DNA of 63,708 nt, filler included, from Sphacelaria rigidula (taxonomy: Eukaryota), in assembly GCA_964200075.2 (NCBI GenBank). It is 4 parts of 4 records of this genome, joined end to end, with 100 filler letters (N's around TTAATTAATTAA, not from the genome) between each part and the next. Parts side by side here need not be neighbours in the genome. Positions count along the whole stretch, not along the records: positions 15,960 to 31,811 come from CAXNAA020001567.1; positions 31,912 to 47,760 come from CAXNAA020001568.1; positions 47,861 to 63,708 come from CAXNAA020001569.1; 1 more part is not named here. One strand, 5' to 3'. The notes under the pieces are model-generated. The model was not told where the DNA came from, did not search any database, and saw only the letters and a list, made by a program, of their open reading frames with translations. The translations under genes were made by a program, and so were the position numbers. Positions 1 to 63,708 of this stretch are shown one piece after another; the first letter of the stretch is position 1; every line of letters starts with the position of its first letter.

Positions 1-72
1 CCCACATATACCGAAAGGTGCAGACTGGCACCCAGAATAAATGGGACGACAACACACACACACACACACACA
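1..72 (+). mobile_element. 3' end of tRNA-derived SINE with (CA)n tail, cut by the window/contig start
   Basis: cccacatataccgaaaggtgcagactggcacccagaataaatgggacgacaac(ac)n is near-identical to the 3' end of the copy at about 19311-19370. Confidence 0.8.
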
Positions 73-1301
73 CTTCGTCCATGCTGCGAGGGAGTCCGTT
101 TTTTTCTTGAGTTTCCAAACACCGAGCATTTGAGAATTCCGCATTTTTCACCTCGATAAACGCTGCTGTTCCCGAAGCCGCAAGTGCCAAATTTTCAACT
201 CAGATATCTCGGCAACGAGGCAGAGGATTGAACTGCGGTTCGATACGAGCGCTTCCCACACACCAGAACTTTTCAGCGACGCAACGGCTTGCCGTAAAGC
301 GTGCCGTGGAGCCCGCAGAACTTTGCAAACCGTCCAAGGTGTACGAAAAACGCGTTTTCTTCGACGTTCGGGGGGGTTTCGGATTCGCTGTGGCCATTTG
401 AGCAATTCCGTTGCGGCGCTGAATAGATCTAGTGTGTGCGCGGGGGGCTGTCAAGTGCCACATGCCGTTTAACTTCCTGTCTGGATAATTATGCGGTGAA
501 AAAATGACAGCTGTCGCATACTAAACGTAGGTAACTCGGGGTGGAGTGTATGTTCTGTTCGGCACAGGTTCGGCACAGGTTCGACCAGTCAATGACGTCT
601 TCAATACGTCTCCAATTTCCCTCCGTGTTCGTATTGTTTTTAGTTGACCACGGAGTTTTGGTCGGTAAGGCCTTCATTCATCCCCATAACTGTGATCGTC
701 GTATAGTGTGTAGATGCACAACAGCACAGCGACGACTACAGCGAAGCAATGATGGGTGTGGGAAGCGCCTTGTTACTGGAGTGTCTAGAGACCGCTGCAT
801 GCCGACAGCAGTTTGTTTCGAAGCGAACGCCATGACAGAAGTAAAGTAAGTCAGGCAGTCAGTCCCGGCGGAGATCAAGCCGTCTTCGAAACGGCCTGGG
901 GATACCACAGCGCAGCGACAGTTACAGCGCAAGAGATAGCGCATGAATGTGTTTGTGCTGCGGCACAGTGATACAGGACATGTCCCATGTGATAGTTCTT
1001 CCTCTGATTTCGGATAGGCTCGATTTCGGCAGACAGGCGGTTTTCAAACGCTGGACCAATTTATTTCACCTTGAGTAATCTCCCTGCTTGCTGCTCTGCC
1101 TTGTCTCTTGCGGAATCGGATGATCAGCGGTACAGTAGCTCCCTTGCGGGATTAGATGATACATCATCGTTGTACTGCAATTTGTCAGCTGTCTGCTGTG
1201 CGATACCTGTATGTACAGTAGGTTTTACGAGTTGTCTGCGGTCTACTCTGCGGTATCTGTGTGTACGATACAGTAGGTTCTAAAAAGCACAACACTGTAG
1301 G

Positions 1302-1525
1302 CGTGTTCAGGTTCTAAATAGTAACACTGCAAACGCTGCAGGACTGTGTTGTGTTCAGTGTACTACCCTGTACTCCATATAAGGAGGTCACGTTTTGGGT
1401 AGTTTCTGAAACGTTCTGCTTGTTTTTTTAAACGTTCTCGAATACTTCTGCTTGTTTTTCTGTCACAGAAATCCAATGCCGAATCTCGAATGGTCTGAGA
1501 CAACAACCAATTTTAAAATTGGAAT
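1302..1525 (+). repeat. Terminal segment of the CAG/CTG-foldback-associated repeat family
   Basis: gtgttcaggttcta...ggtcacgttttggg...tgtcacagaaatccaatgccgaa...tgagacaacaac...aaaattggaa recurs at about 29818-30027 and in part at about 21100-21250. Confidence 0.7.
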
Positions 1526-3943
1526 ACAGTGTATACGATATGTATGTGCAACTTTAAGTGTGAAACCCAAGTTGGATCTAGATTCTACATGTTTTGAGGA
1601 AGTTCGGAAGTATCCTCATATCGCATCCGACATCGTGCGACATGACGCGATAAGATATATCTGATATCGTATCGATATCGCGAATTGATGAGAGCAGATA
1701 TCGGGTATCGTATCCCGCCGATACTTATCTCGATGCGCATCACTACCGTAAAAGCCGTGATAGTCCCACTCGAAAAGTCAGCGTGCCTATGGAGGAAGGC
1801 ACAGTGCGACGACAGGATCACACATGGGGACATGTGACATACCCAAGTCTCAACCACGCATCAACTCTCCACGCCCAATCTTCTCAACTAAACCAGCATG
1901 ATTTACCCGTAGCTGTTGATCAGCCGGGTATGGTGTTCATGGATCTGGGGCAGACCTGTTCTGAAGATCCGACAATTGGACCCAACGCTCCATAAAAAAC
2001 ACACCACACGATACGGATTTGGAGATGTGCATGCATACGATAGCTAGCTGTCGCTGCTCCAAATTTCTGAACGAGTTGCTGTGAACCAAAAACCGTTCGT
2101 TGGGTGTAGATGGGAGCACCAGATAGATCAAGTGCACTGCGTTGGGAGACAGGTGTCTTCTGCGTACTTATTCGGGCCACTTCGTGGCGGTGTGACATGT
2201 TTCGGTTCATGCCCTCGTTCTGCCTGCTCAGATGTTCACAAGAGTTGCTCGTACCTAATTCCATTGCAAGAAACGCCGATATGAGGGGAAATATGTGCGT
2301 TATTAATTGAATCAAACCTAGACGTTTCGAGCTATAGTCGAGTTGGAAACTGATTTCAGAACGTGAGTTCGTGGATTGCCTAGACGAAACACGGCCTAGC
2401 CGGCGGCTTCAGCCCGTACCTCAAGCCGGCTGACTGCAGACCATGCATCAAACCCGGCGAAATACACCCTTAAACTGGAAATTGGAAACGTGACGGGGTC
2501 AGTTCAACAATGGATGGGTCCATGCGCGCGAGGAACCATCGAGGACCGTTCTCGTGTTTTGTGCTTTTCCGTTTTCCGTCACTCATGCGGCCTCGCCAGA
2601 ATTCGAGCACGTGTGCCGGTATTGCGGGGACTATTCAAAGGTTATCGTTGGTTGTACTGGTACAACAGCAGAAATCTTTATTAGCATCTTTCTCTAATTA
2701 ACACTACGCGGTATTCCGGTCATGCACAAGACAGAATGATTAGCCAGCATCACTGTCACAACCGAGCCAAGGATAGAAGTGCTGCAAGTAACACGCACCC
2801 GCCACTCACGAAACGCACTCAACAACCGAATCATAGTACCACGTACGCTCGAATTCGGCGCTCGCCACGAATCGCAACGGATGACCCACTGGATCAAACC
2901 ACCCAATATTACTCGTACATACCCGCCACAATGTAACCCTGCCCGTGACGCTTCCTGCGCGGACACGGACGCGAATGACCCAGGACTTCACGCACATAGT
3001 TGCGGCGTACACTCAAACGGGGATGAGCCATGAAAAAGGAAGTACCGTACAACGTAGGTATCGTTCGTGACAAGACCGATGGGAAACTGCCGACAGGAGC
3101 ATTGAATCCCGATCACGCTTCCCTACGAGTACCTACCTAAAGCATCTGCCCACCCTTGAAGAGGGACCGGTCTAAAGGGGTGGGTCTGCTCACCCTGAGA
3201 GAGGGACGGGGATGATCTTCCGAAAAATATTGACAGCACCCGCACCCGCGCTTGTACTTCACTCCACTCCACAACAATTGCCGCCATGAGCACACGCGTC
3301 GAATATCTTTGTACCGTACCCACTGTATCGCTCTTCAGCTCCACTGACGGGGTAGTTTACAACCGAACCAGTTTTATTTGAACAGGATGAACGCAAACCT
3401 ATTTCAAGCGACGGCCCCGGGGAGACCTCCGCTGAACATCTTTCAGTTGCCGCTTCCTCAGCGTACCTGCTTGCGACCTATTGTCAACATAAGCATGATC
3501 TACTGAAAGATTACATCATGTTAAACTTTGTATATTCCATATTTACACCATTTATATACTGTGTACTGACGCTCTGTTTTTCAAAGTCACAAGTGTTTCA
3601 CTAAGACCACCGACCAGGGACGCATCACCCCCATCATCGATACCATTAGAAAACACTGCGATGAGGTCGAACGACAGTACTCCCAACTCTTGCACTGCAG
3701 TACGAGCCGTACTCCACGGGAGAGCCCTCGACCGCACCAACACATATATGAACAAAAACGAGTTTCACACTGCGGCACGTACAGTTCCCGGAGTAGTACA
3801 CTCCACATACACTCCAGCTGAGTGAGGTCACATGACGCGCGACACGGCTTGGATCGACCTCCGCATGCAGAGGAACATCAGCGCCCGCGGACCATTTTTC
3901 CCCCGTTAGCCACCGCTGTGGGGTTGTTGCTTCTCCACTCCGA

Positions 3944-6900
3944 TTACGACTCGTACACATTCATGGCGAAGCTTCCACCACAGATCTCTCCGGGGGCTCC
4001 AGAACACGCCATTGTGCAGCCGTCGGATTCACCGTGGCGAGCGTATTCGTCGTCGTCACCGCACCAGCACTGCAGATGTACATGCACGACAATGAGCGCG
4101 AACGAACGGTTGGAAACATTCGGCTGACTTGAGTTGACAGGGCAACAAAAGTAGGATCCTATCTTCTTCCAACAAACATCATGTGCGAGGCACCTTATCC
4201 ACGATCATCGTTATTGCTGTTCCTATTGCTGCTACTTCGAGGTACCCAGTACTAGTCCCGCCTCGTTGATACTCCTAGGAATCGAGCACGCTCGTCGCAT
4301 GGGACGAGGTATTTCGACGATCACAATCCTTGGCCTGGTCCCCACGCTTAACTCTAGAGTAATTCCATCGACGGAGGGCTCACCTCGCTACTGAACTGAG
4401 TCGCGTAGTACTTGGAGCCGTGGCAGGTTTCGGCACAGAGCTGGGTATGAACAGCGAAGAGGGGTGGGATGGCGAACGGGCAGGGGGGGGAAGAGGTTTA
4501 GGCAAGGGATTTGTTCGCTGGGCAGGGAAGGGAGTCGTTCGCTGTGCAGAGGAGTCATTGTTTAGGATGCCGTCATAACATTTGCGAAACGATCCACCTG
4601 TACGCCCTACCAGCGTGAGCTATCATCTACCCACGTAAACATCGATTGGACCTACAGGGTCGAATCCATCTGCGAACCTTGCGAACATGTGCGGTTGACG
4701 CCTAACCCTACCATGAAAAACAGAAGAGAACCCCCGCCACGAGAAGCAAAAGAGGAAATTATGGCAGAAATTTCGTGGCACATTCAGCATGTCCACAACC
4801 GGTTCCACGTGTACCACGTTCAACCCGCACCAATAGCGTGAGGAATCCACGAAACATGGACTTCATATGTCCTTGTTGCCTGGCTAGTGTACGGGGCCCA
4901 CCGCTGTGGTCATGTCGGTGCTGCTCAGGGCCTTCTCGAAGACGCGATCAGCAGCCGTGTCAGTGTAGCAACCGAGGCCACCGCCGCTGACCACGTTGGG
5001 CTTTTAGATGCCGATTGCATCGCGTCCACCGCAGATTTCGTCGTCATCACCGCCACAAGCGAAGTCGCAGCCGTCCGATGTCACCTCCGGGTTGTCGCCT
5101 TCGACGCCGCAGAAGCACTGTATGATCGAGTGATGACAACGCAGATCAAGAGGAACGGGATGGGTCGATGCGATGTCGTGTGCAGTCGTTTTTCGGGGTG
5201 TCAACGCTCTCGACACTTCACCGTGTGCATTCTGAATCAGTGAGATACTTTCATCCTAGCGGTGAAAACGTGGAAGTCGGGTGTGAGTAGTCAAACGTAC
5301 GCGGTAACATCAACAGACCAAAAACAAAGAATCCAGCTAACGAACACCATGACCATGTCACTGCACATGCTTCTAGGCTTACTCTGCATCGGCGTTTTTG
5401 CGTGGAGTCGTGCGCGTTAATGCTATACCCTGTCTTCCTCAAATAGTGCCAAGATGGCCACAAACAAGAATGCGAACGACAATGTTGAGCACAACATGCA
5501 GCGTGCTAGTGCCCGTACAGCACAATGTGGAGATTGCCGGCTATTCCGCCATCGATTCTCACACTCGTAGGGACCGCTGAACTCCAGGTCAAACACAACA
5601 TTGTACCCACCTCCACCGCGTATTCAGTTCCGAACCATGGGGCACCCGCGCAGAAGGTGGAGCACAACTGTAACCAACCATCAAGCGGAGGGGCACACGC
5701 GAGGCATGGGAGGAGCGGGGGCAGCAGAGACAAGGGTCAGGTGATCGATTAATCTCGGGTGGACATTTAGACATTGCGCAGCCTGTTACGATGTTCGTGT
5801 ACATGCACCATGGGGCGGGTTATACGTTTGCCTTGGTGTGGGTTTACCTCCCGACAATATCTTGAACCTCCACCCAGCCGTAGCATTGAACGCAACCCCG
5901 AACAATTTCGAGAACAAAAGATCCTGCTCCTGCACCTAATAACTCATGTTCCTCACGTCTGCGGTCATGGCGGGGTCAACCGACTTTTCTCCGGAGAGCA
6001 CGCGGTCGCGTCCGTCTACGAAGCAGTCCACGTAGCTGTACTCGGAGTACGCGTAGATATTGATCGCTCTGTTGCCGCTGCAGGTCTGAGAATCATCTCC
6101 ACTGCACGGGAAGGTGCACCCGGTGGATGGACCGTACTCTTCGGGGCCATCCGTGGCAAGCCCGCAGTAGCACTGTAGCAACACGCGATTCGTTATTGTT
6201 CACGACCGATAGGGGGTGGGGGTGGGGTAAGGGGACACCGACTGTGGTTTCGATGTACCTTTGTTTCAGGCTTCGCGACATGTGGTCAGCCGTGATATGG
6301 GTTATATTTTCTGAGTCAAGTATGGACGTTTCAGGCGATACCTTTAACTCGCCAAACGTGCACAGGAAAAGGTGTGTCCACTTGGATATAAAATTCAAAC
6401 CACAAAGTACTGAACAGAGGGCAGGATTTATTCAGACGGGCAGAGAAATCACAACGTTTTACTTTCTTATACCGGTACCATGATTTGAGATAGCTGGAAG
6501 GGCTATGCTATGCCGTGTGCGTTCTCACCTCGTTGCCGAATTGTGTTCCGAAGTAACTCGATGCTGGTCCAGCACAGAATGTGGCGCACCTCTGCACTCC
6601 CGAGGAACCGTGCGCAAATAAACATAATGAACGTAGCCGAACGGCGCAGCAGAAGAGCGCAACGGTTTTGCAAAGTCACTGCGTGTTTCGAAATATTCGT
6701 GCGCGCGTGACGAAAAGTTAGGTAAACGGTACCTGCTAGAGACACGGCACGGCACCTCCAACTGTCCACGCGACTGCCAATGCCAAGAACAGGCGAGTAT
6801 AGAGCATGGGAAAGTGTTGGACGATTAAAGCTGGCCCATCAACAGTAGATGTCAACCAACTAGCGAAGTAGACCACGCGGTTGAAGCATGGAGACGTGCT

Positions 6901-8991
6901 AGATGATCGATGCCGCCCGTCAGTGAAGCAACAATACGTCGTCCCGGTGACTCAGTTGGTAACCTCGAAACCTTCTGACGGTTGGGTCGTTGGTTCGAAT
7001 CTCGGAGCGATCTGGGATGTTTTCTCACACAATGCCCAACAGAGAGTGGAGAGCGACCATGTCGGGTACACAAAATTCGACATGATGGTAGACGAGGGAA
7101 AGGAAATGCTGAATCCCTCTCGCGATAAAAAGTAAAGGCAAGCACCGCAGAATGAAGGTGAAGTATTAAAAACAAACAAAAATGAGAACCCCTGTGTTGG
7201 CCTTCCTCCTGTGTGACCCCGGCTGCTACACCCACATATACCGATCGCACCAACCCCTTGCCCGCCGCAGTCAGTGACCTGTTGTAGTTGTAGTGCTTTC
7301 AGATGAAAACATCCATGCACGAAAACGCAAGGGCAACTTGATCAAAAACGTAAGTATTATCAAACCGTTTCAGAAGACATCTGCAGGTACCTGGGCTACA
7401 GTATCACCAGCAGCACTCACGTCAGTGGTCATATCGGCCTGCTTTTTGATAGAAGCACTAGACAACGCACGGTCCGCCACGTCGTCGGTCCAGCAGCCTA
7501 GAGCTCTGTACGCGGACGGGGTCGGGGGTTCGGTGGTCGGGGGCGCGGTGGTCTGGGGCGCGGTGGTCGGAGGGGCAGTCGCCGGGGGCGGGATTTCTAC
7601 CGGCTGGAATTGTCCAACAGGGCCCTACGTCAGAGAACGTCGGGAACATGCATGCGGAACGGTGACAAAGGGTGTAATTGTTGCGAGATGAAGATTGGTG
7701 GTGTGATCAGTAGCGGGGTGTATGTAGGGTGGATGGCAATGCCGTGCCTGCAGGGGTGACGGCCGAACGCCAACCTCATCCCGAAAAACAATATCGTGTG
7801 TCATGTGTGCTGTGTGCATATTACCACACGTTCGCACAAGTACCTTTTCTTGACCCTCATTGTTCAGATGTCTCTCGGTCAAAATGCATCGCATGGAGAA
7901 GGACTGACCGGCGAAATCGACCGATCGAGGTTTGAGACCAACCGCAAAATGGTTTTCACTGAACAACCAGAAGGTCAACCTGAAGACCCGTAGCGAAACA
8001 TACGGTGTGTAGACCATGGGACAAGTCGAACGAAATACGCCAAGCCACCGAATCAATTGCCAAACTAATACCCGTATGACTGAAGAGAAGCTTGGTGCCA
8101 ATTTACTTCAGTATGGCATGGAAGATAAGAACTAGTTCTAGACCAACGCACCATGTTGGTCCGGATGGCCCTCGCGCAGTCTTCGGTTTCGGTGCCGGCG
8201 GGTTGTTCCTTGTAGCTGACCAACGGGTTGGAGAAGTGATTGATCCTCGGTGCTCGCATGGCCGGGCACTTGATGCTCATGATGGTGCTGAACCTTCAAC
8301 ACATACATTTTGAGAGAAGGACCATCATCTTAAAAGAAACGAAGAGAGAGAGTCATACCACGATACGGAGGGGGTGTTGGATTTCACGAAACAATGGGCT
8401 CACAGGTGCGTCATTCGACCAAACAATCTTGCGGTCCCTTGGAATTTGGTTAAAAGCAGTCTCGAGCAGTATAAATGAGCGTTAATCATCGGGAACAAGC
8501 GCGTTCATCCCACGACCCCAGACTATTGAATAACTGTATTTGCTGTATCGCTACAACCTCATCCATGTCGTAATTTCACGCGCGGGATATCGAGTGTTGC
8601 AATGCGCAACGAGAATGCTTGTCGAAATATTACGTTATTGGATTGTCCCGCCTTCAAACTGATGAGACTGCTTCTCCGTTTGTTCTCTGATTTCTTTCCT
8701 CATTCCACGCTCACGTGAATAGCATCCAAAAAGAGCCAACACGAAAATGATCAGACTACCGCGTCACCGCGTCGGGACGGGTATCAGTGCCTCATCATCA
8801 AGTTCGATACTCACGGGTTGTCTCCCTCACAAACACGGTAGCCGTGCTCGTACTCCTTGTCGACAATCGAGTCTTCCCTGTTTCGGTAGCAGCCCAGGTT
8901 GTGCCCGAACGCGTGCGACTGGGACAGGTTCTCGATGAAAATCGGGTTCACGACAGAGAAGCCGTTGCGCGCATTTCCATTGAAGTTGTAA
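3944..8991 (-). pseudogene. Degenerate reprolysin-like (M12B/metzincin) metallopeptidase plus three WSC domains; 5' exons not found
   Basis: Nine exons join in frame at GT-AG junctions: 8815-8991, 8152-8293, 7421-7624, 6529-6591, 5957-6172, 5611-5667, 4902-5117, 4384-4440, 3944-4069. They encode HAFGHNLGCYR (degenerate HExxHxxGxxH), the Met-turn region FSTIMS..RINHFSNP..DCARAI, a Pro/Thr linker, and three WSC repeats (GC[W/F/Y]xD..R..MT..C..FC..YFGTQFGNE-CYCG..C..PCSGD..CSG..AINIY). In-frame TAA at 5004-5006. Confidence 0.85.
6938..7245 (+). mobile_element. tRNA-derived SINE (intronic, 3'-truncated)
   Basis: A-box-like TGACTCAGTTGGT, anticodon-like stem-loop aacc-TTCTGAC-ggtt, B-box GGTTCGAATC, followed by a body shared with five other copies in the window. 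Confidence 0.8.
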
Positions 8992-9069
8992 CTGTTTCGC
9001 ACAAAGTGGATGGTTACGGCCAGGGTCAGGTGGGAAAACGAGTTGTTGCCGGGGCTCACAATGACTGGA

Positions 9070-9310
9070 GGGGCGGTGGGGGGGATGTACACATGCATCA
9101 TGTGCATGCCATAGTCATAAAGACCATTGATCTCGCATCCCTACAAAGCCGGGACGGAGCACGCCGGGTTTTCGCCGGACCAGACTCGCACTCAATCACC
9201 AAGCGCGAAGCGCGAAGCGCCGTGGTGTGTTCGGCGAGTCGCATGAAGGGTGAGCTGCATCCTGCTAAGATTGTTCCGCCCGAAATCGTACTGATTATCT
9301 GCATACGGAT
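9070..9310 (-). mobile_element. Long member of the poly(C)-tailed retroposon family
   Basis: The reverse complement matches 21960-22165 and 47862-47945 and ends in atgtacatcccccc. A shorter fragment lies at about 9605-9655. Confidence 0.65.
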
Positions 9311-10349
9311 GACAGCCTCCAATGAATCGTTTAATTTTCTGGTATCGCCACTTCCAGAGACAGCCACGGCTTATACACTGCCTCCTGGGCGTCTCACCAT
9401 GTCAACCGTACGTAGTATGATCATCCCCTTTGCGCGCACTTAAGGTTCTCCCACCCCTTGAGGTTCTCCCACCCCGCACAATATGTTCTGGCTCGACCAC
9501 CCTCATGGTTACCGCAAAAAAAAGGTAACCTGGTAGCCTAGCTTACGCATTGAGCGTCGTGTTTTACAGCGTCATCGCCAACCGACGCCAACCCCATAGA
9601 GGCCCACCCCTTCAAAGCCGGGACGGAGCACGCCGGGTTCTCGCCGGACCAGGCTGTTGCGGGGCGGTGGCGGGGGAAGGGTTACCGTAACACGAGTAGA
9701 AATTATATTGTAGGCGGCGAGGTTGCAATGTAGTCGAATCGATGGAAGGACACGGTGTTCAGATTTTCTTTCTGGGTCGTATTTCGTGGAGCTTCCCCCC
9801 TGTGCCAGTTAGACAGCGAAGTATGCTTCGCTTATCCGTTCTAATTTTGACACAGCGTACCGCTTCAACGACTACGCTCGAGCAGGACAATACCCTACGG
9901 TCTTCGTTTATGAGAACATGAATGGCGTTCCCTTCCATCGGTTCCATGACATTCCATGATTTCTTTCTCAAAACTTTGTTCGCCGCTGATACTCTACTCC
10001 ATGGCAAACAACAGTAAAAGCGTTGGTCGGGTCTGTGTGCGTGAAGTCAGGAACTGTCTCCTAAAGTGCAAGATGTCGCGGTGTAGACCATCGAGTGATC
10101 GTCTTCGCGAGCAACGTATTTGGTGCTCACCCGTTCATTACCCAGCACCGTGGTTTGCCCGAGCAACGAATCGTATAGAAATCGGAAGTTGGCGGTATGA
10201 CAACTGGAAAAGTTTGCTGTCCATTCGAAGTCACCCAAACAGTCAGGGGTCTCCAGTGAGCGGTGCTTTTTTCTCCCGTCATGTTTCTGTCTGTGCACGA
10301 CAGCAGCCTGCCTAGAGAGGGAGCGCGCGCGCTAGAGAGAGGCGGGGGG

Positions 10350-10382
<33 letters not shown>

Positions 10383-10411
10383 GTCGTGTGAAGAACGGTC
10401 CGTGGGACACT

Positions 10412-13400
10412 ATGGGCATCAGGACAGCACACATACCCGCAGATGCCACGTCCGAGGCAGCGAAGTTTGAGCAGAAGTTGGCTTTGGGCGAGTACGATGC
10501 CGTATCCTCCTCTGCAGGCTTGAACGAGGAAGCTCAAGTAGGGATCAAGGCGGCAGTGGCGAGCCTCAAAGCCGTACAGGACAAGGTGGGAACAGCGACG
10601 AGTAACAAGGATGAGCTGCTAGCTCTCACGGATTCTTGCGTTGGTGTTACGGCGCAAGTGTTGGTGGCGTGCAGGCGTGCCGGGATGGCGGTTGATATCG
10701 CGTTGCTTCAAGATCGTTTGCTCCGGGTGGAGGGATTAATAGAACAGTGCGGGTTTCGGCGGCGGGTTGAGGGTGTCGTCAAAGGTGCGGAAGACAGAGC
10801 CGCGATTTCCGAGCTGCAAGATCTTGTGGGTAAGCTCGCGGGAGATATGGATCTGGCGGGGATGTTGATGGGAGAGAAGGAGAGCAGCGCGAGAGAGGCG
10901 TGTAGGAACGCTGAGGTCGTGGCCGAGGAGGATAACGATGGTCGCGACGGTATTAGCAAGTTGGTGGGTTGGTGACTGACGACTGATACCGCGATACCCC
11001 CCCCCCCGAGAAAAGTGGCTGGTTTGAAGAGGCAAAAAAGTCACGTGAAAATCTAAATGACGAAACCTGAGCACACGGAGCAGCTGGGAACTCTGATGCT
11101 TAAGATCATTTTCATCGATGTCGCCCATATGAGGCGCTCCATGCAGCCTGAAAACCAGCCATCATGCACTGTACGTACGCCTATCTGCTTCGTGACAGTT
11201 TGGGGCTGGTTTGGGAGGGAGGGGGAGGTATCGCGATATTACTCTGACCCAGATGGGTGCCAAATCGGCACGGCGCCCTTGAGTAAAAGTGCCAGACAGA
11301 AAGATAGCCCTTCAGCCTGTGGGATGGTCAACGGTATTCCTAGAGCTCCAAACGTTGTGGTCAGTAAATCGCGTGTGACGTGACAGCGGTGAGGAGGATC
11401 TGCTATTTGCGGAATTTCTGCATTCCAACGCGTCGTCTACGTAGAACAGGAAGCCCGCACTGCTTCAACAAACCACGTCTAGTTGACACACCCTGGACAA
11501 AATGCGGTCAATACTTTCAATGGAAAGAATTGTGCTGCGTAAAGTGTAGGCCTAGTGCAACTATTGTCGGACCAACCATGGTTACAATAGGCCCATACTT
11601 CACGCGGTACATTTTTCATCGTCAACGGTGTGCTAGTTTAGTTGTAGTTCTCTTCTATGCACAGCTCAGGACGCTCTCGATGTATCCTGCTCTCAGATGT
11701 CCGACACTGCGGTACACCACAGCACACGTGCCCGAAGTACTATCTCAAAGACGTCTTCATTGCCGCAGTAGCGAAAAAGACAATGTTACCGCGTACGTGG
11801 GGCAAGGAACTCAGGTGCCCATTGCGTACCCAAAGAGGTGCACCACTTCTGGATATGGCGACCGTTGCGCTGCGGACTGTTCCAACATGGTCGGTCACAA
11901 GTTCCTTCCCCCACGTGTTGCAAGTTTTTTCTGGGGGGGTTATTTCGCGTCCACTCATGCAAACGCCAAGGGAAGGGTGAAACTATCGTTCAAACAGTCA
12001 GTTGCAGTGTGGCCCGTCTCTAAAGCCATATATGATCAACTCGTGTGTTTCCCGTGCTCTCTGGTGTACACGACATGGGGTGCACCGCCCTTTTCCCTTG
12101 ACATGATGTAGCGCTGCATCAAAGAGGATGAAGACGAGATGCCGAGGACAGGATCCAAGCTAGCGAGGATTCCTGACGCCGCGCCCCTCCTCCCAAGCTG
12201 GCACGTGCAGCGCGACGGCATTATGCAAGATTTGTGCAACGTTCTCTGTGACGAAGACGACTCGCCGCGCTTGCTGGGTATTGTCGGTGATAGCGGCTCA
12301 GGTAAAACTACATGCGCCGCCGAGTTTGTGCGGAGAAAGAACGTACGTGAGATATTTTGCGACGGAATCTTGTGGCTCACGGTAAACAAAGGAGGGAAGG
12401 ATCGTGTCCCCGCGCTGATGCGGCAGCTGGCCGCGGATGTGCATGAGACTGTCACGAGCGGGATCAATCGCCCTCCCGCAGCCTCGGACCCCCCGGCAAG
12501 GTACATAAGGAAGATTGTAGAGAGGGGGAGTGGGCGCCAGTACGGCGCGCGGCTGCGGTGCCTTGTGGTAGCGGATAATGTGTGGGAAGCTGAGGTTATC
12601 ATGAAGCTGCGGGGAACGGCGATGTGGGTTCTGGTTACCACCTGCACTGCGGAGTTGGTGACAGATGCGAGGGGGAGTGTGGTGAAGGCCGGGTCGCTTT
12701 CAGAGGAAGATGCTCAATTGCTGCTTCGCAGGGCTGCCGAAGTTAGCGTTGAAGTGGAGGTTCCGGGTGACGACGCCACGAAAGAGGTTATCGAGTTATG
12801 CGGGCGGACGGCGATAGATTTGGTTTCCGTGGGGAGGTGGAGTACGATTCGCGGCAATGACAACCATTTGGCTGCTTTGTCTGATGCGGCCGCCAACATC
12901 CGCGCAGACTTGGAAAAAACCCGACCAGAGGGGGGAAATGAAGGCAGGAGCAGCAGCACTCGCGCCGAGCAGCGAATGGCCATCCTTCGCGTCGGTTTGC
13001 ATATCCTGGGCTCTGTCAACAAACAAGCGAAATGGTTGTGTCTGGCGCTGGCGGTTATCCCGGACGGGTACGCATTTGGTGTGAGCGATGCCGCAATGCT
13101 GCTAGACGATGGCCCGTTTGAAGGCATCATCGATGAGACGGCCGCCGAAGTGGTATTGTGCACCCTGGAACAGTGGGGAATAGTTACGACAGCTGTTGAC
13201 GTAGGAGAATCGCCGAGGCGACCGCAGCACCGTCCGTTCTACCGCTTGCACGATGTCCATTCCAACGCCGCGAGGAGCAGTCTCAAGGACCATGCAGGCG
13301 TGTGCCGGTCAGCGGTGAGGACGTGGGTAGAGCACCTCTCGTCCTTGGAAGTCCTGAAAAGCACGGATGTACATATGCTCATGGCGCTGTGGGGTGCAGT

Positions 13401-14100
13401 CGAGCTCGTTCGGAATGAGGGGTGGGCTGCTCGCCGCCCATACGAGATCTCGTTGTCGAGGATGGACACGTCGGATCCCGAGTTTTGCCGTGAAAGCCTG
13501 GCTGCCGTGGCGAACTTTCATTTCTTCGGTGGAGACATGGGAGCTGAGTACATGGTCCGGCAACAGTTGTTGGAACTCGAACAGAAGGTATTGGGGCCCG
13601 CGCATCCCGGAGTGCTGAACACGCTGACGCGGCTGGCGGATTGCGCGAGGGGAACTGGAGATGCGAAGGCCGCGCGAGAGTGGTACCTCAAAGCAGAGTC
13701 CATTTCGTCGAACATTGTATTCCACATGCAGGATGGATTTTACGAGGATGACAGCGTGCTGGTTGAGAGCCTTAAGTCGCTCGCCTGGAGCATGATGGAA
13801 GCTGGGGAGCGGACGAGAGCGGAAATAATATTTCGGCAGGTTGTGGAAATCCAGGAGGCCCGATCTTCGCCGAATGACCTGAAGCTGGCCAACACGCTGT
13901 ACAAACTGGGTCGGTGTGTTCGGGAGGCTGGAGGCAGGGATGAGGAAGCGCAGGTTATTTTGTTAAGGGCGATGCATATCTTGGAGGTGAAGCGAAGGCC
14001 GGACCATTGGCTAACTATGCTCACCCTAGAGCAGCTCGAGCTTTGTAAGGGTGGAGATGCGGCACACGAAGACGACACAACTACTGCGAGCACGCCTTGA
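10412..14100 (+). CDS. NLR-like STAND protein: N-terminal MLKL/HeLo-like helical bundle, NB-ARC NTPase, C-terminal TPR repeats (2 exons)
   Basis: Exon 10412-10963 (TTG|gtgggt) splices in phase 0 to exon 12112-14100 (gatgtag|CGC). Walker A GDSGSGKT, Walker B CLVVADNVWE, MHD-like YRLHDVH, and TPR-like segments LEQKVLGPAHPGVLNTLTRLA and LANTLYKLGRCVREAG. The start ATG is uncertain because it lies next to a poly-G tract. Confidence 0.85.
10990..11235. mobile_element. MITE-like element in the NLR intron
   Basis: Terminal inverted repeats cgcgatacc(c)n / (g)n-aggtatcgcg; internal sequence shared with 14489-14733, about 56640-56710 and 63599-63708. Confidence 0.7.
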
Positions 14101-14488
14101 TAGCAAGATAATTTACTCGTACCATTGTTCAACTAAAGTGTTGGCGCGATTAGTATTTGGCGTTTGCCTATTGCTGTTCCGTCACCGTAACAATACCGTA
14201 GCAGCGCTCATGGATTTGGGTACAGCCCAGCCCCAGAAATACTCATGAACATTGTACAAGCTCGACCATTAGGAAGATGCCCGAATGCGAACTCATTCGG
14301 GTATGTCTTCATATTGATAACACATCAGATATGCACAAGCCGGGCCGACCTAGGAAAACGCCTGTGTTGAAGGGTCATATATTTCGGTCGATACTGAGCC
14401 CGGGCGAGCTAAGCGTAAAATATCGCCATCATTGGTTTAAGTCAAGGAGGTCACGCCCAGCCATCCAGTTAGGAACCCGGGGTGATGG

Positions 14489-14733
14489 CGCGATAGCCCC
14501 CCCCCCCCCCTCCAGGAATGTGGCTGGTTTGAGGAAGCAAATCCACGTATATTCAAAATGACACCTGCCGAGCACACCGGGCAGCTGAGAACTCCCACCC
14601 TTGTCCGCCAATGTCGCCCGTATGAGGGGCTTTATCTAGTCTGAGACCAGCTATCATGCGCTGTACGGCGACTTTCTTTGTGGGAGTCTTGGGGCTGGTT
14701 GGCTGTTTTTTGGCGGGAGCTATGGTGGTATCA
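14489..14733. mobile_element. MITE-like element, same family as 10990-11235
   Basis: cgcgatagccccc...gtggctggtttga...gagcacac...tgtcgccc.tatgagg...tggggctggtt is colinear with the intronic copy. Confidence 0.65.
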
Positions 14734-15859
14734 CTCCCTTGGACACGTTGATGTCTTTAAACTAGTAGTGTCTCCGTGTCCGCACCTTTTTCGTATTCTG
14801 TAGATTTTTTTTCGTGGACGCTACAGGCTGGGCCAGCCGACAGTGATTTTTGAGTGTATGTTGGCGATGCTGTCGGTATTTCGAAGAGTTGGACGCTGAA
14901 ATTTTGACACAGCATTTTTATAATCACTGCGCACAACATTTCTGGGGATGCTGAGAAAGAAAAAAAAAAAAAAGTTAGAGCGATGTCAAGTTTATTCAAA
15001 AACTAAAAAACTGCTATAACTCCGGGGAAAAAAAGAAATACGCAGGCATCCCCACAAATGCTGTTCGTCTTTTGTGTAGGAGATCCTGGTGCAATTTCGA
15101 CCAAAAAATTCAGAAATTTGGCACAGCATCAAATTTTTCGTGAGGCACCCGGTGGTCAAACTTGTAAAACCGCCTCTTATCACAGAGGTCACGAATTCGA
15201 ATCCCGACACGACCATTTTGTTTCGCGCATAATCTGGCATAGCGCCTTGCATTGGGGGTGTATAGTGCAGTTCGAGGTGGTACTTATCCCTCTTGCGGTG
15301 ATTAATGACCGTGAGCTGGAAGATTCTCTCCCATGATGGAGCTGTTGACGACCTTGATGCCATCTTGCAGCACTACTCGTACCAGGGTGCCTTTGCCTGC
15401 GCATGTCGAGTCTTCGCGTGCCTGTGCGGCGCAATTCCCTACCGTAATCCCACCGCATTTCGTGGAACGAAACGTCTCCAGACACGCTATCACGCAACGA
15501 CACGAGACGTTCCCGGTACTCCATGCAGTACAATAACATTATCGCCGAAACTTTGCCAATCGATCAGCGGCGGTGCCGTGCATCATCAGGTTGGTCTCCA
15601 GTTCACAGCGATATGCTCAAGTCGAGCTGATTTAGTAAACTTGATGAGTTGTGGTGAGAAATGCAAATGCGGGATCTACTGCTGGCCCAGCTCGTATCCT
15701 CGAAAATTCCAATGAATTCGCAAATGTTCCGAGATTGCCCAAACTTCATGTGCGTATTCAAGGATCTATCGAGAGAAAAAAATCAGACACGGAGCCCCCC
15801 CCCCCCCCCCCCCCCCCCGCCCCTACCTCCACATAACAGCCACTAGCATGCAAAGCATC

Positions 15860-15959
15860 NNNNNNNNNNNNNNNNNNNNNNNNNNNNNNNNNNNNNNNNN
15901 NNNTTAATTAATTAANNNNNNNNNNNNNNNNNNNNNNNNNNNNNNNNNNNNNNNNNNNN
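15860..15959. other. Artificial contig linker N44-TTAATTAATTAA-N44
   Basis: 100-bp spacer with a palindrome giving stop codons in all six frames; identical at three positions. Confidence 0.97.
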
Positions 15960-16458
15960 TTGTGGTTGTACAACAAGGCATGTCGCACTGTAGGCGCGCA
16001 GTGTCTGAGATGGCACGCAGACGAGACCTCCAGCGCGCGAAGGCGTCGCCCTTGTAGAAAACGTCACAGTTCCGGCTGAGGTTATTGTACTCTAAAAGCA
16101 AGTGAACCGGTTCTCGGCAGAAAAACGCAATTTCACTGCTCAATTTGATGTTGTCTTCCATACAAGTTTGACACGGTATACATGGGGTATATGTGAATCC
16201 TCTACCGTTTGCCCCTGCTTTTTTTTTCCTCCTCATATGTTATTGGTGATCTAAACTTTGGAACAGTTTTTCTGGTGCAAAAGCGTCGACAACTCATTGA
16301 AAAAAAAAAATGTCGAGGGGGGACAATAGGAAGTTGTAAACATACCTCATGCGCATCGTGTCGAAATTTCGTGAAAAAATACTTGAAATTCAACAGCATA
16401 ACCGCGTTTCATTTTTTCGTGGCTGGTTCATCTCCACATAGGAACCAGTCTTGGACAC

Positions 16459-16757
16459 GAACACGCGATTTAACAGCTGAGTTTCAGGTCGTTTTCAGTG
16501 AAAGTCTGACACGATGTACAAGATGTATGTACCAAGACGCCATCTTTCCCTCTCTACATTATTTTATTTTTCCCCGTGAGTTATCGGCAACCAAACATTT
16601 CAGAACAGTTTTTTTCGGAACAAACTCGTGAATAACGTCAAAAAAGAAAAGAAAAAACGTATGGGGGAAAAGGTGGCGTCTTGGTACGTACATCCTCTAC
16701 ATCGTGTCGAAATTTCATAGAAAACGACCTGAAACTCAGCTGTTAAATCGCGTGTTC
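16459..16757. mobile_element. Foldback/MITE with about 95-bp imperfect inverted arms
   Basis: gaacacgcgatttaacagctgagtttcaggtcgttttc...gtaccaagacgcca is the reverse complement of tggcgtcttggtac...gaaaacgacctgaaactcagctgttaaatcgcgtgttc. Confidence 0.8.
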
Positions 16758-16859
16758 ACATACATCCCTGTCCGCGTCTTAGGCGGCCCAGCCGGTACGT
16801 TGCGGTCTATTTTGTCGGAACAGCGACGGTCGGCGTCTGAATAGGTTGATGTTTCGCCA

Positions 16860-17607
16860 GCCACTCAGTGGGCGTTGAATACTTATTTTTGTGAACGCTA
16901 CGGTAACACTCCGTATTGTGTGATGTTTGGGCGTGCGCCGCGTACAGCGTTTTCCGCGCTGGCTTTTGTTACTGGCGGCGAGTGGAACGTCGATGCCATG
17001 GATGCTGATTCGTTGCGTGACAAGCTTCGAGGCGTGGTTGACGAGCAAGTGCGGTTTTGTAACGAAGTACAAGTTGCTGTCGTGGTGTCTCGCAAAACCA
17101 AACGCAAAGCTTGCGCAGGGCCAGGCTATATTGCCCAAGTTGGCAGTCGGCGGTTTCGTGCTGTATGCCCGTGTTCGTAGGCGAGGTGTGACGTCAAAGT
17201 TGATGCCCACTTGGACAGGTCCGTTGCTAGTGGTCGGAGCCGATCACGCTCACGTGTATTCGGTGCATAACATTGTTTCTGCTTCCGTGCACTCGGCCCA
17301 TGTCGCTCATATGCGTTTCTATGCTGACTCGCAGTTGCACATCAGTGCGGGACTAAAACATGTATTTCAGCATTCGTATGCTCAAGGTGGATGTCGGATG
17401 AATGCTTTGGTACACGTCGCTGAGGATGACAATGGTGATGTCATTGCTTCGGTCGATTGGGAAGGCTTCGGTGCTAAAGAACGTATGTGGGAGTCTCTTC
17501 GCAAGATTCATTCTTTCGCGCCTGAATTTTTTGTGAAGGAACTGCGTAAAATGCTGTTGACTCGGGCGCTGACTATATTAGCGTCGGCGTATAGTATTTC
17601 TTTGTGA
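16860..17607 (+). mobile_element. Degenerate Ty3/Gypsy pol fragment (integrase C-terminus, GPY/F motif, chromodomain-like end)
   Basis: LNT..NTPYCVMFGRAPR (integrase end) frameshifts into KLMPTWTGPLLVV..VYSVHNIV..AHVAHMRFY and VDWEGFGAKERMWESL. Confidence 0.8.
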
Positions 17608-17685
17608 TCTGGCGCATGCGATTTCGCCTTGGTTTTTGTTGGTTGTCAAGCTCGTTTGTTTGTCTTGAACTCGCTTTGGGGGTGC

Positions 17686-18060
17686 TGTAGCCAAATGATA
17701 CCAAGCTGTAGGTTTCAGTATAATCGCATGCATGATTGGAGCAGTGGCAGGGGACAGGGGATCCTGGATTGAAGGCCCTTATCTGTGTGGCCCCTTACTG
17801 CTGGCTTGTGATGTGGTCTGTTAAGGATCACTCCGCAATAATAACAAGTTAGAAGGAAGGACTTGTCGAGCACGAGGCCAGTGCTACTGGAGGATGTCCT
17901 CGTGGATAGTCCTCTTGTCCAGACCGTCTGGCAGAGGCTACAGTCTGCAGTTCACAGTGATGTGCTCACATCGGGTTCATTCGGGAAACTGGGAAAGCTG
18001 TGGTATGAGCAACTTTCAGCCGCTTTTAAGCTGGCCCAGCTCGTAGGACTGTGCACTACA
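17686..18060 (+). mobile_element. 3' LTR of the Gypsy relic (about 375 bp)
   Basis: Begins TGTAG just after a G-rich PPT-like tract (tttgggggtgc) downstream of pol and ends CTACA (inverted termini TG...CA). Confidence 0.65.
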
Positions 18061-18762
18061 GCCTAGGTGGATGCGTTCCGATCGCGCACATGTTACGCAA
18101 ACTTCAAGGGGGTCTGTGACGATTTTCCAGGAGCCATCCCCCCCCCCGTCCGGCCGATTCTTCCCGGCCAAATACGGAGTTCTCACAGCTGTCTCTCGCC
18201 AATAACAGATTTATCATAGTCCAGCAGCGCCCCGCATTCACATCACTATTTTTTCGGGCAGAATACGGAATTCTCACAATTGTTTTTCAAGCCAGATACC
18301 GATCTCTCGTACTTCAGGTAGCGCCCCAGGCATGGTTCTTCATTTCTTATTTTGATGGCGAGTTGGTGTAACTGCAATACGGTGAAAACTACGACACTGG
18401 CATGCGTAGCCCCCCCCCCTCCCCCTGCATTTGCCCCCAATTTAAACGTTTCGGGGGCATGGCTCCTGGGAAATGTCGCTGTGCGTGCTCATGCTTACCT
18501 TCCTATGAGCCACATGTAATGAAATTTCGATGGTGGCGTGTGGGTGTTCCGCGGTATTTTCACGGTATGATGCGGCACCACGGATTCGCGGTACGGTTTT
18601 CACGGCAAACTAGAGAAGGCTATACGATCTTGCAATACCGCGGTACGGTACCGCACCGTGACGGATTTCACAGAATGCGCGGTACCGCCAAGCATGAGCC
18701 TTGGAATAATTTGGTGTGTCCAAGTCACACATCAGATAAATAAGCGACAGCAGTGTACAGCC

Positions 18763-19370
18763 GGTCGCCCCGGTTGCTCAGTTGGTAACCTCGAAACCTT
18801 CTGATGGTTGAGTAGGGTTTCGGCCGCTGTTTTCATACAATGTGATCCGGCAAACTCCTCATTCGTCTCTAGACGAATATCACGCGGCGTGTGAGCAGCT
18901 TGCTCGCATCAAGACGAGTTCGGCCGAGCGTCTTCGCGGCAGCATGCACAAGAGGGCTGCGGCGGAGGGTTTCGTACCCCCGGTGCACACCTACTGCTCA
19001 AGTCACGAGCACGTCCGTGATGGCTGTCTCGAGGTCAAGCAACAGACGTTCGCCGTGCCGCGAGCCAGCGCCGTGGGTTCAATTCCTGGAACAATCTAGG
19101 GTTTTTTCTCACATGCCCAACAGTGGAGAGCGACTATGTCGTGGGTACACAAAATTCGACTTAACGGTCGACGAGGGAAAGGGACTGCTGAACCCCTCTC
19201 GCGATAAAAAATAAAGGCAAGCACCGCAGAAGGAAGGTGGGGTACTAGAACAAAAAAAAAAAAAAAAACTCCTGTGTTGACCTTCCTCCTGTGTGACCCC
19301 GGCTGGTGCGCCCACATATACCGAAAGGTGCAGACTGGCGCCCAGAATAAATGGGACGACAACACACACA
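18763..19370 (+). mobile_element. Full-length tRNA-derived SINE interrupted by a roughly 255-bp insertion
   Basis: Head ggtcgccccggttgctcagttggtaacctcgaaaccttctgatggtt, foreign segment about 18812-19068, then B-box GGTTCAATTCC, body, and (CA)n tail. Confidence 0.8.
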
Positions 19371-19513
19371 GTGTATGTTTCCCTGTCTGGAGATTGGTCG
19401 GGACGGACCATATGCAGTTGAATAACCATTTGTTTTTATTATAGATTGCTCTGCATTGTATCGCGTTTGCAATTTATTTTCCTTTGTTATGATGGAAAAT
19501 GAGCGTAATTGGC

Positions 19514-19880
19514 CCGTAGCCATCGTTCAAGCCATCGCACGGTGCAAACGGCCTCGTAGCGGTCGAGAAACACATCTGCTGCACAGTACAAAAAAATACT
19601 GCCAACCGACTGGACGTGGACATCCGCTATGTCCAAGTCGCGAGTTGGACATAGCTTATGTTCACCCCCAGCGATTGGAATACGTGTCCGCGCATGTCCC
19701 ATGTGCCTTGCATCGACACTACAGCACCTGATATACACTCACACATTCCGTAGCCACCGTTCAAGCCATCGTGGGGTGCAAACGGCCTGGTAGCACAGGA
19801 GAAACGCGCCTGCTACACACAGGGCCAAAAAATACATATATCTGCACCGGACTGGACTTGGACATAGCTCTTGTCAAAAA
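19514..19880 (+). repeat. Diverged tandem duplication (period about 235 bp)
   Basis: ccgtagcca.cgttcaagccatcg...gtgcaaacggcct.gtagc...gagaaac...aaaaaatac...gactggac.tggacat occurs at about 19514 and about 19748. Confidence 0.7.
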
Positions 19881-20605
19881 CGCGACTCGGTAACTTGGAC
19901 ATGATCTACGTTGGCTGGAGGCATGGGAGCACGTAATTATGTGCTTGCGGTTGATAGCGGTCGCGTTGCAGACAAGAACACCAACAGGTGATTGCCGCTA
20001 GTACGTTTTACCCGCATTGTTCCGCGATGCACTGAGTTTAGCCAGCGTGATTATCATGTATCCATTGTACAGTGTTCAATGAACCAGAAATTCGCTGCGA
20101 TTAGCGCGTCTCACGTGCCTTGCATCGACACCCAACAAGGAGAAAAAGCAATAGCAGCAGTGTCAGCAGCATCTTTCGTGCCAGTAGATTTACGCGGCTG
20201 GGGGTACGTCTGAATCAGTCGGTGCCGATACTGCTGCCGCTGCCGTTTTTCCTCATGTGAGAGACGGTCCGCGTTTCGATCGTGCTACAACGCCCACGCA
20301 CCTTGCGCGTGATAGCCACCGTGCTGAAAGGCACTGGTCCGTACTATCCGCTGATGAGTCTATGCTTCCCCACTAGGCTAAGTGCTAGGATTATAACTGT
20401 GGGCATCTCTCTGTGCGAGCTGTGCAGGTCGGGTGTGTCTCGCACGCGTGGCTACTGCTGGTGATGGGAATAAAGCCAACGTCCAGTACAGGGGTAAACA
20501 TTTGATACGTACGATGTATGGTACTCGTACTGAAAATGCTATGTGGGTAACAACACGCAAACAGATCTCCGTCGATTTCAAGTATGGAGGAGGCAATAAC
20601 GCACC

Positions 20606-20656
20606 AGGTGCATGGGTAATGTCGCACGTCGAAACGCGGACCGCCTCCCGCACGAG

Positions 20657-20697
<41 letters not shown>

Positions 20698-21250
20698 GTA
20701 TCAGCAGCAGTATCAGCAGCATATTTATTGCCAGTAAATGTACGCGGCTGGTGGTGGGTCTAAATCATCCGGTGTCGATGCTGCTGTTACTGCTGCTGCT
20801 GCTGCTGCTGCTGCTCTTGATCGTAGACGGTCCGCGTTTCGACCGTGCGACAACACCCACGCACCTCGCGAGTGATAGCCACTGTGCTGGACAGCGCTGG
20901 TACGTACTACCCGCCAATGCGTCCATGCTTGCTTACTTGGCGAAGTTCTGGGAGATATAGCTGTGCGCATCTCTCTGTGGGAGCTGTGCACGTGGAGTGT
21001 GTCTCCCACGCGTGGCTACTGCTGGTAATGGCATTGTTTGGCTTCTGTTTGACAAAATTAAAGAAAAAAAACAATAGGGATTAAAGTGTGTGGGAGAGGG
21101 GTCACGTTTTGGGCATTTTTTGGGCAAGGTTCTTGAAAGGTTCTGTTTGGTTCTGAAAATATTTCGAGAAAATCGAAACACTTTTTTGTCACAAAATCCG
21201 ATGGCGAATTTGAAATGGCCTGAGACAATAACCAATTTGAAAATTGGAAT
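20606..21250 (+). mobile_element. CAG/CTG foldback element with conserved downstream body
   Basis: Hairpin 20606-20866 with a (CAG)n left arm and (CTG)n right arm inside complementary unique flanks. A second copy lies at 29399-30027 and a degenerate copy at about 20140-20465. Confidence 0.8.
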
Positions 21251-21959
21251 GGTGCCAAATAACTACTTGTTTCCAGGGACCCCCCTTCACAACCGCCGGG
21301 CCGCTCCCATGATGCACTTTCAAAAGACACTATTCTCGTGTCTAGCCCTTGTCCTGTAGGGGGGAGCGGGAGGACCTGACCTGCGTTGTGTAGAGGCCCT
21401 TGCCTACGTGATGATTGTCGGGATCGCAACCGATTCATTGGTTTACAACGCGTAGGACAATACTGTTGTACGAAGGGCAGTAGGGCATGCCGACATGTGC
21501 GATTACTACGGAAGGGTACGAAGTTCCCAATTACCCAGAAAGCGCAGTTATCAAGCATTATCGCGGTTGGTATCGTAGCCGTACCGTACTTTCGGGAAAT
21601 TGCATACCGCGTTCCCGAGTGAAATCGTGAGAACTCAATGCTGCTCCATACCGTACTGCGCTGTACAGGTACCGTGCACTCTCTTTTTGAAGATCAAACC
21701 CGAGGGAAGCCGTGCTTGATTGGTGTCTTCTGCTCATTTGTTTCTTCAACTTCAATTTCTTCATGATGGTGGTCGAGTTAGATCATTTTGTGCGTGGTGG
21801 AGAACCCTGACTGCCCGAAAAGTGGATAATTGTACCACGTGGTGTTTAGATGGCGAGACACCCATGAGACGGTGTATGAGCCGTGGATGTATCCGGAAGT
21901 GGCGATACCAGAAAATGAAGCAACTTATGGGAGGCTGTCATCTATATGCAAGATGATTG

Positions 21960-22165
21960 GTACGCTTCGGACCGAGCAATCTTAGCAGGATGCAAATCAC
22001 TTCACATGCGACTCGCCGAACACATCATGGGTTTTCGCGCTTGGCGATCGATTACGAGCATAGTCCAGCGAAAACCCGGCGTGCCCCGTCCCAACTTTGT
22101 AGGGATGCAGGGTCAAAGGCCATATGACTACGACGTGCGACATCATGAATACACCCTTCCTCCGC
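21960..22165 (+). mobile_element. Long member of the poly(C)-tailed retroposon family (diverged)
   Basis: caatcttagcaggatgca...atgcgactcgccgaacaca...gcgaaaacccggcgtgc.ccgtccc...gtagggatgc...ggtcaa...atgacta...atgaatacaccc, matching the minus-strand copy at 9070-9310. Confidence 0.65.
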
Positions 22166-23213
22166 TTCTGCGGGACGAGTTCGTGGTCTCAAGGGGGCCT
22201 CCCATCTCTCCCCCGGTGCACGCCTTCTATTTCGGTAACACAGATTTGATCAGCGCTCCCACATTGCTTAGTCAAACCAACTCAGACGAACAAGTTGTTC
22301 CTGCTCTTGACATCCTCACGCTTTCGTTGATGAAAGTCAAATGCTTCGCAGAAAATATCCAAGCTAATAGCATCTGGCGAGAATCGAACCCACACGTTTT
22401 TGCCGACCTAATGGTGTCAGTTGTACGGTGAAACTATGAATCCCAGCATGTCAATGTGGTATACTCCCGCTGATCCTTGCTTTGGGCCGTGGAACTGGAC
22501 AGAGAGAGAACTCAACCTCTTCGACTATGGTCAGCAGAACATTGTCCACATGCGTTCCGAGTTTCGCTCCAGACGGTGTGATTTGATGGTGGCGCACCGC
22601 TCTTGGACGTGGACGTATATAGTCTGGGTGTAGCTGCTGTGCGAGCTGACGAGATCTCCAAGTGCACCTTTGGCGGGTCCAGGCTTGTGCAAACACGCTC
22701 CCTCACAACTGCTGCGGTCTTCCCTTGGTCGGTCTGGAAGCTGTAATCGAACGTGAGGTAGATGAGAGTTTGCTGTTAGGAAAGACCCCGAAAGCTAAGC
22801 CAGGCGATCGCCCAAGAGATCCGATAGTTTGGATCGTGATACGTGTACTGCAAAACCTGTAGCCAACAGGTAGACCGTACCCGCGGGCGACCGCACTCAC
22901 TTTATACTGAGACTCGCCCCCGCCCCCGCCCCCTCCCCAACCCCACAACGCATAACATACCTGTTCATTGAATGCAGTCAGTCACTTGGATCGCATTCTC
23001 GTTCTCTTTGGCGCCTTGTGTTTCGAGATGAGCATGAGCCGCCTTTCCCCACTTTTTGCGGTCTCAAAGGACGAGCGTCAGCATGCATTCATTCAAGCAT
23101 CACTCCCACGAAAATATTTACGAAAACCCCGATAACTTCCTAAAACAATCCGAATAACGTTTGGAATAAAGAGTGCATCATTTCAAGCTCCGGCTTTTTT
23201 TTCGTAAAAACAG

Positions 23214-26200
23214 ATTCGGACCCGATCGAGTGAGCTACATGAAGCCCGTTGGTCAGAAGCACGTTACGGTCATCGGCAGAGACGGAGACAGTATCAAGGT
23301 CAGAACAACCCTCGTGGGCTCGTTGCTCGAACCATGCGTTGCCGCGGTTCATGTCATCTTCCGCACAAAATACGCGTAGTTTTTGCTGCACGAGGGTTAC
23401 TCTTGAAGCATAAGCTTCTACCTACTGCGATCGACAAACAAAAGCGCAGATCGCCCACTGACTATGTCGGCACGCGTACGGCTGTTTTCTGGGACAAGTT
23501 CGCTTTCTTATTTTGTTAGAAGCGGAAAGCATAGGTCCTGGTTTACTACATGGTGTGCGGGAAAACAAGCACGTGGCGAGAATTGGAAGCGTGGTGCGAG
23601 ATGCAGCAATGACTCACGTCCGCAAACAGGGAAAACAAAAGTCTCTGCACAAAATGTCGGGGCAATGGGTAGAAAGGGGCTGTATTTGCTGAGATAACCT
23701 CAGGTGCGCTCCGGGTGCTGTGGGGGACTTACGTTGTGCCGCGCCTCACTGATGATTTGGCACACGAAATGGAATGTCGAGGCATGTTCTTAGGTCCTTG
23801 GTTCGTCCGCTGATCCGCTATTGTTGCTTTTGCTGTCTTCAATGCTTTCCGTGGTGCTTTGACAATCTGCTGTTCTGAACTGCATGTGACGTTGGGCAGG
23901 TGGACAAAGATGTAGCGGTGGCGAAGGAGCACTTCGGTCTTCACAGTGCTTACGATGCTATGAGCCCCATTATTCTACACAAGGGTTACACGAGAGAGTT
24001 TCTCGACGGCAAGGTGTGTGCCTCTGTAGCCGTGAGCTTCTCCGTTCTATGCATCACAAGTGGCTAACTGCTTGGCCCATGATCCTTGAACGCGCTTAAT
24101 TAAGCTACGAAATACCTTTGCTTTCTGCCTTGTCGCGTCGCCCTCACGTTCTCAGATAAACCTCGAGGAACAAAAAACTCTTATCCGAAAAGCGTTCGAG
24201 GAACTGATCGAAAGCAATGACTTTGTGGTGGTGGAGGGAACGGGCCATACCGGTGAGACGCCCAGGCGTGTTACTTTCAACTTTGGTCCAACGAACGTCG
24301 TTTAGGGTACGTTGACGACTTTCGCTCATACGATAGTAGGTAACGTGATCCACTCCGTTGCAGTGAACGAGCGCGCAACACGCCCCGAAGTGCAAGCGGC
24401 CAACTGATGGACGATCGTGTCACCAGGCCACTGAAAACGCACGCGTCATGCGTGGCTTTTCCATTGAAACACGTTTTTTGCTCAAGCAGGAGTCGGAAGT
24501 ATCGTCGGCTTGAACAACGCGGACGTGGCAAGTTGGCTTGGGTTAGATGTCCTGCTGGTTGCTAACGGTGGTTTGGGATCAACGTACGACGTACTGGCGC
24601 TGAACCAAAACCTTTGCAACTCTAGGGGAGTGAGAGTGCGAGCTGTTCTCTTGAATAAGGTAAGTAATTGAACTTGAGTATATAGCCTACTGCATTAAAC
24701 TGCCGAAACCACTGGGTGAAGTCTCTCGGGGTGTGCCGACGGGCGGGATGAGCGTGTAGTGAAGCAGTCACCCCCCCGACCAGGAAATGTGGAATCAGCG
24801 AAGGGGGCAGACCCCCCCCATTATCTACGCCACTGCGATCATTTGCGTGCTCTAAGCGCAAAAGCGATTGCATGGCGTGGTGAAGTGGGTTGCGGTGCTC
24901 CGAGTGACATGTAGCATCTCGTTTTGTGATGCAGGTGAAGGCGGACAAAGTAGGCATGGTGAGGATGTACATTGGCAAGGCGCTGGAGATGAATTCTTGG
25001 GGTAAGTTTGATTTTTATGTAACAAAGCTATACGCCAGCAGAGATGGAGATATTGCAGCCACAGAAAAATAGTGTCGAACAGTGTCGAACACAGTAGGTG
25101 ATCTTGGTTAGCCCATTTTCTTGAAAGTAGGAAGAGTCGTGGTCATTGTGGTACATTAGGGTAGTGAAGCGCGATTTCTTCGTCGTGGCGGCACAATACG
25201 ACGTATGTGCCGTGCGGTACGTATACTCCCAAGTCTGGGTGCTCAGATAATGAATGCATGAACGCATTTTGTTGATGCACACTGACTAGATGCGCCTAAA
25301 CCGATATGCCCCAATCTAAAGATGCGCCTCTCCTCGGAGTGGTTCCATGGGCTGAGACGCTGGATCAGCCTTCGGTGCTGGACCTGGAGCAAATGTTTGA
25401 TACAACGGCTCTCGCGGGAAGGAAATGGTTGCTCCGCAGGTACCTTTTCACCCGTGTTATCGGATGCTCTCTGCTTCACTATAATGTGTTTATTATTTGT
25501 CTAAAATAGCAAGAGAACATGGCTTGTCTTTGAATTCGAGGAGTCAGCACATTTCCTGGTGCCCGCCACACGATCCAGTAAACGAGTCCAATGGCAACGA
25601 TTGGTTGCGGCGATGAAACCCAGCGTGTTGTTGCTAGCATAGTGAGATTTTCCCCAAAACTTGAAATTCGTACTTCGCTGAGTTGATGCCCAAGTCACTA
25701 CAATCCCTGCGGAGATACCGTGTCGTCCCAGGCTGAATCGCGAGTAACGTTGGCGTTTAGCTCGAGGACATTACTGTTTCACTACGACGCACGACATAGA
25801 ATCGCAGCGCGTGCGTGGTTTTCATGAGGTGTTGATTTTCGACTGTCGTGCGCCTGCTGCAGGTTCAACAGGTTTGAGTTGGTGACCACCAGCCTCCGAA
25901 GATTACTCGAAAAGCTCAGTGATGGGTCACTGCGTGGCTCCACGTGCTTCGTGACGCACGCCTCGAGGAATGATATTATTCTGGGTGAGAGAAGAGTGAC
26001 ATGGCATGATATTCCTTATTCGCTCATCGAGTTATTTTCGAATTTCGTACCGGTGTGCTTCCCCCTGACCTCAACAGGTGCTTCCTCCGTCTCGAAAGGG
26101 ATGCGTGGTCAATGGTCAAACGACTAAGGCAAGCAACAAATGAGTACGCCCCCCCCCCCCCCCTGACCTCAACACCGTTCTACCTCATACGCTCGTGATA

Positions 26201-26979
26201 CTGTACTCTTCGCTGCATGCATTCATATGCCGTTTGATGTGCGTGGTGTTTATTTTATGTCACCACGTGTGACGCTTCAAGCGCCTGCGCTTTGTGTCGC
26301 TGCGTTGGTATGTCCAGGCTTGCTATCCCACTCGGAGGACGCCAAGAACGAACGGAATTGCTCCCCTTTCGAAGCGGGTCTCATTCTAACCGGTGAGCAT
26401 TTCTGTCGCGTCGTGACTCAACTTATCGAAAGGGAATTGAAATCACAGTATTTTCCCTCTGGAGATTGCATTCCTGAAAGCACTCACCCCACCCATAATT
26501 GTCTATGCGGCTGGGTTCGACTGTCAACACCTAAATGTAATGGACTGACAAGGCGCGTGCTCCAAGACATCATACAAGTACTGTACGTTCCGCTGTATGC
26601 TCTCTATGAACGTCGGTGCTTTTGTTTCCTCCGACGAACAAGAGAGCATCTTCCTTCAGGTGCACATGCGAAATTACTGCGTTAGTTTTCACCATCTGGG
26701 CTGTCGAGTATTTTCTACAAAGTGGCAATATAACAGGAGATGGAAAACACAGGTACCCGCCCATTTCAAATCAAGACGTACTTTTGATTCCCACGCGCTG
26801 TGGCGGCACCTCCACGCCCCATGTCCCCGTAGTCTGGCGTTTCAAAGGGCTAACGGTAAGTCCGCCCACAATTTCAACAAACAGGATCGCCTCCAGGCAA
26901 CCTTCCTCACAGCTTCGTGGGGGATTATATCAGTCGTGCTGACATTCCGGTGCTCACCGTCGCGGTGTCAACAACAAAG
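23214..26979 (+). CDS. BioD-like (AAA_26) plus DRTGG-domain protein, resembling the N-terminal region of phosphate acetyltransferase; partial (first and last exons not found)
   Basis: Nine phase-compatible GT-AG exons: 23214-23298, 23900-24013, 24156-24252, 24490-24659, 24935-25001, 25322-25439, 25863-25984, 26318-26392, 26885-26979. They encode VSYMKPVGQ, VDKDV, DFVVVEGTGHTGVGSIVGLNNADVA, LVANGGLGS, VLLNKV, LLGVVP, VTHASRNDIILG, GLILTG and IPVLTV. Confidence 0.88.
26077..26163 (+). mobile_element. Short poly(C)-tailed retroposon with 16-bp TSD
   Basis: Flanked by direct repeat CCCCCTGACCTCAACA (26061-26076 and 26159-26174); body near-identical to 47961-48034 and 52962-53040. Confidence 0.85.
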
Positions 26980-27602
26980 GTGAGTCAAGTTGTTGAACGC
27001 GATTGTTGCCACTGTAGTGTGATCCTTGGTGGTAATCATGCATGAATGGTTTGGTGACGTCATGATCACTGCTCACCCGGATGCAAGTACAGAAGTGTTC
27101 TAACATCTCTACAATTGCTTGGCTATCGAGCTGTGATCGATGCAAAGCATAGTGACCAGATACCCGCTTCAAACATTGATTTCCTTTTCTCAATTTCTCC
27201 GTCGGTTTCATCCCCAGTGATGACAAAGCGGCAGTTTCCTGATCAACGGTCTGGTCCCACGAGTTACATTCCACATTCCATCTCAATATATCGTCTGTCC
27301 CAACAGCACTGTAATGGTCCAATATCAAACACCCAACATCATCCCCGTGTAGAGCAGGTTCACGTCTACAGTGCAATGTAGTCTTCGAGTATGTGCCGTG
27401 TCAGCCCTGATCATACGCTGAGCTGCCTCAAGCAAGCAGCAGTGCTGGTTTCCAGGTCCATATGCCAGATCGAACAAGGAAATCTGAACCATGCACGGAC
27501 TCGCAAGAAAAGCTTGCTTGTTCGTGAAAAGACGAGCGCAAATGGCGAAAGTGGAAATACCGTAAAACAGAGAAAAGGCATATTTGGAAATCGCTGTGGA
27601 AA

Positions 27603-27969
27603 ATGTGTGTGTTGTATGCTGTCATCCCATCTTTTCCGCACGCCAGTCTACATCGTTGGGTCCATGTGGGCACATCAGCCAGGGTCACGCCGGAGTGGGG
27701 TCAACACAGGGGTTTCTATTTGCATTGCGTCCTTAATACCCCACCTTCATTATGCGGTGCCTGCCTTTAATTTTATCGCGAGAAGGGTTCAGCGCTTCAT
27801 TTCCGTCATCGACCGTGAACTCGAACTTTGTGTGCCCATGACATTGTCGTTCTCCATCATTAGGCATGATGTGAGAAAAAATCAGAACGTGTGACTTTAC
27901 CGAGATCCGAACCCACGTCCCAACCGTCAGAAGGTTTCGAGTTTTACCAACTGAGCCATCGGGGCAACC
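27603..27969 (-). mobile_element. Full-length tRNA-derived SINE
   Basis: The reverse complement reads ggttgccccgatggctcagttggtaaaactcgaaaccttctgacggttgggacgtgggttcggatctc, then body and CA-rich tail. Confidence 0.8.
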
Positions 27970-28809
27970 GACTCGTGGAAGAGTGGACTTTGTGATTGGT
28001 ACGAGACAGGGAAATACTGGCCATGAACAGATGAAAAACACGGCATTGCCCCGTCAAAAACAAGAAAGGCGCTGGCAAGTTGTCAGCAGCTAGAAGGGGT
28101 ACAGCTCAGAAACCGAACACTGGTCAGCTCTTCGACAGGGGGCGTTGCCTCGACACAGTTTCACAAGTTGACAATTCAGGGACATTCGGGGGTTTCCAGG
28201 GGGCAGGGGCCTGTTCGCACAACAGCCGAAAAGCTCACCAAGTCGACCATGTGTGTTGAGAAGTTTCCCACGGAAAATCATCAGCCAGGAACGAGGCCCG
28301 AGAGGAGGCGAGAGACAATTGTGACCAATCATGGCTATCGAAATGGTCACTTTGTTTCCCTACAGATGGACTACAGTTGAACCACTTGGCTGTGTAGCCG
28401 TGTTTCTCATCCTGGTCACGACAGCTCAACCATACATGACATGGGCACGAATGACACGAATGACGTGCTTTCTACTCTGTCCGTGGTCAATGGCGCCTGC
28501 CTGACCCCTCATGTGTTGCAAGCATAGCTTCACACTAATGCTACAGTGGAACACGAAGTAGAGACATGAGCAGCATGCCGTAGACTGTGTTCGGTGAAGA
28601 GCGATGGCATGCAGCACAAATACTGACTGCACGCAATAGACTGCAGGGTAAAAGCCGGTCAGAGGTTCTCCGGGACTATTTTCTACAGATTGCTCTGCTT
28701 CGCATCGCGCGTCCAATTTTGCTATCCACTCTTACATTGTAATGGAATGGAAAAGGGACAGAACATACAGACGCCCTCAATGAAAAAGAGCAAGAACGGC
28801 ATACAATCA

Positions 28810-29250
28810 TGTAAACAGTCAGCAACAGCACATTTTCGGTTGCTATTTGACACGCACGAGACCACCTTTCATCCATACTGGATGGATTTCCGTCGAACAA
28901 AGGCTGTCTTGTGTGGATGATGAGCCAGCGCTTGAACAATCCGCGTGAGTGGTGGGTGTCTATGCGTCGGTTTTTGTGACTCGGTGTTTCGGCGCTGTGC
29001 TACCTCGTTGCGCCTTGTCCGCAGCACTGTAGAAATATTGGACTAACGTCGACTTTCAGAACCACCGCGTTGTTTACCTGTGCACAGATCTGGGCTTCGA
29101 TCTAGACATGACTGCTTGGCTAGCACTACAACTGTTGAGGCACTCTCGAGCGCACATCGCACCGTGATCGTCGTAGAGTATTTAGATGCACAACACCACA
29201 GCGACAACTACAGCATAGAAATGATGAGTGTGGGAAGTGCCTTGTTCGTT
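28810..29250. repeat. Dispersed repeat shared between contigs
   Basis: About 28810-29105 matches the reverse complement of about 62660-62960; about 29164-29250 matches about 692-776. Confidence 0.7.
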
Positions 29251-29398
29251 TGACTCGAGACGAAATAGCCAACACACCATGCAAGTGTAATGCGTGAGAG
29301 GAAAACGGTCAAGCGATAAAAAAACAGGGAAACATTCCGACCACCTGACTATTTTTGTAAGCATGCAGCAGTATCAGCGGCATATAACGTAACGGGCC

Positions 29399-29540
29399 AG
29401 GTGCATGGGTAATGTCGCACGACGAAACGCGGACCGCCTCCCGCACGAGAAGCAGCAGCAGCAGCAGTAGCAGTATCAGCAGCATATTTATTGCCAGTAA
29501 ATGTACGCGACTGGTGGTGGGTCGGAATCAGCCGGTGCCG

Positions 29541-29576
<36 letters not shown>

Positions 29577-30027
29577 ATCGTAGACGGTCCGCATTTCGAC
29601 CGTGCGATAACACCCACGCACCTTGCGAGTGATAGCCAGTGTGCTGGACAGCGCTGGGTACGTACTACCCGCCGATGGGCCCATGATTGCTCACTCGGCG
29701 AAGTTCTGGGAGATAAAGCTGTGCGCGTCTCTCTGTGGGAGCTGTGCACGTGGAGTGTGTCTCCCACGCGTGGCTACTGCAACAAGAGAAGCAGCTGATG
29801 CATACTGTATACAGTCCGTGTTCAGGTTCTAAAAAACACTGCAGAATTGTGTTGTGTTCAGTGTAGTACCCTGTACTCCATATAATGGGGTCACGTTTTG
29901 GGCAGTTTTTCGAAAAGTTCTGCTTGTTTTTTTTCAAGTATTCTGAAAATAACGGGACTTTTCTGTCACAGAAATCCAATGCCGAACTTGGAATAGCCTG
30001 AGACAACAACTAATTTGAAAATTGGAA
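29399..30027 (+). mobile_element. CAG/CTG foldback element, second copy
   Basis: Hairpin 29399-29623 colinear with 20606-20866; ends in the shared ...tgagacaacaactaatttgaaaattggaa terminus. Confidence 0.8.
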
Positions 30028-31364
30028 CATACATGCCTAATATTCAAATGTTCATGGAACAAGGCGTTTTGTATAGCGAGAGAGGAACAACTATGAACCC
30101 CAAATGTGGCATAGTTCATCATTAGACCATCTGAGGGCGGCTCGCTGGGTAAGAGTTGACTGTGAAGTTCAGTACGAGCTGGGCCAGCAGCAAATCCCGC
30201 ATTATTAGCATGTGACACCATAACTGAACAAGTTTACCAAATCAGCCCGACATGAGAATATCGGTGTGACCTGCAGACCAACGTGGTAACGCACGGGACC
30301 GCCGCTGAATGAAGAAAAAATGAAAGAAAATGTACTGCATAATGTATCACCTAACCGACGGAACAAAGAATAAACGGTATCCGTCGGGATTCGGACTTGT
30401 GACCTCCATAAGTGGAGTCAACTGCATCACTTGGGTTTAAGGAGCGCAGTTGTGCGATACGAAAAGTTGGATGCTGGGCCGAATTTCTGGAAGTTTTGGC
30501 CGAAACTCCACCAGGATCTCCACACAAGGACGCACAACTAGACTAGGGATGCCCACGTATTCTGTCATATTCCACGAAGTTCTAGCATTTTTCTAGTTTT
30601 GCAGGAGCTTCGAACCGCTCCAAGTTTGTTTTTTCTTGGCATCCTCCAATGATGACCAAAATCTTCTGTCAATGTTTCAGCGCCCAACGCTTCGGACTAC
30701 CCACCGCCCGGCCCGGATACATCCGCAAATCACTGTCAGCTGGCCCAGCGCTCGTAGTCACTTTCGGTTCGTCCATACAGTCAGTGTGACGTTTGTGATG
30801 ATATCTTCATGGACGAACACTCGTGGGGCAAGATCTTACAACCTTGACGGTGGTCGATCTGCTCCTGCTAGCCAGGAAAATTGCACCCTGAAGCCATCGT
30901 GTTATACAGTGTTTCTTTCTTGACGGTCCTTTGACGTAACATGAGAAACCTGCGACCGTGCTACGTACAGACGTCCAACTAAAATATTACATCATCGGTA
31001 ATAAATTGAACAACAGGTGGCGTCACTACTTGAGAAATTCTAATTTGAGGCGAAGCTTGAATCTTATTCTTATCGCCGAGTCAAGCAAAATGTCTTGAAG
31101 CCAATTTCTTACTTTCCGCACACGCGCAATGATGATTTCTATCAAGGCTAGTTTATTTTTCTTCCTGGGCGCGTACAAAATGGTGGAATTATTGAAGGCA
31201 AACATTTTTTCTACAAACGGATGTCTTCGTATAGTACAAGGTAGCAATGCGTTTTGTTTTTTTTGCTGTGTTGCTTGGACAGATTATCTGCAGGGGTCTC
31301 GCAGTATACAACAAAAACAAGTGGTTCGGCAGTGCAGTCGTAGTGTACTGTTTTGCTGTGCAAG

Positions 31365-31571
31365 AAAATTCGACTTAACGATCGACGAGGGAAAGCGAGT
31401 GCTGAACCCCTCTCGCGATAAAGAGTAAAGGCAAGCACCGCAGAAGGAAGGTGGGGTACTAAAAAAAAATAATACACAAAGTTCCTGTGTGACCCCGGCT
31501 GGTGCGCCCACATGTACCGAAAGGTGTAGACCGGCGTCCAGAATAGGTGGGACGACAACACACAACACACA
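31365..31571 (+). mobile_element. 5'-truncated tRNA-derived SINE
   Basis: aaaattcgacttaacg.tcgacgagggaaag...ctgaacccctctcgcgataaa...gggacgacaacacac, matching about 19152-19370. Confidence 0.8.
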
Positions 31572-31811
31572 AATAAAATGTACACAAGTACAATCACATC
31601 GAGGTGAATAGCAGTACAAGTATCATAATGTATCATACATGATATATTACGTACCGGTATATTAGAGACAAGATAATGATGAACAAAAAATGTAGTCACA
31701 GCTCGTTGTATTTACTGTATATATATGTCTAACTAAGATTACGTGTGAATGCTCCCGTGCAAGCAGGACAATTAGACCTACTCATAAAACAGTACACTTA
31801 ACAAACCCCTT

Positions 31812-31911
31812 NNNNNNNNNNNNNNNNNNNNNNNNNNNNNNNNNNNNNNNNNNNNTTAATTAATTAANNNNNNNNNNNNNNNNNNNNNNNNNNNNNNNNN
31901 NNNNNNNNNNN
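31812..31911. other. Artificial contig linker N44-TTAATTAATTAA-N44
   Basis: Identical 100-bp spacer. Confidence 0.97.
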
Positions 31912-32746
31912 CTTCTGGTGTTCCTGAAATCCCCACAAAATCATCAGCGAACATCAATCCTGATACCATATCCTCACCCTCAGAGAGGGGGAGGGGGGAG
32001 GGGTGTAATGGCCTGTAATTGGTGGGGTACATTGTTATGTGCTGTCTATAAAATATGATTGGAAAGGCCTAGCGGAATTCTGACCATGCTTTGAGTTGCT
32101 CGACAGTGTTTTCACGTTACGGAGCCATGATCTAAATAACGATGGAAAACGACATCATAAAAATTGACAAGGATGGTTCGCGCAATTTACAACGGTTTTC
32201 ATGTGCTGTACAGAATGAGAGATCATGAAGACCGTTCCAAGTGTCATATTTCATGACCCTGTGACCATCATTTGAAGTGTCATATTTTCCAATCGGCGGA
32301 GGTCTCGAGGTAAGCATGAGCTTTCTTTCAAACTACTGTTATTCGCAGCACGAGACTCGACCTGAGAAATCCAGCAGAACAGCAGCTACTGATTTGAGTT
32401 TCGAAGCTCAAGCGTAACCTGCGTCGGGTAGATCTAGACGCCAACTCAAACCGTTGAATGTAAAATAGGTGTCCGCTACTACTGTACTCCAGCAAGAATG
32501 AAAATCACACCTGTCTCGCCATCATTCGAATCCATATCTCCTCTGGTGCGTGCCTGACACCACACTCAGTACACCTTCAATAGCACCAGTACAATCGACA
32601 GACAGTAAGACCACTTACGAACACCACTGCACCCTACGGTCGGTATGTACGATTGGCACGTCCACTTGACCGAGCAAAAGATCGACCGAAGAAAACTAAA
32701 TCCACAAGTGATTTCTCCCGCAATAATGATGATGCAACAATCTCAC

Positions 32747-33118
32747 CTGTAGAAAGTACCGCCCATCGGTCCATAATAGTGCCTCGTTCGCAGTCACCAA
32801 GGCCGTGCCTGCGGATCCATTGAACCCTGTTAACCACGCTCGTCTCTTATCATGCTCTGAAACGTATTCGCTCTGATGGGCATCTTGCGTCTCTACTAGG
32901 TAGGCCGAGAGACCCCGCGTTTTCAAACTTTCCCTCAGTTGCGACAGCCGCTTTTCTGGTGGCGACCCAATATCGTTGAAGGAAGTATTCGCGACAAAGT
33001 TATCGACAGCGTTGCTGCCCGATGGGGCAGTAGCCACTGCAGCAGAACACGGGCTTCCATTGCTGTCATTGCCTGAATTGAGATGAGCCAGGCGGGCTTT
33101 CTTCAGCACGGACGACAT
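32747..33118 (-). CDS. Xaa-Pro aminopeptidase (aminopeptidase P, M24B), 5' exon encoding the creatinase N-terminal domain; remainder probably beyond the contig end
   Basis: RLSQLRESL..LSAYLVETQDAHQSEYV..DKRRAWLTGFNGSAGTALVT..ALLWTDGRYFLQ followed by donor CAG|gtgaga. The start ATG at 33118 is the first in-frame ATG and is uncertain. Confidence 0.9.
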
Positions 33119-33947
33119 TTGGGTTCTTGTAAAAGGGGGAGCGGACAGCACTTGCTAGCAGACTCTTCGGTGAAAAATGCGGTCATGGACTTACGGGTAT
33201 CGAAACACTAAAAGAGTCGTAAATCGACACGTGCTTCGGGTCTGATGTTCATAAGATGGGCTAGCTGTTGTTGTTGAAGTGAAAAAATGACCTTATCTAC
33301 ATCTTCCGGTGGACACCAGGGATCCTCCATTGGTAGAAGTACTACATGTAGAGCGTAACCCCGCTATCTCACAGTGTATATACATATCATAATGAACTCC
33401 ACGCCCTGATTTGTGCGTTTCTCTTCATCCGTTGAAATCGGCATCAAATAAATTAATTGAAAACATGGAGATATCTCTCAGATATAATACAGGGTGTATG
33501 TACACAATCTCGACAGACTTCGCCAGGTGTGCGCCCACGCAGTAATATTGTAGCATACCGAAATTATGACATATATTTGTTGCAGAGGAGAAGCCCTGAA
33601 TTTTTCGACACCATATCGCACAGTAGAAAATAATAACAAAGAAATGTGTGCTCAGAGCTATAACTGGGCATGGAGCTGGAGCCTTATCATCCCTATTTTG
33701 TTACAATCAACGGGATATGTCAAGGTAGCTAGGTGTGACAATGAAAAACAAGAACTATTTTTAATAACTAAAATAGTACCGCAAACGCCTAGTCATGCAC
33801 TTGGCTCCTGGCAGCTGGTCTGCCATCCACCCACCACGTCCATCGTAGTCTGTAATAGCGACCTGTAGCCCCCGTCGCTAGCTCACCACCGACCGCACCG
33901 CGTTCGGTACAGAAATACCAGGCTAGCTTAGTGGACCAGCTGCAATT

Positions 33948-36900
33948 ATGGGAAAGGATAAGGTGTCAAAGAAGTCGTCTGAGGGCAAGAAAGCAAAGAA
34001 AAGCAAAGATGTAGTGGCCAAGAGTCCACCCAAGCCCGTGAAGGTCGCTAAGGCCGACAAGTCCTCGGGAAAGAAAAAGGAGAAAGTCGCCAAGGTCAGC
34101 ACCCCCGCTTCAGGCAAGAAGTCTAAAAAGTCCAAGGCTCCCCCCCCGCCGCCATCATCCAGCAGTGAGGAGGAGTCTGAGGAGGAGTCTGAGGAGTCTG
34201 AGGAGGTGGGTGAAAATAGGAGTCGAGCTCAAAACATGACGGTGTTCGGCTTGCAACGGGTGTCTGTCCTTTCATCATTTTCATAATGAGCGCTCACAGT
34301 GTTTCAGACCTGTGGTGTCCAGCGCATCTGCCCGTTGCACTAATCGTGGGGTAAAGGGGCATAGATCGCAGGAGGCGATTGATTTGGTCGGCGTGATGTT
34401 CACGAACTTTTATTTTCAAGTCTTTGTTGGTGCCGCTTCTTCGTGTGGTGGTGTAACTCGCTCCTTGTACTTTTGTAACGGATGGTTACACCCACACATG
34501 CAGCACAACCCAATCAAAACACTGAAGGACTGTACTACAGTACTCCCTCACGTGCAGTCAGTAGCGTTATTCGTAGTAGCAATAGTAACCCCATCTAATT
34601 GGAGCAGGCCTAGTAATGGCTACTGCTTCCTGCTCCCATGGCGTTCGGGACGCAACGAGGAATCAAGGTTCCCATGAAGGGACTTTCACAATCTTACTCG
34701 TAGCGGGTCCCCTGCTCAAAATAACTCGACATCATGATGTTCGAGGAACCCGCTTGGACGGGAGTACAGCGGTGATGACCGATCGAGTGGGTGTGCGGAG
34801 CCCAACCTGAGGAAACATGGTATATTCCATCACCTGAAGGCTACTGTGAAAACATGTTACGCAAAGGGGGTGAGGAGCACATGTATTGGAGGCGCATTGC
34901 ATACCGCCTGTGCCATTGTCCTCCCCACGGAGGTTTCTCGGGGGCCGCATGAGTGAGATTGGTCGGGGGCGTTTTCCGGCACACATACCGCAGCCGGCAT
35001 CCGTGAAATCACTAGTCGAAAGTCGACATGAGTGGTGACGGTTCGCCCGCATCTCACTCAAGGGCACAGATCCCGGGAGGTTGTAACGAAACTTAGCAGG
35101 GAAATGGGACACTGAGACAATCGGTGGGGACAGAACAGCATAGACATCATGACAACAGATGCTGAATTGTGATGTCGGGGTGTGGTCTGGCTGGTCCCGT
35201 GTGATGAGCTTCCCGTGCTTGCCAAGCTGTTGAGCGGGTTCGCGTCATTTTCGAAACGTTGATGTTGATCGACGTCATGTGCAAGTGTTGGCGCAAGTTC
35301 CCGTTTTCTCATCGACGGCTGTCGGTAATGTTTTGGCTGTCGAGTAGATGCCATATTTCTGTCTCTTGAGCGACGCGAACTCAGAGATTGTTGGCCGCTC
35401 CCGGCACAACGCCAGAGCGTGTTGTTTTTGTGTCCGCTCAAGGAGTAACTACTGCATGCACATACATGGCCTTCATGCGGGTTGCTCAATTCAAAGAGCC
35501 TCCCCCTCCTTTCCCCTGGTTCCACTTTCCTTGCAGGAGAAACCAAAGGCTGCGATGAACGGCAAAAAATCGAAGGACGCGAGCTCGAGCTCGTCGGAGG
35601 AGGAGTCCTCAGAAGAGGAAGAAGTGAGCTATCTAGTTGGGCGAACATGAATGTTCTGATTGATGATTTTCTCACGTTAGCTGATTGCACTGTCGAGCCA
35701 TGCCGGACGTCTCGTTTTACGTCAACAGTACGAGGAAAACATTCATGATTGGATTGCACATGACATCCGGTCGGGTCATCCGCTGCTGCTTTTGTACTCG
35801 CGCGCTGCTCATCACTTCACTGAACACATCGTCGTGATGATATAAGCCTGTACAGAACGTGAATGCTGTACAAAGATCCGCTGTTGATGTGTTGCGAGAC
35901 CCCGCCTTTCCTCTCTCGAAGCGGTGCGGTGCGGGTCTCGAGCATGGAGATTCCCTCACGAGGTTGCAACATGTGCACCATGAAGTAGGGGAGGTACTCC
36001 GACATCGTTCGATATATATGTCGCCGCTAACCCTCCGAGATGCGCGTGCCGCTGACTTCATGGATGCATTTTCGACTTGATCTGATTCGCTGTTACACAG
36101 AGTCCATCGTGGTCATGTAGTTGGAGTAGGCTCGCCGGAGGTGCGTGGCGAAAACCAAGAACTGTATGGTCCCTCTCTGGCGAGAATTCGAGCAGAGATA
36201 TGAGACGACAATCTGACATGAGCCGGATCATAAAAAAACCCTGGGGAAAAACCCTACACGTCCCTGCGGAGTTTTTGGACAGAAGATCGTACTACGAGCG
36301 AGATCGAGAATATCAACCCCGATTGTCCGTTCCTCACAACGAAATTTATTATGGCCACTCGACAGTAACATACATCATAACGTGCGATATTATTCCGAAA
36401 TGATGATGTCAACATGAACGATGAGAAAGATTGTGCCTCGGTCGCGCGGTAAATGATTCAAGCCCCGACCGTCGCGGCCTATCTCAGGAAAAGCCGAAGG
36501 CAAAGGCGAAGGTGGAGGTCGCTGCTAAGAAGAAAAAGAGCGATGACGACAGTTCTGACGATGACGATGACGACGATGACAGCTCTGATGAAGAGGAGGT
36601 TCCCAAGAAGGCCGCGAAGGCTAAGGCAAAGGCTGCCCCTGCCAAGGCAAAGAAAGCTGCCGCCAAAAAAGAGGAGTCATCCAGCGAGGAAGAATCGGAC
36701 GAGGACTCCGATGATGACTCTGAGGTGAGTGAGCTTTGTCTGTCGTGGATAACGAGTGAAACAATTTCCCACACACACACTTCCTGTCAACTTACTACAG
36801 GCGGTTGAACGAGGAACGCGTACGTCAAGATACAGATGAGGCCTTTTCTGGGGTATTTTACCCCTCGGTCACTCTTGTGCGGCCGCAGTTGAGTTTGCTA

Positions 36901-39900
36901 TTAACGTCGAGATGATGCTAGTTTTTCAATGCCCTCGAGTGGTTTTTTCGAAGACGAAACGCGACAGTTTTTGTCGAGAGAAATGCCCGGTGAGCATCCA
37001 TATCTACTTCTCATCATCCCCCGCATCCCCCTCTGATTTTTTTTCAACCGAGAGGACTTGCACCCATGCACGTCTCGGTCACGGCTGTAGGTGTTTTGGT
37101 TGTGTTGCCCAAAAAATGTCGCTGCAAAACGGTTGACTTTGTGCCGGTAGAGGTAAGTAAGAGGCCAGCTTTTTTTTGACGGTACAAGATGACTCCCATG
37201 CCTGATGCGTGACAGGAGGAGGATGAAAGCCCCGCCCCGAAAAAAGCCAAAGCAACGCCCCCCTCGAAGAAGGCTGAGGTAGCAAATGGAAAAAAGGCGA
37301 GCAAGGAGTCGTCCAGCGAGGAAGAATCGGATGACGACTCGGATGATGACTCCGAGGTCAGACGGTTCACGACAGGAGCGCTTTTTTTAAACTTGCGGTC
37401 GGTCACGGACGGGAGGATGAATGCCGAGGTTTTCAGTGTATTTTCCCCCTCAAATTGCTGCGAATGGTGTGCAGATGAAATTTTTCTTTTTCGACCTTCT
37501 CGATGTTTCTAGTCGAGAGCTGACGTGTGGATTCGTCCATGAAAATGCCCGGTGAGCATCGACCTTACTTCATGCCCTCCCCCCCTCCCCCCCCTCCCCC
37601 CCGACACACACATACACACATACACACATACACCACTATCTATCCAAATCTTGGGGACTTTCATCCAGCCATGTCCTGGTCACGGCTGTGGTGGTTTGGT
37701 TCGCGTTGCCCAACAATCGTAGCTCTTGAACCGTGAGCCTCTGGCGAGTCACAGCATTCACGTCGGAAGGGCGACTTATTTTTGAGTGTACACGACGACA
37801 CCCGTGCCCGTTGCGTAACAGGAAGAGGAGAAGAGCCCCGCTCCGAAGAAGGCCAAATCGAAGGCCTCATCGAAGAAGGCGGAGACAGCCAACGGGAAGA
37901 AGGCTGGCAAGTCCAGTAGTGAGGACTCGGACGAGAGTTCCGACGAGGAGGAATCTGAGGACGAGTCGGATGATAAGCCGGAGGTGATCACGGGAAATCA
38001 AGTGTCCACGGTCTCCTTGAAGTCGCGTGGTCGTACTCCAGATTCGTGTAGCTACTTTCCGGCCGTGAGGCCTAGTCACGTGTCTGGTATGCTCAAGATA
38101 CGGTCCAATCATTTGTTCCCGTGGGGCTTTGGGGTGTGTTGCTCATCACGTATACTTCTTTTGCACATTGTTCTTCCTCTCCCCTCCCCTTCCCCCCCCC
38201 CCCCCCCAACCCCTCTGTCTCCCTCGGGAAGACCAAGAAAAAGCCGGCGGCGTCTAAGTCGGCGGCGAAGGAAGACTCTGACTCCGAAGATGATGACGAC
38301 GACGATGACGATGATTCTTCGGAAGATGATTCGTCCGATGAGGAAGAGAAGCCCAAGGCGAAGGCGGTGGCCTCAGATAAGAAGGATGGTGACGACGATG
38401 ACGACTCTTCGGAAGATTCGTCTGAGGAGGAAAGCGTGAGTTTTGGTCGGACGTCGTGGACTTTTCTCAGTCCTGCGTCCAACTCTTCCCTTTATCCCCG
38501 CAAGTGTCCTCACGATTTGATCGGGAATTTCTATAGACATGAGTTCCTACCTCGGCAAGGGACTGGTGTGTAAATATGAACTCGAGTCCCTGGTGCCCTG
38601 ATTTTCGTCACGTGGGCATGACCGGATTGCATCTTGTGTACACATAAGGACAGAAATCAAGGCAGTGTATTGAGCGGTCAAAGTCTCCGGCATTTGAAAC
38701 GCATTATATATACAACGCCTTCGATTTTTTCGTGCAGGGCATCAAGTGGTATCAAGGACGCAAACAGGTGTGCCTGTCTCTTCGCGTCATGTGCCCCCGT
38801 AACGGTTTTGTTCTCTCTCTCTCGAGGTTCGTGGAGCTCGGTGTCCTATGATTACAAATCTATGCACCACTCCAGAAAGCATCACATGTGGAAAAACAAC
38901 CTGATCACCATCTTTCGTATGAGGATCCGCCGCTTGCGCTCGAACAGAGAGGGAGGATACGGTTCAATTTTAGCCTGTTTCTGCAATGTGTATTGACAGT
39001 CGATGTACTCGGCGTCGTGACTTATTCCCGTTTTTTTCAGTCATCAGGGTTCGGTCATGTAGAGCACGAGTCGAGTCTCTGTCCATGATTTACCCGGAGA
39101 GGTGTCCAATGATATCATAATAATACGTGAACTGAAATACGATTCAATGTGGTACTATTATCGCTACGTATGAGGACATCCGTTATGGGGAAGAGATGTG
39201 GAGACGTGCTTTTCGTGCACACGACGTTACTCGATTTTCCTGCACTTCGGGGAGTGTAAGACATGAATGCCGAGGGTTCCCTTTTTTTTCCCCGGGCCAA
39301 ACATCCCGTAACTTGAAGTTGACCTCAAAATGTTCCCGCCGGAATGATGTTACGGTATCGGATCTCACAACGTTTACACAGCCAATTCTCGATTCTCAAC
39401 GCCCACGGACGATGCGGCAATTATTTGCATATCTCTGTCATTTGCGTCTACATGTGGCCTACGTTGTAGACTCTGTGAGGTAATTCCTTCGATTTTTATA
39501 AGACCATGATGTGATCCCCATATAACTGTATTGTTGCCTGATATTACTTGATGGAAGCAAATGTAAAATTCGGCGATGGTATGTACTCGAAGTGCACCCT
39601 GCGCCGTGAAGAGAACAGAACTCGTGGGTACCACCCCGTCATGAGCACGAACCCTTACACGATGGTCTGTACCCCGAGGTGACGGGGTACGCATTCGATG
39701 TTTACCGAGTTACGCGACCCCAGACTGACTGGCCGCTAAGTAGTTGAGATTCCCGACCTCGGAAATTGGAACCCATTTTTTCCCCTGGTGGCGTCTCTAA
39801 TTCTCCGGCTGGTTCCCCGTGATTACAAATCTATGCACCACTCCAGAATTATCAAGTGTGGATAAATCACCTGATCACCATCTTTCGTATGAGGGAAACC

Positions 39901-42900
39901 AAGCTTGACTCGCCCTGAGACGGGCCCCCGGCACAAAACTTTACCCGTACGTTGATTTGGTATCCTGTTCCGGACCATTCGTCCCCTTCCCGCATATTTT
40001 CATGCATCCCGGGACGCCGGGTATATGGCAAAAGGCAGAGCTCGCGATTTGGGCCCCCCGACCCCGCGGTCACATAACTCGTGTTTCTCGAACAGCGAGT
40101 CCGGCCGTCCTCTCTGAGGAGTCATTTTGGACCCATGATGAGCTGTCTCACGTGTCCGAGAGTCCAGTACTGTGCGAGGAGGTTCGAGAGCCTTCATTTG
40201 GCTTGCGGCATTCGTGTTTTTTGTCTGGTTCCCCGTGATTACAAATCTATGCACCACTCCAGAATTATCAAGTGTGGATAAATCACCTGATCACCATCTT
40301 TCGTATGAGGGAAACCAAGCTTGACTCGCCCTGAGACGGGCCCCCGGTACAAAACTTTACCCGTCCACTTTGATTTGGTGTACTGTTCCGGACCATTCGT
40401 CCCCTTCCCGCATATTTTTCTTTCTGCATCCCGGGACGCCAAGTATGTGACGGAAGGCAGAGCTCGCGATTTGGGCCCCCCGACCCCGCGGTCACGTAAC
40501 TCGTGTTTCTCGAACAGCCAGTCCGGCCGTCCTCTCTGATGAGTCATTTTGGACGCATGATCAGCTGTCTCACGTGTCGAGAGTCCAGTACCGTGCCAGG
40601 AGGTTCGGCAGCGTTCATTTGGCTTGCGTCATTCGTGTTTTTTGTCTGGTTTCCAGTGATTACAAATCTATGCACCACTCCAGAATTGCTATGTGTGGAT
40701 AAATCACCTGATCACCATCTTTCGTATGAGGAAACTGGCCTTGAATTCTTGGGACTCCGCCGTTGTCTCGTGGCGTCCCTCTATGTTTTTCGCGCGCAAA
40801 AAGTGTCTTGAGGCCAATCATTGGCGTCGTGTTTTCAAGCTTGTTCCTGATGTTCCCTCCATGCACGAAATATGAACATGGATGCGGCAGGCAAGGGAGA
40901 TTCTGGACGATGTCCTTCTGGCACTAGTCATTTTCATCCGTCGCTCTGCTAGGAATATTATTCAGTCAGCACACACTGAAGGTGTCCAACATTTTGACTA
41001 TTCCCTTCTGGATTCATAGTTAGCTGGCTGGAGTGCAATGCTTCCTACAGCCGAGTCTGCCAGCTGTATACCTGAGCCGGATCTTGGGAGCACTGAGCGC
41101 CCCTGGTTTCTGCTAACATGAGACGGCTACATGTCGTTAGGCGGGGAGGGAACTGTCCAAGATATCCTTGTCTCCGTCATGCGTCGTTTTTAATGTTGGT
41201 AGTTTTCTTATACCCATCTTGGTGTACCGTGTGTATGACAGTCTTCCGAGCAGATCCTACCCTTGTAGCCGATGCTAGTGCTGTTTTGGCTGCGCCCCTC
41301 TGCCTGGCGGAGAAGAGGGGTCCCGGAGAACGTCGTCAGCTGACCGGGATGTTATTCCTGGTCCTGACCCAATGTGATTTTGAAGTCAACGGAGAAAATG
41401 AATCGCCATCATCGGTGCTGTACAAGTGATTTCCCCGTATTGTCGGTGTCGGCATTTGACCCCTGCGGTATCTACATCGCGGACCATTGTTGTGGTCTTG
41501 CCTGTTTTCGACTCGGAAGCGGGCTGTCGCGGTAGTTATTTCGCCTCTTATCCGATACTTTCGGTGATCGTCGGCGCTTGTCTCCCTCCCTGTGTTTTCT
41601 GACAGGATGATGCAGCGAAGAAGACCGAGAAGCCGTCGAAAAAGAGGAAGGCAGACGATGTGGAGGAGGAAGCTAGCGACGCCAAAAAGGTAAATGTCTT
41701 TTCCGTGTACTGTGCGTGCGTGTTGTGGTGTGGAGAAATATACGTCGAGCATTGCGAATGCTTGACATATCGGATAGGCAGCTCATGAGCTGTTTGGATC
41801 TCGAGCTTCTTTCAGCTGCGAAGATTTTCGGATCACGAGCACTGAAAAGTTCATGAACCGGAAGTGCACCACCTCACGTAATTTTGTTATTTTCTATTTT
41901 CCCCCCCGTCTTTTCGGAATGGAAAAATGCTGTTGTTTCTTTCAACGTTTTCTTTCCTTGGCTAATTGTCCGACATTTTGTATGTTTTTTTTTTTCTGAA
42001 ATCGGCGTTTTGCTTCACAGTCAAAGGGTGGTGAGAACTGCAAGATTTACCTCCGAGGTCTTCCGTGGGATACAGAGGATGACGCCGTGAAGGATTACTT
42101 CAAGAAGTGCGGAAAGGTACGTGAATGAATGTGTGCCAGTCTACAACTTTCAGTGTATGTGGGCTCATCAGCTGGAGTCATGCAAAAAGGCTCAACACGA
42201 CAGTTGATGTTTCAGTACTCCGTATTCCTTTTGCGGTGTTCGCTTCGTTTTCCATCGAAGGAGTTTAGCAGTCCCCTTCCCTCGTCGACCGTAAAATCAA
42301 ATTTTGTGTACCAACGACATGGTCGCTTTCCACTGTTGAGCTTCGTGTGAGAAGGAGTCCCAGATCGCGTGGCTGCACCGACATTCGAATCCACGACTCT
42401 ATTTTTCGGAAGGATTCGAGGTGACCGACTAAGCCACTGGTGCAATAAATTAAAATGGAAGCAACATTTTTACATGGCATATGGTCGATGCGCTGTATTC
42501 GATAAGAGTAACACGCATGGCCACAGTGTTTCTGCTGCTGTCAGATGCAACTTGTGTCCGCCGATGAAGTACCAGCACCACTCTGCGTTTTTGAGGGATG
42601 GAATTGAGCGTCCGAGTGTTCTCGAGCGAGTTTGAAACAGACGAATGCTCTGTGATCCAGCACGTACTCACACCGTATCCGGAGTTATTGACGGCGCACG
42701 GAAGTTCAAGCTTGGGAAGAGTGCTTCCTACTCCGCAGTCTACTTCGCAACAATGACCTGTGCACACATTTCCAGCCTTTTTGATCGAACGACGTGAAAG
42801 TAGCCGTGGGCTGGTGAACGAGCTATCATATTGTGCAAACTACATGCCGAATGTTGGCACGCGACATCAACCCCGTTCTATTCTGTTCTTATGAGCGTAA

Positions 42901-45573
42901 AGGTCATCACGCTACTGGCGAACGAAGGACAATACAGCGAGCACCACGCAGACTACCCTTGAGCACTCTGACCTTTTCCGGACTGACCGATTCAAAGGTT
43001 CCTCGCCTCCAGCTGATGTGGAATCCGATGGAATTCTGACGTACGTGAGGCCTTGCACCATATGTTTTCGACCTGTTTTGAACAGGTGTTGACTGTCGAA
43101 CAGCCCAAAAACCCCGATGGGCGCTCGAGCGGAACCGCGTTCGTTACTTTTGATAGCGCGGCGGCTGCTGGGAAGGCTGTGGAGGTGAGATATCAATCTT
43201 GGTAGACACTGTGGAGCTTTTCTGGTCGAATTCTTTTAGTGATCGTTGTGATATTCGTCGCATATCAGCCGGTGCCGAAGAGTCAGCGGCGATACTCATA
43301 AAGGGACTGATCTCCCAAAGCGAACAAATCTGAACCGCTCGTTGGAGGAAACACGACGAGGGAAATGGGCACGAACGAGATGTGGAAGAACGATCGGATC
43401 GCATTATTCTTCCGGTGAAATCCTCGTCCCACGATGACGGTAGAATATGTTTGACGTGAAGAGAAGGCTGTTTGACGTTTGTGTGACACTCCTGTCGACG
43501 CGATATTTTATTGGGAGAAAAATGTCGAGTTTCAGGGCAACTGTGAGCTACATTTTTCAAGATATAGAAAAAATCTCCGTGGTTCGTCGAGTCACATGTG
43601 CAATGACGAAGCTGGAATGCGATAAAAGTTGATACCTGATGCGTTGGCCTAAGGCGCTGATTGTTCCTACGTCATCGTGACACTCGAGTGCCCCTGATTT
43701 CTCCATTTTTTTTCCGTTGTCGGCGTTGTTTCGTCCTGCAGATGGACGGGGGGGATTTTGGCGGGCGATGGCTGAAGATCATGCTTTCATTCGAGAAGCC
43801 CGAGGGAGGCGCCCGCAACGGCGAGAAAAAGGAAAAACCGGAGGGCTGCACCACTGTCTTCATCGGCAATCTGTCGTGGTCGATCGAGGAGGTGTGTCAG
43901 TGTTCTCAGTGTGCGTGTTGAGCTGTCGAGACGGCAATAATATGTGGCTGGGATTATGATGGCTAGCTCAGCACAGTTTGACGTAACATGAACACTAAAG
44001 AAGCCGAGTTCGTGTGCGGTCCGATATAGTGGATGCGTCGTGGATGTTATTTCTAGGAACGGAAGTACTGGCCCGACCGTACCTCGACGAGGAGGACAGT
44101 TCGAATGAAGTGCCGGTGAGCATCATGATCTGGGCACAAAACAAAGATTTGAACAGGTGCAAACTGATTTGATACTTGGCCATCTCTATCTCGTTACCTC
44201 TCATGGTCATGAACCTTGGTAGCATACGTTACAATCACTCCCTGTCCTCACTCTCCATTGTCGTTCCCTCCAGTTTTATCCACAACGTGCTGAGCAGTCC
44301 CCGTATCTGCGTTGTGAAAAGCAAAAACTTTTCACGACCCCAAGATGGCACTGTCTGACCTGATGTGGCTATCCTCCTCGTCCTGTTTCGTCTCGTTCTT
44401 GCCTCAACACCTCACCGCGAAGGACACCGTTCGGTCAACGTTCGGCGAGTGCGGCGACATCAAGAGCGTTCGCTTCGCGGAAGATCGAGAGTCTGGAGAG
44501 TTCAGGGGCTTCGGACACGTCGAGTTTTACGATGGAGTGGGTGTGGATGAGGCGATGAAGTTGGCAGGCACGGACGTGATGGGACGGCCTATCAGGGTAA
44601 GTTTTTGAAGATTGTGTCGCGTAGGGTATTTTTTACGTCGGGATGGTGTGAAAAGACGTACTTTGAGCACCTCGATGGAAGTGGAATACTCAAATCATAT
44701 CGTCAACTCTGGATGAACATTTGGTATTGTAATGCCATCATATGTGACTTTTTCTCGATATTCGGACAGAGGATGAAGATGAAATCTTCGCAGAACAAAG
44801 CTCGAGATACTTATTATCCAGGTATTTACCCTTCCCTGCACACCGGACATGACGTCTGTCAGCTGTCCGACAGTGGAACGACCGGATGAAAGAGCTCACT
44901 CTGTTTCCCCCCTCCCCCAACGTATTGATTGTGTAGGATATCGAGGTTTCTGAAGCTTTCCCTGACGCAATTCGTTTTGTAGAGGCCTATGGGTGCATGC
45001 TGTGATTTTTCGTGTGGAGCATGTTAGCCCACGCTGTGTGGAACAGGGGTCGTTCACGCCCAGGCACAGCAGTCGATAGTCCAAGCGAGACCACGTGCTT
45101 TTTGTCAACAGCTGCAGTTTGAAGCCTACAGTGCTAGTGATCTTGCTCAAAAGCAAGTATTGTCAACACTCCCGCACACGACAGTCTCACATGGCACTTG
45201 AAGAACAAAACGAGGGCATGACTGAACTCTCCAAATCCAAGGTGACAACTGTAGCCAACAAACCGTACATGAACAGCACAACGATGCGGTACCTATATAT
45301 TTTCGTTTCAGTTCTTCCACATGTATCCTGTTTCATGCATGTTTGCAGGTCGACTACGCGGCTCCTCGCGCACCTCGTGAGGGATCGTTCGGTGGAGGTG
45401 GAGGACGTGGTGGAGGACGAGGAGGTGGCGGTAAATTCGGCGGCGGGGGCGGTGGACGAGGAGGGGGGCGTGGTGGTGGTAGGGGTGGGGGAAGGGGGGG
45501 TGGAGGAGGTTTTAGTCCTCGCGCGAAGCAAGGCATCCAGTCTTTCCAGGGAACTAAGAAGTCATTTGATTAA
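33948..45573 (+). CDS. NCL: Nucleolin-like protein (NSR1/gar2/plant NUC type): acidic/basic N-terminal repeats, two RRMs, C-terminal GAR/RGG; about 638 aa in 12 exons
   Basis: Exons 33948-34205, 35537-35623, 36488-36724, 37216-37356, 37822-37983, 38232-38435, 41606-41689, 42021-42116, 43086-43184, 43742-43891, 44423-44596, 45349-45573, all phase 0 with GT-AG. RRM1 IYLRGLPW/SGTAFVTF, RRM2 VFIGNLSW/RGFGHVEF, RGG tract ending FQGTKKSFD. Confidence 0.93.
38839..38929 (+). ncRNA. Box C/D snoRNA, U32-like double guide, copy 1 (most diverged)
   Basis: C box ATGATTA 38848-38854, D box ATGA 38919-38922, terminal stem cggtgtcc/ggatccg. Guides CTATGCACCAC (antisense to SSU GUGGUGCAUGG) and TCACCATCTTTCG (antisense to LSU CGAAAGAUGGUGA). 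Confidence 0.8.
39101..39180 (+). ncRNA. Candidate box C/D snoRNA (different family)
   Basis: 7-bp terminal stem ggtgtcc/ggacatc enclosing C-like ATGATAT, D' CTGA 39132-39135, C'-like GTGGTA and D-like ATGA 39170-39173; guide target uncertain. Confidence 0.4.
39810..39901 (+). ncRNA. Box C/D snoRNA, U32-like double guide, copy 2
   Basis: C GTGATTA 39819-39825, D ATGA 39889-39892, stem tggttccc/gggaaacca, both guides intact. Confidence 0.8.
40226..40317 (+). ncRNA. Box C/D snoRNA, U32-like double guide, copy 3
   Basis: C GTGATTA 40235-40241, D ATGA 40305-40308; identical to copy 2. Confidence 0.8.
40646..40738 (+). ncRNA. Box C/D snoRNA, U32-like double guide, copy 4
   Basis: C GTGATTA 40656-40662, D ATGA 40726-40729, 9-bp stem ctggtttcc/ggaaactgg, both guides intact. 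Confidence 0.8.
42130..42445 (-). mobile_element. Diverged tRNA-derived SINE in nucleolin intron 8
   Basis: The reverse complement contains A-box-like tggcttagtcgg, B-box-like ggattcgaat, and body acacaaaatt.gattt.acggtcgacgagggaaggggactgct. Confidence 0.7.
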
Positions 45574-46979
45574 AACTGTGAGGTAGACTGTGTCGCGGGA
45601 TCCTTTCCCCCTCGGGGCGTCGAGCATCTGCTTCCTTGCCCTCGAGTGTTATATGTGAGTGAGCGTTTTTTTTTCTTGTCGAGTGGGGGACAGGGATGGC
45701 CAAGCAAGTTTTTTCTTGTTTTCCCTGCAGTTGGTGGTTGTTCTTGTGTAGAGTGAGATTTGTGCGCGTGTTGTATCATTTATGCGTGATTCGCGGTTCA
45801 AGTGTCGTCTCCGGGTATGATTTGATCAACGTGTGCCACGAGAAGGGGATGATAAAGAGATGTTGCGTATTGTTGCTTTTTTTATCTTGTCAAGGTTTCA
45901 GATTGTCGAGGCTTTCGTGCATTTGTCACGTGGCGCGGTAGGGCAAACGGCCGAATCTGAAAGCGCTGCTGTCGTTTTGACTGAATGCGTGGAGTGGCCG
46001 TTTCACAACTCAGCGTCAGTGTTTGATGTAAATCCATGCGAATCAGACCTCTGGTGGGAATTGATGTTTGGGGGAAATTGGCAAACGCCGACTGTTGGTT
46101 CTCACGTTTGCAGGCATGCTTGGTTCTATTTCATGAAGAGCGTATGCGGGGCGGACGATAAATCCTCCGTGTCATTGGCTAACGTCCGTCGACCCTACCT
46201 GACCGTGATTTTTTCTGTGTTGATATGCATGGCTTTTGCAATGCGCTTGAGTGGCCGACTAAACGGAAAGTGCTCAACCCAGTCGCGAAAGTATTTCAAG
46301 TTGTAGGCCAGGGTAAGTCATGAGTTGGGCTAGCACCGGCGGTGGCGCAGCAGTGTTGTTTGACTTGAGGAAATCGATTTCAGTAACGAACAGCTGTGCT
46401 TTTAGTCGGGTGGGGTACTGAGCATGGTACATGGAGGTTCGTGTGATCGATACTGTAGCATGTATGTTCTAACGGCCAGCCTCGGCAGCTTTCTGCAGAC
46501 GTGTGCTCGTGTTGATGTTTCATGAATTCCGAGAACAAGACTATCGAATATGATTCAAGTTTTCTCTACTCTAGCCCCGAGAGCGCCTTGTAACAACTGA
46601 CTACCGCGTTGTTTTCGACAGCCAGCACGCACCAGCTGAGGGGCTGGATAGTACTCGTGACAGGGAGCGGAATTTAACCTTGAGCACTGGCCGTGTCCAT
46701 CGCTTGCCATTCGGGGTCTCACAACCCTACTGCTTCATCATGACATGAACTGTCAGATGTGGTTCAGGCTATGATTTCCGCAGGGTAGTTCCCCCTGTAA
46801 TCTTCCCTCGTGACTGGTGTTCTTTGACTGTCGGTAGGTACCCATCTCATGGCGCGTACCCCGCTGCCGAAAGCAAGTGTAATTGGACTAGCAGCGTTCA
46901 ATGTCACCCTCGCTCCAACAACAAAGCGAAGCACCCACGAGCCGCTCGATGATGCTTCGTAACCTTGGGTCATCACTCA

Positions 46980-47635
46980 TGGGGTTTAATTTCCATAACT
47001 TTTTTCGAGTTGGAAACTCCCGAGTTTTCGAAAACAGACGCTGAGGCCGGATGTCATGGCGAACGGATTTTTGGCCCACGGATTGCTCACTTCTGGTATA
47101 TTTCAGTCACTTTTTGACCCCCAAATAAGGAAAATCGTCATCACACGTCTTGGACACTCGCATCACCCCACAGAAAGGAGCCCGATCTGCGTTCCAGATT
47201 TGCTTGGCTCGTTGATTTCGAGATTGACCGCAAAACGAATATTTGTACGCATAAATTTGTGCTTACCGATCCACAGGTTATTGGACAAACTGGCGGGGGT
47301 TGCGAAGGACAGATTTTTGCGCACGAATTTTTCGTTCGGCGGCCGAGTCAAAACCTCGGAGCCAAGGGAGCGTGAAAAGCAGACTAGGCTTCTCTCTGTG
47401 GGGTGATGCAAAGTGTCCAAGACGTGTGTGGACGATTTCCCTGTATGGGGGTCAAGAAGGGGGTCAAATGTACCACAAGTAAACAATCCGTGGGCCAAAA
47501 ATCTGTTTGCCATAACATCCGATCTAAATGACAAAAGACGGAACGCTACGTGGGTTCTCCGCGTAGGATCTGGTCAATCTCCAACTAACAGCCGATTCTC
47601 GAAAATGGGGTTGAAAAAGAATGAGGTTAAACTCA
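46980..47635. mobile_element. Foldback/MITE with long imperfect inverted arms
   Basis: 47048-47182 (cggatgtcatggcgaacggatttttggcccacggattg...cttggacact.gcatcaccccacaga) is complementary to 47387-47521, with weaker outer extension. Confidence 0.8.
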
Positions 47636-47760
47636 ACAGTCGTGCTTTCCCTGACCTGAATTCAAGACAAACGACTTTCATGTTGACCCCCCACCATCCC
47701 TCCCGACCTCCTTGAAACTATTTCGGGGGATTTCTAGCCTTCCGTTCCCCCAAAGGGTAT

Positions 47761-47860
47761 NNNNNNNNNNNNNNNNNNNNNNNNNNNNNNNNNNNNNNNN
47801 NNNNTTAATTAATTAANNNNNNNNNNNNNNNNNNNNNNNNNNNNNNNNNNNNNNNNNNNN
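47761..47860. other. Artificial contig linker N44-TTAATTAATTAA-N44
   Basis: Identical 100-bp spacer. Confidence 0.97.
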
Positions 47861-47861
47861 A

Positions 47862-48045
47862 ATCCGGCGTGCTCCGTCCCGGCACTGTGGGGATGCGAGG
47901 TCAATGGTCTGATGACTATGGCATGCATGATCATGAGTACACCCACCCCATCCCATCCCATGCTCCGTCTCGAAAGGGATGCGTGGTCAATGGTCAAATG
48001 ACTAAGGCAAGCAACAAATGAGTACGCCCCCCCCATCCCATCCCA
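47862..48045 (+). mobile_element. Two poly(C)-tailed retroposons: a short copy (47961-48034) inserted in the C-rich tail of a long-family copy (47862-47945)
   Basis: TSD CCCCATCCCATCCCA at 47946-47960 and 48031-48045. Confidence 0.8.
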
Positions 48046-48417
48046 CCTTACCCCAACCAGAGCAAATCAAAACCAAATCAAACAAAGCGACTTCAAGTGA
48101 GGGAAAAAAAAATCCGTGGTAGTCATTGTAAAAACAAATCTTGTCCCGCCCGTATGCTACGTTTCTAGCGAATTCGCCGTGAGCCGACAGGCGGTTCAGG
48201 AACAAGACGTCGAGCTTACTCCATCCATTGTGATCGTGATTGGAATTAGCCGAGAGGACGCGAGGCAGCGAGCCTCGCTGTAATCAAAGAGACTGACTGC
48301 TGCACATCAGATTAAATCGCCAGCATGTGGTGACGCGCTGAAGAAGCACAACACATATCATACGGGGCACACGCGACCATTCGGCTACCCCCATAAATAT
48401 CCTCTATCGCGATTTTC

Positions 48418-48713
48418 ATCCTCTCGAGGGCAAAGTGACCCTCCGGAGGATAAAAATACCCTCTAGAGGGTATTTCATACTCAGTTCCGACCATAAAACG
48501 AATCCTATAGAAGGCATCTTATGCTCCAGTGACTTCTGAGATCTGAATCCCTCGAGAGTAACACAAACTATGGTGCTCTGGAGGGCTGCGCATCCTCCAA
48601 GTTCCTCCAGAGGGTGCGCGGCCCTCCAGAGGCTAAACAATCCTCTGGAGGCGTTTGATCCCGTCCCTCTGGAGGGCCGCGCACCCTCAAGAGGCGTTTA
48701 ATTCCTCTTGAGG
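48418..48713. repeat. Array of about ten short palindromes CCTCnnGAGG
   Basis: cctctcgagg, cctccggagg, cctctagagg, ctctggagg, cctccagagg, cctctggagg (twice), cctcaagagg and cctcttgagg, with irregular spacers. Confidence 0.75.
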
Positions 48714-49077
48714 CTCAAAAAGTTGACCGAAACAGATTTTTTTGGGGTAGCCGAATGGCCGCGTGTGGGCAAATGAGTGTGGGTGGGCATGTGCAGTGGC
48801 ACATGATACGAGCACCTGCAAATAGCACTCCAGACACTACCGTATCACTCGGGGTTATATAGCACCCCTGATATCACCTTCATAACCATGGTGCTCGTGG
48901 CACCGAGAGCTACATGGCCGGAGATATCTTCTCGAGATCAGTGTACATGGACCTGACCTTCCACTCGGGAAGGTCCCTCCTCTCCTCCTTGACGAGATCT
49001 ATCTTGGAACAATGACGGCAGGGGATGCAATAATCAACAACCCTGCGGGGTTTCCGGTACTTTGTTTTGTCTCTCAC

Positions 49078-52000
49078 CAGACGACGCAATCGAGTCTGGG
49101 GAAGGTGTTGCGCTGTCTGAGGTCGTGGACTCCGGAGTCGGAGTGGGTACCGTCATATCGTCAGAGGTGCTCAACTCGGTACTCTGCGCTTCCGTGGAGA
49201 CAGACGTTGGGCTCGCTGCCGCGAAGAACGTTCGAGCGCAAGACAAACACAGGGAATTGGGGCGGGGGAGGGGGGGGTACAGTACAACCATGAGCTACAG
49301 ATAGGGTTAGTGGGAACACACTGCCTGCCTGCTGGGTATACGGTGGTGGGACGAGCCGACAAACTGTACTGGTAAGCGTGCCGTGCGGCGCCTACCGAGT
49401 GATACGAAGATGAGATGTACGACAGAAACTACATGAGTTCCGGAATACCGCGTGTATAGAAGTCATTGATTGCTCGCTGCAAAGGGACGGGCAAGGTTGC
49501 ATGACCGTCCCGGCAACGAGTGAACACGGACCCCTGCCTGCCGGGGAAAATAATCTCGACGAGGTTGGCCTACTAGCCGGATTTTGACCGACTGCACCGT
49601 GTTTTCCCTTCTTCGTGACGATTATGAGTAGACACTGTGCCACACGTGACTCGTGATAGACTGCAACGTTGTAGGTGCGTGGGGAGTGGTGGGTCCTTAC
49701 AAGTGCAGTCGATGGTCACTGACGTCTCTTCGGGGTCACAATCCTCACAGCCAAATTCAAACCAGGTCTCGGTTATCTCCGTAGGGTGGTCTGCGCAGTC
49801 CGGCGTCTGTTTTTTTCGTCGTTCGCGCAGCGCAGGGCAAACGACGAATCACAAAGTATCGGGTGAGAAAGTATACACATAAGTATATGATTTATATATA
49901 TATATATATATATCACATACTTTGAAACGGCGCAGACAGTTATTCACGGTTCGGACGAACCATCGCCGGTTCGTATCACCAATTTCACGATTTTTTAGAC
50001 CTGATCGCTCGACAGCAAGAACAAAGTTGACCGCTGATCAAAGAGGGTTCCACGCATTTTTATTGTGTCATTCCACGTGCCTGAGCTAGCTGCGCGTGCC
50101 TGGGTTGCAACGCTGAAAACAAACCTTGAGGATTGATTCATACAGTACGAATCAACTACACTAAAATCAAGTAATTTCCGGACGAATCATTAATTCGTCC
50201 GACCCTTGCAATTGTGTCCACGTGTTATTGTGCAAGTGATGCCGATGAAGCGAGCCGAGGAGCAGTAGGGTAGGTGTTGCGTCGCGCTTCAGCTGACTAG
50301 AGTGCCCTAAGGATCAAACGACCCTGCCAACGCAGTAGATAGCTCGAATGTGACCCATCTCGTCGTTGTAGTCGGCAATGGCAAAACTGGCATACCGTCT
50401 ATTCGCATTCGTGTACTCTGTCAATGTATGCGTGGGTCGGGCAACGTCTAGAAATAAAAGAGACAATCTTCTTGTCTAGGTAAAGGAAAGTTATTTTTCG
50501 CCTACTCATACCCCAAAACGACAACTAGTACCCCTCTGACAGCGCGGCTGATATCTTCGAAGTGTTAACATCTGCTATTGACGATGTTTTTTTCAAATGA
50601 ACCATCTTTTTGCACAGCGTTTCGCGGCAGGTTCTATCCTGCGGTCAAGAAGACCCCCAACATGATGTCGCGCGGGAAGAACATTACCATAAAAGCACAC
50701 AACGAACAATTCTAACCATGTAAAAGGGATAGATAGTCTCGTCACCGCTTGCAAGGTTAATCCAGAAACCCGATAAGCATGCCGCAAGGGACCGCCCCTC
50801 CGCCCGCTCCGCTCGACGCATGGCGTGGACCACCATGCTGCGCGCGCCGTCGAGCACACCATCCGGCAACCAAGTTTCTCGTTGACCTGCCGAAGTTATG
50901 GAGGATGACTATGACACTTTGGTAGTGGCGACCATCCTGTGGGTCACGGGTGGGTCCGTCGTGGACAAGGTGCCATATTCGCACGCCAAAAAGCAACACC
51001 AGCTGCCGCTAGCAATGGAACAGATGATACCTTGCTCAACCGCGGTCGGCTCCTTCGTGATCATGGAGGCAGTTTACGACTCAAGTTTCGGGGATTGCGA
51101 TACAGAGCCGAGCGGGGTTAGTAAGTTGATGGGCGAAGCTACCCAGCCATCCACTTCGGACAAATGAGCGTGCCGTCGGTGAACATGCTGCCATGAGGTT
51201 GATAGCGGCTCCACCGATTCACGGTGGTCATGAACACTCATGACTACAGCTATTCTGGCGCAGTTTCCGCCCCTGAAAAAGCTTCAACAAACAATACTGA
51301 AGGTTACTGACTCAACACCAGCCATCGGCAGGAGAATGTATCGACCTGAAGACGGATTTCCGAGAACTATAAAACATTTTACACCAACCATGTCTCGTAT
51401 GCGAACATCGTCTGTGGATCGAAGGAATGCGGATTTTGTTCACCTTGCGACCTGAGTGTTACTTGTCGTAGCGTCAACTTGCGCAAGCATAAGCTAGCAT
51501 TCTGATTTGAACATAGTGGCCAACCTACCTTCCTAAACCGAAGCGCCACGTTCGTTCGTCAGATTATTCACGAGTAATTCACCACATGCAGCACCAATGA
51601 CGTCGATATTTGACGTTGATGGGACGGTGATGATATGTTGCTGATGAAGGTGCTCAGTAGCACGGCCACTAACGTCTGTGTCGTACTGCAAGACCTAGCA
51701 ATAATAGAGGTATCTCGAACTCGGCTCCCGGTATCCCGGTTTATTCGCTGGCTCTGAGTGAGTTATGTACTATTTTTTTCAAGCGAAAGTGATCGCGATC
51801 CATAGGCGCGGACCTGACCTGGCGGTGAAAGGGTCTCATTATCTGATGAATCGCCATCACTTTCACTTGAAAAAATAGAACAAAACAAACCAGGATACCG
51901 GGAGCCGAGTTCAGGATACCTCTAATAGCACTAGGACTAACTAATGGATCGCCCTGGATACTACGAGATGCTACGGCAACCTCACCTTCCGCTCCGTCCT

Positions 52001-52159
52001 GTGCAAGCTTTCGGCGGGTCGTATCTTCAGCGAAGATTAACGTGTACAGCTCGCCACCCACGGTCATGACGTAGGTAGGTTTGCCGTCATTAGGAGTGCC
52101 CTGGTCTTCGTAGAGACCTGGAGCCACGCCCCCCTCGATACTCAACGCCGAGCACGTCT
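49078..52159 (-). CDS. Unknown protein, partial: Cys-containing domain followed by a Ser/Thr/Pro-rich (mucin-like) stretch; possibly extracellular
   Basis: Five stop-free, phase-compatible GT-AG exons: 51986-52159, 51583-51675, 50332-50417, 49701-49806, 49078-49215. They read TCSALSIEGGVAPGLYEDQGTPNDGKPTY..RRKLA..AIYCTPDCADHPTEITETWFEFGCEDCDP..TIDCTSSPTSVST. Start and stop not identified. Confidence 0.55.
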
Positions 52160-52961
52160 CTGCCATGAGTGAATTCGGCCAGGAACACAACAAGAGACAC
52201 GAGAGGAAGCACGCAAGACATCAATCATCACGCACCGTACCCCACCGTGTCCTGTGATATACCAAGCAGAGCTATGGGGGCATGATTGCAAAAGCCACTG
52301 GTCTTTCCTCACCATCCCACACGAGTCAGTTCGCAATGCCAAACACGTGTTGGTGTCGTCCAAGACTAAAGCTGACTCTTCCCGGTGTGAGTCGGGATCT
52401 GAGGATGTCCGGCGATCTGATCTGATAAAAACAGGTCACCAGATTTGGTGCAGATATGACCAGAAATTAATTCGTCGGTCCCCTCTTACACGGTTTTGGG
52501 TATCTGGATCGTGAAAACGTTTGCTCGAGTAACCGATGCATGCCGACGATTACGGCCCAACGCCTTCTTGATCACAGTTTCGCCTCACTGTGTCCCCATG
52601 TGCGCGATGACAAAATCATTGCCTCCTAGGATAAGAGGCACAACAGCGCTCGAGACAAGAGGAGGAAGGCAGGAGCGACCTCGCGTCAAGTTTTGCATCC
52701 CAACGACAAGGCGTGCTGGCCCAGAGTCATGACTGACGGCACGCAATATGTCAGCGCTGAGCGTCCCCACGAACAGGCCGGCTCTAAGGCACAGCCCGCA
52801 CAGTTGCCAGAGAAGGACAAGCACGACGTTACTACTGGTGATCCTCTCGAGGAACGACTCGCAAATTCCCTACATCCATCGATGCTACTGCTTCTGTCAA
52901 GTCCACCGCTTATCGAGTCTCCGAACTGGTGGAGCAGGGACCACCCACCCCCAGCTGGTAG

Positions 52962-53040
52962 GTGCTCCGTCTCGAAAGGGATGCGTGGTCAATGCTTACA
53001 CAACTAAGGCAAACAACAAATGAGTACGCCCCCCCCCCCC
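52962..53040 (+). mobile_element. Short poly(C)-tailed retroposon with 14-bp TSD
   Basis: Direct repeat CCCCCAGCTGGTAG at 52948-52961 and 53036-53049. Confidence 0.85.
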
Positions 53041-53179
53041 AGCTGGTAGATCTCTGAGCCGGGAGAACGACAGCACCGGCACCAGTACCGACGATGGTGA
53101 AAACGTCAAGAGCGCCTTCGCCCGCACGTCCGGGCCGACTGCCCTTGATCGCACGCGGCGGTAGATTCGTCTCCAACGG

Positions 53180-53940
53180 CAGGGCATGAAGAAGGGTTGG
53201 GAAGCGATGCAGGGTGATGGCGAGCCAGGCAATCAGCAGCGAGGCCGGGGATGGCTCCCAGAGTGCCTGCGCCGCAGGGGCTTGGGAGCACCCGATAACA
53301 GCCTGGGGCCCGAGAGCCCCAATCAAGCCTCTCTTTACACTGAAAAGACTGCTGGGGATGACTGGATATACCAGCTTCGTTGTATCGTCGGTGGCCTCCA
53401 CAGCTACACAATCACGGAGGTATGGAGTAGACTGATTGCACACGCGGGGTGCGCCGTTGGAGAATCGGTAGTTATCCACCGTGGTCGTTGAGATGGCGAG
53501 GCTGTCCGAGGCATTGACATTCACAGGAGACGATATTTCCAAGGGCATACATTCATTCGCTCAACAAGGGTGCCTCATTGGAAAACTGGCCAGGACGGGT
53601 TTCATGGCGGAGCCGAAGTCATGGGTCGTGCGCAAGAGTTACAGCGAAGAGGACGGGGTTGACCGCGATGATGCATACTACTCCAAACCCCGCCTGCAAG
53701 ACTTAGATTGTTGGCTGCACGACCATACTCCATGGAGATAAACATGCACCACCTGGATGTAGAACGTTGGGCGAGCAGTGCTTCGGCACACGCCCGTAAG
53801 TACTCTTACGGGAACTGGCTGCAGGTTGTGCGCATTCTCGTGTACCTTAACGAGACGCAAGATTTGAGAATAACGCACGACCGTGATTCCGTTTACGCGG
53901 GTACGGGCAAACGCCACTGCGGACTATGCTAAGTTATTTT
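53180..53940 (+). mobile_element. Heavily degraded Ty1/Copia reverse transcriptase/RNase H relic
   Basis: Across frameshifts, in the expected order: GWEAMQ, AGAWEHP..RAPIKPLFTLKR, VASTATQSRRYGVD, NWLQVVRILVYLNETQDLRITH (cf. HWxAVKRILRYLKGT..LGITY) and ATADYA (cf. YADADYA). Confidence 0.55.
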
Positions 53941-55176
53941 TCGAGGTATGGCTGTTGTTTTTCCTGGGATACATGTCCAGGAGGGACGAAAAAGCCCCGT
54001 TTCATATGCTTCTGATTGATGAGCGATATTCAGCGTCATACGATATCACGATACGATGTCGAGATAATGGCCAGGCGTTGGTTGTGCGTTCGCCCACGGT
54101 GACAGCCGCTTGCAAGCGGCTATGCGGCACCGTCAGTTGCGTGCTAATGATTTTATTCAAAAGTTGGTTGCTTTCTTATTTTTGGCTTTCGAAGTTCCAT
54201 CTGTGTCATGATTCACATTGGTTGTCGGAGATTGTTGACTGAAATACATAGTAATCTAATTGAAGGGAGCACGCTGAAATATGCAGGGAGTTATTGAGGA
54301 CGGTTTTTCGGCGAGATCGTTGTGGGGCGGGGGTTTGTCTTCGGGCGTGTAGACGTACTAGTCGTATTCGGGACGCACGCTCTTTCTTCACCACAGGTGT
54401 ATCGTACATGCATGCCGTCCTGGTTCCCAAAGTTATGGGTTCAGGTGGACGTGGTTTATATTTGTGTGCATACTACGGTGATATACCGCACCCTAGAGTT
54501 GGGACGCGGGAGTTCACATACATATGTGTTACGCATACATCTTGTCTGCAATGCATATCGAACCGGCCGCTAGTTATCGCAGTCGTCGAATGCATTCCGT
54601 GTCTCTTTCCTGGGAGTCTATCTGGGGGATGATGACAGGGATTTTTCTTTTTATTGTCAAGAGTAGCCAATTCGTGCAATCGCTGCCATTTCCTCTTTGT
54701 GACATCTTCCAACCCTTCGTACTATCTCCGGTTCATTTCTTTTGGAACATGTCAATGCCTACGTCTTTCCCTACTCCGAGCACAACTTGGGTACGTGCCC
54801 TATCCATATACAAATGGCAAATGCTGTTATTATTCAGGCATACAGTAGTTTCTTGTGTGCTTCTTTCGATCTTTCGATTTACGTGGTGGAGCTAGGCAAT
54901 ATAAATATTCACGTTTTCGACAGTGTTAATCACTTTTCATGTATGATGTGTCCCCTTAATAATTGCGGTACAGAACTTGGTCATCAGATAACTTTGTATC
55001 TTTTGTTGGCGTGTTGAGGTATCATGATTTTCCCTGAACTCCGGCCAAATATTATTTTGATAGTATCAAAGAAATAATCCACGTTGGCCTCAAGTGTAGC
55101 ACCAGTCGGTTCAACGAATTTTAATGACAAATTTGGGTGGGGTTCCTTGATTCAGCTTTAATGTGGTCTCCGAAAA

Positions 55177-55877
55177 CAGCCGACAATCGAAATTGAGGGT
55201 GGAGCCTTTCATTGAGGATGGGAACCCGCAGGATTCAAATCTTCGTATTCACACAAAATCTTCGAAATAGGGTTCCGTTCCTCCACCTACTGGTAGCTAC
55301 TGGCAACTGCTACACGCCCTACAAATTTGGATTTCGATAACGGAAATGTTGGGGTCCTATTTAATCGATGAGCAATGCTACGGTAGGGGTGCACATTTTT
55401 CGCGAAATTTTGTCTGGTTCAGGGGCTCCTAACGATACTAGATGCACAAGAATACGGGTCAGGGCATCCCCGTTTGCAGATTTATTCGGGATATCCCCAG
55501 CACATTGAAATAGTAATCCTGGCGTACTCTCGCATATTTTTACAACTCGTGTTTTATAAGGGGCTCCTAACAATTCTAATCTCAGAAATTATTTCTCTAC
55601 CCCTACCGTAGCATCACTCCGATGAAGAAACAATTGTGGGGAATTTAGGTGATCCGATCGGATCGCTGAAACTCCCCATAACTGTTTTCTCATCTAGGAC
55701 CCCAACATTTCGGTTTCCGAAATCCGAATTTGTACGACGTGTGGTACTTGTCGATAGCTACCAGTAGGTGAAGGAATGAAACCATATTTCGAATATTTGG
55801 TGTGGATACGAAGATTTTAATATTCCGGGTTCTCACCCTCAATGAAAAGCTCCATGCTCAATTTCGACGATCGGCTG
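55177..55877. mobile_element. Large foldback/MITE (about 700 bp) with long imperfect arms
   Basis: cagccga..atcgaaattgag..tggagc.tttcattgagg..aatcttcgtat.cacac..cacctactggtagcta..tacaaatt.ggatttcg..gaaatgttggggtccta mirrors 55695-55877. Confidence 0.8.
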
Positions 55878-56559
55878 CTCCAAGATGAGCTGTTCGTTCC
55901 TGGGCATCTTTCTTGGTTCCAACAAGATCGCACCACCGCGATAGATTCGGCCCCCACCCGGTTGGTTGTCACATGGTGTGTTCGAATGTAAGTATGCCCA
56001 AAATAGAGAGGAGCCATTCGTCGTCTACCTAGACGTTGTATCAGGTGAGTCACTGCCTGGTCAAATCCAAGTGAACTGAGCTCGACGATCTGATGCCGCG
56101 ACAGCCGCCCCCCCCCCCAGAAAGATTATTGGTTTGAGGACGCAAAACCTACATGCACACCAAAATGGCGAAAGTCGAGTAGTCGAGCAGCTGGGGACTG
56201 CCATGCTTCGGACACTTTTCGCCAATGTCGCGTTCGTCGGAAAGAAGCATACGGTCTTCAGTTTGTGCACACGGCGCCTTCTCCGGGCTGCCCCTCCCTC
56301 GCCAACGCTGCCCAAGTGTCCAGGGGTACGCGTGGATGTTCCGAAATCTCCCTCGAGTATGTGAAAGAAGAAGTTATCGCGCCGACAATCGAACTCACCT
56401 TCCTTTTGTTCGTGGGGCTGCCCCTTGCCAACGCTGCCAAAGTGTTCCGGGTGGGCGTGGACGGTCTGACATCTCTCCTCAACTATGGGAAATATTTTCC
56501 TCGACTATGGAAAAGGAGAAGTGGTCGCGCCGAGAATCGAAGTCACGCTTTTTTTGTTG

Positions 56560-56637
56560 GTCAGAAAGCACCTCGCCACTGAGCCACTTAGTCAGCGCTA
56601 ACTGACGAAGTGGCTCAGTGGTGGGGTTCTCTCTGAC
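56560..56637. other. Strong hairpin (about 78 nt)
   Basis: Core ccactgagccactt-a-gtcag-cgctaa-ctgac-g-aagtggctcagtgg, extended by gtcaga..acctcg / tggggt..tctgac. Confidence 0.75.
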
Positions 56638-59600
56638 GAACATGTGGCCCATATGAGGGGCTAGATGAAGTCTGGGATGAAACCAGCGATCATGCGTGGT
56701 GCGTATGGCCCTTCACACGCGGCCATTTGGCTACCTCCAAACTTCCTCCAGATGGATACACTTTTCGAGCCTCCAAGCGCCCCGGGCGTTCTGAAGCTTT
56801 GCTAAACGCCAGTGAGACCCACTAGAACCCCCTGTGAACTTGGCGCAGTGCACGTATCACCCTACTCTGACGAGCTTACGCCGTAGGACCTTATATATTA
56901 TCATCGTATCCGATATACCGGCGCGATCGGCGTACGAATTTTCCCATCATGATCTTTGTCAGGGGTTGCGAGAGGTCGGACCAATGTGCGGAAATAATCA
57001 TTTGAAAGCGCAGAACAACCTTCCCACAACACTTCAGTCCAAGATCCGAATTACATCATGCGGGCACCTTTTCCCTCTCTCTCTTTCTCTTTCTTTAGAG
57101 ATCCAAAAATATCTGTAAAAGGCAAACTTGCTCTGCCATCAGTTCCATCATATACGAGCATCATATATGTGTGGCGTTGTATAAAGGAGACCCTAGCAGA
57201 GCATGTCCCTTGTTTTGATGTTTGGTTTTAAACGATCAACAAGAAAATAGATAAAATTTAGGTAACCGCATGCCACTTCTGATGAAGGCCGAAGCGCACA
57301 TGCTTCGGCAGTGCTCCACGCCACATGACCCGGATATCCATCAGTCTCCCCATCACAGATTGCCTGGGGCAATTCGATTTGCGCCCGGCGTTTCTGTATT
57401 GAGCATGTAAGTGTCGTCGGTGAAAGCAAATCGCCGCACGAAAATGTAGGCCGAGAAAAAAAATCCGATATTGTGAAAGTCGTGAGACTCCCGGTGACGC
57501 TAGGAACCGTCGAAGGTGGCCGGTGATGTTCCTCGGGTTATGTCGTCAAGGATTGACCGTAAGTCGTGGGGTGGGGCAAGTGGATCATTCGAGAAAGCTC
57601 GACGAGCGCGAGCGAGTTAGCCCGGAGAGGAGTCGAAGTCAAGAGTGATCCCAAGGGATAGCCAGCAGTTCGCTGGGAAGATCCCTGTTACCTTGGGGTC
57701 CCAGATCCGGCTGTATAGATGTGGGAATTGCGGGGCTCCTGCAAGAACTACCCCTGCAACAGCCGTTCACTAGTTTACACGTCACCTACATTAAGAAATC
57801 TCTCCGCACATGCCCAAATCGTCATCTCCACATCACCCCCCCCTTTGATGCGGCTCGAGGCCATCTGTGAAGGCTCGTGCGGGCACATAATGCCACGTAT
57901 GGGTATCTTGAACATAATACAGTACTCATTTATATTTACAAGTAATATAAAAATGTACATAATATACATTCAAGTGCGTAACGCAAGCGGTCTGACTGCT
58001 GGCTTCAATGTATCAGATATCGATCCCATCTGTTGCCTTTGCGTAATATGTAAGGAGCGTGATTTGTCCCTGACTGCTGACTCTGAGAAAGCCAATAAGA
58101 AGACTGAAGGCCGCACCGTACAACAACGGTAGCTACACTGTACAGTACAGATAGTGCAGACATGACAACTGGCGTGCGGTTCATCATTGGGTCGTTCAGG
58201 TGGCCTTTTCCACCGCTGACTGTGAGCTAACCCCTGAGCTGTGGCAGTGTAGTCCTTTTGTGCACGCGCATCATTTTCATTCCTTTTCGCGTAAACGTTA
58301 CGCCGATTCACAAATGGACCACCGCTAGTTGTCAAAGGGGGAACGTACAATCGCAGGGTTATATACATTGAGATCTCTTGTGGCTCCACCCTCAAAGTCG
58401 AACACCTTACCGCCTGGTAGGGCTTACAAAGACAAATGAAAGAGTGCCGTCTATTTGTCTGGTTCGGTTCGCGGTCGCGCCTACAAGGATACGTTCATTC
58501 CTGTCTGGAGCAGTAGCAGTAGAAAACACGACGTGCAACTTCTCAACTCCACACGGTACAGAATACAGGCGAACCCACAACAACAGCAGCTGTAATTATT
58601 CTGGCTGTAGCCAAGATTCAGCATCTTGTTGGTGTACACCAGCATCGCCCAACAATTATACAACACACCCTTCCCTCGGGTGCATTGCAGTCAACCGAAG
58701 TTCCGTGTCCGAGGGTTCACAATCTGCGTAGGACTCAGTACGTTCAGAGGCTGCCAGAAGAGGAAGCCTCAAAAAGAGAACTCACCCTGCTGGGAGAAGA
58801 CTGACTGGAAAAGCCAGCTCCCCGTTACAACCGTAATCAGCACTTTGAAATAAAAGCACCCAGCGTCCTCGGCAGGAGGTCTTGCACGTAGACGGTGCTG
58901 ACGCGCCATCTGAGTAAGCACCCTCGACACCGTATGATGATATGATAATGCGGTTCAGCGGCGTTTCCGCTGTGCGCGTCAGTACTGCAGGTGTGTCTTG
59001 TATACAGGTCTGTGGTATACTGTACCCCCAACCGGCTTCAGTGCCCTAGAACCAGAGACCCCAGTCCTCGACAGGATGCGCGGAGAGAAGAAATATCCAT
59101 CACGGAGAATTTTTGTGGAAATATCCGAAGAAAATCAAACAAATGTGGAGGCGTTTTGTTTGATACGTACTTGTGCAGATTTATCGGCGTACATGATTGA
59201 CGGTTGCGCCGCATTTTTGAAACCGACGTTTATAAAGTTTGCACTTACACCCCCACACAAATACCAAACTTTTCGTCACGGGACTGGAACTTGCATGACC
59301 AAGAGACACAGCACACAACAAACAGCGGGAGGAGCCTCCAAACACCCTGGGCAGGTTCGTTACGGTTTTCGTTGGCTTTAAGGTTCTCGTTGGCTTCTTG
59401 CACAACGTAGAGGAGACTGCTACGCTAGAAGGGGCGAAAAATATTGATACAACAGTACAGTAGTACCTTTTCGGGATCCATCCGGTTTGAAAATTTGGAA
59501 AACAGATCACGGATCACTGTACGTACATAATATACAAATTACATTTTGATCGTCCGTTTTCTGGGGGCGTCACTCAAAACTCTCTTTCCCATTTGTCCTC

Positions 59601-60303
59601 CCGCACCCAGTCAGCCAGAGTGTACTAGCTATCAAAGCAGTCAAAGCTCGCCCTGCGTATGCTGAGAGAAGTGGAGCACTCCCTTGATTCGTGGCATAGG
59701 TGAGAACCCGTACTACGCTGTGTTCTGTGCTATGGTGGGTGGAAACAACGGGAGCCGTCTGTTGTACGGAGATGAGTAAAACGCGATCTTTCTCCGTTAC
59801 TGTCTGTTTAGATTCAGCTGCGGTGACCGTAAAACGGATGTCGTCACACTCTGCAGATCCTTGACGCAAGATAGTTCGATGTCCATATCTCGCCTCGCTG
59901 AATAACTCGAGAGCCGGGGTAGCCGTATAGAAGAGTAGAGTGAAGGTTACGGGGGGTTGATGGAGCGAAGGTGCGGCGGGGCTGCCCACCATGGTTTCGA
60001 TGCACAATTGAATCACGAACACAAGCAGCCCCAAATACCACTGTATCCAAATTCCCACGTACTACGAAACTGAACCTGTGTTTTACGAGAAGAGGTGCAT
60101 CTTACGCCGGGAAACGATGCTGATTGTAGAGTCAGTGTGTTTACTGATATGATACTACTACTGTATGCCGTACTACCATCGACATATGCGCGCCCCCACC
60201 CCGTCGTTACGTGTCGCCCATTCCCTCACACGCACACATGAAGAGAGAAGGAGACTCATAGCTAGAGACGGTATACATCGCCAGTGAGAGAATCAGCAAT
60301 ATC

Positions 60304-60651
60304 ATGAGGAAAACTTCGACGCGTACATCTAAGCACCGCAAAGGACGCAAAAGAGAAACATCAACAGCATCGGCGGCGATGCTGTGCTCCGCAGCCATAT
60401 TTCTGTCATCATCATGCACATTGGAGACTGCGGTAGCTGCTTCGGCCAGACACCCCCAGCCGCAAACAGGGAGGTTGTTGCAATCTTTTTCTTGTGAGGC
60501 GGCCGCGTTTGTCGGTGGCTGCGCTAGGGCCAATGCACGTCGCTGCGTCGTTGCAGCGTCAGCAGCAGCAGGCGATTCGGTGCCTCGTTTTGGCAGGAGC
60601 AGCGACCCCTGCGGCAAAAATATTGGGAAAATTGGAACCAAACAGGAAACG
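60304..60651 (+). CDS. Possible first exon of a gene with a signal-/transit-like N-terminus
   Basis: ATG-initiated 116-codon frame with a hydrophobic stretch (AAMLCSAAIFLSSSC), an AAAFV motif and a strong donor ACG|gtgagt. No convincing downstream exon found. Confidence 0.3.
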
Positions 60652-62554
60652 GTGAGTGTTCTCCCAGACTTCAAAAAATTGAAGCGCTAGACTGTTGGAT
60701 ACACGCCGTCAAATCTGAACTGCGCACACCATAATATCCTCTCAACGCGAAGTAGTGCGGCGAAGGTAAGGAGAGAGGGGGGGGGGGGGTAGAGAGTTGA
60801 GCCGAGTCGGGCGTGCGTGTGTGCTGTGCTTTTCGACTGTTGCCTACTACTGTTGTGAAGGATCTCCGAAGTTGGGAAAAAAACTGCCCCTCCAGCTTCA
60901 ACTTGGAAAATTAGCGAGGGTGTGACTACGCAGGGAGGTGGGTGTGGGTGGCCCATTCTATACGGGCCAGACCTTCACTGCAATGCACTGTGCCATCGAT
61001 ATTGTGCTGTTTGTTCGTATCGGCAAACTAATACAGGCACTCGTCCTCAACACACACAAAGCCTACAGTCGGTAGTGCATAGATAGATGGCAGCATTTAG
61101 GGCCGGATACTGCAGGGCACGGATCAGAGGGTGGGTGTCTCAGCGAATAAGAATCGACAACGAAATCGAATGGAAATGAAGTCAGTTTCGAATCCGCCTT
61201 TCGACGCTGCAAATTGGGTCTGGCACCGGCAGCGAAAATCCTTCACGGATACGTGTAGGATTGGGCCCATACCGACACACAGCAGTCGACAAACCACAGC
61301 TGGTCCTACGGGTTCACGAGCAAAAAAGTTCAATGCACCCCAAATGCTGTAGTATTCGATGGTCCACAAGATAGCCATAATATTAATAGCTCACTCTGCC
61401 CATTTCATATTGTGCTTCTCTTGACTTTGTTCGATTCCGTCAAGGAATGGGGTGGCGATGACTGTCTCGCAAAATCAGACAAACAACTGATGCCATTCCC
61501 GGTACAATACTCGTACTATACTCGTACGAGTACACTTTGTCGCGGAAAGACTTCGTATATGATTGAGACTACTGTCTGTACTGTACGCCGACACGTTGTG
61601 CATGCTCGCCCAATACGGGACCAACACACGCACTCGATCACAGCACCTTGTTGTATAATTATTACGAAGATGGCTACGAGGCTATCTGTGAATGCATGCG
61701 CGTTCTACTTGGGATGCCTCCTCCATGCGATGCTGCATGCCCCGCCACGATGGGAACACGCTTGTTTGCGTCTCAAAATCACACCCTTCCATGCCATAAA
61801 CGAACACCCTGTTGTCACATCTAAACGAACACCCCGTTGTCACTGCCTGGTCGGTAGGAAGTAACCATTCCTCCTCATATTCCTCCTCAATCATTTCGAT
61901 GCTGCCCTACCGTCTTTCGATTGAAAAGTGCCCCACGTTTTGAGGCTCGCAGCATGAAATCTCCCTCTGCCCGTGCTCGTGAAATCGAAAGCAAGTTGGA
62001 TGCAGTCCGAGGTAGCGGGGTCTCAGTCACAGCGCAGTACAATCTTTATTTCATGTTCGACATCAATTGATCGAGAGATGTCGTCAGGGTTCGGAGGCAC
62101 TTCTGCTTTAAGCGGGAGGCTACTCGCATGGGAGGGGGGTACAAATCCATCGACCCATACAAAATTCTCGCCAAACACTTTTTATTCCTTCACCCCCATT
62201 TAGTTGGCCGTTGGGTCTTCCGTCGACGCGCCGATCGCCAGTCGATGGGTGAAAACTTGAACTTCCAACAACCGCCACGTCGTCCAACCCGTGATCAAAT
62301 GAGCGTCGTGCGTTGCAACCCTCTCGGCCTCATTGTTCATTCTCAGCCGCACGGCTTCTTCTAGTCTCACCATATATATCAGGCATATTTGACGTCGTTG
62401 TACAAAAGTGCGGTTTTGTTCTTCAACAAGGGCTGCTGCTGTCTCATTTTTTCAGTAGACCTAAAGCGTTGGTCGTAACTTCATGGTTGACAAAATGGCT
62501 ACTTGATTTTAGAATCGAGAAAATTCTGAGAAACATTGTGGTGTGGAGCAGGTG

Positions 62555-63379
62555 AGGCGGCGTCTTAGAAGAAGTGATTATCACTTGAAAAAAATCACTT
62601 TTGGAGAAGTAATTGCCCCCACAACGACCACTGTTGTGTCTTATCAACAGGCAGTTTTGTTGAGATCGAAGCCCTGATCTGCGCACAGGTGAAAAATGGG
62701 GCGGTTCTGGAAGTGGCCGTTAGTCCAAAATGTCTGTAGTGCTGCGGACAAGACGCAAAGAGGTAACACAGCGCCGAGACACCTAGCCACGAAAATAGAC
62801 GGATAGATATTTACCACTCACGCGCATCAGCTCAAACGCTAGCTCTTGATCATCTACATACGACAGCCTTTGTTTGACGGAAATCCGTCCAGTATTAGAT
62901 GAAAGGCGGCCGCTTGTGTGTCAGCTAGCAACCGAAAACGTGCTGTTGCTGACTGTTTTTGAGCGTGTGCTGTGCGCGCGTCTCACGCAAATTATCATTT
63001 CTCACTGAATTCTTAACCGATTTGAACAAGGTCACGCACAGCGTGCTCAGCTGATGAGCAGCAATGAACGGAACCGTGTGTTTGGGTTTGAGAGGCTAAT
63101 GCAATCCTCAGGTTCACGTTTGATCGTGTTGACTTGTCTGTCAAGACTTCGGTTATGCCCCTGTCAACGGGATGTTGTATGTTCCCGTTCGAGGTGTCAC
63201 AAAATCACGTTTACAAAAGTGATTTCAGAAAGTGTTTTCTCACTTCCTGAAATCACTTTTGCAAAAGTGATTTTTTGGCACTTTTTGGAGGGGGTGGTAT
63301 CGCAGCAACCAATCATCGGTCGTTTTTTACAGAAGTGGTTTTTTTAAAAGTGACAATCACTTCTGATAAGACGCCGCCT
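62555..63379. mobile_element. MITE-like inverted repeat enclosing a dispersed repeat
   Basis: aggcggcgtcttagaagaagtgattatcacttgaaaaaaatcactt is complementary to aagtggtttttttaaaagtgacaatcacttctgataagacgccgcct; true ends probably extend further out. Confidence 0.65.
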
Positions 63380-63598
63380 GAGCAATGAACCCAGCTCGTC
63401 CAGAACGTGCTTTTGTCGAGTTCCGCGCCTGCGACGTCGGTTTGAGACTTTAGATCCATTTTTCTACAGATTTTCGATTTCCGCAAAGCAAATACGCACT
63501 GTGAAAAGTCGAAATCAACCAATAAATGTTGTGCTGCAGATCCGACAGAGAGCAAGCAAGATATTTATTATATTCGAAAATGAGGTTGACACTTTCTA

Positions 63599-63708
63599 CG
63601 ATAGCCCCCCCCCTCCAAACCAGCTAAAAGCGTCTCGAAAAAAATGGCCATACAGCGCTTCATGTTTGGGTTCAGGCTGCATGAAGCGCCTCATATTGGC
63701 GATATTGG
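63599..63708. mobile_element. MITE-like element (family of 10990-11235), inverted, cut by the window end
   Basis: cgatagcccccccctccaaaccagc...tcaggctgcatg.agcgcctcatat.ggcga is the reverse complement of the right half of the 10990-11235 copy. Confidence 0.65.

Follow-up and report, generated by a model that had tools for sequence, protein, structure and literature searches.

C-tailed 3' ends of an RTE-X-like LINE inserted at C-runs in Sphacelaria rigidula

Three tail-only units and their flanking repeats

The window, that is, the whole 63,708-nucleotide (63.7-kb) stretch of Sphacelaria rigidula DNA analysed here, contains three near-identical units of 66–72 nt, all on the + strand, each closing with GAGTACG and a run of C. 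Copy 1, a module (26077–26148) with a tail proper of about 10 C (26149–26158), occupies 26077–26158 and begins at 26077 with GGTGCTTCCTCCG, 4 nt extra included. Copy 2 lies at 47961–48030 (module 47961–48026, tail about 4 C) and begins at 47961 with TGCTCCG; copy 3 lies at 52962–53035 (module 52962–53028, tail about 7 C) and begins at 52962 with GTGCTCCG. All three modules end in ATGAGTACG followed by the C-run, which measures 15, 8 and 12 bases in copies 1, 2 and 3; the final 5, 4 and 5 of these belong to the flanking repeat described below. By blastn, copy 1 is 98.5% identical to copy 2 over 68 nt and 92.6% identical to copy 3. The private changes of copy 3 cluster at 52995–53004; most sequencing-run contigs differ from the window at 52995 and at 53002, and at 52999 only a minority differ.

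One might ascribe this likeness to chance or to faulty assembly, as three assembly gaps with linker adjoin repeats in the window. Such an account is extremely improbable: a 30-mer from the unit body is found three times in the window, letter for letter, where 0.00 matches are expected, not one of 100 shuffles containing even a single match; the 3' 18-mer AACAAATGAGTACGCCCC has three matches against 0.07 expected; and independent public contigs contain the unit as well, as do four sequencing runs, which come from three studies.

Each unit is an insertion flanked by its own target-site duplication (TSD). The 16-bp string CCCCCTGACCTCAACA stands at 26061–26076 and again at 26159–26174, on either side of copy 1; the 15-bp CCCCATCCCATCCCA at 47946–47960 and 48031–48045 brackets copy 2; the 14-bp CCCCCAGCTGGTAG at 52948–52961 and 53036–53049 brackets copy 3. 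These are exact direct repeats on the + strand, each found exactly twice in the window and adjoining its own copy on both sides, and all three open with CCCC(C), making the TSDs C-rich. A scan for the same TSD pattern at all C/G runs of at least 6 in the window returned six rows: one for each of the three units, one for a long element at 9078, and two that come from a low-complexity, C-rich self-match (37587) and from a tandem repeat (40476). The original prediction of retroposed copies, ending in poly(C), set into C-run targets and flanked by TSDs of variable length whose first bases match the tail, is thus borne out at the places it named.

No empty (pre-insertion) allele, which the same prediction had proposed looking for, was seen in the sequencing runs among the joints listed, nor did any listed deletion or joint span copy 2 or copy 3. 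Copy 3 is occupied in all four runs, the SNP-divergent X4 included, and copy 2 in X1 and X3.

The parent LINE and its non-autonomous partner

The units are the extreme 3' end of an autonomous LINE; there is no separate mini-element. Each consists of the last ~20 codons of the LINE reading frame (ending in NGAPSRKGCVVNGQMTKASNK), a TGA stop, the 5 nt GTACG and (C)n. To an intact LINE, L121, copy 2 is 100% identical over 74 nt, and copy 1 98.7% over 77 nt. At the protein level, copy 2 is also 100% identical to the last 19 aa of protein P0052, and tblastn places copy 1 on the last 18 aa of the same protein. On contig L019 the unit terminates a 686-aa open frame that carries RVT_1 (E 2.9e-33) and closes with the same peptide and stop; L041 and L120 show the same arrangement, and on all three contigs the LINE closes, as the window copies do, in (C)n, with tails of C8 (L019), C11 (L041) and C13 (L120).

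L121 has an unbroken frame of 1382 aa with Exo_endo_phos at 193–415 and RVT_1 at 763–1012, that is, one ORF in which an APE-type endonuclease on the N-terminal side precedes the reverse transcriptase; P0052 and P0053 likewise carry PF03372 and PF00078. The LINE ORF comes to ~1360 aa, with endonuclease, reverse transcriptase and a C-terminal Cys/His motif, and ends 5 nt before the poly(C). P0052, P0053 and the Ectocarpus gene model P0054 also close with the C-terminal peptide of the L019 frame, and the nearest solved structure is human ORF2p (E 6.6e-21). Dependence on a LINE had been proposed for the units, and the autonomous element with this 3' end, encoding both enzymes, has now been found; the further proposal of a distinct 'mini-retroposon' gives way to LINE 3' ends.

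The full-length LINE is known from metagenome and MAG contigs, outside the window's own assembly. The contig that carries L121 had been binned with a bacterial MAG; L019 and L041 are partial copies on metagenome contigs. Within its contig, L121 was found to have no TSD, which leaves the LINE without a defined 5' boundary. The window itself contains an internal LINE fragment (31912–31979, − strand) from the 'MFADDF' region of the reverse transcriptase, 81–82% identical to P0052 residues 906–927; a C-rich stretch precedes its 5' junction, and the remainder is lost to the assembly gap at 31812–31911.

Identity with the end of a reverse transcriptase ORF bears on another reading, in which the units would be a DNA transposon (or MITE) or would stem from templated repair, with a C-run at the end by chance. 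An unrelated inverted-repeat element with C/G runs at its ends does lie in the window, at ~10990–11236. The units, by contrast, have no terminal inverted repeats, their TSDs vary from 14 to 16 bp and their tails are not constant in length, so that this reading too has next to no probability. Two further candidates were rejected. A classical SINE would have a tRNA, 5S or 7SL head with an internal pol III promoter; no such head was seen, in keeping with the predicted lack of a tRNA head, ARAGORN reporting 0 tRNA genes in the window and Rfam 0 matches at the gathering score in the window and 0 at E≤1 in 47861–48100. An L1-like poly(A) retroposon is discounted by tails and TSD starts that are C.

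The LINE has a non-autonomous partner in the window. The best copy, 583 bp at 9078–9660 (− strand), ends in GTGTACAT and C7 and is flanked by a C-rich TSD, CCACCGCCCC, at 9661–9670 and 9070–9079; its homology to the LINE is limited to the last ~70 nt, from GTGCTCCGTC to the tail, at 80–86% identity. An older, 5'-shortened copy at 21762–22156 (+ strand), 74.6% identical to the first, ends in ATGAATACA-CCC and has no recognisable TSD. The 3' end of a third copy lies at 47861–47950 (+ strand), cut on its 5' side by the assembly gap at 47761–47860, and ends in ATGAGTACA-CCCACCCC. The 5' TSD of copy 2 stands directly behind the C-rich tail of this older element; LINE-derived units directly behind the partner's tail are thus seen both at 47861–48034 and on contig L088. 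Because the motifs CTGATGA and GAAA are present, and a motif of 50 nt is repeated in the long element, a Penelope-like element or hammerhead retrozyme was considered; it was rejected, as there is no match to a hammerhead family at E≤1 and the partner enzyme has an APE endonuclease, not GIY-YIG.

Searches outside the window used a gapped 18-base pattern in metagenomes, which found at least 119 loci; by blastn, 3 of the matches listed are true relatives (L019, L041 and L088) and 116 are chance matches. Viral contigs gave 0 matches to the unit pattern and genome contigs one, the LINE copy binned in the bacterial MAG, where the unit is present once (1 real match of 4 listed). Sequencing runs that contain the window were also compared. 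Contigs reaching upstream of 52961 in the DNA-like runs X1, X3 and X4 (n=214, 151 and 191) have the consensus GTTGGAGGTGTCTCTATTAGGAGTAGGAAC, which is LINE sequence, and 658, 358, 579 and 64 contigs (X1, X3, X4 and the RNA-like X6) pass from 48034 through (C)n into unrelated sequence. Summed depth reaches 1.2e7 in one unit bin and 1.2e6 in the other, where flanking bins of X1 have ~50–100. The listing of runs with the window named no RNA run; X6 is taken as RNA-like since one of its contigs joins 50884 to 51984. The X6 contigs show read-through across the units and so are uninformative on a C-tailed RNA end.

Proposed priming at G-runs and the common 5' end

The tail-only units are very probably products of target-primed reverse transcription: extremely 5'-truncated copies of an autonomous APE-type LINE belonging to the RTE-X kind that occurs in brown algae. 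Judged by the base before each TSD at three to four sites (the three TSD-bearing tail-only copies and the one long element), the endonuclease would nick the bottom strand immediately 3' to a G-run (5'-GGGG(G)|A/T-3'); a C-tail presumably carried by the RNA would pair with the exposed G's and prime cDNA synthesis; a second nick in the top strand, 14–16 bp downstream, would give rise to the duplication. A nick in a G-run, priming by the C-tail and a staggered second nick would together account for the CCCC(C) at the head of every TSD and for its fusion with the tail. The poly(C) itself may be templated or extended by slippage. Reverse transcription, or its template, would reach ~66–72 nt and no further, which is where the module common to LINE and partner starts. 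Target-primed reverse transcription from a G-run nick is well supported here, and is not new.

The scheme has a familiar model in L1, in which a poly(A) tail meets a 5'-TTTT|AA-3' nick, TSDs are ~7–20 bp and open with the tail base, and 5' truncation is common. The window LINE would resemble it in that a homopolymer tail pairs with a nicked homopolymer target. It differs in that the tail is C, the target a G-run and the 3' UTR only 5 nt, and in having a conserved 3' module common to a non-autonomous partner. That common module suggests 'stringent' recognition of the 3' end. The eel UnaL2/UnaSINE1 pair is an example of such stringent 3'-end recognition.

Where the copies begin calls for separate comment. 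Four of the five readable 5' junctions of LINE-derived sequence fall at one point (26077, 47961, 52962 and the L088 unit), the fifth, at 31979, elsewhere; all three window units start within 2–3 nt of one another, a clustering that random 5' truncation would not predict. This point is the base of a predicted conserved hairpin. The module contains two small conserved predicted hairpins, with a fold stability no greater than that of shuffles (z −0.28 to 0.06) and a compensatory change at only 1 of 14 predicted pairs.

A second perspective treats the ~70-nt unit as a 'mini-SINE', a retroposon of its own though a non-autonomous one. Its source would be a short, discrete RNA on which the RTE-X reverse transcriptase acts in trans; cleavage, or a defined transcript end, would limit this RNA at the foot of the first hairpin, and the units would not be abortive copies of full-length LINE RNA. 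The coincident junctions suit this account, as does the position of the common start, which is both the point from which LINE and long non-autonomous element are homologous and the first paired base of predicted hairpin 1. So do contigs of the form unit-(C)n-unit: 8 contigs of X1, 1 of X3 and 6 of X4 have a joint that steps back by 73, from 48033 to 47961, and many joints run from 48029–48034 to 52961–52965. At most such joints, however, the intervening letters were not read, and longer copies may hide there. Moreover, no diagnostic difference separates unit from LINE, given the match of copies 1 and 2 to L121; the unit cannot hold a promoter and lacks any Rfam or tRNA match; and the pattern would be the same if the reverse transcriptase tended to stop at a structured 3' module with protein bound to it. 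On balance a mini-SINE seems quite improbable.

A related idea, likewise doubtful, is that the 66–72-nt module plus C-tail is a complete cis-signal for the LINE reverse transcriptase and circulates as a discrete short RNA; either cleavage or a programmed stop of reverse transcription would then place its 5' end at the foot of hairpin 1. If this were so, the tail-only units would make up a self-sufficient retroposon family, the shortest known for any stringent-type LINE, and tandem arrays would arise through insertion into one another's C-tails. The table comments in PMC12477816 do not treat the module as a discrete short RNA.

Relation to Ectocarpus elements and to C/G runs

Retroposons of this description are already on record for Ectocarpus, an outcome that the original prediction had itself named as counting against it. 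The curated TE table in supplement file 1 of PMC12477816 describes RTEX-1 and RTEX-2 as "single EN-RT ORF; (C)n 3'; TSD C-rich", each of which applies to the window family as well; Ectocarpus gene model P0054, moreover, carries the LINE C-terminus, 71% identical to the L019 ORF. The window family would accordingly be of the RTE-X kind, an assignment made by description, through the annotation of its Ectocarpus relatives in that table. As the NB-ARC/TPR gene in the window is only ~41% identical to named Ectocarpus proteins, the LINE may be a sister family of RTEX-1/2 in another brown alga.

The partner has its counterpart too. The table lists RTEX-N1_Ec32 and RTEX-N2_Ec32 as non-autonomous partners of 604–607 bp and 188 bp, and says of the 607-bp RTEX-N1 '60 bp 3' end 83% RTEX-1/RTEX-2; can be present in tandem' (PMC12477816). 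The 583-bp element at 9078–9660 fits this, with an unknown head, a C-tail, a C-rich TSD and likeness to the LINE confined to its 3' end; the tandem remark recalls the units directly behind the partner's tail in the window and on L088. The three units differ from RTEX-N1/N2 in being headless and in matching the LINE rather than the N1 version of the module.

Heavy 5' truncation is also the rule for RTEX-1/2_Ec32, whose mean copy is ~350–1220 bp (listed totals divided) against consensi of 5.5–5.9 kb (PMC12477816). The copy lengths in Tables S10/S11 of that source come from a biased subset, differentially expressed copies, and are uninformative for tail-only copies. In the same TE table, the microsatellite-tailed Ectocarpus LINEs RTE-1/2 end in (CAA)n and CRE-1 in (CA)n; they share with the window LINE a non-A 3' repeat matching the target and differ in that its repeat is the mononucleotide C. 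Tail and TSD appear in PMC12477816 as table comments, with the mechanism undiscussed there.

There is thus little new in the biology of C-tailed RTE-X LINEs, most of which is known, the LINEs and a ~600-bp partner being already listed in the Ectocarpus TE library (PMC12477816). What the window adds is clean young examples of the target-site geometry (G-run nick, 14–16-bp stagger), a cis-acting 3' module that would overlap the last 20 codons of the LINE ORF, and some indication that 5' ends concentrate at the edge of the module. For masking, the units are best treated as LINE/RTE-X and not as a new family. They are associated with assembly breaks.

The family was also expected to help explain abundant poly(C) and poly(G) tracts. 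In number these are not exceptional, the window holding 19 C/G runs of at least 8 and 19 such A/T runs; they stand out in length, C/G runs reaching 31. The tails account for some of the long C/G homopolymers and not for most: 3 of the 19 runs belong to the units, to which the 7-base run of the element at 9078 may be added. Four of the other C/G runs of at least 8 lie near an end of the unrelated inverted-repeat element.

The units and their flanks

The original prediction described three near-identical elements, starting at almost the same point and each hugged by its own direct repeat, and took them for products of retroposition. This much is right. The three units lie on the plus strand and start at 26077, 47961 and 52962 (copies 1, 2 and 3), at most 2–3 nt apart in homologous position; copy 1 has 4 nt extra. 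A 30-mer of the unit body is matched exactly three times in the window (0.00 expected from shuffling), and the terminal 18-mer likewise three times (0.07 expected). Every flanking string is found exactly twice in the window, on either side of its unit: CCCCCTGACCTCAACA at 26061 and 26159 (copy 1), CCCCATCCCATCCCA at 47946 and 48031 (copy 2), CCCCCAGCTGGTAG at 52948 and 53036 (copy 3). All three units terminate in ATGAGTACG; the C-runs behind it are 15, 8 and 12 long, and their final 5, 4 and 5 C are common to the tail and the target-site duplication (TSD). About 10, 4 and 7 C thus lie beyond the TSD; on L019, L041 and L120, contigs carrying related sequence, the total tail is 8–13 C. TSDs of variable length, opening with the tail base, are as the retroposition reading had it.

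Contigs of four sequencing runs containing the window stretch (X1, X3 and X4, DNA-like; X6, RNA-like) were placed on 47861–53400. No empty site was seen, and no deletion or joint among those listed removes a unit. In these samples the insertions thus look fixed; the case made by the TSDs does not depend on empty sites. In all four runs contigs extend into copy 3 from its left and its right flank, those of X4 with several SNP differences from the window nearby, and in X1 and X3 contigs start inside copy 2. As X6 contigs reach copy 3 from both sides (52629–53400), this copy lies in a transcribed region. A further X6 contig joins 50884 to 51984 in the manner of a spliced intron (region 50717–52160), and a putative antisense open frame (52910–53560, minus strand) reads through copy 3.

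The parent LINE and its relatives in Ectocarpus

The units are not the separate mini-retroposon that had been proposed; they belong to a LINE family, of which they are the truncated tail. In a self-comparison of the window, the unit matches, at 80–86% similarity, the 3' terminus of a longer, non-autonomous repeat (the long element), present three times: at 9078–9660 (minus strand), at 21762–22156 and at 47861–47950, where it is cut by a gap. A pattern scan of metagenome contigs gives at least 119 loci; blastn confirms three among the loci listed. Homologous sequence precedes the unit on both L019 and L041. On L019 the unit closes a 686-aa open frame (Pfam RVT_1, E 2.9e-33) that ends in NGAPSRKGCVVNGQMTKASNK and a stop; the unit thus comprises the final ~20 codons, a TGA stop, GTACG and (C)n. 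Three database proteins end in an identical C-terminal peptide: P0052 (1360 aa, with Exo_endo_phos and RVT_1; 90% identical), P0053 (76% identical) and P0054, a chimeric Ectocarpus gene model with the C-terminal half (71% to L019, 92% to P0053).

An autonomous element with the unit's 3' end, encoding both reverse transcriptase and endonuclease, had been named as something to look for, and it exists. L120/L121, a contig assigned to a bacterial MAG, has an unbroken 1382-aa frame with an endonuclease at 193–415 and an RT at 763–1012; downstream of the frame come GAGTACG, C13 and then unrelated sequence. Identity to this LINE is 100% over 74 nt for copy 2, 98.7% for copy 1 and 90.7% for copy 3. 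The bin is labelled uncultured bacterium; most likely the contig is mis-binned algal DNA. The LINE copy on L121 (116–4261, minus strand) is apparently intact and full-length, its 1382-aa frame free of stops; a diverged, antisense unit-like piece lies at about nt 590 of the contig in strand orientation, roughly 475 nt before the ORF begins. The window itself holds a fourth LINE piece, from the RT 'FADD' region (31912–31979, minus strand), which starts directly behind a C-rich stretch and ends in a gap.

The same LINE is present in the window's organism. Upstream of 52961, outgoing contigs share the consensus GTTGGAGGTGTCTCTATTAGGAGTAGGAAC (214, 151 and 191 contigs in X1, X3 and X4), which is exactly the LINE sequence that L019, L041 and L120 carry 5' of the unit. 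Behind 48034, contigs go on into poly(C) before diverging (658, 358, 579 and 64 in X1, X3, X4 and X6), and behind 47944 contigs of the long element do likewise. Joints such as 48033 to 47961, going back 73 (8, 1 and 6 contigs in X1, X3 and X4), show arrays of unit, (C)n, unit. Summed depth in X1, which is not a copy number, is 1.18e7 and 1.2e6 in the two unit bins against about 46–105 in single-copy bins.

The family is of a known kind: for Ectocarpus, both the unusual C-tail and the C-rich targets are on record, in table entries of 'Characterization of the transposable element landscape shaping the Ectocarpus genome' (PMC12477816), which bears directly on it. There, LINEs are frequently 5' truncated; RTEX-2_Ec32 is entered with '(C)n termini/TSD'; RTEX-N1a_Ec32, of 607 bp, has a '60 bp 3' end 83% RTEX-1_Ec32/RTEX-2_Ec32', 'can be present in tandem' and has a 'C-rich' TSD; RTEX-N2_Ec32 is 188 bp (PMC12477816). 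When the listed summed lengths are divided by the copy counts, copies of RTEX-1b, RTEX-1a and RTEX-2 average about 352, 619 and 1223 bp (PMC12477816). Four of the five defining RTEX-type features were tested and all four are present, membership being judged by the table descriptions and not by consensus identity or clade placement. The units are probably truncated tails of a LINE family already on record for Ectocarpus.

A shared start and the proposed route of insertion

Five LINE-derived copies have a readable 5' junction, and four of them (three in the window, one on contig L088) start with (G)GTGCTCC; the fifth, at 31979, starts differently. The (G)GTGCTCC start is the point where homology between LINE and long element begins, and also the first paired base of a small predicted hairpin (hairpin 1, UGCUCC...GGAUGCG), kept in 9–10 of 10 aligned sequences with a loop of GAAA in the LINE as against 9–11 nt in the long element. 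Support for the predicted fold of the module as a whole is weak: there is a compensatory change in one of 14 predicted pairs, and single-sequence folds of the module are not better than shuffles. The final 21 ORF residues are nearly invariant between proteins ~76% identical overall, which fits an RNA signal that acts in cis and overlaps the codons. A discrete ~70-nt RNA with its 5' end at GGUGCUCC, mobilised in its own right, would also start at one point, though we think this improbable; the shared start is read here as the place where reverse transcription tends to stop, at the border of a recognised module. In the long element, the 50-nt motif GGTCCGGCGARAACCCGGCGTGCTCCGTCCCGGCTTTG occurs twice, in the head and again where the 3' module begins, with 92% identity (9605–9655 and 9136–9186, minus strand; also 22057–22107); the head therefore has a second copy of hairpin 1.

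In APE-type LINEs, a TSD that opens with the tail base implies that the bottom strand was nicked on the 3' side of the complementary run. The base before the TSD is t, a and a in copies 1, 2 and 3. The nicks would then be 5'-GGGGG|AA, 5'-GGGG|TGG and 5'-GGGGG|TGG, respectively; base-pairing of the exposed G's with the C-tail would prime cDNA synthesis, and a top-strand nick 14–16 bp downstream would yield the duplication. Variable tail length beyond the TSD would be expected from slippage or imprecise register. From the anatomy of the insertions we infer the nick, the G:C priming and the C-tail in the RNA alike. The use of C-runs as targets would explain why copy 2 lies 11 nt downstream of an older long element's tail, and why a diverged unit on L088 comes directly behind the tail of another.

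Homopolymer tracts and other features of the window

That the family might explain the poly(C)/poly(G) tracts proves true in small part: of 19 C/G runs of 8 or more (A/T runs also number 19), three are unit tails and the remainder are not. A 7-run at 9078 is a long-element tail. A TSD scan of every C/G run of 6 or more returned only these four tails, apart from a tandem repeat and a C-rich, low-complexity stretch that matches itself. The runs at 10997, 14497, 56108 and 63605 lie near one end of a ~245-bp repeat without relation to the LINE units (10990–11236, 14490–14735, 56084–56231 and, in reverse, 63605–63705), which has a C-run of 9–14 near one end; the 10990–11236 copy is MITE-like, bounded by inverted repeats (CGCGATACC and then a C-rich run, and the complement). 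G31 (10351–10381) and C24 (15795–15818), the longest C/G runs in the window, have no recognisable TSD or LINE-tail homology, nor do C16 (38192) and G13 (60777).

In each of the three 100-base gaps (15860–15959, 31812–31911 and 47761–47860), N's flank the linker TTAATTAATTAA. At two of them an RTE-X-derived repeat is cut off (the LINE fragment 31912–31979 and the long element 47861–47950); the remaining one lies 41 bases behind the C24 run.

With few long ORFs, the window looks like intron-rich eukaryotic DNA. The single long ORF (P0001, 12112–14100, plus strand) encodes 662 aa with NB-ARC and TPR; its best named relatives, in Ectocarpus, Laminaria, Pylaiella and Scytosiphon, are ~30–45% identical, and unnamed Logan proteins 55–60%, which points to a brown alga, or something closely related, as the source. 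A tandem repeat at 39809–40734 has two units, 92.8% identical, with a period of about 416–418 bp. A ~300-bp interspersed repeat is present in five copies of 67–84% identity (6943–7244, 19072–19368, 27613–27963, 31365–31574 and 42135–42440), some of which adjoin A-runs.

Follow-up and report, generated by a model that had tools for sequence, protein, structure and literature searches.

Intron 6 of a nucleolin-like gene of Sphacelaria rigidula very probably represents a box C/D snoRNA gene cluster, consisting of four copies of a double-guide snoRNA and one different C/D candidate. The copies are about 90 nt long, are all encoded on the plus strand, and are all found inside this single intron of the analyzed stretch of DNA (63.7 kb, referred to below as the window).

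The host gene (coding span as read, positions 33948..45570, plus strand, 12 exons with eleven constitutive GT..AG joints) is nucleolin-like, spliced, and expressed. It encodes K/S/acidic repeats, two RRMs (RRM1 in exons 8-9, RRM2 in exons 10-11), and an RGG tail (exon 12), and so displays the features that define nucleolin, Nsr1, and plant NUC-L: acidic/Ser-rich N-terminal repeats, RRMs, and a C-terminal RGG (GAR) domain. Three of the six exon translations match the Pfam RRM_1 domain (exons 8, 9, and 11, with E values of 1e-3, 1.4e-4, and 3.3e-10, respectively). Two relatives of the host protein, with 55 to 64% identity, are named nucleolin in their sources, and one host exon is 85% identical to an Ectocarpus protein, in keeping with a brown-algal origin. 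The repeats, the RRMs, the RGG tail, and these names all support the earlier note on this DNA, which had proposed a nucleolin host. Its intron 6 is also a genuine one (38436..41605, plus strand, 3170 nt, GT..AG): the joint 38435>41606 is seen in three RNA-like runs. This intron is flanked by the acidic and Ser-rich exon 6 (38230..38435, plus strand), delimited by joints 37981>38230 and 38435>41606 in runs X1 to X3 and by ORF translation, and by exon 7 (41606..41687, plus strand; joints 38435>41606 and 41687>42019). The 3170-nt skip is spanned by one contig in each of X1, X2, and X3 and by none in the DNA-like run X5; these runs consist of assembled contigs only, so that RNA ends, strand, and level are unreadable and uncovered introns are uninformative. 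Contigs of X1 to X3 also cover parts of intron 6. A neighboring intron shows very high summed DNA depth (bins 41880-43121), and a repeat search of intron 8 (42100-43100) returned nothing to account for it.

Copy 1 (38839..38931, plus strand, terminal stem GGTGTCC/GGATCC), located by motif and repeat matches, contains the C box at 38848-38854, the 18S guide core at 38860-38870, the D' box CCAGA at 38872-38876, the C' box TGTGGA at 38887-38892, the 25S guide core at 38905-38917, and the D box ATGA at 38919-38922, all on the plus strand. It is followed on the same strand by copy 2 (39810..39901; guides at 39831-39841 and 39875-39887, D box at 39889-39892), copy 3 (40226..40317; guides at 40247-40257 and 40291-40303), and copy 4 (40647..40738; guides at 40668-40678 and 40712-40724, D box at 40726-40729). 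Repeat searches show two 4-copy families, at 38840/39811/40227/40648 and at 38881/39851/40267/40688, and, along with exact-motif searches, recover the four units that the earlier note had reported, with start positions that were correct to within 1 to 2 nt. In the whole 63.7-kb window, CTATGCACCAC and TCACCATCTTTCG each have four exact matches; with at most one mismatch, the former has 6 matches versus 1.17 expected and the latter 4 versus 0.11 expected, and none of 100 shuffles matched the motif counts. Neither motif searches nor the covariance model R1 (which scores copy 1, one of its own training sequences, at 81.6 bits) found any extra copies of the unit in the window, and Tandem Repeats Finder reported no array (0 rows) in the region 38400-41700. 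In the alignment of the four copies, none of the 57 box and guide columns is variable, as had been claimed for the antisense elements, compared with 21 of the 34 columns in stems, spacers, and linkers (Fisher p = 4e-12). Copy 3 is identical in sequence to copy 2, so the four copies comprise three distinct sequences.

Each unit consists of a terminal stem, a C box UGAUUA, an 18S antisense element, a D' box CCAGA, a C' box UGUGGA, a 25S antisense element, and a D box AUGA, which agrees with the box C/D build with two antisense elements recognized previously. The consensus of the box C/D class is a RUGAUGA C box near the 5' end and a CUGA D box near the 3' end. The units belong to this class with variant boxes, an (A/G)UGAUUA C box and an AUGA D box that are identical in all four copies and retain the GA dinucleotides for the sheared pairs; their D' and C' boxes are non-canonical. 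Terminal stems of 6 to 9 bp are found in every copy, and the changes between copies are compensatory. Thus, of the suggestion that the stems and the internal spacer vary while staying paired, the part concerning the stems holds, whereas the D'-C' spacer varies with no evidence of pairing. The predicted fold energies of the units are no better than those of shuffled sequences (z = -0.9 to +0.4), and unremarkable folding energy is typical of C/D snoRNAs but lends the assignment no weight. The U at position 6 of the C box and the A at position 1 of the D box are able to pair in stem II of the K-turn, where the pair is normally G-C. A point against the assignment is that the C and D boxes of the units deviate precisely where Nop5 makes contact in stem II.

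The guide preceding the D box forms 13 bp. Judged on the conserved rRNA motif CGA[A]AG of other organisms, its fifth position stands opposite the second A, in keeping with Am807. This pairing supports the proposed assignment of the D+5 nucleotide to the equivalent of LSU Am807 and agrees with the spacing of Gm805 and Am807 in yeast, which are two nucleotides apart. The guide preceding D' forms 11 to 12 bp, judged likewise on conserved motifs in other organisms' rRNA. Besides such motifs, the rRNA complementarity rests on primers designed for other organisms: the two guide cores occur in the universal rRNA primers 1324R and Po28R4, and a full-text literature search for the guide strings yielded mostly unrelated primer tables. 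Both antisense elements extend over at least 10 nt beside D or D', and their fifth pair falls on a nucleotide known to be methylated. As the D' box CCAGA is 5 nt long, a point absent from the earlier note, the register of the 18S target is ambiguous by one nucleotide, the choice being between G3 and G4 of GUG[G]UGCAUGG. Methylation at both of the target sites is recorded in the literature for yeast, human, Arabidopsis, and Dictyostelium.

A different C/D snoRNA candidate, snoB (39100..39182, plus strand), was found by our own scan. It contains boxes C (AUGAUAU), D' (CUGA), C' (UGUGGUA), and D (AUGA) and a 7-bp terminal stem (GGTGTCC/GGACATC), which is also visible in the fold. It matches model R1 over its full length with 18.3 bits (E = 0.0087), and its alignment with copy 1 scores -4, compared to -60.7 +/- 10.4 for shuffled sequences, none of which (0 of 500) reach this value. 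Rfam searches at E values up to 10 gave no match for snoB and only two chance-level rows in the region 38930-39810. Possible snoRNAs near 39341-39489, 39505-39590, and 40128-40200 were dismissed by eye, as the combination of D box plus stem was unconvincing.

Copies 2 to 4 are carried by young tandem units of ~416 and ~421 bp, as delineated by the repeat search (39811-40226, starting with copy 2, and 40227-40647, starting with copy 3), the spacers of which are 92 to 94% identical. Purifying selection on these copies is therefore poorly measurable, and it might be that just one copy, or none, gives a working snoRNA, with the rest being decaying tandem duplicates. This appears improbable in view of copy 1, in which all 57 box and guide positions are retained although its flanks are unrelated to those of the other copies and its stem and spacer have diverged. 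In copy 4, too, the differences from copy 3 are limited to the stem and the spacer, and those in the stem compensate for one another to form a 9-bp helix.

A metagenome scan for both guide cores in the order seen in the window produced 17 matches in 16 loci, of which 16 matches are C/D-shaped and have the window's guide order; the remaining one (L004), which falls within an ORF of 289 aa, is apparently a chance match. The two-guide pattern has no matches in 596 Gb of prokaryote genomes or in viral contigs, and the reverse (U32A) order has none in viral contigs. The homologues (L001 to L003 and L005 to L016) share the build and guide order of the window units and, in most cases, a UGYGGA C' box, but most of them differ in having a canonical or near-canonical D' box (CUGA or CCGA); those with CUGA target G4 of the 18S motif, in line with the Um1269/Gm1271 spacing in yeast. 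UGAUUN/AUGA boxes like those in the window are found in L001, L003, L006, L008, L010, and L015, L006 carries a tandem pair, and other snoRNAs are located close to the homologues. In an alignment of 15 sequences (3 from the window and 12 from metagenomes), 88.3% of the cells of the terminal stem pair, versus 49.9% in shuffled alignments, none of which (0 of 500) is as high, and 35 to 48% in slid registers; the covariation score is 0.919 versus 0.224, and double changes are seen in all four pairs. In 16 sequences, pairing of cognate flanks is stronger than that of non-cognate ones (-10.1 versus -4.5 kcal/mol, p = 7e-8). Every one of the 15 rows has pyrimidines at the two positions 5' of ATGCACCAC, which lie outside the search pattern, as required for pairing with rRNA GG. 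Among the 15 aligned family members, all eight rows with an AUGA D box, representing 4 sequence groups, have U at position 6 of the C box; the pairing rule is not strict, since 3 of the 15 homologue rows have U/C at the stem-II positions.

These homologues bear on two further readings of the locus. That the unit is part of a dispersed mobile element or a snoRNA retrocopy, instead of a locally maintained gene cluster, is very unlikely: the high summed DNA depth mentioned above indicates that dispersed repeats occur in the host gene, but contigs of X5 extending into the copies show a depth of 26 to 32 against a gene baseline of about 27, the unit is confined, within the 63.7-kb window, to its four sense-oriented copies in one intron, their flanks have no poly(A) tails, and the metagenome homologues are also found within snoRNA clusters or introns. 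Least probable of all is an action in cis on the nucleolin pre-mRNA (e.g., in splicing control) or a role as precursors of small regulatory RNAs, to which the partial coverage of intron 6 in RNA-like runs and the unusual D'/C' boxes could point, because invariance coincides exactly with the four boxes and the two elements antisense to rRNA, and this double guide is also found in other host genes, such as between the LisH/CTLH-like exons in L007 and L009, so that function follows the RNA rather than nucleolin.

In a box C/D gene cluster, Snu13, Nop58, Nop56, and fibrillarin would bind the units on the pre-mRNA or the excised intron; endonucleolytic cuts in the spacers would part the units, and exonucleases would trim them to their stems, leaving processed RNAs with a predicted length of about 85 to 92 nt; intronic clusters of plants and Drosophila are processed in this way. 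The guide before box D would then set fibrillarin on the LSU A equivalent to yeast Am807 and human Am1511, and the guide before D' would set it on the SSU G equivalent to yeast Gm1271 and human Gm1328 or, with the other reading of the 5-nt D', on its 5' neighbor. The odd C and D boxes fit each other, as their U and A can form a Watson-Crick pair in place of the normal G-C of stem II.

A more far-reaching, and on the whole rather doubtful, reading is that the window RNA and its metagenome relatives represent the undivided form of the Rfam clan CL00054 lineage. Under this reading, a single snoRNA with an snR40-type D' guide (SSU Gm1271) and an snR39/59-type D guide (LSU Am807) would be ancestral to the single-function snoRNAs of yeast and plants and to the reversed human U32A; the stem-II G-C of the K-turn would have co-evolved to U-A (UGAUUA/AUGA) in several lineages; and the extended D' box CCAGA in the window would shift or double the 18S methylation site, so that it comprises the equivalents of G1270 and/or G1271, an effect that unusual D' boxes have in yeast U18, snR48, and snR13.

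The locus is a fresh example of a well-known gene arrangement, every element of it belongs to a known kind, and its mechanism is not new. It is not described in the literature found on brown-algal snoRNAs or on snoRNA/Ectocarpus/nucleolin, and neither the guide string nor the term snoRNA occurs in three of the four supplement files of PMC4513859. The cataloguing of brown-algal snoRNAs has hardly begun: one kelp genome paper reports no more than 24, from Infernal/Rfam, and for Ectocarpus the loci were only predicted in bulk by CDseeker/ACAseeker. As the window has no Rfam match at the gathering score, standard pipelines would miss the locus. It supplies a well-supported predicted guide for two rRNA methylations conserved in yeast, plants, and humans, extends intronic snoRNA clusters to a lineage other than those of rice and Drosophila, and provides a natural system in which to examine how non-canonical C/D boxes (U-A in stem II) and 5-nt D' boxes set the methylated nucleotide. 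The understanding of snoRNAs is unchanged; the locus is of value for annotation and for comparative work.

Below the gathering score, copy 4 matches RF00134 (snoZ196/R39/R59) with 36.5 bits (E = 0.0074) and copies 2 and 3 with 29.5 bits each, against a cut-off of 55; copy 1 is absent from the matches listed. Scores with RF00300 (snoZ221_snoR21b) are 24.4, 21.8, 21.8, and 18.5 bits, against a cut-off of 44, and Me18S-Gm1358, with an 18S guide before D', is also among the best sub-threshold matches. RF00133 (Z195/SNORD33/SNORD32; cut-off of 44 not reached) has no match among those listed, where same-clan overlaps with RF00134 are not displayed. The proposed comparison with Rfam leads to families that carry the same guides, 25S before D (RF00134) and 18S before D' (RF00300). 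Yeast snR40 (RF01201) and plant snoR21b/Z221 (RF00300) share with the window the 18S guide ...AUGCACCAC before D', directed at Gm1271 (Gm1272 in Arabidopsis), but have different D guides, that of snR40 targeting 25S Um898; in fungal snR40, too, it is the D' element that serves 18S-1271. Conversely, yeast snR39/snR59, plant Z196/R39/R59 (RF00134), and Arabidopsis and human U51 share AUCACCAUCUUUCG directly before box D, targeting LSU Am807/Am814/Am1511, as well as the conserved non-pairing A 5' of UCACC, but have no 18S guide at D', and their model consensus boxes are the canonical UGAUGA/CUGA.

Human SNORD32A (U32A) carries canonical boxes and occurs singly in its intron. Like the window units, it is an intron-encoded double-guide box C/D snoRNA for SSU Gm1328 and LSU Am1511, with a translation-related host gene. 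However, its 18S-G1328 guide precedes D and its 28S-A1511 guide precedes D', the inverse of the order in the window, which upholds the idea of the U32 target pair in opposite order. Rice and Drosophila have intronic gene clusters with several snoRNAs per intron of a protein-coding host (PMC2780460); the cluster described here has the same layout in another lineage, but most of it stems from tandem duplication of a single snoRNA. Vertebrate nucleolin (NCL) genes also carry C/D snoRNAs within their introns, but these are different snoRNAs with different targets, one per intron; in chicken NCL, intron 5 contains U82/Z25 and intron 11 contains U20. The nucleolin-type host common to vertebrates and the window is probably convergent, since members of the window's snoRNA family do not share one host gene.

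The region 38700-40900 carries a unit of about 90 nt in four copies on the + strand (38839-38931, 39810-39901, 40226-40317, and 40647-40738). Two four-copy repeat families, with spacings of 970/971, 416, and 421 nt, jointly cover the whole unit, and the strings CTATGCACCAC and TCACCATCTTTCG each have exactly 4 occurrences in the 63.7-kb window, only at the cluster, which bears out the four-copy motif claimed in the earlier note. With at most one mismatch, these strings have 6 and 4 matches, respectively, against 1.17 and 0.11 expected (counts reached in 0 of 100 shuffles). A covariance-model search of the 63.7-kb window recovers the four units without any additional copy. Copies 2 and 3 have the same sequence; each of copies 2 to 4 stands at the head of a tandem unit of about 416/421 bp, with a spacer identity of 92 to 94% (repeat families D1, D3, and D7). 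No array was reported by Tandem Repeats Finder. The flanks of copy 1 are unrelated to those of the other copies.

At the 5' end of each unit is a stem strand (GGTGTCC, GGTTCCCC, or GGTTTCC), followed by the C box (A/G)TGATTA, the 18S guide within CAAATCTATGCACCACT, the D' box CCAGA, a spacer of 9 to 10 nt, the C' box TGTGGA, a linker, the 25S guide within CCTGATCACCATCTTTCGT, the D box ATGA, and the 3' stem strand. In the four-copy alignment, none of the 57 box and guide columns is variable, versus 21 of the 34 stem, spacer, and linker columns (Fisher p = 4e-12). The terminal stems vary among the copies with pairing retained, from 6 bp with a bulge (copy 1) to 9 bp (copy 4). Thus, the invariant guides and the variable but paired stems described earlier are present; for the internal spacer, also described as paired, no support for pairing was seen. 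The MFE z-scores of the units (-0.9 to +0.4) are unremarkable, as is usual for C/D snoRNAs. The locus is very probably a real cluster of box C/D snoRNAs within an intron.

A metagenome scan with the guide pattern (ATGCACCAC, a gap of 20 to 50 nt, and TCACCATCTTTCG) returned 17 matches, distributed over 16 loci. Sixteen of these matches are C/D-shaped and have the same guide order as the window units; the remaining one, L004, lies inside a 289-aa ORF without boxes and was rejected as a family member. The pattern has no matches in the prokaryote genome collection or in viral contigs. An alignment of 15 sequences combines the 3 distinct window copies with 12 metagenome sequences and omits L004, L010, L011 and L016 (both of which duplicate L009), and the second copy in L006, which is truncated. 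The terminal stem is recovered by RNAalifold on this alignment, and each of its 4 pairs shows double changes. In these 15 sequences, 88.3% of the terminal stem cells are paired, compared to 49.9% in shuffled alignments, none of which (0 of 500) reaches the real value; covariation scores 0.919 versus 0.224, and slid registers reach 35 to 48%. Cognate 10-nt flanks from 16 sequences form duplexes with a mean energy of -10.1 kcal/mol, versus -4.5 kcal/mol for 234 non-cognate combinations (p = 7e-8). Two features outside the search pattern are found in all 15 rows: a pyrimidine occupies each of the two positions preceding ATGCACCAC, as needed for pairing with the rRNA GG, and the base 5' of TCACC is a non-pairing A, which is also present in the RF00134 consensus.

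The same alignment contains box variants. Eight rows out of 15, those of the window copies, L001/L015, L003, and L006/L008, have AUGA as the D box, and all 8 carry U at C-box position 6; among the 7 CUGA rows, this position is G in 3, U in 3, and ambiguous in L007. In the K-turn, C1 of the D box is described as pairing with G6 of the C box in stem II, so that the UGAUUA/AUGA combination would retain this Watson-Crick pair as U-A. The rule is loose, given the three U/C rows. The C' box is UGUGGA or UGCGGA, rather than UGAUGA, in 13 of the 15 members, a family-specific and conserved deviation.

The host gene, at 33948..45570 (+), is nucleolin-like. Its + strand stop-to-stop ORFs include exons with K/S/acidic repeats, parts of RRMs, and an RGG tail, and Pfam RRM_1 is found in 3 of the 6 exon translations (E values of 3.3e-10, 1.4e-4, and 1e-3). 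A protein search with the RRM2 exon returned 12 proteins, the best of which has 85% identity and is named as a product of Ectocarpus sp.; two proteins at 55 to 64% identity carry the name "nucleolin." Eight public runs, none recorded as RNA, contain this stretch and were examined as contigs. Contigs of three of them (X1 to X3) have GT..AG joints over eleven introns, including 38435>41606, which skips 3170 nt, whereas the DNA-like run X5 has no spliced joints and a flat depth of about 27. We infer that cDNA is present in X1 to X3 and the host gene expressed, with the units in its sixth coding intron (38436-41605), in agreement with the proposed nucleolin host and intron 6 placement. Contigs of X1 to X3 partly cover intron 6 (e.g., 38407-39838 and 39809-40254 in X2), although contigs cannot reveal a discrete small RNA.

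Several other features of this gene are visible in the same data. In X1 and X2, an alternative joint, 36722>37820, skips exon 4 (37214-37354) alongside the constitutive joints. A 108-nt GT..AG "joint" within the RGG-repeat exon, 45390>45499, is seen only in X2 and may reflect slippage between RGG repeats during assembly, not an intron. At 41880-43121 (introns 7 and 8), the summed X5 contig depth is 583 to 3631, versus about 27 elsewhere, and most of these contigs are 95 to 99% alike, suggesting a dispersed repeat of high copy number; a search for internal direct or inverted repeats there found none. Long C-rich/CT-rich tracts (repeat family D2) are located at 37560-37613 and 38164-38226 in introns 4 and 5.

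The host gene contains two further snoRNA candidates. The first, snoB, lies in intron 6 at 39100-39182 (+); it combines a 7-bp stem with C, D', C', and D boxes and has no match in Rfam. It is matched end to end by a covariance model whose training set included copy 1 (18.3 bits, E = 0.0087), and its likeness to copy 1 exceeds that of shuffled sequences (0 of 500 as high). The two share the 5' stem GGTGTCC, the C' box UGUGG, and the 3' end (CGTATGAGGA / CGUAUGAGGA) and differ in their guides; snoB may be a paralogue with changed targets. The second, a weak C/D-like candidate at 35655-35753 (+) in intron 2, begins 32 nt past the 5' splice site and consists of TGATGA, a 14-nt element, CTGA, ATGA, and a 5-bp stem.

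Guide complementarity was judged on conserved motifs and on primer sequences from other organisms. The D guide is complementary to CGAAAGAUGGUGA over 13 Watson-Crick pairs; counted upstream from AUGA, its fifth nucleotide lies opposite the second A of CGAAAG in LSU domain II, the predicted methylation site. This predicted target fits the yeast arrangement, in which Gm805 (snR39b) and Am807 (snR39/snR59) are reported two nucleotides apart. The D' guide forms 11 to 12 pairs with GUGGUGCAUGG, 1 to 2 of them G-U. In homologues with CACCAC-N-CUGA, the fifth D'-guide position corresponds to the fourth nucleotide of GUGGUGCAUGG, a register that fits Um1269/Gm1271 of yeast and U1326/G1328 of human. 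In the window, this region reads CACCAC-U-CCAGA: counting from CCAGA leads to the conserved G, and counting from CAGA leads to the preceding G. According to Van Nues and Watkins, which nucleotide is modified depends on the C at the D' 5' end, and a D' box that is extended or unusual can move the site or double it. The 18S register is therefore ambiguous, with SSU methylation predicted on the second G and/or the first G after U in GGUGGUGCAUGG, depending on the D' reading. The two guide cores are also found in the published universal reverse primers 1324R (18S) and Po28R4 (28S).

Rfam has no match in the window at gathering thresholds. By E-value, the top rows belong to RF00134 (snoZ196/R39/R59), which has a cut-off of 55 and scores 36.5, 29.5, and 29.5 bits; RF00300 (snoZ221_snoR21b) scores 18.5 to 24.4 bits against a cut-off of 44, and RF00533 (Me18S-Gm1358) is also among the best sub-threshold rows. 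As printed in the alignments, the consensus of RF00134 has AUCACCAUCUUUCG immediately 5' of box D and that of RF00300 has AUGCACCACU immediately 5' of the D' CUGA, i.e., guides identical to those of the window units in identical positions. The Infernal/Rfam check proposed in the earlier note finds families that between them carry the two guides but no gathering-level score. Likewise, none of the 11 metagenome loci tested on Rfam reaches the gathering score for the double-guide RNA.

Some of these loci contain other snoRNAs. L006 has two SNORD36-like RNAs at 135-216 and 479-558 (-), with 38.0 and 34.6 bits against a cut-off of 30, interleaved with two tandem double-guide copies, and L001 has a snoR38-like RNA at 627-709 (+), about 160 nt downstream of the double guide. 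In L007 and L009/L011/L016, the double guide lies between same-strand ORF pieces that by eye resemble LisH/CTLH-domain exons. As the readable hosts are LisH/CTLH-like, not nucleolin, the host gene of the double guide is not conserved.

Arabidopsis, human, yeast, and Dictyostelium are all reported to share both target sites, and one Rfam clan, CL00054, takes in the families that guide them. Fungal snR40 is described as having a D' element for 18S-1271. In the published description of human U32A, the 18S-G1328 guide precedes D and the 28S-A1511 guide precedes D'; the window units have the 18S guide at D' and the 25S guide at D, so the opposite order relative to U32 proposed earlier is upheld. 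In chicken, the two functions are reported on separate snoRNAs, and chicken NCL is described as the host of U82 and U20. The snoRNA cluster adds a member to an already known kind of gene arrangement.
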